NCBI GenBank assembly: GCA_907165135.1
Contig: OU015568.1
Location: forward strand, 13,764,001-13,828,000
Source: Oikopleura dioica
Taxonomy: Eukaryota; Animalia; Chordata
DNA: 64,000 bases
Direction of reading: 5' to 3'
Part shown: in pieces, positions 1 to 64,000 of the stretch
Numbering within the stretch: position 1 is the first letter of the stretch
Layout: every line of letters begins with the position of its first letter
The notes under the pieces: generated by a model
Databases searched by the model: none
What the model was told of the DNA's origin: nothing
What the model saw: the letters and a program-made list of their open reading frames with translations, nothing else
Made by a program: the position numbers and the translations under genes

Positions 1-1452
1 TGTTCCATCATTGCTACGAATCTAGCACCGGTAACGTTTGCCAACGTTTATTTTTAGGGGGTGAGAATACTTGCTTTTTCCGCGGTCGATTGGTCGATGA
101 AGCTGGTTTTATTTTCGTCGTTTTCTAAATGAAGGTTATTTTCGGTGTGTTTATGAATTTTGGGGGCTCACGGGGTACATAAACGTCGACTGTTCCATCA
201 TTGCTACGAATCTAGCACCGGTAACGTTTGTCAACGTTTATTTTTAGGGGGTTTGAGAATACTTGCTTTTTCCGCGGTCGATTGGTCGATGAAGCTGGTT
301 TTATTTTCGTCGTTTTCTAAATGAAGGTTATTTTCGGTGTGTTTATGAATTTTGGGGGCTCACGGGGTACATAAACGTCGACTGTTCCATCATTGCTACG
401 AATCTAGCACCGGTAACGTTTGCCAACGTTTATTTTTAGGGGGTGAGAATACTTGCTTTTTCCGCGGTCGATTGGTCGATGAAGCTGGTTTTATTTTCGT
501 CGTTTTCTAAATGAAGGTTATTTTCGGTGTGTTTATGAATTTTGGGGGCTCACGGGGTACATAAACGTCGACTGTTCCATCATTGCTACGAATCTAGCAC
601 CGGTAACGTTTGTCAACGTTTATTTTTAGGGGGTTTGAGAATACTTGCTTTTTCCGCGGTCGTTTGGTCGATGGAGCTGGTTTCGTTTTCGTCGTTTTCT
701 AAATGATGGTTATTTTCGGTCTGTTTGTGAATTTTGGGGGCTCACGGGGTACATAAACGTCGACTGTTCCATCATTGCTACGAATCTAGCACCGGTGACG
801 TTTGTCACTGTTTATTTTTAGGGGGTGAGAATACTTGCTTTTTTCGCGATCGATTGGTCGATGAAGCTGGTTTCGTTTCCGTCGTTTTCTAAATGAAGGT
901 TATTTTCGGTGTGTTTATGAATTTTGGGGGCTCACGGGGTACATAAACGTCGATTGTTCCATCATTGCTACGAATTTAGCACCGGTAACGTTTGTCAACG
1001 TTTATTTTTAGGGGTTGAGAATAGTTGCTATTTTCCGCGGTTGTTTGGTTGATCGAGTTGGTTTCGTTTTCGTCGTCATCTAAATGAAGGTTATTTTCTG
1101 TGTGTAAAAAAATTTTTGGAACTCAACGGGGTGCATAAACGTCGACTGTTCCATCATTGCTACGAATCTAGCACCGGTAACGTTTGTCAACGTTTATTTT
1201 AAGGGGTTCAGAATACTTGCTATTTTCCGCGGTTGTTTGGTTGATGGAGCTTGTTTGTTGTTGTCGTCATTTAAATGAAGGTTACTTTTCTGGGATATAA
1301 AATTTTTGGGGGCTCTACGGGTTGCATAAACGTCGACTGTTCCATCATTGCTACGAAACTAGCACCGGTAACGTTTGTCAACGTTTATTTTAAGGGGGTT
1401 AGAATACTTGCTATTTTCCGCGGTTTTTTGGTTGATTGAGCTGGTTTGTTGC
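1..1452. repeat. Tandem satellite, ~191-bp monomer, >=7.6 copies (array runs off the window start)
   Basis: Monomers begin TGTTCCATCATTGCTACGAA at 1, 191, 383, 573, 765, 955, 1147 and 1338. Lengths alternate 190/192 bp, and divergence rises toward the right edge. Confidence 0.97.
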
Positions 1453-1534
1453 TAGGTTAATTTATTTAATGAAGCCTAGTTGGCGAAAGAATGAGAAGTG
1501 CAAGAAGAAATATCATCGAAAATTCATGAGAGCA

Positions 1535-1722
1535 ATTCGAAAATCGTTAAGGATATCCCTTCAATCGTTGGATAAAAAAGACAAGTTATGAGGGACCAGG
1601 GCGGACAAAGATCATTTGAAAATATTTTTCCATAAAAGATTTTTTCTGTCCTCGGCATCCCTTTTTTCTTATCTGATTTTTTAATCCAAGGATTGAAGGG
1701 ACACCCTTAACAATTTTCAAAT
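1535..1722. repeat. Small imperfect inverted repeat (possible MITE remnant)
   Basis: ATTCGAAAATCGTTAAGGATATCCCTTCAATCGTTGGAT (from 1535) pairs imperfectly with ATCCAAGGATTGAAGGGACACCCTTAACAATTTTCAAAT (to 1722). No TSD recognised. Confidence 0.45.
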
Positions 1723-3661
1723 AACTTCAGTCGAGCCATCTTTTGAAACAAGAAAACAAGGAAAAGTCAGAGGGTTTTCGCCCCGATATGAGGATCTTTA
1801 TTAGCCGCGATGTTGGAAATTTTATTGGCCGCTAAAAGTTGTGTATTTATCCTTTATTGTGGCTCATTATACCGCGCTATTACAAGCGTTTTACGCGAAG
1901 AGGAGGAAAGCGTGTGCAAGCAGGTGCATGCGCTCGCCGCCTGAAAAAGGGATCATCAAATCAAAACGCCGCGCCAAAATCAAAGTGGCGAGTTTGAGCA
2001 CTTTCCGAGAATAACTGCGTTTTGAAAAAGAGGTAGACAAGTTCAAGGGCGTTATTAGGTCGGAAGAATATACAAAAACCAAGGCGATCATTCTGAGAAT
2101 ATGATGAAAAAGAACATGAAAAATTTTTACAGCTTCTCTTCACTATAAGACCACCCATAAATAAGACTAGAAAGTCAAAAAGGAAACATCAAAATTAAAC
2201 TATGTTCTAAACATGAAAAGCCCCAACATTGAGCAGAATCATTATTTTTTAGACAATCTCAGCGGTAGTGCTCAATTGACCTTATTTTAGCAGAGAAAAA
2301 AATTTATCTCCTTTCCTGAAATTCTTGTAAATCGAATCTCTCTTCCAGCAGACAACTAGCAGTAGCTTATTAATAGTAGTATCAGTAGAGTTCCGCTACT
2401 GTAACGATCTTCGAATCGTGACGCTTTCGATTATCCTCTCTGCTGCTAAAAGAACAAAGTTCATTTTTTTCGTTCTCTCACAGAATTCGTCATAGTTTCG
2501 TAATGACTCATCGGCTCATTCGAAATTCGCGGAAACTGGGAAGGGTCTTTTTTCGTTAAAACCGTCTGATAGACTTCTGCGGAAGCCCTAGAGCAGCCGG
2601 CCAATCACCGGCCGCTCATTCGTCGACCGCATGTGACCCGACGAAATTTATTAATTTCTCTAGCTGACTCTACCTGTCATAAACTGTAACCAAGGTACTG
2701 TTAGCAAAATGGCTCTGTCTCTCGGTAATGGCCAGAAAAAAGTTGACATGGTCGAATTTTGGATTTTTTTTTTCTTAAAAATGAGCTAAATCAGAGGAAG
2801 TTCTAGCGGATGTGTGATTGGCTGAATTAGGTACAAAATCGCCCCATACTTTTTGGCAATAAATAAGAGAGGTAAACCTACTGGGGAAGAATTGGGGAAG
2901 GGGAGGAAGAGGAAAAGTGGGCGTTTTTCGGATTCTGCGCGAAAATAGCCCTTTACGCGCACTTCGGATTTCGTGACGATTTCGAGCATTTCTGATCGAA
3001 TTTTAGGGTCTTTTGGAGAGTGAAGATTGGTTTCCAAAGGCTTGGATCTTGATATCTTAGGGTTCTTTATTTGAAAGAAATTATTTCCCAAGTTAGATTT
3101 TAGGGCGAAATAGTGCGAACTTTCGCCGAGTTTTTCGACTGAGATTTTTAACCCCTCGAGTCTAAGTCGACACTTTCAAGGAAGAGCTTATTTTGATTGA
3201 CTAAAAATTCTTCATTTTCAAATGATTGCTATTTAATGTTATTTATACTGTTTATCGAATTAATATTTTTAGGAAAACTTAGGCAATCAACTTGTTCTCG
3301 TTTCAATCTAATTTGTTCTCGACGCCCACGCGTTTCAGTCCGAAAAGCGACGTTTAGAATAAAGCGACGCCTGGAATAATACGCCGTTCAGAATAGTGTT
3401 ATAATCGTCGCTTTGTGTAAAACGTCGTGCATCCATATTGTTTGGCGCAGCTATATGACAACCAAAGCAAAATTTGTAACTTCCGGGATTCTTGTGACAG
3501 CACACCTTGCACAGCCAGCAACCATCTTTGAGCCACCAACCCGAGGATAGTTTCTTTGGAATCCAGGCTTATGCTTGAACCTGCTGCTGGATTTCAGGAC
3601 GCTCGTATATCAGCGCTTGTCGACTTTCTGCCAGTACAGATCTTCAATACCTCTTGCTCGT

Positions 3662-4457
3662 TTAGCTTCCATCACCCTTTGGAGATTCGGGTTCTTCTGG
3701 AATTTCTTCCTCTGGTTCTTTTTCCTCGTCGCTATCACTTGATTCTTGAATTTCCCCGGATTCGTAATCTTCCTGGCAAGCGACACTATCCGCATTTTTA
3801 TAAGCATTCTCTTTGATTCTCTCTTCGAGAGCATCTTCCATTGGCAACGGTTGGTCCTTATCGAGATCCAAGCCCGGGTGAGACTCTTAAATTGACTTCA
3901 TGAAATCTTGCACCTGGAAGAACTGCATCTCGTCATCAGTCATGACAGGAACCTGAGACATCGCGTTTATGTATTTTAGCAAAGCGGGACCTCTCGCGAG
4001 CTCTTTGCCCTGTCGGATTCGCTCAAGGAATTCTTTTATGCGATCACGAATGGCATACTTTGTCTTTCTTCGCTCCATGCGCTCTTTTTAACGAGAATCA
4101 TCTTCCTCAGCTTTCATGATATAAAAGAAGTACGGATCAGCTGGAGCTGCTTCCCCACAGCTTCGCCAAACAGTTCAGTCTAGTTGATTTATTCACAGAA
4201 TCACATGGATACCTAGAGCATTGCCACTCATCAAGCGACCATTCGGTCAGCTTCTTTGCTGTACGATTCGTCTTTGTTTTCTTGAAGAAACCATCTTTCA
4301 ATTTCTCCGCTTGTGAAGTAATCAGGCCTCTGTGATGCATGGTGCAGACATTGACAGCGACTTTCTTGAATGAGGCGGCTTCTTTATTTGCAATCATCAT
4401 GATTCCACGCGAAGCTGGATAATAGGTACTAAAATAAATTCTTCCCGAGGCCCACAA
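3662..4457 (-). pseudogene. Degraded ORF of unknown origin (acidic/charged protein)
   Basis: ORFs 3887-4078 and 3662-3871 are in the same frame, separated by one stop, with another stop just upstream. ORF 4137-4457 is in a different frame. No domain recognised. Confidence 0.35.
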
Positions 4458-4734
4458 TTATAAAGGGTTCAATATACTTCCCTGGGCTCACTAAGTAAAC
4501 GGGTTTCAGATTCTCGAAATGAATCGAGCGCCCATGGCAAACTTGCTCTTCGTTTTTTTTCCAGAAGTGCTATTTGGATTTTCTAGAAGTGCCAAGAACA
4601 AAATTCAACTGGTTCGCCGATTTCGAGTTCAACAGAGTTCGTACAATTCATTTTGAGAATCTGAAACCCGTTTACTTAGTGAGCCCAGGGAAGAATATTG
4701 AACCCGTTATAATTGTGGGCCTCGGGAAGAATTT
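4436..4734. repeat. Fold-back inverted repeat, 89-bp arms with a ~120-bp spacer
   Basis: 4436-4524 is the reverse complement of 4646-4734 with 3 mismatches. Confidence 0.85.
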
Positions 4735-4881
4735 TCCCTTTATAATATTGGGCCCCCTTTTTGATTACGAATGTAAATAATTAATGGAGATTCCTTTATC
4801 TTGTTTCATTTTGGGTAAAAGTGATAACCTTACCCTTATGCTTATCGGCGCGGGTGCGCGTCAGTAGCTACGGTTTGGGGG

Positions 4882-5872
4882 CAGAGTTGCAAATTTTGTG
4901 AGCTAGCTGAGCTGAGCTATCTGAGCTAGCTGAGCTACAGCTCAGCTCAGCTCAGCTCAGCAATTTTGAGGTTAGTGTCAGCTCAGCTCAATTTTTCTGA
5001 AGAAAACTAGCTCAGCTCAGCTCAATAGATTTTCGAAAAGAGCCAGCTCAGCTCAGCTAGCTCAATTTTAACCTCAGCTCAGCTAGCTCAGCTCAGCTCA
5101 GTCTACTGAGCTGACAAAGATCGAACCACTTTTGATTGGTCTTATTTTCAAAAACTTACACGTATTTTCTATTGCGGCTTTCCTGTTGGTCAATTTTAGA
5201 TAGAAATAATTCGAGTTTTCTTTGAAGCAAGAGAGAAATAAGATAAAAAATAGCTTCTTATAAAAAAAATAATAAGGTACAGATGGTAAATATGTGATTG
5301 CGAATGTGAGAGACTGGTCTAGGGGTGTGCGAGGGCAGGGGCTCCCTGTCCGTCTACTCTAGAAGGTTGAAACATTGGCTCACCCACATAAATGATACCA
5401 CTGTATCATATATTGGAGGATTCCTTATTGTTAAATTACAGAATAAATTTTTTATGTCAAAAAGTGCGATGTTGCGAGTGAGATGCTGGTCTAGGGGTGT
5501 GTGAGGGCAGGCGCTCCCCTGTCCATCTACTCTAGAAGGTTGAAATTCGCTGCAATACATTTTGTTGACATTTTTTGTAGTAAATAAAAATCAGCTTTCT
5601 CAGCTCAGCTCAGCTAGCTCAGCTCAGCTAGCTCAGCTTAAAAAAATGGTCAGCTCAGCTCAGCTAGCTCAGTTTGAGAAATCATCAGCTCAGCTCAAAA
5701 ATTTTCAAATATGCCCCAGCTCAGCTCAGCTCAGCTCAATTTTTTTGAAAAAATTCAGCTCAGCTCAGCTCAGTTGTTCTTAAAGGGGGCCAGCTCAGCT
5801 CAGCTCAGCTCAATTTCGACCTCAGCTCAGCTAGCTCAGCTCAGAAAAAATTTTCAAAAATTTGCAACTCTG
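4882..5872. mobile_element. Non-autonomous hAT-type DNA transposon (MITE), 991 bp
   Basis: TIR CAGAGTTGCAAATTTT / AAAATTTGCAACTCTG, with an 8-bp TSD TTTGGGGG at 4874-4881 and 5873-5880. Dense subterminal AGCTC/CTCAG pentamer repeats and an internal ~60-bp direct repeat (~5313 and ~5487). CAG termini plus an 8-bp TSD are hAT hallmarks. Confidence 0.88.
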
Positions 5873-6077
5873 TTTGGGGGGTTTGCGTCAATTGCTACGG
5901 TTGCGTCAATAGCTACGGTGCGTCAATAGCTACGGTTAAAAATGAGTCATAGAGAGCATGGAAATTGACAGACAGCTTAGGGTGGGCATCAACCTAGGTC
6001 GGGTCTGCCGGTAAATTAGAAAATTACAAGAATCTGAAGCTATCTAGGTCTGTTTGAAAGATAATGTGGTCGTTTAA

Positions 6078-6454
6078 GGGGGGGGTCGACGAGAATTTTT
6101 TCAGGGGTGATCGTAATTTCTCATGTACACATAGTCTGGATATGAAACTTATATTTTTGGAATTGTCAGATCCTCCCGAATCCGTTAAGCCCAAAAACAT
6201 TTGATAAAAATGAGATTTAGGGGGTGAAATTATGAAAAATGTAAAAAGAATGGCCATTTTTGGTGCATTTTCGCGAAAATGCCCCTACTTTGAGGGGATT
6301 TTTGACCGATTTTTTCTGGCGAAAATTTTTTCTAGTTTTCGCTGCCTGATTTTTTCAACCCTTTTCTATCCACCAGTATACTCAGATTTTCCCTATCTTA
6401 TCCGGTTTTCCCGCATTTTTGGTCACGGAAATCCCGATTCTCGTCGACCCCCCC
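6078..6454. mobile_element. MITE with G-rich TIRs in a TTAA site (PIF/Harbinger-like)
   Basis: TTAA|GGGGGGGGTCGACGAGAAT ... ATTCTCGTCGACCCCCCC|TTAA. Confidence 0.75.
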
Positions 6455-9360
6455 TTAACGCTTACAAAAATGATACGTAAGAAAAATAAAGCCTCAGAAC
6501 GATCGATCACGCGTCCGAATGGCGGACAACTTTCCTGTCCTTTATCGGCGGCTGTGGAGCACGACGGAATTTCGGATCTCGCGCGGATCAAATAGGTTTG
6601 GGACAAATAAGGACTGATAAGTTGGAAACAAATCATTCATGAAATGATCGATGGCTCCCTTTTTCTACTCCTTGTCTTCATCCCCCGCCGGAAGTTGAAA
6701 AAGAAAGAATCAGTAAAAGAACAAAATAATCGAATTAGAAAATCCGTTATTTTTAATTTGCATATTTTGACCGTGGAGAGCATAAAGAACGAAAAAGTTT
6801 GGTATTGCATTTCCAAAAATTGGTAATGGATTACCAAAATTGGTAATGCATTACCAATTGGTAATTTAGACGAGCGTTCCCCATCAAGAGGGCATAAAAG
6901 AGTCGGTTGAAATGTAAAGGTCTAGCGAGCAGATGGACGGGGATGAATATTTTACGCCAACTGAAATTGAGAAAAATGGAGTTAGGGCCCTGCAAATTCG
7001 ATTAAAGCTGACTCGAACTTGAAGACGCTTTCTGCCAACAAAATTAAAACAGATTACCTTTCTGACAGCTAGTTTCGCTCGAAATTCCACAAGGGGTTAA
7101 GTCCCTCTAATGGCCCTTTTGCCGATAACTTTTGTTGTGTACAAATGGTCGAGTTGTGTACTCTTCCGATAACGCGAAATAGAAAAAAACTGATAAAGGA
7201 GCTCAAGGCCAGCCGGAGACGGAGCGACGCGATTTTTGAATTTTGTCGTTTTGGCGGAAATTTGGACAAGATTAAAACTCAAATTCCAGATACAAGAACA
7301 AGCACACACACAGTAAGCAGTTTTGGTAATGTAGAGTGGGCTGTATCTACAAATTCTAGTCTTGGCATTTAGAATAAAATGATTTGGGTGGGTAACTTTT
7401 ATGGTTGGTATTCCGAACTTGATTTAATTTTATCAGCTGACCCGAATAAATATCACGTGATATTACGACGTCATCAGATAGAACTCGTCAAGCAGGTCAA
7501 TTTGATACCCGAATCTACTCCGGGAAACGACAGGAACTTATCGTATACACATTTTAAAGCTCTGACTTTACCGGAATTGACCCTTATTTGACCAAAATTT
7601 TTCAATTTTCATGATTTCTCAGATTCTCAAAGTATTTACCCGGAAGGGAACGGAGGTATTTGAGGGCTCAAAATGATCAGCGCAACGAGCTCTATCAGAT
7701 AAGCTCAAAAAACAAAGCGTACAGAAAAATTATTTGAAAAGTGACCCACCCTAATAGTGATACCTCGAAAAAAACAATTTTCCCGAAAAATCCTATGGTA
7801 ATTCAGAAAAAATAAAAAATGATTCTTTTCGAAATTAAGAATTCTAAAAATGATGGAACTGGTCAGGCTTGACGCAGTTTGGCAGCGCTTTGCCTCTGCA
7901 GAATGCGAGTTTTTTGAAGTTGTCAAGCTCATCAATGACAAACAATCCTACGGGCCATCTTTGCTCTAGTGCATGTCCGAAATTTCAAAATAAGCTTGTG
8001 TTCGCGCATTTATCGAAAAGTTCCTTTACTACAGTCACTGCGGAGCTGGAAAAACCAGTCGTCGAGTTTTCGTGGCACTCTTTTGCAGTCCAACTTAGTT
8101 CTGCTTCGTTGTGTTCTGGCAGCGTGACGTGTATCATTTACCATGAAGTTTTACTCTTGATGGAGAAAGTCCCTGGCACTCTTCCCCGTTTCCCGCGCAA
8201 TTCAATCTCGTGGGATTCTAGAAATTTTGTCAAGCCCATGTTTAGCTCTTTCTCGAATCTCGAAATTATGTACGGAAGAAAAATGTCCGCTGATCGACAA
8301 GTTTTAGATCTGTTCTCACAAACTAACCACAAAATCTTCATTCAAAATAAGTGCCAAACTTTCTCGTTCAATTCAACTCAACCAATTCGGCAACATCTGA
8401 CTTTCAAACATTCTTGCTTCTTTACTATCACCCGAAAAACTGCGACTGCTTCTCGGTGCGGAACCTGGCACCGACAGGGCGAAACGATGCCTGTTTGACA
8501 GGTAGACTACGTGGTACTCCTAATATTCGAGCGGCTGTTCATGCACTCTTAGCATCTCCGTTATGTTTCCACTTCTTGATCAAATAAAACGATGGCCTCC
8601 GGTTTCTGAGCGTACTCAATAACATCCGATGGCCATTTTTATAAGACTTTTGCGGAAACTGCTCAATGGGAGTGATGTTCCATCGGAACTTATTGGTGTG
8701 GAGAATAATTCGTTTGCGATCGTTGGAGCCCTTCGTAGTATGGAAAAATGTTTCGGTAAAAGCGACCGAAATATAAATCACTTTCAAGGGGTCAAATATG
8801 ATAAATATTTCGGCAGGCAGCCAAAAGAATTCTACAAATAAGGCTCGTTTCACGGAAAAATATTTCGGTACGGGCCGAAAGAAAAATCAGAATTTGATGT
8901 CTTTTGAGCAATAAAGTTTCGGTAGGTTTTTCCACTATCATCCTGATTTGCGCTGGTATAAGCATTCAATGAGTGTGCCTTATCAATTTTCACCTCAAAA
9001 ATCTCGAGTTATTTTCTGCTCTCTTAATCAGAAGATCATCTCTGGCTTCATTCTTCATTTCGCAAAAATAAAGGAGGCCGATGATAAAAAAAATGAAATC
9101 GTAATATTTGCTAAAATAAAGGTTAGGGTTAGGGGCCACCTGCAAAAATGACGGAACAAATTACCCAAGGGGGATAGGCTACGGTTAGTTAGGGTTACTG
9201 AAGGTAATGAGAGTATAGAAAGAGAAAACGCAGACACCAAACCAACATCACACGAGTTAGAATGGGCCTCCCGGCCCCGCAAACCCTTACCTTTATACAA
9301 AATTTGTTCTGATTTTATAGCCTTATTTTATCATTCTTTCCGCGGAAAAAGCTCTAACCT

Positions 9361-9568
9361 GAAACCGCGGAAAAATTAAGAACTGGCACAGTAAAGCAGT
9401 TCCAACCAGAAACAGCGGAAAAATTAAGAATTAGCACAGTAAAGCAGCTCCAACCAGAAACCGCGGAAAAATTAAGAACTGGCATACAGAAGCAGCTCCA
9501 ACCAGAAACCGTGGAAAAAATTAAGAAATGGCATAGTAAAGCAGCTCCAATCAGAAACCGCGGAAAAA
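9361..9568 (+). repeat. 48-bp minisatellite, ~4.3 copies
   Basis: Unit GAAACCGCGGAAAAATTAAGAACTGGCACAGTAAAGCAGTTCCAACCA, repeated with substitutions. Confidence 0.9.
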
Positions 9569-9813
9569 ATAATAACCGAAGTATGAGAGAAAATCCAATC
9601 AGAAAACACAAAATAATAAACGACGAATATAAAGAGTCGGTCCAAGGGGGATCAACCAAATAAATAAAAATATACCTATTTGAAGGGACTCCATATACAT
9701 CTCACGAAAAAAATAAAAAATTGCCTACGGAAAGGTACATCAGAGAAAAAAAAGTTCCTCCACTTTAGAAACGAAAAACAGAACTAACTCCAAAAAAAAT
9801 GCTCCAACTCAAC

Positions 9814-12800
9814 CTAACTCCAGATTTTGACCTGAGCCGAAATATCATCTCTTTTCAGAGTAAAGACGGTTGATTCTGGCGCAGATGGATTCTGTTGCGA
9901 ATGCAGTTCGTATGTGTTCCAACCGTCAGAACAAAAAGTCTCTTTGACAGCTTCAAATGGTTGTCGACCAGCAACTGTTGTATCCATAGGATCATCATCT
10001 GCTTGGTTCATGATGAATCTTAAGATATTGTGCTAGCAGGGGTCTAAATATCAGCCGAAATCCCAGTGCGAAAGCGAAGCGAAAGCGAACTTTTTCAATT
10101 TTTTTGCGAAGCGAATAATTTCCCCATGTGCGAAGCGAAATATCTTCGAAAATTGCGAAAAAAAAAGTCTATGCAACATAGTGCAAACAGCATTCTCTAC
10201 CTCAGTAGACCCTTCGTAGATCTGTACAAAGAGAATATTCGATTTCCGTTGATTCCGATGCCAGCTTCATTTGTTATTTCAAAAATGTTGAGCACATCGC
10301 CAAACCTTCCGGAATTATCGCACTTGACATCAATCCTGATGAGAAAATTGGGACTGGCTTTAAAATCTGCAATTTTCGTGTTCTCAAAAGTAATTATAAT
10401 TAACAACTTGATACAGCCAATTAAATACCTTTTTTGGCGAGAATTCACATATTTGCCAATCTTCACAATTGCTTCTAATATCACAGCCATTTAAGCACTG
10501 TTGTAGATAAAAATTTTTTATCTTGCAGTTTGTTTTGTCAAGAGTTGCCGGTCCTATCCAAATTTGTTTATCATTAGTATGGTAATACTCGTAATTAAAA
10601 TCGTCATCAAGAACAATATTATTATGACTTAATTCCGATCCAGTTAGATCAGAGGTAGAATTATAAACTGATGTTTTGACTTGAATATTCTGCCTTTTTT
10701 GGATAATTTTCGGAGATTATGTCGTACAAAAACATTTTAACAAACTTAATTTAGTGAGTTTTTATATCAACTCTGGCTTGTAGAATCGTACGAAATTATC
10801 CTTTCACAAACATCCGGTTGAAATACCATATTGAAACTATGGAAACTAGGAGTGGTGCGTGCTCTGTATTTATTAAGTTTAAACGTGTTGACACTTGTTC
10901 GCTTCAGCAAGAAATAAAATGATTTATAATATGGAATAAAGACGAGATTTTCTCGATTGAGGGTCTCAGTCGGGCACATCACATCAAAATTAAAAATAAA
11001 AATTCTTCCAATTTTCATTGTATGGACAAGATTCCCAGAAGTCGGAGTCATTTCACAGGCATCAACAAAAGTAGTACAAGATTCCAAGCCGTAGCAAAAG
11101 TCCGAACAATTACCAATATCTGGAAAAGACTGATGAAACAAATTGCGAATTTTTTGGTTTTCTCCGACAACTTGCGAAGGATCCCCCAAGTAGACAAAGA
11201 TTTTTCGATTCAATTTCAGATTTCTCGGTGCATATTGTAGATTTCCATTGACATAGCCATCTTGTCTCGACGTCATCAGAATGTTATCGAGAGTATCTTC
11301 TCGCAGTTGTACGACGATCTCTATCCACTCTCCATTTGGACAACTTCTTGTTGCATCGGCGGGACTGTTATATGTTGAAAAATTGAAGTTATATCTAATT
11401 TTATCATCCGAAAGCATTTCAAAAGAAAACAACCAGTTATGGATAGAGCCCCCTGCGTCATGCTCAGTAAGATGAAGGATATTTCTGTTCTGTCCACCGA
11501 ACGCATGATGACATTGAAATTCGAAGCTGATCTTCATGTTTTTGCTTGTAACAAACTGACCGACGTAAGAATCGTTCGAGCTTGGTGAGGATTCGCAAGA
11601 ATTAACGAAAGTGGTACAGCTTTCTTTTCCATCGCAAGGATCCGTGCAAGGATCAAACTCCTGAACGAAAAAATTTCTCACTTCCGCGAATTCACCTGCT
11701 GTGTCTGCGTACGAATGAGGATCGTATGACAAATGAACTCTCATCAATTCGTTGGAAAGGACATTTTCAATGTCAAACAATTCTTGATCGATGATATCGT
11801 CGCCAAATCGGACTGTACGGAGAACTTTTCCTTGTTGTATTTCTCGCTGCTCCATGGATAATTTTTGCCAGGCACCGATTGTCGGTCTAACATATCTGCC
11901 TTTTCAAGCTTTCACTTTATTTTATCTCATTATATTATATATAATTATTATTGCTGTAAGAGCCCGTTTCCTATTCCGTAAAATTCTGGGCTTGGCCGCT
12001 GATCAAGATATCTCAACCAGAAGTCCACGTCGTTTGCATCAAGCCACAACGCAAAGTACCTCTTTCCGACATCATTATCACCTCGTCCAAGATATTCGTC
12101 ATCGGAAATATGTATTATACTTCTATCATTAGCTCTTGTCAGAGTCTTTGTTCGTATTTCCATGCTAATCAAATAATTCAGCGGGATCGTGATTGACCCA
12201 ATTTGCTGGTTTCGGATCGGAATTTTGCCGCAGTGATCGATAAATCTTGTGCATTTTGAAATAGACACCCATTCATTCGTCAAACAGGGATCCGTGCAAG
12301 ATTGAGCATAAACATTTCTAATCAGAGCTCCATTTCCCGCGGTACTTCCTTGATGAGAGACAAGGACGTGAACTGCCTGCCCGATAACCATTATATTACT
12401 TGTTTGATACTCACGTTCAACAAGTTTTTCATTATTTTTCCAAACTATTTGGCGAATTTTGCCAGGTTCGATTTCTCTTTGTTCAAGCACAAATCTCGTC
12501 CAGGTATTTTCTTCACAAGGACTAGGTTGTATGCTTTGCCCACATTTAGCATCAAACGTTGATTGATCAATAAATCTTTCTCAATTGATAAAAAGATCAT
12601 TTTTATAATACAAAAAAACGAGCTTTAGAAAAAAATCTATAATCTTTAAACTCGTTTATAAATGCAAGTTTTTATCCGTCCGGGAGGTAGAATCCACCTT
12701 CAACAATCCATAGGCCAAAGATTCGATCTCTTCTGTCACTCGTACTAGTACAATCGCCTCCTAGATTTACTGAAAACTCAATAATATTCTTCCAGCTCAA

Positions 12801-13068
12801 AGTACAGTCAAGGACTAAAACTTCAAAGCTGAACTTTAGGGTCAAGAATAAGGCTCGGTGAAAGCTTCATTTAAAAAAGGGATGCTATTATTGACCCCTG
12901 GCTGAAGTCGTATTCCTTTGTGGCAAGAAAAGCTCCTCGGTTATTGTTCAAAGTTGGGCTGATACTGCAAGAATCAACAAAAGTGTCGCATTTATTCTTG
13001 TTCTGACAAGGGTCAGTGCAAGAAAAACATCTCTCGAGAAAACTTAAAAATAAAAAAGCAAGGAGCAT
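9814..13068 (-). CDS. Secreted multi-exon protein with ~5 tandem Cys-capped ConA/LamG-like lectin-fold repeats (exon structure not fully resolved)
   Basis: Signal peptide MLLAFLFLSFLERCFS. A repeated CTDPC..C.TFVD.C..P cap is followed by ISFEF..NILHLT..GEWIEI..VYLGDP..IRNL-type segments in ORFs 12871-13077, 11948-12490, 10767-11855, 10197-10490 and 9814-10011. Confidence 0.65.
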
Positions 13069-13340
13069 TTTGTCCAAATTTCTGGGTAAAAATTACCCGA
13101 AAATTCTCTTTCATTCAGCTTTTTAATGAATATTAATGTTTGTCAATGTAAAGAGTGGATTAACAGCAAAGGCGAACTGACAAATGCAGGTGTACAAAAA
13201 CGACGGAAGCGATGCGAGCCTAAATAATTGATGTTTCTCAAAAATATTTCCTAATTTTTGAACTTGAAAATGACCGTGGAAATGAAGCGAGGATCAATTA
13301 TTTATTTGGGCTGAAGTTTTGAAATATTTTCTTGATTTTA

Positions 13341-14851
<1,511 letters not shown>

Positions 14852-15575
14852 AGTAGTTATAGTAGTGACTGACCATTTGATAATTTTTCTGGGAGTCGAT
14901 TGGTAGAGAGCAGTGGAGCACTGAACCATGGTACGCATGGCTCAGTGCGGGGTGAAGGCCCCTCAGGGCCTTCTTGCCAGTCATCAGACACCAAAATGAG
15001 AGCATTAACACCACCACCAAAGTGCAGATGCACATGCATTACATGCATGCACCATCTTACACTATAGGGCGGCGTGATTTTCAGTCCACTCCACTGTAGC
15101 GCTTTTCTAATGGTCAGTCACTACTATTTCGCCTATTAAATAAAAAAAATTATTTTAAACGCACTATCCCCCATTTCTAACGCTACTGAACGTTTTTATG
15201 CTATCCCCTTACTCTTAACTTATCTCTAACCCTAACAAAGCTACGTTTAGAAAAAGAAAATACGCTAACTTGTGCTTATGCCCCGCTTCTCTTCGCTGCA
15301 CCGACCAGCGCTCCAATCCCAGCGCGCCATTCGGAGCGCAGATCCACGCTCAAGGATTAACTCGCCTTCCCCCCGCCTCCGCTCTTTCTTCCGGTTAGTC
15401 ATCTTCCTCTAGAACATTCTATCCATCGATTCTCTCGAACATTCTTTCTCACCATTGATTTTTAGCTCTGCCCGCCCGCCCCGCGCCGCGTCAACAACAA
15501 CGACGACTTCTTATCACGCTGCTGCCGCTGCTGAATTATCTGCTGGACGCTCAATCTTTTCTCACTAGCCAAACA
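14852..15575 (+). repeat. Left terminal inverted repeat of the Maverick (724 bp)
   Basis: Reverse complement of 55664-56388. The only differences I noticed are one substitution and a 1-bp homopolymer difference near the inner end. Confidence 0.95.
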
Positions 15576-15615
15576 TTTATTTCTCTAAATTTTATTTTGG
15601 TAAGTCAACAAGGTA

Positions 15616-15789
15616 TTACGGTGGGATGGTTGTAAAACGGTGGGGGAAAAGTTCTTCGTCGCTATAAATTGGGGGAAGGTTTGTGATCACAATGAAGACA
15701 ACGGCGGCGAAAGTAGCAGACATTAGCACGCAAAAGCAACATCCGAGTATGATGCTTTCCAGGACAACTTGAATAATATTGGTAGCCAT
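15616..15789 (-). CDS. Small hydrophobic (1 TM) hypothetical protein
   Basis: MATNIIQVVLESIILGCCFCVLMSATFAAVVFIVITNLPP...; ATG at 15789 within ORF 15616-15888. Confidence 0.4.
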   Translation of the reverse strand: MATNIIQVVLESIILGCCFCVLMSATFAAVVFIVITNLPPIYSDEELFPHRFTTIPP

Positions 15790-16612
15790 TTTGCTTGTTT
15801 TTGTTTTTTCAGTTTTGCAAATTTTATACTCGAAAGAAACATTTTGCGTGTTATATGTTCTTTCGCAGGTGCGGTCCAACTGGTGCACCTCTGCATTTTA
15901 TGCAATCAGCCGCCACTTATCGACCTCTCCTACCAAACAAAGTACTTTTGGGTTAAGTACCTCTTTGATGTTTTAGCTACAGGTCTTTCTCACTATTAAT
16001 TTTAGCTTTGCCCGCGTCGCGCTGCACTGCCAACAAGAACGATTTCTTATCACGCTGCCTGGGCGCTCAACCTTTTCCCACAAGCCAAACACCGTAATAC
16101 CTTTCACTGCCTAAATCCTCCTATCTTTCAATAAAACCAAATATACTTGAACAAATGAAACATTTTAACATCGGTTCGTTTTCTTGACGCAAGCATCAAT
16201 CTCAATAGTAATTTTACGGCCCTGATTTCCAGCGCACATTTTCTCGCGCCCTTGGATATAACTTTCAATGAATCGATGGCGTAAGCTCTGCCTTCAAATA
16301 CGATGGCCCGCATCTTTCGATTTTACTTTAGACTTTTCACAAGGAAACGATTTCACAGTCCTTATTTTTCGCATATATAACCGCAGAGCTAAGTAAAGAC
16401 TCTACACTTTTAAAATGCTCCTTTAGCTGCAATAACGAAATCGCTACAGAGTTTTATTGTCAATTAAAAATATGATTTTTTGAAATGTCCAGCAAGATCA
16501 GGAAACACAATGGCAATGCCACTACAACGAGCTTAAATAAGAGAAAATAAAAATTATAAAAAGTAAGTCCTTCATGATTTCAACCATCTCTAAAGGGTTC
16601 TTCAGAAAAAAA

Positions 16613-17359
16613 TAAAATGACCACAGAAGATATACCGACATCTGAAGACTTTCCAGAGAGATAATTAACTTTATAAAATGAATAATCTAAAGCTCACCTG
16701 AATCCTTTGAAGTGCTCACTAATTGTTTTTTAGAAATGAATATTTATAAAATGTATCGTTTCTTTTTTCGATTTTTCATTGATCCGAACAGTTGTCCAGA
16801 ATATAAAATGTTTCGTGATTTTTCTTTGACTTTGGATAATGCTTTACTAGAACTTAAAATGAAACTAAAATATTTCCTAATTAGTTGTAGAAATACTGAA
16901 TTTATTTGTAAATTTAAAATGAATTCTAATTTTTTACTCGTGCGAGTGTAATGCCGAACTAATATAAAATGAAACTCAAAAGTTTCTCATTTTCTTGAGG
17001 AAGAATCGAATCTGTAATTCAACAAAAATGTTTTAAACTTTATAAAATGCGCCACGATTTCTTATGACTTTTAAATAATCATAGAGACTTTCTTTATTAA
17101 AATGATGCTTGAAAATTTCTGATAAATCGAACTTAATCCACAATTGAAAATAAAATGAACCTTTATTAATGCAACGTGCGTGATAGACAACCTCTTTAAA
17201 ATGAAGCTTAATGTAGGTAAATGATGAATAAAGCAAGGTTATCAAAATAAAATGACTCTGTATCAATGCAATTTGCGTAGTAAATACAATTTATATTAAA
17301 ATAAAATGAATCCACACTGTCATTCTCATTCATCCTTAGATATATTCGAATTTAAAATG
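16613..17359 (+). repeat. Array of 14 TAAAATG motifs with non-repetitive spacers (46-78 bp period)
   Basis: The motif ATG falls at 16617, 16678, 16751, 16808, 16859, 16919, 16969, 17047, 17102, 17155, 17201, 17252, 17306 and 17357. Confidence 0.85.
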
Positions 17360-17561
17360 AAACTAAAGTTGTAATTCTTTTTCGCCGTTTAACGAAATCA
17401 TTTTGAATATAATGATACTTAATTTCTACTAGTCTTTGAATCTCAAATGAAGCTTTATGATCGATCACATATTGAACAATCTGCATTTTCTTAAAAAACT
17501 TTCAAATAAACTTTTAATTTTGAAATTTGCAAATTATTTTTATTTGCAGGAATGAATGAGT

Positions 17562-17885
17562 TTATATGTTATGTACAGTGACTATTTGCAGTTGAATGTT
17601 ATTTACAGTTTCTTCTGAAGCCTTTTTGCAGTGGGCAACAAGTGTTCGAAGAAGTGTAGCGAAAATGATGATCCAGAAAATGTGGAAGGCAAGTGTGATC
17701 CAAAATGAAGTAATTACAAATGCAGCGAAAATGGCCAAAAGAGCAAATGAGAGGATTCCAAACTTGATAATGTCGGTCATCTTCTTCTTTCTTCTTTCTT
17801 CTTTTTCTGAAAACAAGATTTTTTGATTTAATGAATTCTGAAATTTCTCCGCCCTTAAATGTAGACTTTCCAGCTGTTTATGCAA
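17562..17885 (-). CDS. Small membrane protein, hypothetical
   Basis: Long hydrophobic stretch IIKFGILSFALLAIFAAFVITSFWITLAFHIFWIIIFATLL (1-2 TM). Confidence 0.45.
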   Translation of the reverse strand: MHKQLESLHLRAEKFQNSLNQKILFSEKEERRKKKMTDIIKFGILSFALLAIFAAFVITSFWITLAFHIFWIIIFATLLRTLVAHCKKASEETVNNIQLQIVTVHNI

Positions 17886-18161
17886 GCAGATTTTTTACAC
17901 CTGGACTTGGTTTCATTAAATGAGAATCTGGTTGTCATTAAGCTCGATAACAATCTTAATTGGTTCGATCTATTTTAATGAGCTTTCTCCTTAATTAAAA
18001 ATTTAAGTTTCACTTAAATATTATATTTCTTCTCAAAGCCATCCTAAACCTTTTGCAGTCTGCACTTTATTAATTGCACGAAAAATTTGAAATCAACAAC
18101 GAGATAAAAGTATTTCTTTATATTTATTCATCGATTGTCGAACAGAATGTTTATAAAAAAA

Positions 18162-18698
18162 TCACTTTTTGTCTTCGGCTTTCTTTTCGGTCTCATTGTC
18201 GCTTCCAGATGAGTCGTTTTCGGCGCTTTTCAGAAGTCTCCGAGCCGCCTTTTTTTCTTCTTCTTCGCGCATTTGAGTGGTAGATCGTAGTTCTCGACGC
18301 AAAAGCATCAAATGAGGATCATTATTGACGGTAGATCCATAATAATTATAATCCCGTTTGTTTATCATGATCGTAAAATTATCGAAATTTTCGCCAGAAC
18401 GAATTCTATCTCGAAGTTTACGCGGCACCTTGAGATTTTTTCGTTTGATTATTTCGGCAAGAGTCGACGCTGGAATAAAAAAGTTGTCGCCTCCTGCAAC
18501 TTTCCAAAGTCGATATCCCATATAGGGCTCGAATTTCTTATTTCCATCGCCGATAATTTCTTCGCATTTTTGAATATATTCGTCGCGGGTCATCTGACAA
18601 GGCCGGAGAGCGGGCGCTCGTTGTTGTTCGCACTCGTCCGAGGAGCACGAATCTTCGCCCATTGTTGCAGGAGTATTCATTTGAAAACCTTCAGTCAT
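18162..18698 (-). CDS. Hypothetical protein, 178 aa, charged C-terminus
   Basis: Open frame with ATG and protein-like composition; no domain recognised. Confidence 0.6.
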   Translation of the reverse strand: MTEGFQMNTPATMGEDSCSSDECEQQRAPALRPCQMTRDEYIQKCEEIIGDGNKKFEPYMGYRLWKVAGGDNFFIPASTLAEIIKRKNLKVPRKLRDRIRSGENFDNFTIMINKRDYNYYGSTVNNDPHLMLLRRELRSTTQMREEEEKKAARRLLKSAENDSSGSDNETEKKAEDKK

Positions 18699-18993
18699 TT
18701 TCTTGCTTGTACTTTTATTGAAGTCAAGTACGCCAAAGAAATTACGCAGCCGAATTTAAAGTTTTTCGCACCTGGCCGGAAGGAAGTAAAAATAAGCGTT
18801 GAATGTTGTTGACATTTACCGTAGGATGTTTTGGGCAAAAAATCTCTCGAACGTGTTTTTCTAGAGATACCGTTGTTTTCCGAGAAAACCGCATCTCTAG
18901 AACATCTCCCTATGTTTTGAAAAATTGTTGAAAATCGTCAGTTTGTCTTTTCAAGCAGTCGAGGAAAGGTCAAAAGCGTTATTTTTGCCAAAA

Positions 18994-20061
18994 ATGGTAA
19001 GTTATTATTCGTCTTTATTTTTATGAAATAATTTAAAATAACTGTGGCTCATATTTATTCGATTTTCTAGCGAACACGATCCATCTCATCTCGGTTTTCT
19101 CGGTTGAGCTCAAATCTCCGGGAAGCCGAGCGACATCTTCGTACCTTAAGGCTCGAAATCTTCGGCAGCGAGGCTTCTTCTGACTCTCCAAGCTCCACCA
19201 CGGATGTCGACATGTCCGACAACGAAAATTCTCGGGGGCTTCTAAAGTTTACCGAGTTGGGGTCGCTCAAGGACCGATCTCACCCCCTCGAGCAGCGATG
19301 GCGACTTCAGGCCCAACAACGAGAGACCCAAGAAAACGAGATTCTTCGTCAAGCGGCGGTGCTCCGAGACGAGCCGATTGCGGAGGAAAATCGACGCGAC
19401 TTGCTTAATCGACTCGACCAGCGAAACCGACGATCTCAGCAGGCTGGTCCTTCAAGCGAGGAGCCTACTGAAACCGAGCAAGCTCGTCAAGGTCCAAGCC
19501 GGGGCGCGCGATTTGGCGAAAAAGGCGGCGTCGGTCCTGCTTTTACCCGGGGTATGAACGGAATCTTCAACACCATCGACGATGCTGCTCGTAATCCTGG
19601 CAAAGCGTTGCGAAAAGCCCTTACTCCGGGTAAAAAAACCCCGGGTAAAAAAACTCCTGCCAAGAAGACGCCAGGCCGTAAAACTCCTGGAAAGAAGAGT
19701 GCGAAGAAGCTGGCTGGCGCAATGGTCCGAGGTCGACGTAAGTTTATTCTTTTTTGACGCGTACTTATATTCTTTAGGGGAGAAATTCCAGCAACCCCCT
19801 CGTGACCAGAAGGATCACTGCGAAGAGCTTCCTGCCCAGTTAGTGGTGCGAATGTTGGGCGAGTATTTGTCCGTCGACGACCAGGAAATCTTGGCGGAGA
19901 AAGCGGCGGAGTTGGAAAGCGCCTTCGAACAGCGCTTCGGCACCTTTTGGGACGACGTCGTGTCTGGACGCTGCAGGGTCACGTTCTTGACGAAGGGCGG
20001 TAGATCCTGGAATGTCGACGGGCCCAAATGGGAAACCAACGCCGAAGAACAAGACGACTAA
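18994..20061 (+). CDS. Spliced ~317-aa protein with KKTPG-repeat tail and putative divergent histone H3/CenH3-like fold
   Basis: Exons 18994-18996 (ATG only), 19071-19737 and 19778-20061; both GTAAGT..AG introns join in frame. N-terminus MRTRS. The C-terminal RDQK..LPAQLVVR..LESAFEQRFGTFWDD..RVTFLTK aligns by eye with H3 RYQK..LPFQRLVR..LQEASEAYLVGLFED..RVTIMPK. Confidence 0.6.
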
Positions 20062-20364
20062 AGTTCGCCTGCAGAAAAGACAAATTTATGCGCTTTTAAA
20101 GAGCTGCAAATAAAAACAATTTATTTCTAGAGACTGTGTCTTTATTGTTGAATATAAGCGGTTTGATAAGTAGCGGTAGAAATAGAGGCTAGTCGAAGGG
20201 ATCGTTTGTTGAAGTGAAATGGTAGCGCTCCAAAGCTACTCTGTAGTGGACGTTGAGAGTGAATTGTAGATCGCGAGCAATTTTCAGAGCTTTTCGAACG
20301 GTTGCTCCGTACTTATCGCGGCGTAAAACAGCGGCTTTCCAAAGGGGTTCGTTTAAAGTTTTTC

Positions 20365-20595
20365 TTACTTTGGCGAGTCGGTGGCAGTGCTTAGTTCTAA
20401 TGTTAATATTTCAGTAAGTTTTCTTACATTTGGAATCAGATGTTCATAAAGCACCATTTCATCGTTCGCGCAGATAAATGCCAGTCGCACTGTATTGATA
20501 AACAGCCTGGATATGTAAATAAACGCTTTCATTTGGTCGAGATCTTGTGAAATTTTCTGGCGATATGCGCTAAGCTCCTGTTGAGTGTGACCCAT
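20365..20595 (-). CDS. Small hypothetical protein, paralog of 20720-21130
   Basis: Shares an E..AY......L..M..F...V..EH.IP pattern with the neighbouring gene. Confidence 0.55.
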   Translation of the reverse strand: MGHTQQELSAYRQKISQDLDQMKAFIYISRLFINTVRLAFICANDEMVLYEHLIPNVRKLTEILTLELSTATDSPK

Positions 20596-20719
20596 CTTGA
20601 AAAAAAATGGATTAATTTTTGAATTGGCCTATTTATTAAACTAGAAATCGTAAGCATGCAGAAATTTAACGAAAATTAGTCGGAAAAAGAGTGAACTAGA
20701 AAACTAAAGAGAGAAAGAA

Positions 20720-21130
20720 CTAAAATGAAGTGTTGATCAGGGTTAAATAGTAGCGGTCAAAAGCAGGGCGAAAATGGATCTTGAGGGTGTTTTCGAGTTC
20801 CTGCATTTGTTTTCGTATGTCGCGAACTTTCTTGCCGATATCGTCTTCTCGCTTATCAGCGCCTTCCCACATGCGCTGGTCAAACATGGCTTTCATATCG
20901 TCCAAGCGTTTGCAGTGCTAAAAATAAATAACAAAAGTTCCGTTTATCCGCTCTTTTACCTCAGGTATTTTGTGTTCATGAAAGACGATTTTCTCTGGCC
21001 AGACAGCGCTCATGAATTCAATTTCGTCCACAAAGTCTTGTGTGTAAATTCGAAAATCACGCATCTTCCTCAATCCTCTCGTATATTGATCTTCGTACGC
21101 AGCTCGCTCTTCATCAGTTAGGTCGGCCAT
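20720..21130 (-). CDS. Spliced small helical hypothetical protein
   Basis: A 42-bp GT-AG intron at 20918-20959 joins ..EHKIPE to HCKRLDDMKAMF.. in frame. Confidence 0.65.
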
Positions 21131-21354
21131 CTTGAAAGACTGGTGGCATCTGAATTTCGCTCGGCCTTTTATACTCCGACTTGATTTATCGTGAATATCT
21201 TTGAAAAAAGCGCGATTTTTGATTTAGTCATCGGTTTAGCTTTTTCCAACTTTGAGCGAAAAGTAAAATTCTTCGTATAATAAAAAAGTGGCGCCCGAGG
21301 GGAGCGCTCGTCTCGTAGTTCTATTTTCTTTTTACTAGCTTTCATTTTGTAAAC

Positions 21355-22451
21355 ATGTTGATTAAAAGCTTGGAGTTTTTTGAAGACGTAAAAGCGGACT
21401 TTCCTTGTTTTATGGTTGAGAATTCTAATCGTCATTGTCACAATCCGATTCTCCAAACCGTCAAATCTTTGGGCGTTCTAAAGAAACTGCAGCGAATTTC
21501 TTTCTTTATTGAAAGTTATTTCAACAAGGAAACAAACAGAATAGAGAATAGAGTAGTTGTAAGACAACACGAATGGCTTATTGAGTACTCGCCTTCTTTT
21601 TGTGTTCATCAGATGTATCTAAATAAGATATATGATAATTTACCATCAATGACTTCTTACGGTGTAACTTCAAGCGGATGCCCAGCAGTAAACTTCGGTC
21701 GGCGGAAGGTTATGGATCACATGTGCAAAGTGCAGCGCGAGTTCATCTATGATCGCAACTTACCTGAAGGATTTTTTTGCAACATTCAGAAGGTTATTTA
21801 TCCGAATTTGAAAGAGGTCTTTTTCTCATTGAATCCTGGCAAAAATTGTGATTACCCTTTTCGCATACTTCTCGTTTTATATGGACAGCTCTGGGCTCGA
21901 TCTTTGTTGGAGAAAGATTCACGTTTTCAAACTTTGGACAATCAACCTGACGTCAAAGCAATTGACCATTTTATCGAAAATCTTTTAAAAGAAATCGGAA
22001 TTCCTCATGATGAAATTTACCCTCAACTAGCGCCGCAGGATGAATTTCTGTATCATATTACAATCTGTAGATTAGTTTATGGAAGTTATTACAGATTAGC
22101 GTGCCATCGAATGGCGTATTATTTTGGAAGCGTCTATTCTTCTATGCCGTGGTTTGGAAGCAAGCAAATGTTTCGACGATATATTCAAGACCTAGAAGAA
22201 AAAGCGATGGCTTGCGGTTATACTTTCGTGAGTTTTCTTTTTTCGATGCTTCAATAACGATTAAGTTTCATCCGTTCTTCCTTACGACTAGTGAAGCGTC
22301 CGATATTGCGGCTGATTCTTACGTTCCTCGGCAGGAAGTTAGAAAATTCAATATCTTCAGGAAAATAGCCTTCGAACAATCAAGACCTGCATCTGTTATC
22401 GTTGATCGTGAATGTTTTGATGATATCATTGATTTGTATAGGCATAATTAG
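21355..22451 (+). CDS. Hypothetical protein, tandem paralog A (spliced)
   Basis: 300-aa ORF plus a 38-bp intron at 22228-22265 joining in frame to FHPFF..FRKIAFEQ. Shares REFIY..YPNL..Y.Q.WAR.L.E.D with paralog B. Confidence 0.75.
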
Positions 22452-22563
22452 TAAAATATGGCGTTACATCCGAAGATTGAAAAAGCGCGAATCGATCTAC
22501 TTTTAAGAGCTCTTGAGCGCTGTGTCTAATAAATATCTCTCTTATTCTTACTTTATTTGAATT

Positions 22564-23521
22564 ATGAAAAAAATTTATGAAGAATATACTAGTAATAAAC
22601 TGCATCAATATGATGTTGGAGTCGTGGTTACCCATCAGAATCGATTTCAAAGCGATCAGCCCATTCTTTACGAGTTTTTGTGCAGCGGGGTTACTAGCGT
22701 GTCGTCAAAAATTATGTTTTTTGTAAAAGAGAATATTGACGAAAAAACTGGTACACGGTCTTCTTCGATAGTTATCAGACAAGTTGAGGACTGTATTTCA
22801 CCTGGACCGCCTTCAAATATTCATTCGTCGCCTAACGAGCTGGTAAAAATTAAAAAGAAAACCGTTAAAGAATTTTTGAACGATCGACTTCAAGAAGACG
22901 CGACTTACTGCTTAGGTTATAAAAAAATAAAGAATGGAGTTATCAAGCGGGAATTCATTTACGAAAACAAGAAATTATCGTGTACCGTTCAATGCTACAA
23001 ATATCCAAATCTTACCGTATTTTTTCGAAATTTGAACTTGTTTGGCAAAGCTTTCTTATGTGAAAAGGCGTTATATGCTGCATACGCTCAAATCTGGGCG
23101 CGAGGACTTATGGAAATGGACCCTGCGTACGCGTCGGATAAAAAGAAGATTGATGAGCGCGTTTTTTCTCTATGTCGTGCGGCTCAGATGAAATCTAGTG
23201 AATACATGGTATCAAAAATGGGCGAAGTTACTGTGCATTTTTATTATGTCACTGCAAAAATGTTTCTCCAGCGCGATCGAGGCCAATATTTTGGAGACAA
23301 CAAGGACCTTGGCGAGAAATGGATTGCCCTGCTCAATAGTAAATGTGAGTTTTTTTTTGAAATTTTATTAACTTTATCTAGGGCCAACTCCTGCACTTGA
23401 GCACAATTCGTTCCCCCTGCACTTCCGGAAATATCTTGCTGAACAAAGATGCTGCTGTGCAAACGAAGAATGCGATCAAAGATTTTGCTCCCATAAAGAA
23501 ATGCCGTGTGTTTTTATGTAA
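22564..23521 (+). CDS. Hypothetical protein, tandem paralog B (spliced, Cys-rich C-terminus)
   Basis: 278-aa ORF plus a 37-bp intron at 23345-23381 joining in frame to WPTPALEH..FRKYLAEQRCCCANEEC. Confidence 0.75.
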
Positions 23522-23564
23522 TTTTTTTATTCATGTCAGTATTCAATAAATTTATATTGGAAAT

Positions 23565-24304
23565 CTATTGTGACAGGCCAAACATCCATGGTGCACCACC
23601 CAATCCATCCACCTCTCCGAAGTAATTCGTAATTACTCTTGGTTGATCCGCGTGTCGGACGTCACGTTGAAGTATGATGTAATTGTAGTTGGGGATTCTT
23701 CGTTCTTTGAAGAGCTTCATGGCTTGATTGTAAGGCTCGACCAAGCCGCATTTAGTTGCAATCGTTTTGTTAATTCCACAGTCCGTATGATTGTTCATTA
23801 GAACAAAACTTGTCATGCAGTTTCTAAAAGGAGCGGTTAATTTAAAAAAACATAAAAAATATTGAAGACAAACCTTGCAGTAATGGCCTTTTTGCCCTTC
23901 TCATAAAAATTCTGGGCTATAAAGGCTAACGAGACACCCAAATGTCTACGCCCGTAGGAAAGTAAATATTCACAAGTATCACTTTCAACTGAAGACGACC
24001 ATAAATCGTCTACGACTATTAGGCTTTTACTGTCCGCCTCTATTTGAAAAGTGTCGTCTACCCACTCTCGTGAGGGAAGCCCTTCCATTAGATACAGTTG
24101 TTGGTTACTATGAGGGGTAATATGGAGCGGCTCTAGACGCGGCATAAAATAATATATAGATTCAATATCGCCGTTGATTCCGTCACACTCAATTAGGTTT
24201 TTTACAAAATTACTTTTACCTGTGCCGGTCGAGCCTGCAATAAGCAGTGAACAGGGATGACGGAAGCGAAAGTCGGGGACGAGTTTCGTTAAATGTTGAT
24301 GCAT
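23565..24304 (-). CDS. A32-like (FtsK/HerA) genome-packaging ATPase, 2 exons
   Basis: Walker A GSTGTGKS, Walker B LIVVDD, and the RRH.GVS..FIAQN motif. A 50-bp intron at 23824-23873 restores ITAR|NCMTSFVL. Confidence 0.92.
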
Positions 24305-24675
24305 TTTACGAAAGCGACTTCAAATTGGCCGGCAATCCTTCCTGGGTAGTTCGGAGCGTTGGTGTCTGGCGGCGTGTATCCGTTGATACAGACAATGAGA
24401 GTTTTGTCCTGAAGATCAGTAAGTAGACCTGTCGGCTCGTAGAAGTAATTTCGAATTTCCGCTTCTTCTTGATTCCAATTCCTCGGATTGAAATGAAAGA
24501 AAGCTTCGCGATTTGTTTCCAATTTCTCTTGGCCTGGAAAGTTTATATCTCCAAGCTCAAATTTCTTGATTTTTCCGGTGACCTTGTGAGTTCCGCCGCT
24601 AAGCCAATTTTGGACGTTCAAGTTGTCAATTTTGACTTGAGTATAAGATTCAGCTCTTTTCGCTAGTTCGTCCAT
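24289..24675 (-). CDS. Hypothetical protein, 128 aa, overlapping the ATPase start
   Basis: ATG-initiated ORF with a TATAAAA ~35 bp upstream on the minus strand. Its stop lies inside the first ATPase codons. Confidence 0.65.
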   Translation of the reverse strand: MDELAKRAESYTQVKIDNLNVQNWLSGGTHKVTGKIKKFELGDINFPGQEKLETNREAFFHFNPRNWNQEEAEIRNYFYEPTGLLTDLQDKTLIVCINGYTPPDTNAPNYPGRIAGQFEVAFVKCINI

Positions 24676-24884
24676 TGTTCTGACGATTCTAATTACGGTC
24701 TCTCGCTTTTATACTTCTGTTTTCATGTTTCCGCTAAAGGGCGCTCGCGCCGCGCGTATAAAACCGGATACCGTAACAATTTACCTTTAATCTTATTATT
24801 GTTCCTTTTCAAGTGACAACAAAAAAAGAAAATCAATTATCCAGGTATTTATGCACGAAACTTTTATGTTAATCTGGGATTAAT

Positions 24885-26069
24885 TTGTGTTTTTGTGAGC
24901 ATGAGTGTAACACTTTATTTTTAAAGACAATGGCTGGTCAAATTGACCTCAATAAAATACCCTTGAACGGTGGCTGTTATTTTTCACTGTCGCAAATGTT
25001 AAACATTTGCTCCTTTTGGGAAATTAATCCTCTAACTAATAGAGTGAGAGTTCGCGCCCCAAAAACAAAAGCAGAGCCGTATCCCGACTATGATACCGAG
25101 GAAGAGGGCACCGCCAAGCTACTTGCAGGACTTTGCAACCGGAAAATACCTCGAGGACAGGCTAGACGGTCTCGACGAATTAGAGGTCAAGCGCCTCGAG
25201 ACCGAGGCGAGGAAGCGAGTGAGCTCGAGTCCGGCTTTGAAGAGGAAACGGGGTCGCCCACGAAAGGTGAAACAACCCTTAACGGAGCAAACAATTACGA
25301 CTACTCTGAATCCGAGATCAGCGACGACTATTCAAAATCTTCAAGACGGCGCGAAGTCAAATCAAGAGGTCGGAAAAGGCGGAGAGTTGGATCAATGGAC
25401 GAAGACAGTATCGAAGAAAGTCAACCAGTTGCGAGGCGTAAACGAAGAAGAATTGAAGCGCCTAAAGAAGTACGACGAAAAAGGAGGAAAAACGACGATG
25501 GCTATACTATCACCAGCGATGATTTCAGAAAATTCAGGGATTCAATTTATGACGCAACTCATCGCAGCCAGAAATCCAAAAACAGGCGAATTGAAATTTC
25601 CTCAGGAACTGATAGTGAGCAAATTTCCGACTTCAACGATCAAGATGACAGATCTTCTACCAAGAGCGACTCCAAAAGCGCCGACGAGTCTCAATTCTCG
25701 GACGATGATAATGACAAACGAAACGCCCGGGATGGAAGAAAAAATTCAAGAAATCCAAGAGAGCACTCCGTCATTGTCGAGAACCCCGCGTACAACTTCC
25801 ACAAGCGAAAAACTGAAAAAAATCGGGCTCCCGCTGGACGAGTTATTACAGTTAGAAAGCCCAAAGAGTCTGAGAAATCTGAACAGCTCCCCAAATCTCG
25901 AAAAAGGGGTAGACCTAGTAACTCAATTTCAACAAAACGGGCCCCAGCAAAGCGGAGACGAAAATCTCCTGAATACAGCGAGAATGAAGGCACCACCTCC
26001 GACACTGGAGACAACAACGAGGACGACGAGCCCGTTCTCGAATCAACAGCCAACTTCTGGTCCCGCTAA
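24885..26069 (+). CDS. Low-complexity basic/acidic protein overlapping the integrase frame
   Basis: 394-codon open frame (likely ATG at 24930) with R/K clusters, D/S tracts and an RKRGRP AT-hook-like motif. Confidence 0.55.
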   Translation: MCFCEHECNTLFLKTMAGQIDLNKIPLNGGCYFSLSQMLNICSFWEINPLTNRVRVRAPKTKAEPYPDYDTEEEGTAKLLAGLCNRKIPRGQARRSRRIRGQAPRDRGEEASELESGFEEETGSPTKGETTLNGANNYDYSESEISDDYSKSSRRREVKSRGRKRRRVGSMDEDSIEESQPVARRKRRRIEAPKEVRRKRRKNDDGYTITSDDFRKFRDSIYDATHRSQKSKNRRIEISSGTDSEQISDFNDQDDRSSTKSDSKSADESQFSDDDNDKRNARDGRKNSRNPREHSVIVENPAYNFHKRKTEKNRAPAGRVITVRKPKESEKSEQLPKSRKRGRPSNSISTKRAPAKRRRKSPEYSENEGTTSDTGDNNEDDEPVLESTANFWSR

Positions 26070-27078
26070 TAAACCGCCATATACGCTAGATTTATTTTAT
26101 AACCCTAAACAACCGTCTTTTTACAGCGGCTTTAATGTAGATCGATTTAAACGTATGAACGATTCTATTTCTCTCCATAAACCTCTTCATAGAAATTTCG
26201 CGCGTAACCCTATAATCGCGACTGACTTGTATTCTTGTCTTTTCGCTGATACAATTCTAGCCTATCAAAACTATGGCGAATTCAACAATAATTACAAATA
26301 TATTTTGTGCGTTGTTGATGCCTTATCAAGGCAGAGCTTCGTTCGTAAATTACTTAGCAAAGAGTCTGGAGAATTAGCGACCAATCTTGAATCCATTTTT
26401 CAAACACTAGACTTGCCAGGGCACACTTTTTTCGTGACAGATCAAGGATCTGAATTTCAGCAAGAAGTCCCTACGCTTCTGGCAAAATATGGAATGACTC
26501 GAGTTTTTAATACGGGGCCTCATAAAGCATCCATTGTTGAGCGTTTCAAGTAAGTCTTTATTTTTAATTGTTTCAAAATAGTATTTAATTTCAGTAAAAC
26601 TCTTGAAGCACGACTTGGAAGAGCTTTCACGAGTCAAGGGAACGTTAAACGTTGGGTTCATATTTTACAACCTGTAAATACTGCAATCAATAATACTGTG
26701 CATTCTTCCACTAACGTTAAACCTGCAGATGTAAATCGCTATAATGCTCGGCAACTATTTGACTATTTAGAATCAAAACGATCTAAGCAGTATCGTCAAA
26801 CATGGAGTAAGCTTCATGTTGGCGATGTTGTTAGAATTCCTCGTAAGAATATCAAACGCTTTGAAAAAGGTTTTACTCCTAAGTGGACTACAGAACTTTT
26901 TCAAATTTATCAAATTCATCATGGAGCTAGGGTTTTTTCATTTACTCTTATAAATTCAAAAGGCGTTAAATTAGATAGACGTTTTTATGAAAAAGAATTA
27001 AATCTAGTTATGACACTTTCTGAATTGAAACAAAGACGCTTGCGCCAACGGTATAGATTTTTATTCGTTTTTGTTTAG
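25090..27078 (+). CDS. Retroviral-like (rve, DDE) integrase of the Maverick, >=2 exons; true 5' end uncertain
   Basis: LFADT..YKYILCVVDALSR..TDQGSEF..HKASIVERF. A 45-bp intron at 26550-26594 restores canonical VERFNKTL. C-terminal VGDVVRI..FEKGFTPKWTTELF..FYEKEL is typical of Polinton integrases. Confidence 0.93.
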
Positions 27079-27276
27079 ATGACAAGCAGATCTTATCTTG
27101 TGAAACCACGATTATCGCGATTACGAAATTTGGGTCTAGCTGCACCTTCGACTCGTCAACGAAAACGGCGACGGCGACCACGCCGACGTCGACGAGCTCC
27201 TCGAACTCGTCGATTGAGACGTCAAAGAAGACCAAATCGAAAACGGAGAAAGCGCCGACGAAGGCGACGAACATGA
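27079..27276 (+). CDS. Protamine-like Arg-rich protein, 65 aa (putative virion core protein)
   Basis: C-terminal half RQRKRRRRPRRRRRAPRTRRLRRQRRPNRKRRKRRRRRRT. The ATG is directly preceded by a pyrimidine-rich TTTAG. Confidence 0.7.
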   Translation: MTSRSYLVKPRLSRLRNLGLAAPSTRQRKRRRRPRRRRRAPRTRRLRRQRRPNRKRRKRRRRRRT

Positions 27277-27292
27277 ACGACGGCTCGCCAAA

Positions 27293-27484
27293 ATGTTCAA
27301 AATGCTCGGATTGCTACATGTCAACACTAAAAAGAACATATTTTTAATAATTTTAATCGCCATTGTTTTTACTCACCTTCTTTTAGTTTCCCTCATTTAT
27401 GCTCACATTAACATAATATCTTTAAAATTAGGGGTTATTATACCGTTGCTCACTAAACATAAGCTTAGTGATCTTTTCGGCTAG
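27293..27484 (+). CDS. Small hydrophobic protein (1 TM)
   Basis: IFLIILIAIVFTHLLLVSLIYAHI segment; lies between the protamine-like and capsid genes. Confidence 0.4.
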   Translation: MFKMLGLLHVNTKKNIFLIILIAIVFTHLLLVSLIYAHINIISLKLGVIIPLLTKHKLSDLFG

Positions 27485-27531
27485 AATTCACTTGTTCACT
27501 ATTTGTTATAATAAAATTTTAGTGCTTCACC

Positions 27532-29427
27532 ATGGAAGAAAACTTTGGAAATCTTCTTTACTACAAGAAACCTAGAAAGACTTCGGACCCCTACGCTGGA
27601 TATAAAGTTCTTCACACCCTCGGCGATTTTTCTGCGGGTAACGGAAAAATAACATTCGCAATGCCGCCTGACAAATTACCAATCAAACTGGACAGATGTG
27701 CGATTCTTTTTCAACTCAAAATGCCTTCTAATTTTGTTCCTGATAACGGCTTTGCATCGAAGATCATAGATAAATTCAATTTTTATATATTGGATGAATG
27801 TATCTTTTCAACTTGGACAAACGGCTTGGAATACCTGTTTTTTAACAATTTCGTCAAAAAGCTCAATTACTCGCCAAAAGCTCAGGAAGTCGAATTATTC
27901 CCGGAAGGACACTACGACTCCTACGATGCTGACGCTGATGAATTGCTAGAGTTAAAGTGCAAGCACAATGGCTTAAATCTTGTTGAAAATCGACAGCAAT
28001 ATGCGATGGAAGAATGGAAAGAATTGGAGAAACCTATCAAAATTTCAACAGGTAAAAACGCTGTCGATTGCGAAATGCTGTATCATCGATACCTTGTTCG
28101 ATCTCCAATTAGCCACGGATTGGCGAGACAGCAGAGAGTTTTACCCGCGGATTCACGAGTGAAGTTTGAAATCCTTACTCAAAGTGGGGTTTCAACAGAT
28201 AAACCGGAGACACCTAGGCGGATGGCAATGAGGTGGAGCGAATATCAGAAAGTCAGAACTTTAGAAAAAAATATTTACAAGAAAGACGATAAGGGTCATC
28301 TCATCCAAATAATGACTTATCCATTTGACAAAAATATTCAATTGGTAAATGAATGGGTCGAACATTTGACGGAAGAAGAGTGTGACTGTGCTGCTTCTAA
28401 ATTTACAAGCGCTGATGAAGATACCGAGCCTGAATATCTTCAAATCGAACCTATTGGGGGAGATTATTTACCGAAAACCAGACTTAATGAACTATACACC
28501 AAAGGTACACCAGTGGATGAAAAAAACAATATTCAAGCAGTTCAAGGTACGTGGAGGGCTCATAAGGTGTATCGAAGAGTTCCTAAGTACGATAATATGG
28601 TCGAAGGCAATAACACGTATGTTATATTCTGGGCGAAGACTTCCACAGACTTTACCTTAACTACTGATATGCTCAGACATTTACAAATTGAGAGTGTTTT
28701 CTGCACTCCAACAAAAGATGAGCGACCGTTTATTATCGGTAAGAAACGGGCTAAAATCCCTTTTTATCATCCTCGATTATGTGTTGGAACATGGGCTCCG
28801 GGGTATAGAACTTATATTGTCGAATGTTCTCGGGGTTTATTTCCTGATATGCTGATTTTTACGGGAATGAGCGAAGCTCGAAAAATCCCTTCTTTCGAAA
28901 AATGCATAACTAAAACCTCTCTTTTTGAAGAAGGTTTTGAGATTGAGCAGTTTGAGATTTTAGTCGATAACGAGCACGCTCATGGAACTCCATGGAATTC
29001 TGCTCAAGACCATTATATAAATTTTCTCAAGCACAACGGTAGATACGCAAATAAAACAGTGGGGGAAGGCCTTGACTTTTTTCAGTTTTGTAACCAAAAC
29101 TGGTTTGTTCCCATTTATTTCGGTGATCGTCGAGATATGATGGGGACAGTTCAAATCCGAATAACGTTCAGAACTGCTCTGAAAACGGGTTGGGCTCCGT
29201 TTATCATGCGATATCCTGTGGACAATTTAATTTTGGACGCAGCAAGAAATGGTTTGTTTTAAATTTACAATAACTATTTTAACGATATTTTAGAAGCTTC
29301 CGTCGTTTCAAGGTCAAGCGTGATGTGCAAGGCGACTCCAGATAATCAAACTCCGTCAATACATCTAGATAATACAGAACAGATCGGGCGGGCTCCGCCG
29401 GCAAAACGATCTAAAATGTCGCGTTAG
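27532..29427 (+). CDS. Double jelly-roll major capsid protein (Polinton PY-like), probably 2 exons
   Basis: Matches the Polinton MCP pattern by eye: ITFAMP..IKLDRCAILFQLKM, LNYSPKAQEVELFPEGHYD, GLFPDMLIFTG, FEILVDNE..GTP, GEGLDFFQF, GTVQIRITFRTAL..NLILDAARN. A 42-bp intron at 29252-29293 adds an in-frame tail ending PPAKRSKMSR. Confidence 0.82.
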
Positions 29428-29548
29428 CGACTCCACAGAAGGCGCTGCGAGTTAGACTCATTGGTTTCTTTTTTGATGCTACTCTCTGCTGACATATATT
29501 CTATATAACGCTTACTGTGAATAAATCTCGTTGTAATACTTTTATCTT

Positions 29549-31021
29549 ATGAAGCGTTTTCTGCCAAATAAAGCAAAAGGATTATCGAAAACAAACTATC
29601 AAAAAAGACGAAGGTATTTATTAGCTTCTACAAACAGTCAGAGAACTGCTGAGAGTGCTTTCTTAGCAGAAAATGATGACGACAGTGAATCCGTTGATGT
29701 AGTTAGAAAGGCTCGTCGAAGACCTGATCCGTTAAATAGCGATGAGAGTTCTGATGAAAACGGCGAGCAAGATGGAAACCGCAGCCGCACTTCGAGTACT
29801 TCTAGCGAGGAGTATTCTCCAGCGAATCCGGATGATGAGCGTAACCAGTCTAACGTGTATGATACAATTTTGTTGGGGATAAACTGGTGGAATTATTTAA
29901 AAAAGATTCATCCAAAAATTCCGACGAAATTAAATCAAGAGCTGCGCGAGGAACTTTCAAAAGTTGATACAAGCGAACTTGTCAGAGAATTTGGTTTGTC
30001 GCCTACTAGAGCTGACTTACCTAAATTAGAACGTTTCTTAAACATCGATATTTACGCTTTATACGGAGGCTATTTTCGACCTCTTGGAATCAGTTATCGC
30101 CCGCATCGAGTTGGATCTCGCGAAAATGTTGAACAAGTTATTGGTCGATTAGAGTCTGTCAATCCAATGTCAGATCGTCCCTGCGTTGTTCTTCAAAGTG
30201 CGCGTCCTTACTTTTGGCGCCTTGGAACATTTCATCTTTTACCAACTAGGCGCACTTTTGAAGACCGCGATAAAAACTGGGTTTGTATTTGGAACGCGCT
30301 GGTGAAAGTTCGTTGGCCTAAGCTTCATTTACGAGAGTATAATCTAAAAATAGCGGAGATAAAAAAAGAGTTATTTGGCGAGGCGTACGCTGAAAAACAA
30401 TTTTCGATCGCAGATGGTATTTTTCAGAAAATAAGAAGTAAATACAAGGTCAATATTCGTCTTTTTGTCGGAAAAATTATAAACGACAACGTCAACTTGA
30501 AACGGTGTGTTTACGCGGCGATTGGAACTTCAGATTGTATCAATATGAATATATTGGCAGCTCCTATGCAAGAAGATGAGTTTGCAAACGAATTTAAACG
30601 GCTGACAAATCTTACTTACAGGGAATTCGATAATTATCCTGGATTGTTGCCACTTTATGCTGCAAACAAGGATTTTCAACGTCGATATAGTAAATGTTCA
30701 AGATATCTGGGTAAAAAGAAAACTGCTCAAATACTGCGGTGGACAAAACATCACAAGCACAATTTGCATGATGCGACTGAAGTTTTGCAAAGCGATGAAG
30801 AAGACATGCGAGAACTTGCAGGAACGTCTGCCATGGAAGCAACTGCTATGGACACAAATGCTATCGAAACACCTGGTATGGAAATGGACGCTATCGAAAC
30901 AACTGGTATGGACACGACGGCTACGGCCACGCCTGCTTTGGAAACAAATGACGATGATTTATCATTTGTCGATTTTGATAATTTGACGGAGAATGCAAGT
31001 ACTGAAAAAGTCAGGCAATAA
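29549..31021 (+). CDS. Putative N-terminal (terminal-protein-like) part of pPolB, or a separate upstream gene
   Basis: 490-aa ORF with DLPKLERFLNIDIY and CIWNAL..FQKIRSKYKVNIRLF segments resembling the repeated N-terminal region of Polinton PolBs. A candidate 50-bp intron (30999-31048) would join it in frame to the polymerase. Confidence 0.55.
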   Translation: MKRFLPNKAKGLSKTNYQKRRRYLLASTNSQRTAESAFLAENDDDSESVDVVRKARRRPDPLNSDESSDENGEQDGNRSRTSSTSSEEYSPANPDDERNQSNVYDTILLGINWWNYLKKIHPKIPTKLNQELREELSKVDTSELVREFGLSPTRADLPKLERFLNIDIYALYGGYFRPLGISYRPHRVGSRENVEQVIGRLESVNPMSDRPCVVLQSARPYFWRLGTFHLLPTRRTFEDRDKNWVCIWNALVKVRWPKLHLREYNLKIAEIKKELFGEAYAEKQFSIADGIFQKIRSKYKVNIRLFVGKIINDNVNLKRCVYAAIGTSDCINMNILAAPMQEDEFANEFKRLTNLTYREFDNYPGLLPLYAANKDFQRRYSKCSRYLGKKKTAQILRWTKHHKHNLHDATEVLQSDEEDMRELAGTSAMEATAMDTNAIETPGMEMDAIETTGMDTTATATPALETNDDDLSFVDFDNLTENASTEKVRQ

Positions 31022-31122
31022 ATCCTTTCGTTGATAACCAATGCGCAGTTTCAAAGAATGGTGACGATTCTAATTCAGCTCTTCAGACAGATGATGATTT
31101 ACTTCATTACAACTCTGATGAT

Positions 31123-34100
31123 TTGATGCCGGAGCCGACACTTGAATCTAACTCTTCTGACGACAACAAAGATGAGAATTCGCTAATGCAAAATAATCGC
31201 GATAGTGTAGAATCTTCGCTCTACACCGAATATATGCCTATACGAAACGTTCTTACATTGATACCAAATGTTTTTAACGATCAAACTCTTGTTCGTATTC
31301 TTCCTGATCGAATGGTCATCGAGCTCCCAAAGTGTAAAACACCTAACTGTCTGTATACTCACGCTGATAAGCGTAAAATGAAGAAACACGAAGCAACGTG
31401 CAATATGGATACTATTGATATTATACATCAAACCGTCGAATCGCATCGAATCATGGATCACGTGCACGAGCTAGTCGCGGAAAACTTCCTGCCTTCATTT
31501 GACTACGTTCAAGAATATTTCGTCGTTTATGATATTGAGTGCACAATGAACTGTAATGGGCTTTCTTCAGGTGATAAATATCATAAACTGGCTACATTGG
31601 CGACTGTAACGAGTAACGGAGAGCGAGAATGTTTTGTTCGCAAAACGGATGAAGTCGAAGGGTCTTTAATAATGCTTACGGAATTCATCAATTATCTTCT
31701 TATACTTCAGAAGAAAATGGAGAGCCAGATTCCTGGTTGCATTTTTCAAGGCGTTCAGCATTATGAAAAGTTGATCGAAGATGAGAACAAGAAAAAAGAA
31801 GCCGGGCTGGGTAGTAATCCTTTTCTTCTGGCAGCTTATCGTAAAAAGCTCAAATACTTAAAGGACTTTTACAAGTTGAAGATTTATTCTTGGGTCGGCG
31901 AGAGATACGACATGGTTGTTCTTTTTCCGACACTTATTTCAGTTTTGTTCTTCTTTGTTGGCGGAAATACAAAACTCATCAGCTTTATAAAACGAGCAAG
32001 CGGATACATGGTTTTGGAAGCTCTTAATCTCAGTTTTCGAGATTTCAAAAACTACACCTGCCCGATGGCTTTGGAAAAACTCGCTCGATCCTGCGGCCTT
32101 AGTGAAGAACTTTTTGTAAAAGGTTCCTTCTGCTATGAATGGTACAATAAGCTTGATCATATAAAAAAGGCAAAAGAGCTTCCAGCGTATCCCTGCTTTT
32201 ATTCTACTATGTCCGTTGCCACTAACGAGTACGTTATTGAGATGGATAAAATAATCGCAACAAATATTGAAGAAGGAAAATGGAAAAACGAGCAAAAAGA
32301 AATCGCAAGCCATGTTTGTCGGTTTTTAAAATTGACCCATATTTTTGACGATCCTGTTGCCAAAGAACACTACGACAATCTACCACCAGCCGAAGGTGCT
32401 TCGTCAGGTGAAAGTCTGTTTCAAATTCGCGATACAATTGATCTATATGTAAAGTGGAAAACTCAAATTGAAAAATTTATTTGTTGGAGCTCTGATAAAA
32501 ACCGTTGGCATTTAGATGAGGATGATGAAGCCACTTGCGCTTTTTTTCGTTTTTCACCAAAAATGTACCGAGCATCTGTTGAACGATGGTACGCGCTTGA
32601 AGAAGCAGGTGAAAATGATAATCCAACAACGATGATGGATTTCCTTATCGACTATAATTACAATGATTGCGTTCTTTTGCAAGGCTCAATTTCTTCATTT
32701 GCTTTATCGAATCAACGACGCTTTGGATTGGGAATTCATTCTGAATTGAGTATTTCACAGCTCGCTCATAAAATTGCATTTCTGAAATACGATAAGAAAT
32801 GTCCGCCAATATATTCAATTTCTCCTGACTTCCCAGAATTATTGCGCGACATGAGAAAAAATCTTACAGGAGGCATTGTTCAAGTTCTTCACAGAGCAAT
32901 TTATTTGAACGGTCCGAATCCTGCGATTCCTGAGTTTGCTTGGAAAACTTTGCTTGGAAAAATTATCAAAGCCGTTATTACCTACGACTTCAACAGTTTG
33001 TACCCGCAATCCTTTCGTGGAGATCTTCCGTGTGGTCCTGGCATAAAATACACATTACAGAAAATGGGCTATTCTTCGTCGATGTGTTATTCTGAGGAGG
33101 AGCGATTTTTTAGCAAGGGGATGTTTCATCAGCGTCAAAATACTTCATTGGGGTCTATAAGATGGTTAGAATATCTGAATTGGTCGCCTGATTACTCTTT
33201 TAATGGATCAATTGAGCATTCTTACAACTTGGAAGAGAAGAAGATTGGAAGTTATTATATTGACGGTTATGCAGAGAGCGAGGATGAGCCAATCTTAATT
33301 CTATCAAATGATGATGGAAATTCGCCAATTAGACGTATAAAAAAACGATACTTTTTTGAATATCGAGGATGTACCTTTCATCCGTGTACTAACAAGCTAT
33401 GCAAAATAAAACCTACTTGCGCACCGAAAAAAGAACTTACTGATCCGGCGACCGGCGCAAAAATCTTTGTTCCCTTTACCAAAGACGGCTTGCTGAAGAA
33501 CGAAGATGCAAGGATGCAGAAAATTATTGAAGACGTTCGAAAAATGGACGGAATTGAAGACTGGGGAAAGCCTCTGAAACACTGGAACGGCTCCGAATGG
33601 GAAGAAACAGAAGGGCCACAAAATTTTCCTCACTGTATTACGATTAAAATGGCGTGCGAGTGGAGAAGAGAATGGAAAATATTGGAGTCTACTGGTAAAA
33701 GCCCTTCTTCAAAAACGTATCCATTTTTATTCAAGAGTGCGAGAAAACCTTCAGGATTACCATCAGGACACGAAGGAGTTACAGAAGCCGAGTTTAAAAA
33801 ATTGGTTTTAGAAGAGGATGAAAACGGCGAAAGTAGATTCTTTGGGTTTGCTATGGTTGATTTACGGTCGCCTCCGTCAGTAATTGAAAAATATAAATAC
33901 ATGCCGCCTATTTTTGCTCGAAAGAAACTTGAACGTGAAGATTTACAAGGAGACTTGAGTGACACTCTTTCGGAAAATCAGAAAAAACGAATGTTTCCCT
34001 GCGAGGAAAACATATTTTGTTTTAATGTGGACAACTACTTTATTTCATCGCAAATGCTTCATTATTACGCGAAGATGGGTATCGAGTACAGGGTCAAGTA

Positions 34101-35103
34101 TTTTTTATCCTATTACAGAGGCAAACCTTTCGAAAATTTCGTCAACGAACTTGTTGCAGATCGAGTCAAAGCGGCAGCGAAAGGCGATCAAGCGGGTCAA
34201 AACTGGATCAAGTTTATTCTTAACTCAGCTGTTGGCTATTTTGCGATTAATCGCTCCAAATTTCTCAAAACTCGAATATTATCATCCGGCGACTTATATA
34301 CGGCGCTCCGTAATCCTCGGCTAAAATCGTTGACTACTCTTCAGGCTGAAAAGACCAAATGCGATCCTCTCCATGAAGCAATTTTTACGAAGAAAATGGT
34401 CAACCATAGTACAGCTCTTCAGGTTCAGTTGTTTGTTTATCAAAACAGTAAGCTTCTGTTTTTCAAATTTCGCGACGTTCTCAATGAATACATGGAGGAA
34501 GGATCAGTTCAAATTTGTTACTGCGATACAGACTCATTTGTGCTTGCATTGGCAGAAAAGACGTTGGACGAATGCGTTAAACCTTCTTTGAAGGATGAAT
34601 GGGAAACGAAAATCAAGCCTAAGTGGTTTGCTACGGAAAGTCCAGCGTCTCAGAAAGAGCCGGGGCTCTTGAAAGTTGAAGCGGAAATTTATAGTGGATG
34701 GTTTATCGCACTCAGTGCGAAATGCTACATTATGACGGAATGCGAGCCCAACAGAATTGATGAAGCAATCGTCGCTCCTGAAAATCGGCATCGAGTTTTT
34801 GAAGTATTGGATGAGCACAATCGAGCTTTTTTGAATGAAACAAATGTGAAACGATCAGCGAAAGGTTGCGCTAAGAAGATCAAACTTCGATATTTGGATT
34901 ATCTTGCGGCACTTTTTTCGGACAACAGCGAAGAGAGCGTCGTTAAAAATATGCCTCTGTTTATGTATGATCAAGTAAACAAACAGATCAAAACGAAAGT
35001 TATGTCAAAACGAGTAATTAACGGCGCTCTTAAAAAGCGCATTATTGATAAGGACAAGATTCGTACTTACGCCTTAAAAAAAGCTGACGGAACTTATTAT
35101 TAG
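31123..35103 (+). CDS. Protein-primed family B DNA polymerase (pPolB)
   Basis: Exo I VVYDIE, Exo II ERYD, Exo III YNYNDC; Pol A YDFNSLYP, Pol B KFILNSAVG, Pol C YCDTDS and ALSAKCY. An inserted IDGY..FEYRGCTFHPC nuclease-like segment is present. 1326 codons uninterrupted. Confidence 0.96.
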   Translation: MMPEPTLESNSSDDNKDENSLMQNNRDSVESSLYTEYMPIRNVLTLIPNVFNDQTLVRILPDRMVIELPKCKTPNCLYTHADKRKMKKHEATCNMDTIDIIHQTVESHRIMDHVHELVAENFLPSFDYVQEYFVVYDIECTMNCNGLSSGDKYHKLATLATVTSNGERECFVRKTDEVEGSLIMLTEFINYLLILQKKMESQIPGCIFQGVQHYEKLIEDENKKKEAGLGSNPFLLAAYRKKLKYLKDFYKLKIYSWVGERYDMVVLFPTLISVLFFFVGGNTKLISFIKRASGYMVLEALNLSFRDFKNYTCPMALEKLARSCGLSEELFVKGSFCYEWYNKLDHIKKAKELPAYPCFYSTMSVATNEYVIEMDKIIATNIEEGKWKNEQKEIASHVCRFLKLTHIFDDPVAKEHYDNLPPAEGASSGESLFQIRDTIDLYVKWKTQIEKFICWSSDKNRWHLDEDDEATCAFFRFSPKMYRASVERWYALEEAGENDNPTTMMDFLIDYNYNDCVLLQGSISSFALSNQRRFGLGIHSELSISQLAHKIAFLKYDKKCPPIYSISPDFPELLRDMRKNLTGGIVQVLHRAIYLNGPNPAIPEFAWKTLLGKIIKAVITYDFNSLYPQSFRGDLPCGPGIKYTLQKMGYSSSMCYSEEERFFSKGMFHQRQNTSLGSIRWLEYLNWSPDYSFNGSIEHSYNLEEKKIGSYYIDGYAESEDEPILILSNDDGNSPIRRIKKRYFFEYRGCTFHPCTNKLCKIKPTCAPKKELTDPATGAKIFVPFTKDGLLKNEDARMQKIIEDVRKMDGIEDWGKPLKHWNGSEWEETEGPQNFPHCITIKMACEWRREWKILESTGKSPSSKTYPFLFKSARKPSGLPSGHEGVTEAEFKKLVLEEDENGESRFFGFAMVDLRSPPSVIEKYKYMPPIFARKKLEREDLQGDLSDTLSENQKKRMFPCEENIFCFNVDNYFISSQMLHYYAKMGIEYRVKYFLSYYRGKPFENFVNELVADRVKAAAKGDQAGQNWIKFILNSAVGYFAINRSKFLKTRILSSGDLYTALRNPRLKSLTTLQAEKTKCDPLHEAIFTKKMVNHSTALQVQLFVYQNSKLLFFKFRDVLNEYMEEGSVQICYCDTDSFVLALAEKTLDECVKPSLKDEWETKIKPKWFATESPASQKEPGLLKVEAEIYSGWFIALSAKCYIMTECEPNRIDEAIVAPENRHRVFEVLDEHNRAFLNETNVKRSAKGCAKKIKLRYLDYLAALFSDNSEESVVKNMPLFMYDQVNKQIKTKVMSKRVINGALKKRIIDKDKIRTYALKKADGTYY

Positions 35104-35160
35104 ATATTAATTTCAATTTTTACACTGGCTAAAGATTATTGATGTGTTTAAAAATTAAGA

Positions 35161-36109
35161 ATGGAATCTGAAAGTTTAAATGTTGAAACCGGCGAGGTAA
35201 ATGACGTTCCGAATTCTACTGGAAATTATGTCGAAGACGTTTTTGCAACTGCAGCTCAAATTCGCAGACATAAACGACGTTACTACGCGGGCATGGAAAA
35301 CAACCCTCCGCTTTCTGGAGAGCCGATGGAGGACTTTATGGAAGCTTTCAGAGTTCAACGACCAGATTTCGTACTCACACCAGAACAGATAGAATGGTTC
35401 TACCCTAAATCAAAAACTCAAGAAGATTTTGATTTTACAAAAGAAGCCTTGGCACCAAACGTTATTCACGAGCAAAGTCAACTGCGACGACTTGTTCCGC
35501 CGATCACTCCAGCAGATGATTACTTTGAACCCGAAGAACTTGACGCGCTTATTGGGAAAGATCAGCCTTTACGAGCACCTACTAGACATCTTATCAGTAA
35601 GTTACAATTTTAAGATTTTACTAAAATTATTAGAACAGGGATGGCAGCATTTTTCACTCAATCCAGGCGCTGACAGCATGGGGCGATGGAAGGATCTTTG
35701 CAACAGATATGTGATAACTGTATTAAATAACCGCGATATTGTTAAACTTATTCGCGATTTAGTAGAGGTATTCTCTGGCTTATTGCGAATCAGCGTAGAC
35801 GCTTTTTACAGCACCAAATCGACAGCAACTGTTTATAATTATGAAACAGGCGAACCGGAAGTTCAGACCCAAACTCAAATAGCTTACCCTAATGGTTGGG
35901 GATCTGTAACGATAACGGAGTTTATTCGTCATCAAAAAGATCTGGATGATCTTTGCGCAGAACTGAATCCAAAAGATTTCGGCTCCAAATTACTGACAAA
36001 TACTTATCACACTAGAGACGTCTTTTCAGAAAGTAATGTTAGAGTTCACCGCCTGCTTGCCTTTCAAATCGTTATCAAACAATATCCAACTGCCTGGCTA
36101 TTTAAATAA
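35161..36109 (+). CDS. Spliced ~300-aa protein; C-terminus weakly resembles a conserved Polinton accessory domain
   Basis: A 37-bp GTAAGT..TAG intron at 35597-35633 joins ORF 35161-35613 to 35429-36109 in frame. Contains a YETGE..IRHQKDLDDLCAEL..DF pattern. Confidence 0.7.
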
Positions 36110-36305
36110 AGAAAAAAACCAAAAACTGACTTTTAAAATTATTTGACATTTATTTGAAAAATCGAGTAAGGAAAAAACATAGAAAGAACATTGAACATTA
36201 AAAGGGAAGATGCAGCGCGTAGCTCGGGAAATCGGCGTGTAGAGCAGGCAGGGATGAAAAGCTAAACAAATATTATTTTGTTGTAAGAGGTTGAAAATAT
36301 ACCTG

Positions 36306-37042
36306 TTAGTATTTTTTAGTGTCGCTTTTGTTTTTCTTCGCGCAGGGTTCATCAAAATGAACGTGTCGATCGATCGCGGAATTGGTTGCATGAGTTTGCT
36401 GAGTAGGGTTCGTTGACAAAGGAGGAGACGGCTGTTGTGTACGAGGAGGTGGTTGTTGTTGAAGATCCGGTCCCGTGAAAGCCTGTGGATACGTCCAAGA
36501 CGGTTGGCAACAGTGGCACAGGCGCTCTATCTGCAAAAGGTGCCCCGATCGACTCAGCCGAAGTCGCGAATTCGCGTATATGATCAACGAGCTCGCTGGT
36601 TGTAACTCTTCTAGCGGGAGATTCTGAGGAGGCTGCCAAACAGGCGAAACTACTGGCGACGGTTGAACTTGCGGCGGAGTCCAATAGAAGGGGTTCGGAT
36701 TGACGGCGGGAGGCACGTGATAGTTCACAGTACACGGGCCCACTGTATGAATGATCGTTCTCGGAGGGTTTCCTGTTTGTTGATAAAGCGGTGATTTCTC
36801 GAGGTCGGGGACAACTTGGTCTGTTTGCGGCTCTGTTGGCTTTTTGGAGACCAGAGACTCGATTGATGGGAATTGGATCGGGCTGGGAGTTCGAGGTTCC
36901 TCTGAGCTTGTTGAAAGGAGTTCGTCCTGAAGTGTTCTCGACAAATCCGGAGAGATGTCGTAAATTTTCTCCTGTTGATCCGGCGCGGGCTTCTAAAATA
37001 TGTAAGCGAATGATGATTTAGAAAAAATACCTGAGTGCTCAT
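36306..37042 (-). CDS. Pro/Gln-rich hypothetical protein, 2 exons
   Basis: A 38-bp intron at 36993-37030 joins MSTQ to KPAPDQQ.. in frame with ORF 36306-36944. Confidence 0.65.
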
Positions 37043-37108
37043 TCTGCGGCTGCTCTTGATTTTGTTGGCGATCTTTCTTGACGGGGAGCTAATTTATAAG
37101 TTAGAGAA

Positions 37109-39691
37109 CTAGATGGTGCTCGTTCTTACGATTAAGGCGTCAGTGGGGGCGACGACAAGATTTGCTTCTTCATGAGTAGTTTGTAAGTCGTCCGGTTTTT
37201 TAGCTGCTAAGAATAATAAGTACTTATAATCCATTCGTAAAATCAATGGCTTACCTTTTTTTCTGTAAATGTCGGGCCAATCAATACCGAAAATAAGCAA
37301 CGCGTCCGGACACAAGTTATAGGCGAGTTCCATGTAGTTGAGTACTTTGGTCATTTGCATTTGTTTACGTTGTAAGTAGATGCTGGGCAGGTTACATTCG
37401 AAATTTCGAAAGAGCCTCATTCGATAAAATGAATTATTTAGACGGCTTGAACAGCGGTCGCACGTAAATACGTCGTTTCCGATTTGATTTTGTTCAAATG
37501 GATTGATAAACGATGTTTGAAGAAATTGTTGGTCTTCAAAGGAGCATTTGATTTTTACCGGCAACTTTTTATCAAGCTGAGACGGGCAACTCGTGCAAAA
37601 GTCGACATAAAGAATACGGAGCTTTGTTAATAAACTTTTAATCTGCCGCTTTTGATGAAGAAGAAGTTGCTTCCTGGATCGTAAATGAAGTCGCATCAGC
37701 CGAAAACGATTTTGACGCTGTTGAAAAGTCTCCAAAGAACCTTTTTTCCACGTCGATAATTCATCAATTTCTTTTCGTGAAAACAGGATGGCTTGCTGTG
37801 CCTGTAAAAAGAGTTCTTGGACAAAATCGTTGAAATACTTCTTTATAGAAAGAAGTAAATGTAGAGCGCAATTGTCGCTTTGATTCTTTAAAAGATGAAT
37901 TCTGAAGACGTCCTGATTGAACAGCTTGCTTTTCATCAAACTGACATTTCCTTCGCACGTTTGAGATCCAAATGAAGGAGCAGAGATGAATGACGTATCT
38001 CCTGATCGCACCCTTTTCTTAGAAATTTTACCGATTCGCCAATCTTTTAACAGCGTTTGAGGGATTCTTTTCTCCAGGGCGAGACTAGGAGCGTCATTGG
38101 TCAGAAGTAGTGGGCAGTGTTTATAATAGGGCGCCATGTAATAAACTGTTTTTCCCAACAGCGTCAGATATTTAAAAAGATCAGTTTGATTAAAATACTT
38201 GCTTCGTAATTGATAGTCACTTTCTTCAAAATTATACGTTCTTTTCTCCAGCGGCACTGTCAAAAATTCGTATTCCTCATAATCATTAGTATTTGTCGTA
38301 GATGAAGGTTTAGCGTTTTGAAGTTGTTTGGATAACGAAGCTGCATCTGCCAGGAATTTCTTCGAAAAATTATAACTCTCGCAAGAAAAGGCTCCAAGAA
38401 GCGTTGTCATTTCGATCGAAATATCAACTTCGTCATCGAAGTTATTAAGTACAAATTCTTCTTGATCAAATTGAGCAGGATCGTTTGCAAAACGGTTACG
38501 ATACATAACCTCAGAAATGTCAGGATTGATCAGTCGGAACGCCCTAGAAATGAGCCTTGTAGATGGAGCGCCTGTTTGAACATCTTGCACTACTCTGTAC
38601 TCGATATCGAGGACAGAATACATGAATTCCAAGGTTGCCAAAGCGCCAGCAGGATTTGTAAAGGTCACATCCCCCAGTAAACCATCAATTGAAATAAAAT
38701 CAGCGTCAAAATTTTCAGGGCGAGCTTTGTATAAACGGGGATTTGGTGCGAAATCTTCAGAAGTAATTAGCGGAGCGTTTTCGGGATAATCTGTGTAGAC
38801 CTGTGCGTTTTTGTCGTTTGCAAGGGTAGGTAGAATTCGGCTTTCTAAGGTTTGAAGAGATTCATTCGTTTGTTTCGTCAAAGTCGTGTTTAAAGATGTT
38901 TTTTCAAATGGAAGAATTACAGGTGGCGGGTTATTCATGATTCTGTTTTTGATTTTTTGCCAGTCTTTACACTTTGTTGCAACTAGAAGTGTATTCCTCC
39001 ACTGTCCATCAATATACGGCGAGAAGGAAAAATGAAAGGTCTGATCTGGTAAACTGAAGTCCATGAAATTTGTAAGACCAAAAAGACCTCGACGTTGAAA
39101 ACATTCTTTAAACACAGCGACTTCCAATACTTGCTCATAAAAATTAGGTTTGTCTCGTTCATCAGTTAACGCGGGTTCTCCCACTCGTATTCTAAAAGCA
39201 AAGTAAGAATCCAGTATTAAAAAGCAAAAATTACCGCTTTGGAGAGTGTTGATGAAGTCGATCAGTACTTTTGTGAATTCGTGGGGGATCAGAATTGACC
39301 CGTCTGGCGCTCGGTGAACAAGAATCGCTTCTTGTTTGCTCGGAAGAATTTTCGCTTGTTCTGGCACTTGATCTGTCGGAAGTACTATTTTTGGCGATAT
39401 TGGGCGCGTGTTTAGGCTTCTGGCAAAAAGATAACCGAGAAGAATCATCAGAAGTGTTAGTAGAATTGTGATCCCGAGGATGATAAGAATCATCTGATGT
39501 GTTGGACTCCTCAAAGGACATAGACGATCCCGAAGAGAAGATTGCGATATTGTCGCATTCAGGCTCGTAGTTTCGGTTTCGCTGCAACTTTCCGTTGTCG
39601 TTTGATCCGTTGTGATCGACTCTGGCGACTGGGCTGCTTCTTCTCGCGGTATCCGGCCAAATATGGCAACGCGGATCGGCTCCTGTATCAA
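37109..39691 (-). CDS. Large (~800-860 aa) single-pass membrane protein of unknown function
   Basis: One N-proximal hydrophobic helix MILIILGITILLTLLMILLGYLFA. Seven N-X-S/T sequons follow it, and the C-terminal region contains several Cys. Confidence 0.8.
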   Translation of the reverse strand: MIQEPIRVAIFGRIPREEAAQSPESITTDQTTTESCSETETTSLNATISQSSLRDRLCPLRSPTHQMILIILGITILLTLLMILLGYLFARSLNTRPISPKIVLPTDQVPEQAKILPSKQEAILVHRAPDGSILIPHEFTKVLIDFINTLQSGNFCFLILDSYFAFRIRVGEPALTDERDKPNFYEQVLEVAVFKECFQRRGLFGLTNFMDFSLPDQTFHFSFSPYIDGQWRNTLLVATKCKDWQKIKNRIMNNPPPVILPFEKTSLNTTLTKQTNESLQTLESRILPTLANDKNAQVYTDYPENAPLITSEDFAPNPRLYKARPENFDADFISIDGLLGDVTFTNPAGALATLEFMYSVLDIEYRVVQDVQTGAPSTRLISRAFRLINPDISEVMYRNRFANDPAQFDQEEFVLNNFDDEVDISIEMTTLLGAFSCESYNFSKKFLADAASLSKQLQNAKPSSTTNTNDYEEYEFLTVPLEKRTYNFEESDYQLRSKYFNQTDLFKYLTLLGKTVYYMAPYYKHCPLLLTNDAPSLALEKRIPQTLLKDWRIGKISKKRVRSGDTSFISAPSFGSQTCEGNVSLMKSKLFNQDVFRIHLLKNQSDNCALHLLLSIKKYFNDFVQELFLQAQQAILFSRKEIDELSTWKKGSLETFQQRQNRFRLMRLHLRSRKQLLLHQKRQIKSLLTKLRILYVDFCTSCPSQLDKKLPVKIKCSFEDQQFLQTSFINPFEQNQIGNDVFTCDRCSSRLNNSFYRMRLFRNFECNLPSIYLQRKQMQMTKVLNYMELAYNLCPDALLIFGIDWPDIYRKKGKPLILRMDYKYLLFLAAKKPDDLQTTHEEANLVVAPTDALIVRTSTI

Positions 39692-39750
39692 AGTTGTCTG
39701 CGACTCCCCTTCCTAAATCGTGATTATCAACTTGCTCATGAAAAATAAAT

Positions 39751-40332
39751 TTAAGCACCTGATACGTTCTCGGAGCTGGCATACGATGGGCCAACGGATG
39801 AAGTGCTGGAGTAGGTGGGACTGATATGAATGCTTGATCCTGAAGCGCTTTTTTCACAGAACTGTGGACGAAAGGCTTTGTCATTTGATAGTGATTCTGT
39901 TGATGATAATTGGGACGATGCTGTGGAATGAGATAGGGCTTCTGCTTCTCTGGCTTGAAAGTGGCTAGTTCGGGGACTAACTTTGGCGTTAGCCCGCTCT
40001 TTGATGTCGATGGTGCTGCCGGGAGCGGCGGAAGTTCCAGCATTAACTTCCCTAACATGGTCTTTCGTCGCTGTCGTGACTGGACTTTCCAATTTTGCTC
40101 TTTTTGCAATTTTGAACTTGGAATCAAAAGCGTCTGCGGTGATAACGACGAACTCCTCGTTGCTGCCTGCGTTTTCATTATTTGTTGAAAAATCTCTACT
40201 GTTAACTTTGCCCATCAACAAAAAGTCATTTTTGTCGGGAGAAAATTTTATTTTTTCAATATTTCTAAGTGAACTAAACAGCGCGAGGTTAAATTTATAA
40301 GTTGGAGGGCGACACAGCCATAGATGGAGCAA
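39751..40332 (-). CDS. Ser-rich hypothetical protein (possibly an upstream exon of the 860-aa gene)
   Basis: 193-codon ORF with a likely ATG at MGKVNS. A phase-0 GT..TTTAG intron could join it to the 37109-39691 frame. Confidence 0.45.
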   Translation of the reverse strand: MLHLWLCRPPTYKFNLALFSSLRNIEKIKFSPDKNDFLLMGKVNSRDFSTNNENAGSNEEFVVITADAFDSKFKIAKRAKLESPVTTATKDHVREVNAGTSAAPGSTIDIKERANAKVSPRTSHFQAREAEALSHSTASSQLSSTESLSNDKAFRPQFCEKSASGSSIHISPTYSSTSSVGPSYASSENVSGA

Positions 40333-40378
40333 TGTTTTTCAAAAACAAAAGTTGATAATAAAGTATAAACGCGTTAAT

Positions 40379-41517
40379 TTAGAATGCTAAAGTGAGTCCT
40401 AAGGGTTCTAAAAGCAGAGTTAAAAAAGATCGCCGTGATTGTAAGTCAGGCGATCGGTTTGTCGACACTTTCGTCTGGGATATCGTCGAGGAGAGTCCGT
40501 CTGCGCTGGTGCTGGTTTCGCCTTTTTAGCCGACTTGGTGGTCGACGCAGATTGGTCTGCTCGTTTGCCCCTTATAAATAATTTGTTATTAATAAAATTG
40601 ACAATTTGATATTACTTCTTGGCTTGAATCGGATCGTTTTCGAAGCTAACGGCATCTTCTTGGGCGGCAGACGATTGATAACCGCTAGTTGAAGTGGAGC
40701 CCGATTGTCCGCTTGTGCAGGTGGAGCCTGATGATGTTGTCGTGACGGTGCTTTGAGAAAGAACAGATGACGCGTAAGACGACACTGAAGACGTTGTAGT
40801 AGTAACAACTACTCGGCGATCGTGAGGAATGCCTTCAAACACGTCGTCATCACTGTAATCGTCGCTATTACAGTCATCTTCCACAGAAGCACTTTCCGAC
40901 GGAAGAGGAGTAACACTAGAAGACGATCGAGCAGGATCTCCGTTATCGCCCCCTGATTTTGTTGGCTCTTTTTCGCCTTCGATTTTGACGCAAACTTCGT
41001 CGACGATTTCGATATTATCGGAGTCGTTTGAGTTCTCACCAACTTTCTCAAATCGGTTATACGATTTGAAGCTAAAATGAATTTAAAAACGTTTGTGATA
41101 TGAGTAATTTTACCTATTCATAATCGCGACCGGGGAATCGTATGGCATTGAAACTGCACTGTGAAAAGACGCGCCGCTTTCATCTAGATCATCCTTTTGC
41201 TCTGTAAGTGAAGCCATTTCTTTGCCTTCTTTTTCAATCGACATTACGGGAATATCTGAATCCTCTTTTACAAAAGAAACGGAATCGTGTTCGTCGACCA
41301 GGGCTTCTTTTTCTTCCGGGGGGCTTTTAATCAAGGGCGCAGCTGCGTTACGACCTGGGGGACCCCAAATTCGAGGTTGTTGGACAGGACGCTCATTGAA
41401 TATCTTTGACATTGGACTCATCGGCGCGCTTTCGTACTCAAGCTTGACATCCTGGATCTTGAGATCTTTGTTGACGAGCTTCATAAGATCGTATTTTTTA
41501 CGAATGCTGCTAACCAC
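40379..41517 (-). CDS. Multi-exon, likely disordered Ser/acidic protein (5' end unresolved)
   Basis: Two short GT-AG introns (~41074-41115 and ~40574-40618) join ORF 41110-41517, the frame of 40612-40884, and a final exon in frame. Confidence 0.55.
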
Positions 41518-41865
41518 TTGTCGGAAATTTGGCGAGTCGTCGTCTTCAGCACATTCTGGAGTTTTCGGCGGTTTTTTTGTAGGCCCGACAGCAGGATCGA
41601 TAACCTAAATTATTTCATAAGACGAGAATTGAAGCGTAAAATTTCGGCTTGAAACCGGGGCACCGTTAAATATTGACCGGACGCAAAAAAGAGCGTTGAT
41701 AGTGCTAAACCAAATGGGAAAGCAATCGAGCGAATGAGGCAAAACCGGAACTAGCCCGGATATCGTCTCCGGAACGGTCAACGCTTCGCCCGGGAAATGC
41801 TAAGGCCTGTCTGAAATATTATACACGTGCCAAAAATGCTCCTGAAAAAGCACGAGCAGAGGAAG

Positions 41866-42936
41866 TTAACGTGATCCTAGCCCAGCCGTCAGACGGCTGG
41901 ATTTCAACTTATGTTTCATTGAAAAACGTGCGTACGCTCGCCCGTTTAAGTGTCTGTTCAGATATCCGCCAAGCTGGGGGACAGCTTGCTGCAACGCTCG
42001 ATTTACCTCATCCGCAGCGGAAGCTTCTTCTTTAACCGTCTTCTTTTCCAAAAAGGACGAGCTGTCGACGCTGTGGGTAGCAAGAGGATGGGCCGGGCAC
42101 GGTTGTTTCCGTCGAAGAGATCCCTTGCGCACCAGATGGCTTAGTTGAGGATTCGTTTGGACAACCGACGCGGGCTTCACAGGTTCTTTACTAATAGAAA
42201 GCTCCTCTACGCCGGGATTTAACTTTTTTAGCTCAGCCAGCGTAGTGGAATCAATCTCATCTTCGCTTTCGGACGAGCTCGATTCTTCAGACTTGACGGG
42301 CGCGGCTGAAAAGTTCTTTTCTAACCATTGCGCGGCTTGTTCTTCTTCTGTCGGCGGCTCTTCTTCTTCAGAGATGGAATCAAAGTTTTCTTTTTCGGTA
42401 AAATCGTAACTCGGCGGCGCTGGTTCGTTGTTATTAGCTTCACCTATCTCATTAACGATGTTTCCCATTGAAAACTGAGTCGTTTGAGCAGGAGCTCCGC
42501 CAGAAGGGCTCTTTTTTTTCGGAGACTTACCGAAAACCAGCTCTCGCAGAGATCTTTTGCGGCGCAAAGGCTCTCTCGGGCCCTGGTTTTCATCATCGTC
42601 TGGGTCTCGTGAGAGTTGAGCGTAACTTGGAGGAGGTGCGCATTGTTCTCGAGTCAGTTGGCGACGCGACTGAGGTTGACTCTGGACAGGAGGTGCTGGA
42701 TGAATCTGCGGCTCTCGTCGTTCAGAATGCTGCTGCCTGCGTTGTTGATCGAAAAGAAGCCACTCTTGACGCTGTTGCCGCTCCTGCATCGCAAGTCTTT
42801 CCGCTTGAGCATTTGCCCTCTGCCACTGCTCTGCCCGTCGTTGGTTCTTTCGTTGCTGCTCCTGGTAATACTCGTCGTTTCTTGCAGCGTCACGGTCGTT
42901 TCGATTGGCTAAAAAGCGTACGACTTTTGTAAACAT
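41866..42936 (-). CDS. Gln/Arg-rich coiled-coil plus acidic low-complexity protein
   Basis: 356 codons from the ATG at 42936 (MFTKVV..). Confidence 0.65.
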   Translation of the reverse strand: MFTKVVRFLANRNDRDAARNDEYYQEQQRKNQRRAEQWQRANAQAERLAMQERQQRQEWLLFDQQRRQQHSERREPQIHPAPPVQSQPQSRRQLTREQCAPPPSYAQLSRDPDDDENQGPREPLRRKRSLRELVFGKSPKKKSPSGGAPAQTTQFSMGNIVNEIGEANNNEPAPPSYDFTEKENFDSISEEEEPPTEEEQAAQWLEKNFSAAPVKSEESSSSESEDEIDSTTLAELKKLNPGVEELSISKEPVKPASVVQTNPQLSHLVRKGSLRRKQPCPAHPLATHSVDSSSFLEKKTVKEEASAADEVNRALQQAVPQLGGYLNRHLNGRAYARFSMKHKLKSSRLTAGLGSR

Positions 42937-43165
42937 GCAATTGTTAACTAATATCAAAACTAACATGAATATGCGCTAGCTCCAAAAGTTCCATTATAAA
43001 TTCGAGACCCGCTTCCATATCGAGAGCTGTTTCGCGAAAAGTTAACGACATTATCACGGTCCAAAAGTAGTTCTCTTGCAGTCATTCGTTCTGACAAACC
43101 TGTTGGCCTTTTGAACATCAAAATCTAACAGCTCAATTAGGAGCCGTATAATCATGTTCGGATAA

Positions 43166-44353
43166 TTAACTCCGAAACTTACCTCGACAGCACGAAGGGC
43201 ACCAACGCTGGATCCGCTGATCGTGAAACATTCCCCAACGCGGTCGCTGATGTTCCCGCAAACAGCCACACCAGTATCGAAAAACATCCACCAAGAAGAA
43301 CAGAAGATCGAAAAAGAAATCTCGAATGTGCTTGAAAATTACAACACGAATGAGACCGCAATTTTCGTTTGGATTTCGGTATTTGATGATGCATGAGACG
43401 ATTAGGTAGAAACTGAGCAAGGCGGCAACGAAGAGCAGAAGGATCTTCCAAGTTGGCAGCCTGAAAATATTTTTCTGAGAAAAGTTCATTAAAAGTTCAT
43501 CTATTTCCGGTTCCGAGAAAAAGAAGCACTGGAATTCCACGAAAAACGGATTAAAAGTTCGCGCGCATCCGGTTCCGAGAAAATGATGCACTGGTATTCC
43601 AAGAAAAGTGGTCTAAAAGTTTGTGACCTTCCGGTCGCGCGAACACTAGAAGACACGGTCTAAGCGCACGGATTAAAGTTTACACAAAAAGATGCACTGG
43701 ATAATTGTATAAAAGGAGCTGCGCGAAAAACTCGGCTCATTCGAGTTCAAGCTAGGATAAGGAAATAGAAAAAATAAAATTTAAAGTTGCAGGGTAGCAA
43801 AAGTTTCATGGTAGCAAAAAATCGCATGGTAGTAAAATTTTTATGGTAGCAACTCTAATTTACAAAAGTTAAGTAGCATAATTTTGATCTGACCTAAACT
43901 TAACTCACTTAAAAATTTTTTGCTACCTTGAATCAAAGTATACCATGCAACAAAACCCTACCTTGACTCAAAATTTTCTTCGCCGCCGGCGGCAACTGCG
44001 CTGGGCTCGGTAGAATTCTGCCGTGTTACCAACTGCTCGGTACTTGGAATAGCTGTGGTCACCTCTTCTGTAGATGTTGTAGTCGTTTCAACTGTCGACG
44101 TCGTTGAAGTAGTTTCAATGGTAGCCAAAGATGAAAACGTAGACTCTTTACTGGTCGGAGGTGGAGCGGGGGCGGACTGCGTTGTTGTAGTCGGCGGGTC
44201 CGTAGTTGTTGATCTTGACGCCTCCAGGCAATGCCGATTGTAATAATGCCCTCGAGAGCACCAATAGTCATGCTTATCAAAAGGATGAATTTCTTCGCAT
44301 TCCCATTGATTATAAGCGACAAGGGATCCTATTACGAAAACGATCGACTTCAT
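43166..44353 (-). CDS. Putative type I membrane mucin-like glycoprotein (2 exons)
   Basis: Signal-like MKSIVFVIGSLVA, a 3-Cys segment and a Thr/Ser-rich stalk (43958-44353). A candidate 501-bp intron at 43461-43961 joins in frame to LPTWKILLLFVAALLSFYLIVSCII (TM) and a tail. Confidence 0.5.
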
Positions 44354-44442
44354 CCCCTTTCAATTGTCTAAAGTAATAAGATTTAATAATAAAATCGGAA
44401 AAAACAGATGTTACGTCAGAAAGTACTGGAAAAACAGTCTGT

Positions 44443-45593
44443 TTACATCGAAAATTTTTTAAAGCTCCTCGTCAGAGGAGACAAGAGCAATTCGTGAACC
44501 GTTTTTGGGACGACAATCTCGTCTTCGCTGCTTGTCGATGGGCAATCCAAGCGGAAGTCGGCGCCGGAACGGTCTTCTTCGTCGCTCATGTATTTTGCAG
44601 GAGCATCGTCACTGCTTATGTAAACAACCTGGGAGTTGTTATTGTTGCTGTCCTCCATCGTGGCCGAAGTTGCCTTTTCTTCATCGCCGCTGTCGTCCTT
44701 GTGGTCTGGCAGTCGACGAACGGGCTTGGACTTGAATTGCGTTTCAAGGAACGGTGAGGAGTCGTCGCCCAAGACCTTTAGAATCGATGGTGATTGCGCC
44801 TTGAAAGCTGTGATAATTTCGTGTCGATATTTGACAGCGAAGGGCAAAACTTTTTCAAGTTTTGAAGATTGAGGAAATACCTCAAATGCGTGCGCCTTGA
44901 AGAACTTTGCAGGGATCGGAGAAGATAGGCCAAACTTAATTTGATTTTAATTATAGTTTCATAAAATTTTAAAAACGTACCAATGCAAGAAAAGCCCCAT
45001 CTTCACTGGCAGGTGTCTGCGAGGCGCGGAGAAGGTAGATTTGAATCGCCTCATTTGTCGGGATATAATCGACGTTTTCTTGAAAAACCTCCGGAAGTAC
45101 GGAGCGAAGGTTTTTCAGCATATCAAGGAATGTAGCGGATCCTCGATACTCCGTTGAGTGGACACGGTCGCGGCCCAAGTACTGGTCCATTCGATCCCGA
45201 AGAATAGCAAAACGCTCAAAAAGCGTCACATCGTCATTCTCCGAGCTGTCAAGAAAGGCCGTCATTTCGTGATCTGGTAGGGCTCTGATCCCTTTGAAGA
45301 GCTTTAGCTCAATTGAGTCGGATAACGCCTGGATTTGCGCTGGCGCGGACTGTCGGTAAATTTCGTCGGCTCGGCCAAGAACAGCGAGGATCTAGAATAG
45401 AAATAAGAAGCCATTCATAAAATCAATGTTACCTCTGGCGCAGGAGCGACCATTTTAGCTGGAGGTTCCGTCGGTAACGGAACAAAGTCGAGCGCCAAAA
45501 GAAGTCGAGCCTTATCCACGGCGAAATTGTCCTTGAAAAAGGTGGGCCATGGGAAGTACGGCTTCATCTTCAACTCGTTGATGGCCATCATGA
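44443..45593 (-). CDS. Multi-exon hypothetical protein
   Basis: Short GT-AG introns join ..MVAPAPE|ILAVLGRADE.. and ..FLAL|FGLSSP.. in frame through ORFs 44969-45265 and 44443-44847. Start position approximate. Confidence 0.55.
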
Positions 45594-46914
45594 CAATCGA
45601 CGGCGGACCGAGCTCTGGATCGTTGATGTCCAGAAGTTTCCAGTTTTCGCCCCCGAATCGAACCTATTATCGTTAATATTTTTTTCAAAAGAATTAGCTT
45701 ACCCAAACATAGAGTACTTCAATGCACAAGTTGTCGGCGAGGTCCTGAGAAAATTGTGCGTGAAAACCCGCCAAAACTTCCCACGACTTTTTCGGCCCAG
45801 CGTATTTACCGGGCTTCGTCCAGTACTTGTCATCCTCGATGTTCTCGATTTGCGCGGCAATTACTTTTTGACGAATGATCTCGACATCGTCAGACTCGCC
45901 CTCGACAAGTACAGCAGAACGTTGAAGAAACTTGCCAACAGTCGTTTCGGCAAGAGTGGGACGAAGACCGCGGACGCTATCCGCAGCGGTAGCATAGATT
46001 GTCTGGAGCTCGCGGCGATTCAAGCACCAAGAGCTTTTTTCTTCGGCGAAATCTTCAGCCGCTTTTTTTGACGACTCAGAAGTCATCGAACCGCCAAGAT
46101 CTTTTACAATCTTCTGTTCAAAACGGTCAACTTTGTGGTACAAAGGCGCGACCGTGCCCGCCTTGACGTCGATTTGAGACGGCTTCGCATCTTTACTCCA
46201 GCGCTTCTCGTCGACTCCAAATGGAAGACTCTTTTGCATTCCAACCGTTTTTTGGTCGAGTTGAGGAACACCACAGCGACTTGTGGACGGAACGGAATCG
46301 TCTTGACGGGTCGACATTGGCGTAAAAATCAACTCCGACTCAGAGTCGCCGTCTTGGTCAGAAGCTCGCGGAAGAGGCTTTTGACGGCACTTGTTCTCGC
46401 CAGCGTCAGTGCGAACGACGTAGCGAACGCCTCCATTATCCTCCTTGGCGACGATGAAGGACCGCTTTGGCTCGCAGGTAATCTCAACGATAGACGGACA
46501 TGTGTCTTCTCCGTTGAGCATTTTTTCGATTCGCTCCGCTTCATGCCAATTGAGTTTTAAGGAGGGGTGGGTAGCTCGGGCTTGGAATTCGCTAATGCTA
46601 GAAATCGGCACCTCCGGCGCGTGTTCCCACTCGTAGGGCAATCCAAAGCAGTCCTTGACGCCGATAAGGCCACGCCGCCGTGTTGGAGATGGCGAGTTTT
46701 TTCTATCAGCGAGCTTTTTAATCGCTTCAGGAACGATCTTTTTTAGGCTTACTTTGACGATTTTCAAATTCAAAAAAGCATAAAAGCGAACCCCATTCCT
46801 TTTTTTCACGTCGCTGACGTCGCGGCGGTGTTTCAGCAACAGGAAGATTGTCAAATCTGACGCGGCGAGAAGCTTTTGATTGCTTCTTTTTCGAAATTCG
46901 AAGAGGTGGCTCAA
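45512..46914 (-). CDS. Hypothetical protein (>=450 aa, spliced; 5' end unresolved)
   Basis: 406-codon ORF ending LYVW|GTAAGC; a short intron joins it in frame to VRFGGENWKLLD.. (ORF 45512-45706). Confidence 0.6.
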
Positions 46915-48604
46915 AAAAGCCGCTGGTTCCAGATTTGAACGGGTCTGTAGGATGCTTACATGATCATGAAATTAAACTCATTAATCATCTAAAGCACCTT
47001 CCTTCAAGAGGCGACATCGGCGGTGGAGAAGAGTTTTTGGAGCCCTTCTTGAACTTCGGAGAAGGTGTTTTTTCATCCATCGAGCCCCTTCCGCGCTCGA
47101 TATACTCTCTTGGAGTAAGCTTGGTCGATTGAGCTTTTTTGGCTGTGGCCGGTTTTTTCTTTTTGCGATAACTTCCTTCGTCAAAAGAAAACATTCGATG
47201 TGTCTTAAGAGGAAAAGGTTTGTTAATCGTAAAATGTTGTGAAATCAAAAAGATCAAATTTCAATCAGTTGCAGTGAAAGTTTCAATTAAAACCACCGAA
47301 GACAGTAGAGAGCGGCAGTTATCAAATTCGTTTCGAATCTAGCGTTCGCCAAATTTGGCCTTGAGGTTGTCGACCACAAATGCGTATCGATCAATAGGCT
47401 TTGGCGAGTAATGAAGAGCGTCCAACGCCTCTCCAATAGTATTAGCCCCTAAAATATCAGTTAAAAAACGATCGCAAGTCAAAGCCCACCTTGAGTCTTT
47501 ATGAATTCCTCGTTGGACATGAAACCACCGAATGGAACGAGAACCCCTCGACCCTTGATGATTCGTGGAGTGCGGGCGGCAACCGGTGTTATATCCTGAG
47601 CAAGGAGTTCACTCACTCGCTGTGGCGGCGCCGGAGTTTTTGGTGAATTGAGTCGAAGGGGAGGCGGCGGTGTTTTCGCGGAAATGACCTCTTGTTCCAA
47701 AGCCCTATATTTCGACGGCGTTAGCTCGAAAGTGGCAGTGTAAGCACCCATCAAAATGGAAGTTGTCAATTTCGGAGGGTGCTTGACGATTGCTAAACAA
47801 AGTCAAGTTACGATTTTTTAATAAAAGACACTTACCTTTTGCAGCATTTGCAGTTTTCTGACCCCACAAGATCGCTTTTTTCTTACATCGTTTGACGATG
47901 TTACGCTTCTTTTTTTCGGGAGAGATTCGAGTCGCGTTGGGGGAGTAGCGCGGGGAGGAAACTCGCTTCCGTTTTCCAGCTAAACTTGTTAGTTCTAATC
48001 CTTGTGATGAAAAGTACCTCGAGTTTCGAAAACAACGGGCAATTTCGGTCGTGGCAGTGTTGCAAAAGGCGCGCCGCTAGCGGCCTTTTCTGCTTTAGCA
48101 AAAAGCGCTCTAAGCAAATAAAATGACAAATGGGCGCTTTTGAATAATTTACCTCGCGCTTTCATGCGCTACAGATTTGACTACATCCGGAACAGGCGCC
48201 TTTTTTAATCCAGTTTTTATCCAATTTGGAATTGGAGTTCCTGGCCGCACATTAGCCTTTTTCTTGCCCATTGCTGAAAATTACAGAATAAAAACGCGAA
48301 ACAATGAAAATGTAAAAGCTTCATTGACGTAACAGATCGAAATAACAGTCGGCCGAATAGAAGCAAAAGCGACAGTTCAGTCAAAAACTACTGAACTGTT
48401 GGAGTGTAGGCGAAGGGTTCATTAAAAGGGCAGTAATAATTTTAGATCATGATGGCATCAATAACGTAGAAAGGTGCAGTTAAATGAATTTAAGGGTGGG
48501 AAGCTGATAAGTTTCAATGTGAGCAGAGAAATTTTATGAAGCGTTAATTTAAATGCAGTTTAGGAATATCGAGATACACCAGTACTTAGTATTTCTGACG
48601 GCGC

Positions 48605-49666
48605 TTAAACTTCGTCGTCGTCGTTGATGGGGAGAGTGTACTCAACTAAAATTTATGTTTAGAGAAAATCAAACGAAACTGTTTTTACCTTCTGGAACTG
48701 AGCCCCAGAAATCGTCTCCGCTTCCAATGTCGTTCTCTCCGAATGGCTCGAGAATAGTAACTCCTAATGCGTGTAATAATTTCCATAAGCGTTTGAGATA
48801 TTTACCTGGATCGACAAAAAGGTCGGAGTCTTCGTTGATCTCAGCAAAGCCAGAACCAAAAGTGGTTGTCCGTCGAGAAGTTGTCACCGTCGCCATTGTA
48901 GTTGTCAGAGGCAAACTACCACCGCTTCCACCTCCACTGCCGTCGCTGCTGCCTCCGTTGTCCCCGCGGTGATTCTCGTCTTCGTCCTTGAGAAGAACCG
49001 CGCTGAGAAGATCGAGCAAGTCGCGGGCCAATTCCAACTCAATGTCCGCCGCACTTTTCACCTGTTGCCCGTTGACGGAGATGGTGTAGTGGTCAGCGTT
49101 ACAGACGGGGCGCTCGTTCGGTGTTTCCAACGAAATAGCCCAGCCATTATCGCGCGGATCGAAAGAGCAGGAGCAAAGGAAATCGGGTGTAGAAAGCGAT
49201 CGGCGGCGTCGATGCTGGTTTGACGGGCGACTCATCCCTCCAACGTCGTTGCCAAGGGTTGGCAAACACTGCTGGGCTGAAGCGAAAAGCACGTAGACAG
49301 CAACGCCGCAAAGTCCGCTAGCGAGCATCGAAACCAAAAGACACGCTAGGTCAAAGCGAGCAGCTCCGCCGCAGTTGTTGACCTAATGAAAAATTAAAAA
49401 AAAATTCGTTAAATTTCATTTAATACCCGCTTTGGAGATGGACGAGGAAGGGATCGACGGAAAGACGTAGCTTGGGGAGAAGATGGTGTAGCCGGCGCCT
49501 GGAAACGACCAGCGCCGATAGGCTCTGGAAGACAACCAGGCTGCGGAACGGGCTGCTGAGCGGTGACGAAACTTGTTGTTTCATACCCGAGTACAGCAGG
49601 CTCGCCTACTGGTCGGGCGTTACCTTCATTATGACCTTGATGGTCACTCGCTTTAGCAGCTTGCAT
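48605..49666 (-). CDS. Putative type II membrane protein with a furin-like RRRR site, 3 exons
   Basis: Introns at 49383-49426 (44 bp) and 48646-48688 (43 bp) join in frame. Pro-rich N-tail, TM LACLLVSMLASGLCGVAVYVLFA, then HRRRR|SL, a Cys-containing segment and a Gly/Ser/Thr linker. Confidence 0.65.
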
Positions 49667-50349
49667 CGAACTATTATTTACATAATTTCATATCTCTCAA
49701 TTCTTACTTACCGAAGCGGTACACTCGGTTTCGCGAAGGAAAAATCGTCAAGCGTTCTTGCGCTCGGGGTCGGGGAGAGACGTACGCTCGATGCTCGACT
49801 CGAACTCGCTGGCGGGAAAACGACAGATGCACGTGGAGTTCCCGGTTGGGAGCCATCATAAGCGAACATAAACTCTCTTACGCCAACGAGTCTGAAAAAA
49901 GGGAGGAACTATCATAAACGTAGGCCGGCGTCGATATCGGTTGTATTAGTTTGCGTGAGAAAAATTAATGTTGATAGCGGTCAGTAAGAAGAATTTTCTC
50001 TCCGATTTTAACTTCCTTCTCTTATTCATAAATTCATTCTTCGCGCTGATTTGATAAGCAGATTTTCCCATGTGCGCACAAAAAACCTCCACAATTTTGA
50101 AAATCAAATTCTCGAAATGAAACACTGCACTTCTGGAAATGATTTTCGCCGCTCGCCGACTGATCACGCCACGCTCCCGCTCACGCTTTTTTCTTTTCTA
50201 GATTGCTCACATTAACGAATTATCAAACATTTTCACTCAAGCCGCATTTTTCAAACCGCAAGTTAAAATTAATAGATTAGACGTAACTGAATAATAAAGA
50301 AGTTTTTATTTGACAGCTGAAAATTCTGAGAGAATTGAAAAGTAAATTT

Positions 50350-51232
50350 TCAAGGTTCGAGCGCGTACGCAGGAAGTTCATCGTGCTCGGGCTCTCGGTC
50401 TGGATCAGTCTTCTTGAGATCCGCGATTCCGAACTGGATGTTTCCAACTGGAAGCAGATGGGATTCGCTTTCGATAATCACCCCAAATTCGCCCCGCTTT
50501 AACTCGTTTTCCAGCTCTTCCATTTCGTGGGCTCGATTTCGGAAGAGTTTATCCAAAATACGAAGCATTCGACCAATGTCGTCGCCACTGCCCTCGTACA
50601 CTAAATTTTTATAAATAGAAAACAATTTAAAAACTTACATGACTCGTTGAACTTGAGCCACCCGTGGCTCGTGCTGCAGAATCGGGCGTACACAGGGCGA
50701 AAAAACCAACGGCCAACGTCGCCGGCTTTTCCACTCGCGTAACGAATGACTTCTGCAGGATTGTTTCGGCTTTTCTTCTTGATGAGGCCCTTGTACAGGA
50801 TTGCGTGCTTGGCACGTCGTGGCCCTACATCCTCAATAAAAGCCTGGTCGAGCTCGCCACCGTCCGAGGACTCATCCGTATCAAAATATAGTTGCCGATA
50901 AGCACGAGACGGTTGCGCAGCTTCAATGGGAAGACGGTTTTCTCCACCGACGATAGTGTCTTCTAGAGCAGAATCGTTAGCGGCGACGGTTTGATTTCCT
51001 ACGAAGAAGGAATCGAGAGGGTCCAAACTGTGCACCTCAAGGTATTCTCGAGGGGAGAGAGGGGAGATTCAGGTGGAAGACCGCGGTACGGTTTAGGTGG
51101 GGTTTTTGGCGTGCGGTCTCGGTGTTGCGGCTGCTGCTCTTTCGCTGCGCTTGCTGTAATATTTTTATAAAAGCACGTTTTTCTCGAATTCATACCTTCT
51201 TCCGGGCCATCACGCAAGATAAAAACGACCAC
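50350..51232 (-). CDS. Spliced hypothetical protein
   Basis: ORF 50601-51035 ends at a GTAAGT donor with a short AT-rich intron before the frame of 50350-50625. 5' end unresolved. Confidence 0.5.
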
Positions 51233-51943
51233 AAGTGTCTTGTTTCGCGGCTGTCAAACACAAAACTGAACAAAGCGTCGATCTACGGCTGCTTTTATAG
51301 ATTTGCCTGAGAAAAACACTGCTTTCTAGAGAAATTTTAACGCGTTTTGCAAAGATAAGTTTAAACAACTAGAAATTTTTTGTTTGAGTTGTATTGACAA
51401 AACAGTAAAAAAATAAAAGTTGAAATAGAAAGAGTTTTAACTGATCCCTACAACAGTAACTGTTCATAATTCAACTAAGCGAAATTGAGGTTTTCTTGGC
51501 GGCCTAGCTGATAGGTCGAAGCTGATCTTATAAAAATGAAATTGTCAAAACTGATACTAATACTACTGAAGTCGAAGATTATTCACGGATACATTTCACA
51601 ATTTTACACACTGGCTGTAAATGAAAGTAAATTTAGTTGTAGAGTAGATTCGAGCGTTGTTTACTAAAATAGCGAGAAACATTGTTACGATTACTGGCTA
51701 GACATTCTCCTGACTTAATATTTAACCTGTAATCAAAAAGGAAAACCAAAATGAAATTGCAATGTGCACCAGATAGTTCAATTAAATTTAGCACCAATTT
51801 GTTCACTGAAAATGAGCAACTGAAAAACTATAATGAAAATGAAATAAAAATGTTTTAACAAAAAAATAAAAAAAAATAGCAGAAATCAACAAGGACTTTA
51901 TGCTTTTGGCAAGTAATTTACCAAAAATTATATTTTCGATTCT

Positions 51944-53305
51944 TCATTCTAATGACTCTTCATTCTCCGATGTGTCGTTTTCCTCCATCTGTTTCAATTG
52001 AGCGGAAATGACTTTGCCGATAAAAGAACACGGATGAGTAGGAAGACTTTCACCATAGATTTCGTAGTCATGTTTGTTACCACCGTCGTTTCCCACCGAT
52101 GATGAAGTAGATCCTCTTGTCCGCTCCCTGCACTCCTGCAAATAACTCTTTCGAAACAGTTCGTCAAATATCGCACCATCTTTTCCAGCAAAAAGAGCAG
52201 CGCGCTTACAATCGTTGATATCCTTTAGTTTAAGAGGGATCCCACATTTCACCTTGTATTCGGCTTCGGTTTTGCACAAAACGTACAATATTTTACAAGA
52301 AGCAGTTCCAACGGGGTCCTTGTCTTTGATTGTTTTCAACATGTTGTGAAATTCAAAAGTCCGTCGAGAACAGTTGGCTTCAGGCTTTTCATTGTCGGCA
52401 ATTTTCAAACCTTCGAAAGCTCCAGAAATAACATCCTCTTTATCATTTAGAATGGGATTATCTACTGATAAAGAAGACGCGGACTCGGAGTTCGGAATCG
52501 TTGATGATTGCAGTCCAGGCGCGAGGGAATTGCCGTCGTCGTCTAACTTGCGTTTGCGATGGGCCCCATCTGAGCACATTAAATAGTCTCCATCCGCAGC
52601 TCCAGCAGAGTAGAACTGCTCAACAAGCAGCAAAAGACGTGCGCAAGAAAGGTTCAATTCGTGAGAAAGCGCGTCAAAGATAGCTAGAAATAGGTAAGTG
52701 ATTAATTGAACGAAAGCACCTTGCTCATTCTGAAGAGCTAGATCCGCCGCCGCAAAGTCGTCAAACTGCTTCATTTCCTCGCGCTTTCCTAAAAAAACTC
52801 GCTGAAGAATGGCAATACACTTTTTGCCATCATTAAGCGAGTAGTGCATAAAGTAAAGTTGCCAGGTAAGCTCGCTGAATATATTTCAATTTTCAGCGCA
52901 AGAAAAAATTGCGCCCTCATCGATCAACGAAAGCGCGCCTGATCAAGAGCGTATTTAATTCTCATCAGCGCCATACTTGACGAGAATGGGTAAATATGAT
53001 TGAGCTTTGAGAAAGTGACAAAAAGCTCTGCATTGCCTTGCTTGACAACGTTTTTACTCAATATAGGCAAGGGTTGGAGCTATCTTGTCAAGTTCACAAA
53101 CGACAATATTATGAAATACATTCCCCTGTGTCCAGTGATATAATTCTAAATAATACTGAACACGGGGAATGATTAAATATAATTGAACACTCGACTTACC
53201 CGCTTCAGCTAAAACATTCCATAAGGGCAAACTTGCCCAAGCCGTAGAAAGTGATTCAAGTCGCTGAGCAAAATTCTCGTGCTCCTTTTTCGACGACATA
53301 ATCAA
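51944..53305 (-). CDS. Hypothetical protein (301-aa exon plus probable upstream exon)
   Basis: ORFs 51944-52849 (with an RKRK NLS-like motif) and 53054-53305; the junction is unresolved. Confidence 0.5.
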
Positions 53306-53443
53306 ATTGTCGCGATATTCTATAAATTCCTTCTTTTTAAAATCGATTCCTAAAAGAGAGCTCCCCTAACAGCTCCATTTAGTGGCATCAAGTGCGCCAA
53401 TGTAAAGTAGAATAAAAACATCGGTAAAGTAGAGTGTTGAACA

Positions 53444-53947
53444 TAAAATGAATAATGAGCTCGAGAAAAATAAAATGACTCGGTATATAAAAACGTTTAT
53501 TTTTATAATGATTTTTAGCGACAACAAGTCTACCGGCTTGATCTTCCTCCTTTGAACCTGCAAAGATGAAAAGAAAACTACTCAGAAACTTTAATAAATG
53601 AATCGTAAAATGAACCTTCAATTCTTGCGTCGAATATTTTCTCACGAACGTGTTCTGTAGTAAATTATTAAAATGCTGTCAAAACCAGATAAACTCCATA
53701 ATGATTTCTTTATACCTAAATTAAATGAAACGTTAATCCATTCACCTGTTTCCTCCTTAATATCCCAGATAACTATAATAAATGAAACGTAAAAGTAAGT
53801 CATTACATCCTATTGACAACGATGAAAACGTGTGAATACTTAAATAAAATGATCCATAAATAAGGAACTTGACTATAAATTCTCGGATGAGATAAAATGA
53901 AGCTAAAATTGTACAACCCGAAACACTGTGGATAAACTCATAAAATG
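53444..53947 (+). repeat. Second array of TAAA(A)TG motifs (~9 copies) with unique spacers
   Basis: The motif ATG falls at 53448, 53475, 53610, 53673, 53725, 53782, 53849, 53897 and 53945. Same strand as the left array. Confidence 0.7.
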
Positions 53948-54052
53948 AAACCAAAAAAAAACTGATTTTCTTCTATTCGTAAAATTCGAATAAATACTGT
54001 ATTAATCTATATAAGCGGCTGATTCTTTTGTTTCCGTCAGACATAAAAAAAC

Positions 54053-54311
54053 ATGAAGAGAGGTAAGAGCTTATTTTGGAATTTATTTTTAACGCTTAGG
54101 CCGAAACGGAGAGTTTAAACTCGGGCTCAGAGAAAATACACTGAAAGCCTTTAACATTCCAATAATAGATGATTCTGTTTTTGAGGATTTAGCCAGACGA
54201 CTACGCCAGTTTCATATTAACTGGCGTTTGGACGAATCATCAGACGAAGAAATAGAAAACATGGATTACTTTGTTAACAACGCCACATCTACCAGTATGG
54301 ATTGGAAATAA
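54053..54311 (+). CDS. Small spliced acidic protein, 73 aa (not in the ORF track)
   Basis: TATATAA at ~54008 and ATG at 54053. A 37-bp GTAAGA..TTAG intron at 54063-54099 gives an open frame MKRGRNGEFKLG..ESSDEEIE..DWK*. Confidence 0.6.
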
Positions 54312-54568
54312 ATTTGAATAAACATTGAAAACCCATTTATCATCGACAACTGAAAGCAAAATAAATAAATAGAAGAGAGAGGTTTAAAATTAACTGTAGC
54401 TTATAAAACATTTTCTTTAAAATGAAAACAGTTTTCTTTAAATCATCTGAATCCACTTTGCCAATGAAATAAATACGACAAAATAAAATTTTATCTTTGT
54501 ATTTTTAAATTAAAGAGAAGGGAAACAAGAAAGAATACATATTAGAGCAGAATGGCAGTGAGTGTTTT

Positions 54569-54922
54569 TTAGTAGTAACGAGAAGCGCTACGGTAGCGGA
54601 CAGAGTAGGATCTTCGGATGGTGGCATACTTCAGTGTTTCGTCAGAGAACTGGGAGTGCATTGGAGGCTCTTCTTTCGTAGTCATCGCAGCTAATCCGAC
54701 AGATTTTGGGTAGGGTGGTGGCGGGCAATGAAGGACTGAGTTGACAGAAGCTTTTGTCATGGCGCCGAGATTGGTCTTGGTATTTGTATCGATCCAAAGA
54801 GCTCTCTGGTTAATTTCCTTGATTGGGTATTGATACGAGACGAATTGTTTCTTGAAGAAGCTGACCATCTTTTTCGCGACTCCCTTTTTCTTTGGCTTAA
54901 CTTGCTCGATTGGTACAATCAT
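54569..54922 (-). CDS. Small basic hypothetical protein, 117 aa
   Basis: ATG-initiated ORF; no domain recognised. Confidence 0.45.
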   Translation of the reverse strand: MIVPIEQVKPKKKGVAKKMVSFFKKQFVSYQYPIKEINQRALWIDTNTKTNLGAMTKASVNSVLHCPPPPYPKSVGLAAMTTKEEPPMHSQFSDETLKYATIRRSYSVRYRSASRYY

Positions 54923-55251
54923 GTTGCTGTGTTTGATACCTGTTGCAAGAAAGTAGTGGTTTTATATGGACTCTGGAGCTGAGTGCGCCAACTAGGTGCC
55001 TCAGAAGGATCAAACGAGCCGCCAACAAGTACTGCCGAAAGATAAATCACACCGCCATAAAACAATAACAATATCCGGCGATATCAGTTGTGCTTTCCCA
55101 AGATCGCACTTGATTTTGATAGATAAACAAGGTGCGAATAAATCTGATGTTATTTCAACTGTAAAATTGGAGATACACAAATTGATATTCAATTTGTCGG
55201 AACTAATTAAGATTCTAGATCAAACCAAGAGCAGCTGACAACTCTCGCTCA

Positions 55252-55485
55252 ATGAACATCTGCGCTATAAAAAGGTTGACCCTGGCTCCAAAATTTCATA
55301 AAACAAAAAATCAAATTTTCGAAAAAGCAAAAATGAATTTTTTCATCTTCGCCCTCGCTCTTCTCGTCCTCTTCTACATCTTCGCCATCGTTTGCGCTTT
55401 TGGCCTCCTCGCTGCTACCTGCTTTGTAATTGTCAAGTTCAACTTATTTTTTGCCAGCCTTATTCCTGCTTCTTTTGGAAAATAA
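55252..55485 (+). CDS. Small hydrophobic protein (1-2 TM)
   Basis: MNFFIFALALLVLFYIFAIVCAFGLLAATCFVIV from an internal ATG at ~55333, with a TATAAAA at ~55266. Confidence 0.45.
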   Translation: MNICAIKRLTLAPKFHKTKNQIFEKAKMNFFIFALALLVLFYIFAIVCAFGLLAATCFVIVKFNLFFASLIPASFGK

Positions 55486-55663
55486 ATTGTAAAAAAAAAT
55501 AAGATGTCCTTTTTAGAATTCTTCAAAAAAAATATAGAAACATTTTTAAAATATTCTCACACCCAATATCATTACGCAAATAATTCAGGCTGAGCTTCAT
55601 TTGTTCAAATATATTAGGTTTTATTGAATGATAGGAGGGTTTAGGCAGTGAAAGGGATTACGG

Positions 55664-56388
55664 TGTTTGGCTAGTGAGAAAAAGATTGAGCGCCCAGCAG
55701 ATAATTCAGCAGCGGCAGCAGCGTGATAAGAAGTCGTCGTTGTTGTTGACGCGGCGCGGGGCGGGCGGGCAGAGCTAAAAATCAATGGTGAGAAAGAATG
55801 TTCGAGAGAATCGATGGATAGAATGTTCTAGAGGAAGATGACTAACCGGAAGAAAGAGCGGAGGCGGGGGGAAGGCGAGTTAATCCTTGAGCGTGGATCT
55901 GCGCTCCGAATGGCGCGCTGGGATTGGAGCGCTGGTCGGTGCAGCGAAGAGAAGCGGGGCATAAGCACAAGTTAGCGTATTTTCTTTTTCTAAACGTAGC
56001 TTTGTTAGGGTTAGAGATAAGTTAAGAGTAAGGGGATAGCATAAAAACGTTCAGTAGCGTTAGAAATGGGGGATAGTGCGTTTAAAATAATTTTTTTTAT
56101 TTAATAGGCGAAATAGTAGTGACTGACCATTAGAAAAGCGCTACAGTGGAGTGGACTGAAAATCACGCCGCCCTATAGTGTAAGATGGTGCATGCATGTA
56201 ATGCATGTGCATCTGCACTTTGGTGGTGGTGTTAATGCTCTCATTTTGGTGTCTGATGACTGGCAAGAAGGCCCTGAGGGGCCTTCACCCCGCACTGAGC
56301 CATGCGTACCATGGTTCAGTGCTCCACTGCTCTCTACCAATCGACTCCCAGAAAAATTATCAAATGGTCAGTCACTACTATAACTACT
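55664..56388 (-). repeat. Right terminal inverted repeat of the Maverick (725 bp)
   Basis: Reverse complement of 14852-15575; ends ACTACT and is followed by the TSD ATCCTC. Confidence 0.95.
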
Positions 56389-56541
56389 ATCCTCTCTCCA
56401 GGACCCTTCAATCTGATACGAAGCTGTTGCTAAACCCCATAAAAAATCATCTGGAAAAGGAGATGTTTCTAGTTTCTCTAAAGGTTTATTGCAAGGGTCT
56501 GCGTAAAAAACCGCAAAAAATACTAAAAATATATTTTTCAT
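56389..56541 (-). CDS. GH1 beta-glucosidase, 5' portion (signal peptide and FPDDFLWG motif), separated from the rest by the Maverick
   Basis: MKNIFLVFFAVFYA..FPDDFLWGLATASYQIEGSWRED; it continues in frame at 14845 once the insertion and one TSD are removed. Confidence 0.95.
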
Positions 56542-57052
56542 TTTACAAAAAAAAAAGAGAAACAGAAAACTCAATAGTGATTTCAGATTATTTGCTTTTG
56601 GAGGGTCCCGAGTAAATGTTTTACGTAATGTGCCAAGTTGCGTAAAAAATTATCATAAAAATGAAAATTTTAATACCACCAAGATTCTCCATCATATAAT
56701 AAACTCTGTCTGTGCTTGAAAAGTCGGGCCCATAAGGGATTGAACTTCAATCATTGAAGATTGATTTACGGTCAAAGAAAAGTCGAATTCCAGTTCATGT
56801 GGAGCTAAAGATGATCGCGCCCAAGTTAAACGAGAATCAGCTAATTTTCGTCGCTGAACGTGGTCAGAAAGAAAACGACAAGTGGCAGGAAATTGTGGTC
56901 GAGATCGTCGATACTTCTACGGTACTATTGACTGAGAAATGCGATTTTCGTCCATTGTTTTCTTGACATATTTTACGGAATACAAGCAGATGCATCATAA
57001 GCTACAATTAACATAATTTTGCTATATATGCCGAATAGAACCAGCTTCCTTC

Positions 57053-57170
57053 GCTTAGCGTCATACCGCGTAGAATAAACCAGTTCTCGTCCGATCACTG
57101 AAGTCAAACTACGACGGGCGGGGTTAGTACTTACATGGGTGACCGGTTGGGAATACCTCGTGCGCTAAGC
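57053..57170 (+). rRNA. 5S rRNA
   Basis: Terminal stem GCTTAGCG/CGCTAAGC, conserved CTCGTCCGATC, GGTTAGTACTT and GGGAATACC blocks, followed by a T-run Pol III terminator. Confidence 0.95.
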
Positions 57171-57422
57171 ATTTTTGAATTTTTTTAATGCATCCATTTA
57201 CGCAGAGAACGCTTTCGCATTGTATTGTTGATGAATCAAGTCATCAGTCATCGAAAAAAATCCGAATGTTTGAGTAAAGCAAGCATTGAGCGTTGAGCTT
57301 GCCTGGCGGGCGGCGTGGCAGATGTGAAAAAGCGCCCTCTACCGCGCGCTTTTCTGAAAAGAGGCCGAAAATAGGAGCGTGCAGCGACAAAACGACCTCG
57401 AAATCAAGCACCCCTTTTCGTT

Positions 57423-57510
57423 ACTCATCCCATTTTTGAGTCCGATTTCGATTGTCTAACAGGTAAGAATCGTCTCCAAGCCTTCTCTCTCCTATCCCTC
57501 TCGCCTCTTA
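57423..57510 (+). ncRNA. Spliced-leader (SL) RNA gene; 40-nt exon at 57423-57462 (3' end approximate)
   Basis: ACTCATCCCATTTTTGAGTCCGATTTCGATTGTCTAACAG followed by the donor GTAAGA. Matches the Oikopleura dioica leader as I recall it, and is linked to 5S. Confidence 0.88.
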
Positions 57511-58477
57511 CAAACGCTAAATCTTGTCCAAATCAAAGACTGCTCTACCTGGAGCTGCTAGAGTCTTAGTGACGCGCTTTTTTTAAGGTTCTGGAAGTTC
57601 TGAAAAAATTGGCCCGTCAAGGTCACGTTACCGGATGGTCAAGGGTAAGGCACGTGTCAGTTCCGCTCACTAATTGGTTTCCGCCACGTGTTGAAAATCT
57701 AACCGCATTGATTTAAGTCAAAGATATTTTTGCAGGAAAGCCCATTCGCAGGAATCAATTTTAGAGAGCAACATGAAAATTAAACGAGAGATCCGTGTGT
57801 AGATAAATATACTCATAAGTACTTAATTAATCAAAGGGAAACTGTCGCAAAAAAAGAACCTCATGAAGAAACTTCTAAACAGAGATTAAATCCCAAACCG
57901 ATACTCAGGGCAGTGGCTTCCTTCAATTGAGTGGCTAATCTTGAAGGATCTTTCTCTTGAATTGCTTGGTTCTCATCATCGTCTCTTCTCGGAAAAAATT
58001 GATGTTCGAACGTAAGAGAGTATTTGTCCACGGAGTATAACGATGTTCAGTCTTCTATGACTATTGCAACAATCAAGAAACGTGGCCGTCAAGGGCGTCA
58101 TCTTGGCGAATTATTTTTTAATGAAACTCCCCGTAATTCGGAAGATTATGAAGAATTTGAGGCTATGTTAAATAATTGATTTAAAATTTTTGCTAATAAG
58201 ATTAAAGACTTCTTGCTAATCAGTTGAATTCGACGGTGAATGAAAACGGACCCGCCCCTCCAAATCTCTCGTTTTCTCTTGTTCCTCCTATGTCTGACCT
58301 TGGAGCAAATGTCTCTTCCTTGATTTCACAAATGCCAAGTTTCGTTAGATCGACCCGGAAGTTCAAATACTACCCGATTCTCGGGAGGAAAAAACTCGTC
58401 AAATTGCTCTGAATCTGGTAAAACCAAATGTAAATTGAATTTTTAAAAATATTAAAACGTAAATGTTAAAACAATCT

Positions 58478-59274
58478 AGACCGCGGGCAAACAAATAGGT
58501 TAAAATAAAAAAATAAAATAAAATAAAATAAAATAAAATAAAGAACCCTTTGTGGTAAAGCTTTGAAACTTTGGGACAATATGTATTTGGGCCCAACTAA
58601 AAAAATTATTATTGAAAATTTTTTTGTGTGACCACGTGATCACGGGTTACAGACCCTCGAAAAGCTAGAAAAGCTTGCCGAGCTTGATCCCCTTATGGCA
58701 TCATCTTCTCGTTAGGCCAAAAAGAAAGGTCTTGGTTTGTTCTAGTGGTTTAGTCAAAAAAATTCTTGGTGCCATCTTTACAGGACACGCTTGAAGCTAT
58801 ATAAGGACCCAAAACTCGCTAAAATTGAGGTAAAAATCCAGGTTTTACGGGTTGCTCAGGCCAAAATACAATGCAAAAAGGGCCATTTTGGACGCTTCAC
58901 TTCCCTCTAGCGAGTCATGTGATCTCGCCACCAAAAATGTTTTGGATTCTATAGGAAGGACTTTTTGTGCTCTTTCATCTGAGCTACATTATGATCACCT
59001 GCGGTCAGGGGATCGAGGTTGGCAAGCTTTTCTAGCTTTTCGAGGGTCCGTATCACTTGATCACGTGATCAAACCAAAAAAATTTCAATAACAAATTTTT
59101 AAGATGGGCCAAAATAGATATAGTCCCAAAGTTTTGGGCAGTTACCGGAAGGGGTTTTAGGGGTTGATTTTTTGCTCGTCGACCCTAACTATTTCTTCCG
59201 ATGAATTGATTATGAGATGACTCAAACCGATGAAAACTTTTTTTAGTTTTAACCTATTTGTTTGCCCGCGGTCT
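58478..59274. mobile_element. Fold-back/MITE with long imperfect inverted arms
   Basis: Perfect terminal AGACCGCGGGCAAACAAATAGGTTAAAA / TTTTAACCTATTTGTTTGCCCGCGGTCT, plus further internal inverted similarity (e.g. CTCGAAAAGCTAGAAAAGCTTGCC). Confidence 0.75.
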
Positions 59275-59569
59275 GGGCTGTTTTTCTTCTTAAATGACAT
59301 GAAATCTTTTAAGCATCATTTTGAGAGGTCACACTTTATCCAAACTACTTTATTTTGTCAGCTCTAGAATCGGACCAGAAGTGACTTTTCTAAAATTGAA
59401 ATCGGTCAATTTCTTTAAAGTTATCTGCTGGTTCCAAAGAGATAATGTTCCAGGGTTTATACGGCAGAAGTGGGCTTGAGAACTTCCAGAACCTTAAAAA
59501 AAGCGCGTCACTAAGACTCTAGCAGCTCCAGGTAGAGCAGTCTTTGATTTGGACAAGATTTAGCGTTTG

Positions 59570-59657
59570 TAAGAGGCGAGAGGGATAGGAGAGAGAAGGC
59601 TTGGAGACGATTCTTACCTGTTAGACAATCGAAATCGGACTCAAAAATGGGATGAGT
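59570..59657 (-). ncRNA. Spliced-leader (SL) RNA gene, second copy; exon at 59618-59657
   Basis: Reverse complement of the copy at 57423. Confidence 0.88.
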
Positions 59658-59905
59658 AACGAAAAGGGGTGCTTGATTTCGAGGTCGTTTTGTCGCTGCA
59701 CGCTCCTATTTTCGGCCTCTTTTCAGAAAAGCGCGCGGTAGAGGGCGCTTTTTCACATCTGCCACGCCGCCCGCCAGGCAAGCTCAACGCTCAATGCTTG
59801 CTTTACTCAAACATTCGGATTTTTCGATGACTGATGACTTGATTCATCAACAATACAATGCGAAAGCGTTCTCTGCGTAAATGGATGCATTAAAAAATTC
59901 AAAAT

Positions 59906-60023
59906 GCTTAGCGCACGAGGTATTCCCAACCGGTCACCCATGTAAGTACTAACCCCGCCCGTCGTAGTTTGACTTCAGTGATCGGACGAGAACTGGTTTA
60001 TTCTACGCGGTATGACGCTAAGC
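59906..60023 (-). rRNA. 5S rRNA, second copy
   Basis: Reverse complement of 57053-57170. Confidence 0.95.
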
Positions 60024-60365
60024 GAAGGAAGCTGGTTCTATTCGGCATATATAGCAAAATTATGTTAATTGTAGCTTATGATGCATCTGCTTGTATTCCG
60101 TAAAATATGTCAAGAAAACAATGGACGAAAATCGCATTTCTCAGTCAATAGTACCGTAGAAGTATCGACGATCTCGACCACAATTTCCTGCCACTTGTCG
60201 TTTTCTTTCTGACCACGTTCAGCGACGAAAATTAGCTGATTCTCGTTTAACTTGGGCGCGATCATCTTTAGCTCCACATGAACTGGAATTCGACTTTTCT
60301 TTGACCGTAAATTGAGAAGATCTTCAATTTATTCATATCAAAAGTGCCTATTTTAGAGCTCAGAA

Positions 60366-61795
60366 TCATAAAAGTTTATTTCCGACAAAATTGCTGTATT
60401 TTTCTAACCAAGCTACAGGCCACTCCATCCTCTCTTCCCCAAAATGAGCGTGTAAATTTTCTTTTAGATTTTCAACTCTAAATATGTTAAGCAAAACATT
60501 TTCTTTGCGGAGAGGCTCTTTTTTACCTTTCAACTTTGCATGCGGGATCATTCATTAATCTATCGAAATTGTCTTTCATCACTAGTGGGTCCCTGTATTT
60601 ATGAGCGACAGTGAGCCCTCTGAGAAAGCAAGTATCCGTTAAATTCATTTGCCGCGGCTTTACTCCAGAGCAGATTGAAGTTGACAAGCCCATTTTATGA
60701 CTAAAACAAATACTTTTGGACAAGAAAATCGGTTTCATACATGAGATTAGCATTTTTAATGAGTTCTCCGGCGAAGACATCGTCCATCGGCAGCACTTCT
60801 GTCATTGACAGAGCCTTAGCCATTTTCATCGCAAAAGATCCTGTTGTCACATAACAAGCACCAGCGTAGTAAGGGGCGAAAAAGTTGTCTTCAAATATTT
60901 CTTCCGGAAGAAAATATCGTGACCTTGGATTTCGAATCACGTCTGCCTTAGGCTTTCGACAACCAATCGCCTCAAATTCGTTGTCTTCACTTTTCAACTG
61001 TTCTAAATCGTGGATAAGCCCTTGTGGTACTAGTAGGATATCATCGTCGCCTTTGAAGATAAATTCAGCATTTGGACACTTTTCCTCTAGAAAATGGAGA
61101 TAACCGATATCTTTGTAAACGAGATGATGGAAACTCTCGGTGAAATCAAGGAGGAGAATATCTTCGAACATCTCAAGTTCTTCTTTGAGTTGCCCTTTCT
61201 TTCCATCCTTTCCGATAATGAATACAATCTTTATTTTGTATCCAAATGTTTTCCATAGTTCCAGGTCCAACCAGCTTTCTCTTATAGCCATCCTTGCGCT
61301 TTTTGCATCTGGCCTTGATTTTATCCCGAAAACAATATTTTCATTTCTGCATGAAGAAGGGGAGATGATTTTAACGGGGTTGATGTTTGCATCGAAATCG
61401 AGTAGAGAATTGAGATGAGAATACGGACCTTTGATCATTGATTTAGTGGAAGAGTCTTTGGAAAACTTTACTTTTGAATAAACAGCGTCCATTTTCACTT
61501 GTAACAGTTCCCTCAAGTTCTTGATAGCGGCGGCTCAAATCGGTCAAATTTAAATTCGCTTTATTCGTGCATGTTAAAATATCGTTTTCTTCTTCGAACC
61601 GTGTAACAACTGAGACTTTTTCTTCATTAACCTTGTCCAGCTGATATGAAATTCTCTCATACGTTGTCTAATAACACTGTTTAAATAACAGTCTTTCAGG
61701 ATTATTTGTCTTACTTTGTTCAAGTTCAAGAACCAAAGAATAATGGAAATGTAGATCACCGAGATTATGATTCTTTCTTTGGTTTTTCTCTGCAT
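60366..61795 (-). CDS. GT31 family beta-1,3-galactosyl/GlcNAc-transferase (type II membrane, multi-exon)
   Basis: N-terminal TM; IKSRP....R.AIR.SW, ESFHHLVYKD, FIFKGDDD, YYAGACYV and MDDVFAG motifs. Confidence 0.88.
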
Positions 61796-62084
61796 TTCTT
61801 ATATTTTATGCTTCGGCAATTTTAAAAACAAGTCAGTCAAAAAGTGCAAATTTTTCTTTTTTATATGACGATCCAATTGTGAGAAAGGAATATTGACATT
61901 CCCGTGCGCACAATATTTTTAAGATGGAGGAAAGGAAATAAAAAATTATTCTAGCAGAACAATGTAAAATTATGACTTGCTTGAAAGCGCGTACCAATTT
62001 AAAGATTAAACCAATTCAAAGATTAATCGTTATTGAAAGACGTTTATTCTTCAAACATCCGAGAACAATGTCAAGAACATGTAA

Positions 62085-62839
62085 TTACGAGCAGCCGAGC
62101 GACTGATGATGCTCGGGAGAGTACTGTACATGCGGACAGCCTCGGCAAGAGCGGAACTGGACTATGGCTCGGCAATAGCGACCGTTGGCTTCATAGTTGA
62201 TCTTGCATTCGTGGACGTTGTATCCGCCGAGCATCATCTCGGAGTGGGTTTGGCGGCAGTGGACGCTGTTGACATCTTAACAAAAATTACTGATTTTCTG
62301 GACGCTAAGGTGTCTCTCACGGATTTCAGTATTTGGGCCGACACCGATTTCAGGGTGTTTTAGCGCAAGAATCCACTTGGAATCGTTGACGGTCGCCCAG
62401 CCATTGTTCGGGAGGAGAATGACTTGATCTTGAGGAACTGATGGTGGTCGCCCATTGTCCTCGGGTAGCACCGGCAAGTTGTTAGAAGGGCTTCCGTTGA
62501 AACAGTCCCGGAGGGCGCCAGCTCTTGCAGCTGCATTCAGACCGGCAGGGATGTAATTTTTGCAGTCAAAGTATTTTCTCTAGGAAAATAAAGCTTTTCA
62601 TTGAAATTTTTATAGCTCCTTACCAAAAGAGGTCCAGAAACGGCCAAGTTGTCATAAACCTCGTGAAATTCAGTCGCATCACATGATTCTTCGAAGCATT
62701 CTCGTTCCAAGTTTCCTGCTTTCCACTCTTCGAATCGGGTGTTGGCCCGTCGAACTCTCAAGAACTCAGAAGCAGTCTCTTTTGAAACAGCAAGGGCAGA
62801 TGCTCCGGCAACGAGAGCAAAACTTCCAAAAAGCTTCAT
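62085..62839 (-). CDS. Secreted Gla-domain (vitamin K-dependent) protein with a Cys-containing, possibly cystatin-like C-terminal domain; 3 exons
   Basis: Signal peptide, propeptide ..ASEFLRVRR|AN, and FEEWKAGNLERECFEESC..EFHEV..RKYFDC. Short introns join in frame to a final exon HVNSVHCRQ..GGYNVHECKINY..CRAIVQF ending at 62085. Confidence 0.8.
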
Positions 62840-63166
62840 TTTCGAAGTTATTTCTTGCCAGATCTATGAGGATCTTGAAGATATGAATGACTGTTTATTT
62901 ACTCATGCTCAAGGTCAGCTTGAAGGCAAATAAATACATCAATGACAACAAGTGCAAGTTCATTTGTTGATTGTTTATTATAAAAATATATGTTTAACTC
63001 GTTTTCAAAAAAGATCTAGATTTGTAGGGATTTTCAACGTTCAATATTTCCAGCCGAAATTTTGGACGACGAAAGTCTTTACAAAATTCTAGAGCGTTTT
63101 TGAAAATCGACATCTGCCTTTTATACGGAGAAGTATGCGAGGTTTTTGTTGAACAGATGGGTGACT

Positions 63167-64000
63167 TTACAAAGACTCGACAGAGTTGTCGAAAACGACC
63201 GCAACGATCTTCTCCATCTTCTCCATTTCTTGCTCGGGCACAACGGGCAGGGGCGTTGGGTCCTTCTTTGACTTTTTTGGCCGCTTTCGTAAGTTCGGCG
63301 ACATTTTCAAGCTAAAATATCTTTCAACAGTAGATTTGAAAAGCCTATCTTACATTGTTGAGTTTCCTCGGGAGTCACCAATCAGACAAACTGGGAATTC
63401 GGGGTTGAACTCAAGTCTGGTTATCTTTGTTTTCTTCTTTTGTACGACTACTTGTTCACAAAGAGGCTTAAATTATCACATTATATTTGATCATTTTTTT
63501 TCCAAAAACCTGATATTTATTGATATTGAGATCATAGACGAAGCATTTCCCGTCCGAAGTCACAGCGCCAAAGGCGGTGGATGAGAAGATTGACCACGAG
63601 ATATCTCCAACAGGGCTTTGAAGATCGAACGAAAACAGAGCTATTTGACTGTTTTGACTCCAGACTTTGACGTGCCAGTCGTCAGAGGAAGACAAGAAGA
63701 TGTCTTTGTGGAATGGGTTCCACTTGATAGAGCTGACAGCCATGCTGTGGGCTTTCCAGCGACCTAAGTATTGAGAAGAATAGGCGGTGGAACACTTGTA
63801 GATTATTCCCTCTTCAGAACCGACAAGGAAAACCGGACTTTTATCGGAATGGAAGGCAATCGCAGTGCCACAAGCCTGTAATTACAACTATTTGTTTCTA
63901 TAGAAATCAAGTCGATCTACCTTAGCACCTTCTGCAAGCTCATCATCAAACAGGGTGATAACCTCCTTAGTTTCTCCACTCTTTGGATCCCAGCACTTTA
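63167..64000 (-). CDS. DNAI1: Axonemal dynein intermediate chain (WD40), 3' part; gene runs off the window
   Basis: FLVGSEEGIIYKCSTAYSSQYL, AH.MAV..IKWNPFH..IFLSSSDDW.VKVW, AVTSDGKCFVYDLNINKY, IGDSRG and SPNLRK are characteristic of DNAI1-type chains. Confidence 0.85.

Follow-up and report, generated by a model that had tools for sequence, protein, structure and literature searches.

Intact Mavericks of vertebrates measure 12.7-24.6 kb, are intronless and carry eight conserved ORFs, a protease and a minor capsid protein among them, between TIRs of 46-1,447 bp (Barreat & Katzourakis 2021, PMC8097293). Nematode Mavericks harbor a 2-5 kb cargo region of GC-rich, intron-bearing genes, and their core genes include a herpesvirus-gB-like fusogen, at least 730 aa long (Widen et al., bioRxiv 10.1101/2022.07.12.499685; PMC10748475). 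For Polintoviricetes group 1, possession of a cysteine protease is usual (PMC8502044; bioRxiv 10.64898/2026.06.19.733378). Mavericks are already a listed class of transposable element ('MAV') in the annotation of Oikopleura dioica (PMC5240408).

Here we describe one large, virus-like element of the Maverick/Polinton kind (class Polintoviricetes) that is integrated in the genome of the larvacean O. dioica OKI2018_I69, at positions 14852-56388 (plus strand) of the window, a 64,000-nucleotide stretch of chromosome PAR. At 41,537 bp the element is about twice the published size range for intact vertebrate Mavericks (41.5 kb against 12.7-24.6 kb, PMC8097293), in agreement with the original prediction. 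Its identity, also correctly called there, is supported by four Maverick/Polinton core genes, encoding a protein-primed B-family DNA polymerase (pPolB), an rve integrase, an A32-like ATPase and a double-jelly-roll capsid protein, together with long TIRs, a 6-bp TSD and AG...CT ends.

Insertion into a host GH1 exon

The element begins with AGTAGT and ends with ACTACT. Its TIRs pair positions 14852-15560 (plus strand) with 55680-56388 (minus strand) over 709 nt of 100% complementarity. The left repeat continues near-identical to about 15575, and blastn aligns the pair over 725 columns at 99.72% identity, bearing out the near-identical TIRs of ~724 bp reported earlier. Within the left TIR a 25-nt near-terminal motif is repeated in inverted orientation. 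A diverged second copy of the TIR inner edge (16010-16159, plus strand) is found at the left end only, shifted ~0.5 kb inward; its right-end counterpart is 55596-55797. Directly outside the repeats lie two identical copies of the 6-bp sequence ATCCTC, at 14846-14851 and 56389-56394, the perfect TSD that had been proposed.

The flanking sequence reveals the nature of the target. Both flanks carry parts of a host GH1 gene on the minus strand. The coding exon starts in the right flank (56395-56649), which encodes a hydrophobic leader and matches the Pfam GH1 profile at positions 3-27; the gene continues in the left flank (13605-14851), which matches positions 26-88 and 130-391 and is otherwise open. 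The matches on either side of the element overlap by exactly two residues, which are those encoded by the 6-bp duplication (Glu-Asp on both sides). Since the flanks are adjoining parts of one glycosyl-hydrolase-1 exon, the TSD is real and not a product of chance. The insertion has thus split the coding exon of a gene for a GH1 sugar-cleaving enzyme. It is also very young, as had been anticipated: the TSD is perfect, the TIRs are identical at 709 of 709 positions, and the remainder of the severed exon, which scores E 1.7e-55, is still open.

Several observations count toward reading the element as one unit. Both subterminal regions possess an AT-rich array of TAAAATGA in the same orientation, with 11 copies on the left (16613-17360, plus strand; mostly 46-61 nt spacing) and seven on the right (53444-54425, plus strand). 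Furthermore, no internal TIR, LTR or TIR-like copy was found inside the element, and domain searches of all its ORFs returned no reverse-transcriptase, transposase or helicase domain.

Core genes and a model of element function

The pPolB gene (29549-35103, plus strand; Pfam DNA_pol_B_2, E 8.5e-14) is 100% identical in its polymerase ORF to the O. dioica OKI2018_I69 gene model PAR.g12375 and retains 205 of the 221 columns invariant across six relatives. It consists of an N-terminal domain of ~500 aa and the polymerase, separated by one frame change; the polymerase part itself is uninterrupted. The two parts are fused in one ORF in four relatives, and the public gene model spans the frame change by means of a short intron, which is what it looks like from the sequence. 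An ORF positioned 3' of the polymerase (35393-36109, plus strand) matches another O. dioica pPolB model, chr1.g1460, at its C-terminus with 48% identity.

The rve (DDE) integrase gene (26089-27078, plus strand; Pfam rve, E 1.4e-5) contains one in-frame stop; rve and rve+Chromo relatives align across the whole gene in a single frame. The stop is situated within an intron-sized stretch of ~15 codons that is missing from two relatives, and the ORF of a 58%-identical relative terminates at the same point. This fits a shared intron of the size usual in this genome (median 49 bp, PMC8008620), and the stop does look like such a short intron. An A32/FtsK-type packaging ATPase is encoded on the minus strand, within the outer limits 23568-24708, with at least one interruption. 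Its match to Pfam Pox_A32 (E 1.6e-5; 24.9 bits against a cut-off of 22.8) covers profile positions 12-150 of 242 and ends with its ORF, beyond which profile searches detected no continuation; its matches in PHROGs are to FtsK/terminase P-loop proteins.

The major capsid protein (27532-29262, plus strand; 576 aa) is encoded without interruption and retains 60 of 62 invariant columns, so that the core proteins keep 93-97% of such positions. A fold search of its predicted model (pLDDT 65.7) against the PDB placed double-jelly-roll capsid proteins in all of the top 50 positions, mavirus being first. The closest relatives of the core genes (44-58% identity) are metagenome or read-archive sequences. 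Profile and domain searches of the element ORFs found neither a penton gene nor an adenain-like protease gene; divergent genes of both kinds easily escape sequence profiles. The original description of the core ORFs as intact, and free of stops and frameshifts except at introns, is only partly supported: no interruption was seen in the capsid gene or in the polymerase part, and the polymerase frame change and the integrase stop are consistent with the intron clause, but the ATPase has at least one interruption that may be of another kind.

Other ORFs on this side of the element include a very basic, Lys/Pro-rich protein without a family match (19071-19754, plus strand), which may be a DNA-binding core protein, and a highly charged Lys/Arg/Glu/Ser-rich protein, likewise without a family match (24885-26069, plus strand). 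Between them lies a tandem pair of paralogues, the first of 300 aa and no known family (21355-22257, plus strand) and the second of 278 aa with 25% identity to it (22564-23400, plus strand; E 4e-13).

These components suggest how the element may work. It entered the genome as a single 41.5-kb unit, the rve integrase joining both ends to a staggered 6-bp cut in the first coding exon of the secreted GH1 glycosidase gene, an event that duplicated ATCCTC and split the gene. The protein-primed polymerase would then allow self-replication from the ends, as in other Mavericks; its ~500-aa N-terminal domain and the tandem terminal AGT repeat are consistent with terminal-protein priming with sliding-back. 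The double-jelly-roll capsid protein and the A32-type ATPase, both genes being present, would build and fill an icosahedral capsid. What sets this element apart from other Mavericks is its ~19.5-kb minus-strand arm of orphan genes.

The accessory arm and competing explanations

This accessory arm (36101-55595, minus strand) has every long ORF on the minus strand and a raised GC content of 0.42-0.51 in most 1-kb windows. Among its ~29 ORFs there is no significant Pfam domain match, unlike two host ORFs in the flanks that match Pfam strongly, and the relatives found were confined to further loci in O. dioica and a few contigs from metagenomes. Nearly half of the element is thereby made up of genes without any known match; more than half had been predicted to be unassignable, a prediction supported at about half.

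The largest arm gene (36309-40338, minus strand) is multi-exon and includes an 860-codon ORF, close to whose start lies a hydrophobic segment. This ORF has relatives at five or more further loci in O. dioica, and on metagenome contigs it has relatives that are long uninterrupted ORFs; the annotated O. dioica relatives are not adjacent, by gene number, to annotated pPolB or capsid relatives. Its GC3 of 0.38 is within the core-gene range (0.33-0.39), and that of the distal arm (0.43-0.60) lies above it. The proximal arm is core-like in composition; the distal arm is GC-richer and cargo-like. Next to the large gene, a 156-aa ORF piece (40615-41082, minus strand) has a weak, sub-threshold match (E 0.004) to PF24664, a family of viral fusion glycoproteins, which we treat as no more than a lead. 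It is followed by a 366-aa ORF (41869-42966, minus strand) with a hydrophobic N-terminus and an otherwise disorder-prone sequence, whose homologue is linked with an 860-codon ORF homologue in gene model PAR.g12697. The linkage of these two arm genes is thus kept at a second locus at 29-49% identity, which suggests an old module.

Further along the minus strand are a small ORF with two hydrophobic segments (43169-43612) and another (43961-44353) whose product has a hydrophobic N-terminus, contains Cys residues along with a Thr-rich tract and looks, by eye, secreted or mucin-like. Other ORFs, also on the minus strand, are one of 406-425 aa (45697-46971) with no Pfam or PDB match, and two without a match of 222-237 aa (48672-49382; hydrophobic N-terminus) and 301-313 aa (51947-52885). 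Overall, part of the arm genes have introns, part appear membrane-bound or secreted, and they are largely disorder-prone. Taking together the core-like GC3, the metagenome ORF relatives, the linkage in PAR.g12697 and the lack of Pfam matches, we infer that the arm is borne by this element lineage and is not a nested transposon.

The rival to consider most seriously, doubtful though we hold it to be, is that a defective copy has recently inserted, one that is not self-sufficient and depends on other copies. The truncated ATPase match, the undetected protease and penton, and the remaining polymerase frame change and integrase stop all speak for it. Nevertheless, the last two are amenable to an intronic reading, by the shared position and usual size of the one and the public gene model of the other; the core proteins are well conserved at invariant columns, and the missing genes are of a type easily overlooked by profiles. 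We judge it unlikely, and somewhat more so, that a standard Maverick core of ~21 kb captured 15-19 kb of O. dioica chromosomal genes before insertion, leaving the arm as passive host cargo. High GC and GC3 relative to the core, genes that look spliced, and the annotated relatives at other host loci are what such a capture would predict, and GC-rich, intron-bearing genes are the signature of nematode Maverick cargo, albeit over only 2-5 kb. Against this stand the absence of Pfam domains that flanking host genes do possess, the core-like GC3 of the 860-codon ORF and its uninterrupted metagenome relatives, and the linkage of two arm genes despite their divergence.

Insertion of another mobile element into an otherwise ordinary Maverick could explain why composition shifts and gene orientation flips near 36 kb, but this is very improbable: TIRs, LTRs and a flanking duplication are all lacking from the 36-55 kb stretch, its ORFs include no domain of a transposase, reverse transcriptase, recombinase or helicase, it shows no DNA similarity to the rest of the window, and a convergent two-module layout is normal in Mavericks (PMC8097293). 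An independent insertion here with its own TSD, the scenario that the original prediction had set against itself, left no boundaries that we could find. We give equally little credence to a chimera or haplotype mix from nanopore assembly. The element is close in length to the upper read limit, with 99% of reads below 42.8 kb (PMC8008620) and so few able to span it whole, and a perfectly identical 709-nt repeat pair may mislead assemblers. However, a random mis-join would not leave the element between the two parts of a single host exon and flanked by a perfect 6-bp duplication, the 0.7-kb repeats are far below typical read length, and there are no internal repeats where a false join could arise. 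One very young, single-unit large Maverick with a lineage-borne accessory arm is, with high probability, the best explanation overall; as a Maverick with a large accessory arm, the element is genuine, unusually large and very recent.

Comparison with known systems

The element resembles vertebrate Mavericks in its pPolB, rve integrase, ATPase, double-jelly-roll capsid protein, TIRs and 6-bp TSD, and in its two gene modules of opposite orientation. It differs from them in its 41.5-kb length, apparent short introns, undetected protease and penton, and ~19.5-kb accessory arm. With nematode Mavericks it shares a GC-richer, poorly conserved, intron-bearing region within the TIRs and extra membrane-protein genes; unlike their cargo, however, the arm extends over ~19.5 kb and occupies the end opposite the integrase, and in place of their fusogen there is only a 156-aa piece that matches a fusion glycoprotein family weakly and below threshold.

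Animal association, pPolB, rve integrase and the capsid module are shared with adintoviruses and Polintoviricetes groups 1-2 (PMC8502044; bioRxiv 10.64898/2026.06.19.733378), and the structures whose fold matches the capsid protein include capsid models of adintoviruses and MELD-viruses. Unlike group 1, no cysteine protease was found here. Among solved structures, the capsid protein is matched best by that of the mavirus virophage (6g45, E 1.4e-8), at a sequence identity of only ~9%. Mavirus likewise possesses a pPolB and an rve integrase. It is a virophage of protists, ~19 kb in size, that depends on a giant virus; nothing in this element suggests such dependence. Finally, the same host possesses other Maverick-type genes (chr1.g1460, XSR.g14646 and Q66S32_OIKDI), including pPolB and capsid homologues, but as they reach only 26-41% identity in the polymerase and 35% in the capsid protein, they belong to other lineages.

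Element boundaries and the interrupted host gene

The dominant inverted pair of the region joins 14852-15560 to 55680-56388, and delimits a Maverick/Polinton of 41,537 bp (14852-56388; hereafter the element). The repeat finder returned these terminal inverted repeats (TIRs) as 709 nt of 100% complementarity, and blastn aligned them over 725 columns at 99.72% identity with one mismatch and one single-base indel, both at the inner edge, in agreement with the near-identical repeats of ~724 bp put forward in the original prediction. The end sequences, read on both sides, also confirmed the proposed AGTAGT and ACTACT termini on the left and right respectively, thus giving the 5'-AG...CT-3' ends with long TIRs that characterize Mavericks/Polintons. 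Directly outside both ends lies ATCCTC (14846-14851 and 56389-56394), a 6-bp target-site duplication (TSD). The claim that this duplication is perfect is upheld, and is reinforced by the continuity of a host glycosyl hydrolase family 1 (GH1) profile across the flanks.

Read on the minus strand, the right flank leads from a hydrophobic leader into the beginning of a GH1 domain, and the left flank carries the same domain onward. The two pieces, compared separately with the Pfam GH1 profile, correspond to profile positions 3-27 (right flank, E 5e-8) and 26-88 (left flank, E 2.4e-18). They overlap by exactly two profile positions, Glu and Asp, the residues that ATCCTC specifies in reverse complement, with one copy per side. 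The next GH1 exon (13605-14489) is an open stretch of 295 codons with an E-value of 1.7e-55. Since the flanking pieces abut and the following exon is open, a single event placed the element in the first coding exon of a gene that is otherwise intact. Hence, the TSD is genuine, the host GH1 gene is split by the element, and the split gene has not decayed since the insertion. Because 99% of the nanopore reads in the OKI2018_I69 assembly are shorter than 42.8 kb (PMC8008620), reads spanning the whole element will be rare; the junction evidence is strong despite this rarity.

The symmetry of the two ends breaks down immediately inward of the perfect repeat: the left end has an additional ~0.5 kb together with a diverged duplicate of the TIR inner edge (15561-16159), and the right end has neither. 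Beyond the right end, at a distance of ~0.4 kb, lies a ~3.5-kb palindrome (56764-60312) with arms that are 99-100% complementary. It holds two inverted 5S rRNA genes (57053-57171, plus strand; 59905-60023, minus strand) and matches the inverted 5S/spliced-leader repeat units known for O. dioica (PMC8008620). Downstream of this palindrome, the minus strand carries a host galactosyltransferase ORF (60704-61516; Pfam Galactosyl_T, E 2e-32). The remaining repeats of the neighborhood comprise a tandem satellite with a period of 190-192 bp and at least seven copies, running off the left edge of the window (1-1446), AGCTC-type low-complexity blocks in direct and inverted orientation (4905-5844), and a tandem repeat of about six copies with a 48-bp period (9323-9605).

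Core genes and class assignment

Polintons are defined by the combination of a protein-primed type B DNA polymerase (pPolB) and a retrovirus-like rve (DDE) integrase (PMC5499653), and both genes are found in the left part, or core, of the element. The polymerase ORF matches Pfam DNA_pol_B_2 (E 8.5e-14; 51.7 bits, cut-off 25.8), it keeps 205 of the 221 columns that are invariant in six relatives, and the family profile gives weak PDB matches to Pol II and phi29 polymerase. Four metagenome relatives of 1,685-1,879 aa consist of an N-terminal domain of ~500 aa followed by the polymerase in a single uninterrupted ORF; in these relatives the N-terminal domain shares 38-43% identity with the ORF just upstream of the polymerase ORF here, and a fifth relative also starts near the polymerase part. 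Within the window the two parts lie in different frames, which amounts to one change of frame that the public gene model spans by a short predicted intron; each search was run per piece. A 15-nt tandem repeat of eight copies (30828-30947) is coding, lies at the end of the N-terminal domain and encodes a short reiterated peptide. The ORF that follows the polymerase shares 48% identity with the C-terminus of another O. dioica polymerase model, and PDB sequence searches with both this ORF and the N-terminal domain ORF were blank.

The integrase ORF matches Pfam rve at E 1.4e-5 (25.7 bits, below the cut-off of 32.6). Two relatives, one carrying rve and Chromo domains and the other matching rve above cut-off, align in a single frame across 26089-27057 with one in-frame stop, which falls inside a stretch of ~15 codons absent from both. 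In a third relative, 58% identical, the ORF stops at the same point as that of the window. Given this position, the shared ORF end and the 49-bp median intron of the O. dioica genome (PMC8008620), the stop is most likely accounted for by a short intron common to the element and a relative.

Between integrase and polymerase lies an uninterrupted 576-codon ORF on the plus strand (27532-29262) that is identified, from its modeled fold, as the gene for a double-jelly-roll major capsid protein. Pfam and PDB sequence searches gave no match for it, and only eight relatives were found among 5.8 billion clusters (32-44% BLASTP identity); the ORF spans them end to end and keeps 60 of the 62 columns that are invariant among them. 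The AlphaFold2 model built from nine sequences reached a pLDDT of 65.7 and a pTM of 0.64. All of its top 50 PDB fold matches were double-jelly-roll capsid proteins at modest TM-scores of 0.3-0.4, led by mavirus (E 1.4e-8) and followed by ASFV p72, Sputnik, PBCV-1, iridovirus, faustovirus and PRD1 P3, and in BFVD the model matched NCLDV, virophage, MELD-virus and adintovirus entries.

On the minus strand, one ORF scores 24.9 bits with Pox_A32, above the cut-off of 22.8, and also matches the Adeno_IVa2 and FtsK/HerA P-loops. The Pox_A32 match covers positions 12-150 of a 242-position profile and runs to the end of the ORF, and the remainder of the domain was not found in neighboring frames, which implies at least one interruption. 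On this partial domain, we assign the gene to the A32/FtsK-type genome-packaging ATPases. Its P-loop matches were the only ones returned by a PHROGs scan of ten left-half ORFs. Elsewhere in the left half, two ORFs are very basic or charged and of low complexity, and the plus-strand ORFs at 21355-22257 and 22564-23400 form a tandem paralogue pair (25% identity, E 4e-13), one member of which was blank in a PDB sequence search. Two small minus-strand ORF pieces at 20368-21223 are likewise paralogous (27% identity over 62 aa, E 4e-6), and this similarity points to another small gene, internally duplicated, that lies between the basic-protein ORF and the paralogue pair.

Other genes were searched for and not found. 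For the penton, or minor capsid protein, Pfam and PHROGs gave no match, and an hhalign comparison of the capsid profile with all 127 ORFs that reach 80 aa recovered only the capsid gene itself. An adenain-like cysteine maturation protease is usual in group 1 without being defining, according to a recent overview; this protease was absent from the Pfam and PHROGs matches, and no peptidase family matched the ~70 ORF pieces scanned, from which a gene split over small exons could escape. No tRNA and no Rfam family was identified inside the element.

The public annotation of this locus needs correction. The polymerase ORF is 100% identical to part of Oidioi.mRNA.OKI2018_I69.PAR.g12375, a chimeric model of 1,825 residues (27532-35100) that comprises capsid codons 1-402, a short pre-polymerase piece and then the polymerase ORF, joining capsid to polymerase across a false intron of ~2 kb. 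None of the proteins returned is a separate model for the capsid gene.

Polinton-like viruses (PLVs) carry a capsid module without pPolB or rve, and usually have a helicase-polymerase fusion and a tyrosine recombinase instead (recent overview). We rejected assignment of the element to the PLVs because pPolB and rve are both present. The TIRs, the TSD, the capsid protein and the ATPase likewise place the element among the Mavericks/Polintons (Polintoviricetes). The usual Maverick length of 15-25 kb, which is descriptive rather than defining, is exceeded.

A minus-strand arm within a single element

The right part of the element is a minus-strand arm of ~19.5 kb (~36.1-55.6 kb), whose long ORFs all lie on the minus strand (20 against seven for stop-to-stop ORFs of at least 120 aa), so that the arm converges on the plus-strand core. 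In most 1-kb windows of the arm the GC content climbs from 0.38-0.40 to 0.42-0.51. Per ORF, GC3 is 0.33-0.39 in the core genes; a large 860-codon arm ORF has a value of 0.38, and the arm ORFs lying farther out have 0.43-0.60.

The 860-codon ORF (within 36309-40338, minus strand) has 11 relatives, scored against all 1.84 billion representatives, and no Pfam domain was found in any of them. Those with names are all O. dioica models (PAR.g13028, PAR.g12697, chr1.g2860, chr1.g432/g433 and XSR.g17020); the others are metagenome ORFs of up to 980 aa. PAR.g13028 follows the window colinearly over 36.5-40.2 kb (39-66% identity), in an alignment broken into several pieces that lie in different frames, implying a multi-exon gene. 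PAR.g12697 combines a homologue of this ORF with a homologue of a 366-codon arm ORF (41869-42966, minus strand), so that the linkage of the two genes recurs at a second locus. PAR.g12377, another public model of the locus that holds the element, maps to the arm. An AlphaFold2 model of the 860-codon ORF from the 11 sequences reached a pLDDT of 49.5, and its best Foldseek match, at E 1.5, is meaningless.

When ~29 arm ORF pieces were compared with Pfam, none reached a curated cut-off. The best sub-threshold matches were to TMIE (E 0.002) and a viral fusion glycoprotein family (E 0.004), followed by two at about 0.02. The fusion glycoprotein match (PF24664; 15.6 bits against a cut-off of 27) falls on a 156-aa piece for which a PDB sequence search was blank. 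With ~70 pieces scanned, ~0.3 matches of this quality are expected by chance; the match is not significant after multiple testing and is therefore kept as a lead only. The fusogen-bearing, enveloped-type Mavericks of nematodes, with which this lead would connect the element, are marked by a gene for a gB-like or other recognizable viral fusion glycoprotein. Hydrophobic segments occur at the start of, or within, several arm ORFs, and disorder-promoting residues are abundant in most. Three of the arm ORFs were searched against PDB sequences, and the searches were blank. Our working hypothesis is that the arm is an accessory gene set carried by the element lineage, and the distal, GC-richer portion would be the likeliest part to include genes captured from hosts, by analogy with nematode Mavericks.

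An arm of this length invites the question of whether the element is one unit or several. If a transposon of the LTR, TIR or another type were nested in the arm, it would be expected to bring terminal repeats, a TSD and a mobility gene of its own. Within the element, inverted and direct repeats did not exceed chance, and the arm showed no TSD, no DNA similarity to the rest of the window by blastn and no transposase, reverse-transcriptase or recombinase domain, so we rejected this possibility. A fusion of two Mavericks tail to tail was also rejected, since in tblastn, relatives of the polymerase, capsid and integrase match only the left half; there is no second set of core genes in the arm, and the lack of any TIR-like sequence inside the element is further evidence against such a fusion.

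Positive evidence for a single element comes from its AT-rich subterminal regions, both of which contain arrays of the same oriented 8-mer, TAAAATGA. Within the whole window this motif occurs 25 times on the plus strand and once on the minus strand; 11 copies lie in 16613-17360 and seven in 53444-54425, against 0.08 expected per region. The left array has a spacing of ~50 nt, and no ORFs follow the motifs. As the orientation is the same at both ends, the arrays are not mirrored, unlike the TIRs. The shared arrays thus join the 3 kb at either end into one element, and foreign material, if any, would have to be confined to about 36-53 kb.

Integration, significance and comparison with described Mavericks

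The 41.5 kb integrated whole, at a target cut staggered by 6 bp; such a cut is the signature of an rve integrase. By analogy with Polintons, adenoviruses and phi29-like systems, replication would proceed from both ends with the N-terminal part of the polymerase as protein primer. The extreme ends carry the trinucleotide AGT twice in tandem and again ten bases in; a terminal reiteration of this kind could be used by a protein-primed polymerase to slide back. The predicted capsid protein and ATPase would then assemble and fill a capsid, as in known systems. Both the packaging of a 41.5-kb genome and expression by the present copy are putative.

Mavericks are candidate vectors of gene transfer from animal to animal and are thought to be kin to the ancestors of many eukaryotic DNA viruses. 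The intact copies so far described from animals fall mainly within 13-25 kb, and here 41.5 kb lie with perfect ends in a coding exon. The size limit on Maverick transposition is accordingly higher than is usually assumed, as the limit on packaging would also be. An extremely compact genome evidently tolerates, or has just received, an element of this size: no non-parasitic, non-extremophile animal is known to have a smaller genome than the 65-70 Mb of O. dioica (PMC8008620). The arm also offers ~20 orphan genes, and a comparison of larvacean assemblies can trace how these are linked to a capsid-encoding element; the insertion is a ready marker for presence/absence surveys.

It is tempting to speculate, as a reading that we consider unlikely, that the element belongs to a distinct larvacean-associated lineage of ~40-kb Polintoviricetes with a conserved virus-borne arm, still circulating in O. 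dioica. Circulation in O. dioica populations is suggested by an exon-disrupting insertion that has not decayed. In such a lineage the arm could encode membrane, secreted and host-interaction proteins, perhaps with a fusion protein among them, and the element would be intermediate in size and gene content between the Maverick-Polintons, at 15-20 kb, and that end of the PLV/Mriyavirus continuum which reaches ~45 kb.

An O. dioica pPolB has long been present in UniProt (Q66S32) and 'MAV' is a listed transposable element class in this species (PMC5240408); among searchable papers this class label is all that we found, with no account of the present element or of large larvacean Mavericks. Maverick-Polintons measure 15-20 kb in the recent overview, and intact vertebrate Mavericks span 12,723-24,620 bp and are intronless (PMC8097293), in contrast to the 41,537 bp found here. 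Similarly, the cargo regions of nematode Mavericks extend over 2-5 kb (Widen et al., bioRxiv 10.1101/2022.07.12.499685; PMC10748475), whereas the arm described here occupies ~19.5 kb.

Follow-up and report, generated by a model that had tools for sequence, protein, structure and literature searches.

The locus analyzed here raises the question of whether a mobile element of the larvacean Oikopleura dioica carries a histone gene of its own. In the window (the whole stretch of 64,000 nucleotides that was analyzed), the initial annotation had described a spliced gene inside an element and had interpreted its product as a captured, divergent histone H3/CenH3 variant with a long repeat tail, used for packaging the element genome or for interfering with host chromatin or centromeres. 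In this study, we analyzed the gene model, the surrounding element, the distribution of the protein family and the sequence and predicted fold of the C-terminal region. We found that the protein is not a histone. The best overall explanation, to which we give about an even chance, is that a non-histone gene located in a Maverick-like element encodes a nuclear accessory factor associated with nucleic acid or chromatin. The coordinates of all features are shown in Table 1.

Table 1. Features of the gene, of its protein and of the surrounding element, given as positions in the window or as residues of the 317-aa protein.
Feature	Location	Strand	Details
Maverick/Polinton-like element	14852-56388		41,537 bp; terminal inverted repeats (TIRs), target-site duplication (TSD), element genes
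Left TIR	14852-15560		709 nt, 100% complementary to right TIR; begins AG
Right TIR	55680-56388		709 nt
6-bp TSD, ATCCTC	left 14846-14851, right 56389-56394
Protein-primed family-B DNA polymerase (pPolB), 1326-aa ORF	31123-35103	+	DNA_pol_B_2, E 8.5e-14, 51.7 bits (cut-off 25.8)
Putative integrase ORF	25090-26553	+	rve core at C-terminal end, E 1.4e-5
A32/FtsK-like packaging ATPase ORF	23837-24304	-	Pox_A32, 25.1 bits (cut-off 22.8), N-terminal part of profile
Nested palindrome	18859-18902		10-nt arms; inner 15-nt palindrome 18875-18889; ~100 nt upstream of ATG
Exon 1	18994-18996	+	ATG alone; GTAAGT donor directly after
Intron 1	18997-19070	+	74 nt, GTAAGT...TCTAG, GC 0.22
Exon 2	19071-19737	+	residues 2-223 and base 1 of codon 224
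Intron 2	19738-19777	+	40 nt, GTAAGT...TTTAG, GC 0.28, phase 1
Exon 3	19778-20061	+	residues 224-317 and stop codon
AATAAA poly(A) signal	20109-20114	+	48 nt 3' of stop; read from sequence
Predicted helices	residues 6-35, 73-100 and 103-125 (exon 2)		AlphaFold2, full protein
Disordered G/P-rich stretch	residues 126-185 (exon 2)
Basic repeat tail	19623-19736, residues 186-223	+	five TPxK/R-K units with 5-residue period, then SAKK
Family-defining C-terminal domain	19828-20025, residues 241-306	+	acidic; from alignments and AlphaFold2

First, sequence comparison established that this is a real protein-coding gene of O. dioica with two introns. A protein search with exon 2 recovered, at 100% identity, the spliced 317-aa product as CAG5089842.1 (P0001; Oidioi.mRNA.OKI2018_I69.PAR.g12371, from a contig of 17.09 Mb), which corresponds exactly to a Met, the translation of 19071-19736, an Arg from the split codon and the translation of 19780-20058. 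Thus, the three-exon gene proposed in the initial annotation, including both intron coordinates, is the same as the public model. Its MRTRS start was also supported (P0001 begins M-RTRS), and the open reading frame track does split the gene, into pieces at 19104-19757 and 19582-20061. Both introns are tiny and AT-rich with canonical boundaries, and no stop or frameshift was counted in the spliced model. The TAG acceptor of intron 1 is also an in-frame stop immediately 5' of exon 2. The sequence queries of this study were single exons or the public protein P0001.

The possibility that the model is an annotation artefact, or a decaying reading frame that has no function, was considered in view of the first exon, which consists of ATG only, the lack of any known domain in the protein, and the public model of the paralog P0002, which starts at an internal Met equivalent to M49 of P0001. 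However, over 269 residues the two paralogs share 74% identity and 87% similarity, and their alignment contains only one gap. They are colinear without any gap across the junction of intron 2, and the frame is kept across this phase-1 intron. Residues are still conserved in relatives at ~35% identity, and GC content differs sharply between exons (0.55-0.57) and introns (0.22-0.28). Moreover, P0001 resembles the distant paralog P0008 at the N-terminus (residues 2-25 against residues 3-26; 46% identity, pairwise E 3e-4). It is therefore probable that the stretch upstream of M49 is coding, which makes the ATG mini-exon plausible. We consider it very unlikely that the gene is an artefact or a decaying remnant.

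Regarding the sequence around the gene, the nested palindrome is located in the 300-nt divergent intergenic region upstream of it, and might possibly serve as a regulatory site, for which it is a weak candidate. The octamer TCTCTAGA was considered as an element-wide promoter motif and rejected, as it is not enriched in the window (4 copies versus 2.06 expected). Three of its four copies flank the gene, and the octamer recurs at 20126-20133, just past the poly(A) signal.

Second, the claim that the gene is element-encoded was well founded, in that it is located within an element bounded by TIRs and a TSD, ~4 kb from the left end. The combination of a pPolB gene, an rve integrase-core match and an A32-like ATPase with TIRs and a TSD identifies a Maverick/Polinton-like element, a class that has already been listed for O. 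dioica (PMC5240408). The rve match scored 25.7 bits, which is below the gathering score of 32.6, and homologues found with this ORF carry precomputed PF00665. The ATPase ORF also weakly matches Adeno_IVa2 and FtsK. The ATPase and integrase matches each cover part of the profile in one ORF, which is consistent with introns. Pfam searches of 30 ORFs and PDB sequence searches of three large element ORFs recognized neither capsid genes (double jelly-roll and penton) nor an adenain-like protease. The perfect TIRs and the intact TSD suggest a very recent insertion, and the element thus appears to be young.

Several other properties of the element and its flanks were observed. At 41.5 kb, the element is long for the Maverick/Polinton class. 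Near the perfect arms, inverted similarity of 78-92% was found at 16010-16159 and 55596-55766, so that the likeness between the two ends is not limited to the 709-nt arms. On the plus strand, element ORFs in different frames overlap by ~1 kb within 24885-26553: a 394-aa ORF at 24885-26069, extremely charged and rich in R, K, S and E, overlaps the 487-aa putative integrase ORF, and it is the latter frame in which a paralog with 75% identity (P0011) has been annotated. The element also contains a pair of adjacent 62-nt direct repeats with 79% identity (43506-43629). Directly outside its right end, a large near-perfect palindromic structure occupies 56764-60312, with arms of 421, 349 and 85 nt at 96-100% and further inner inverted repeats; this may represent a DNA transposon of the foldback or another type. 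The left flank contains two tandem arrays, at 1-1446 (unit of ~190 nt, at least 7 copies) and 9323-9605 (unit of 48 nt, 5 copies).

To define the family of the protein, exon 3 was used in an exhaustive HMMER scan against 1.84 billion cluster representatives, which returned five proteins only: P0002 (chr1.g438, chromosome 1, 268 aa), three short ORFs on small ENA metagenome contigs (P0003, P0005 and P0006), and P0004 (332 aa, four matching stretches), a repetitive protein that resembles the helix only and was dropped from the family. PAR.g12702 (P0008, 191 aa) and chr2.g7960 (P0010, 142 aa) were added by cluster look-up and profile search. In total, the family comprises the protein studied here and seven relatives, namely three O. 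dioica paralogs and four metagenome ORFs (P0003, P0005, P0006 and P0009), its annotated O. dioica members being PAR.g12371, PAR.g12702, chr1.g438 and chr2.g7960. No further copy was detected in the 64-kb window when all stop-to-stop pieces were searched with the profile and with phmmer. As far as these sequence searches reach, this is a small family confined to O. dioica and a few short marine-metagenome contigs, and it has no named function.

All family members have in common a C-terminal domain of ~70 aa with nine invariant positions (L250, L254, E270, R276, W281, D283, T295, R299 and W308). The distant paralogs P0008 and P0010 possess no TPxK repeats. Thus, it is the C-terminal domain that defines the family, and the tail is an addition in the subfamily of P0001 and P0002. 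Besides the domain and the tail, these two proteins have an N-terminal half that is helical.

Within that subfamily, the tail is the most conserved part of the protein: identity between P0001 and P0002 reaches 87% there, compared with 79% for the C-terminal domain and 58-67% for the N-terminal half. The [ST]Px[KR] motifs start at residues 186, 191, 196, 201 and 206, with the same spacing in P0002, and residues 186-224 have a pI of 12 and a net charge of +15. The earlier description of five CDK-type T-P-x-K repeats resembling an H1 tail was therefore accurate, the five sites having an exact 5-residue period. A lysine-rich tail with [ST]PxK sites, which is a feature of linker histone H1, is indeed present (five sites, residues 186-209, pI 12). 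The net charge of the whole protein is only +9, because it also contains 49 acidic residues. Residues 225-317, which include the acidic C-terminal domain and the acidic end, have a pI of 4.46 and a net charge of -10 (pI 4.54 for the core, residues 241-306). Two AlphaFold2 runs, one of the C-terminal domain alone (9-sequence alignment, mean pLDDT 70.9) and one of the full protein, agree in predicting a helix at 242-251, a second helix at 256-277, a short helix at 280-286 and a beta-hairpin at 290-294/300-304. No relative of the domain could be detected in Pfam, PDB or BFVD; since the model is of moderate confidence (pLDDT 70.9, shallow alignment), the absence of a structural neighbour is not conclusive.

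Third, we evaluated the central claim of the initial annotation, that the C-terminal ~100 residues have an H3/CenH3 fold. Several features give this idea some appeal. Short H3-like strings (R.QK, LPxQxxVR, FWDD and RVTxxxK) can be seen by eye in exon 3. A long divergent region, which ends in a basic tail, precedes a compact C-terminal domain of ~90 residues, much as in H3 and CenH3. Finally, the predicted short helix, 4-residue loop and 22-residue helix superficially resemble alpha1-L1-alpha2. The strings are indeed present as described, but their equivalence to H3 failed in all tests.

At the sequence level, Pfam returned no histone-fold or Histone family for exons 2 and 3 (E<=10), and no histone-fold family for the full 317-aa protein or the other seven members of the family (E<=1). 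No histone was found among all PDB chains, solved H3 and CENP-A included, by phmmer with exon 3 or by the family profile (E<=10). The PDB matches of exon 3 and of the family profile were non-histone proteins at chance level (best E 0.14-0.19), and exon 2 gave zero matches. There was also no histone in the scan of 1.84 billion representatives with exon 3, which returned paralogs and relatives only. The CenH3 of O. dioica has already been characterised, and CenH3s are reported to be ~50% identical to H3 in the fold (PMC3156773); thus, a true H3 variant should be found easily by such searches. A linker histone fared no better, as neither Linker_histone in Pfam nor a PDB match to its winged-helix was obtained.

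At the level of fold and charge, the predicted topology (alpha-alpha-short alpha followed by a beta-hairpin) is unlike alpha1-L1-alpha2-L2-alpha3, the model placing a hairpin where L2-alpha3 would be expected, and the acidic nature of the domain is the opposite of what characterizes the DNA-wrapping histone fold. The AlphaFold/Foldseek check suggested in the initial annotation also turned out against a histone: the model consists of helices and a hairpin, and a Foldseek search of PDB and BFVD gave no histone among the matches listed, where the lowest E was above 0.2 and nothing reached E<=0.001. Because the model is of moderate confidence, this fold-level negative is weaker than the sequence-level negative. 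Several other matches were judged to be due to chance, including that of exon 3 to the N-terminal end of the chlorovirus alginate lyase 3a0n_A (21 residues of the beta-hairpin, E 0.42), because the paralogs show no conservation of the residues involved. A profile match to helices of an archaeal tRNA-splicing endonuclease (E 0.14) and the Foldseek matches to actin, SIFV capsid and MADS proteins (E>=0.27, TM<=0.32, rmsd>10 A) were likewise at chance level. Taken together, the protein resembles H3/CenH3 in its general layout, whereas it fails in profile match, solved-structure match, topology and charge, and we regard a captured H3/CenH3 fold as extremely improbable. It would have been remarkable to find an H3/CenH3 on the Maverick of an animal, but the data speak against this.

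What the protein does instead can be approached through the class of its short linear motifs and its charge, from which we propose, by analogy, that it would be a nuclear accessory factor associated with nucleic acid or chromatin. The basic tail might provide nuclear targeting and non-specific DNA contact, the latter possibly in the minor groove as for SPKK/TPxKK repeats. The SP(K/R)(K/R) repeats of sperm H2B and linker H1 contact DNA in A/T-rich minor grooves, a binding that is inhibited by phosphorylation (PMC9903204). These tails resemble ours in their repeated [ST]P[KR][KR]-type units; on the other hand, our protein has no histone fold or H1 winged-helix by Pfam, its repeat has a spacer residue (TPGKK), and its tail is internal rather than terminal. 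The threonines of the tail may similarly be targets of proline-directed (CDK-type) kinases, in which case phosphorylation would loosen binding or relocate the protein in the cell cycle. A precedent is nucleolin, in which the N-terminal TPxKK repeats are targets of CDK1 and proline-directed kinases and control localisation (PMC9064852). In nucleolin, too, the T-P-x-K-K units are arranged in tandem within a basic, disordered stretch beside acidic segments, but it has eight TPxKK units versus five here, our protein has neither an RRM nor an RGG domain, and Pfam and PDB searches revealed no homology in sequence; thus, the likeness is one of motifs only. As for the other parts of the protein, the long N-terminal helices may mediate self-association, and the acidic C-terminal domain could dock onto a partner protein. 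Since the distant paralogs have no TPxK repeats, whatever the tail contributes is not the core function of the family.

Whether the gene serves the element is a separate issue, on which codon composition has some bearing. The GC3 of the gene is 0.51 and 0.72, against ~0.38 in the polymerase/ATPase block. Between 21355 and 49337, GC3 is bimodal in the element: polymerase, ATPase and neighbouring ORFs are at ~0.34-0.38 (range to 0.45), and the minus-strand ORFs at 36306-49337 are at 0.44-0.54, except for an 860-aa ORF at 37109-39691 (0.38). The maximum of the element is in the gene studied here. Such bimodality may reflect modules of different origin or of different expression level, and the value of our gene agrees equally with a passenger that has another origin and with an element gene that is highly expressed.

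The first of these options would mean that a larvacean cellular family, for example a nucleolar or chromatin-associated one, has one member that became Maverick cargo and takes no part in the element cycle. In addition to the GC3 of the gene, host-type introns and a poly(A) signal would agree with such an origin, as would the presence of four annotated members on three chromosomes or regions (PAR, chr1 and chr2). Among annotated O. dioica proteins, the integrase search returned a single relative, PAR.g13029, which is not beside any member by gene number. However, integrase models may be missing from the annotation, as the window's own integrase was likewise not returned; with PAR.g13029 as its only return, the integrase search makes synteny by gene number uninformative. 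The raised GC3 of the ORFs at 36306-49337 also weakens the argument, in that a second block of this kind in the element makes composition alone no mark of foreign origin.

A comparison with known elements points in both directions. Maverick/adintovirus-type elements are described, in the part of the study drawn on here, as carrying lineage-specific accessory genes (PMC8502044), a fact compatible with cargo of cellular origin. The restriction of our family to O. dioica and tiny metagenome contigs is no less typical of element-borne ORFans than of host genes, and the gene resembles the Maverick, Polinton and adintovirus accessory ORFans of the same source in being lineage-restricted and located between TIRs together with genes for pPolB, a putative rve integrase and an ATPase of A32/IVa2 type. 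On the other hand, no counterpart of our protein, and no histone-like or basic core protein, is among the accessory genes that this part of the source describes. We therefore consider a passenger without a role in the element to be possible but rather unlikely. What can be said of the preferred reading is that the gene probably encodes an orphan, nuclear, basic-tailed accessory protein, either belonging to the young Maverick-like element or travelling in it as a passenger.

A more specific role within the element would be that of a structural core protein that coats or condenses the linear DNA of the element in a particle. DNA viruses have basic DNA-condensing proteins, such as the adenovirus core proteins VII, V and mu, and our protein could be an analogue of these or of protamine/H1-like viral proteins. 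It resembles the adenovirus proteins in having a basic segment that could neutralise DNA and in coming from an element that belongs to the adenovirus/Polinton lineage. A core protein would also be consistent with the highly basic and conserved repeat tail, with the predicted self-association helices, with the packaging-ATPase gene of the host element, and with the high GC3 of the gene, which may mark strong expression. However, with a net charge of only +9, the protein differs greatly from protamines in composition; moreover, its conserved domain is acidic and the basic repeats are absent from the distant paralogs. No similarity to viral core proteins was found in PDB or BFVD, nor was there any Pfam match. 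Since capsid genes were not recognized in the element by Pfam or PDB sequence search, a particle stage of the element is itself hypothetical. For these reasons, a structural core protein is, in our judgement, unlikely, and the non-histone nuclear accessory factor remains our preferred explanation.

To our knowledge, nothing is known about the coating or nuclear tethering of Maverick/Polinton genomes, and the family described here is thus a reasonable candidate for such a role. The idea of a core protein of a Maverick/Polinton-type endogenous virus, in which a new acidic docking domain is combined with a kinase-switchable TPxKK DNA-binding tail, is improbable on the present evidence. If true, it would provide the first candidate genome-condensing protein for the Maverick/Polinton lineage, and a functional parallel to H1 and the adenovirus core proteins that is related to neither. 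Under the preferred explanation, the locus adds to a compact chordate genome a conserved, spliced orphan gene in which a kinase-site-rich tail of DNA-binding type is joined to an unclassified domain, and would represent a small addition to the SPKK/TPxKK-type proteins outside histones.
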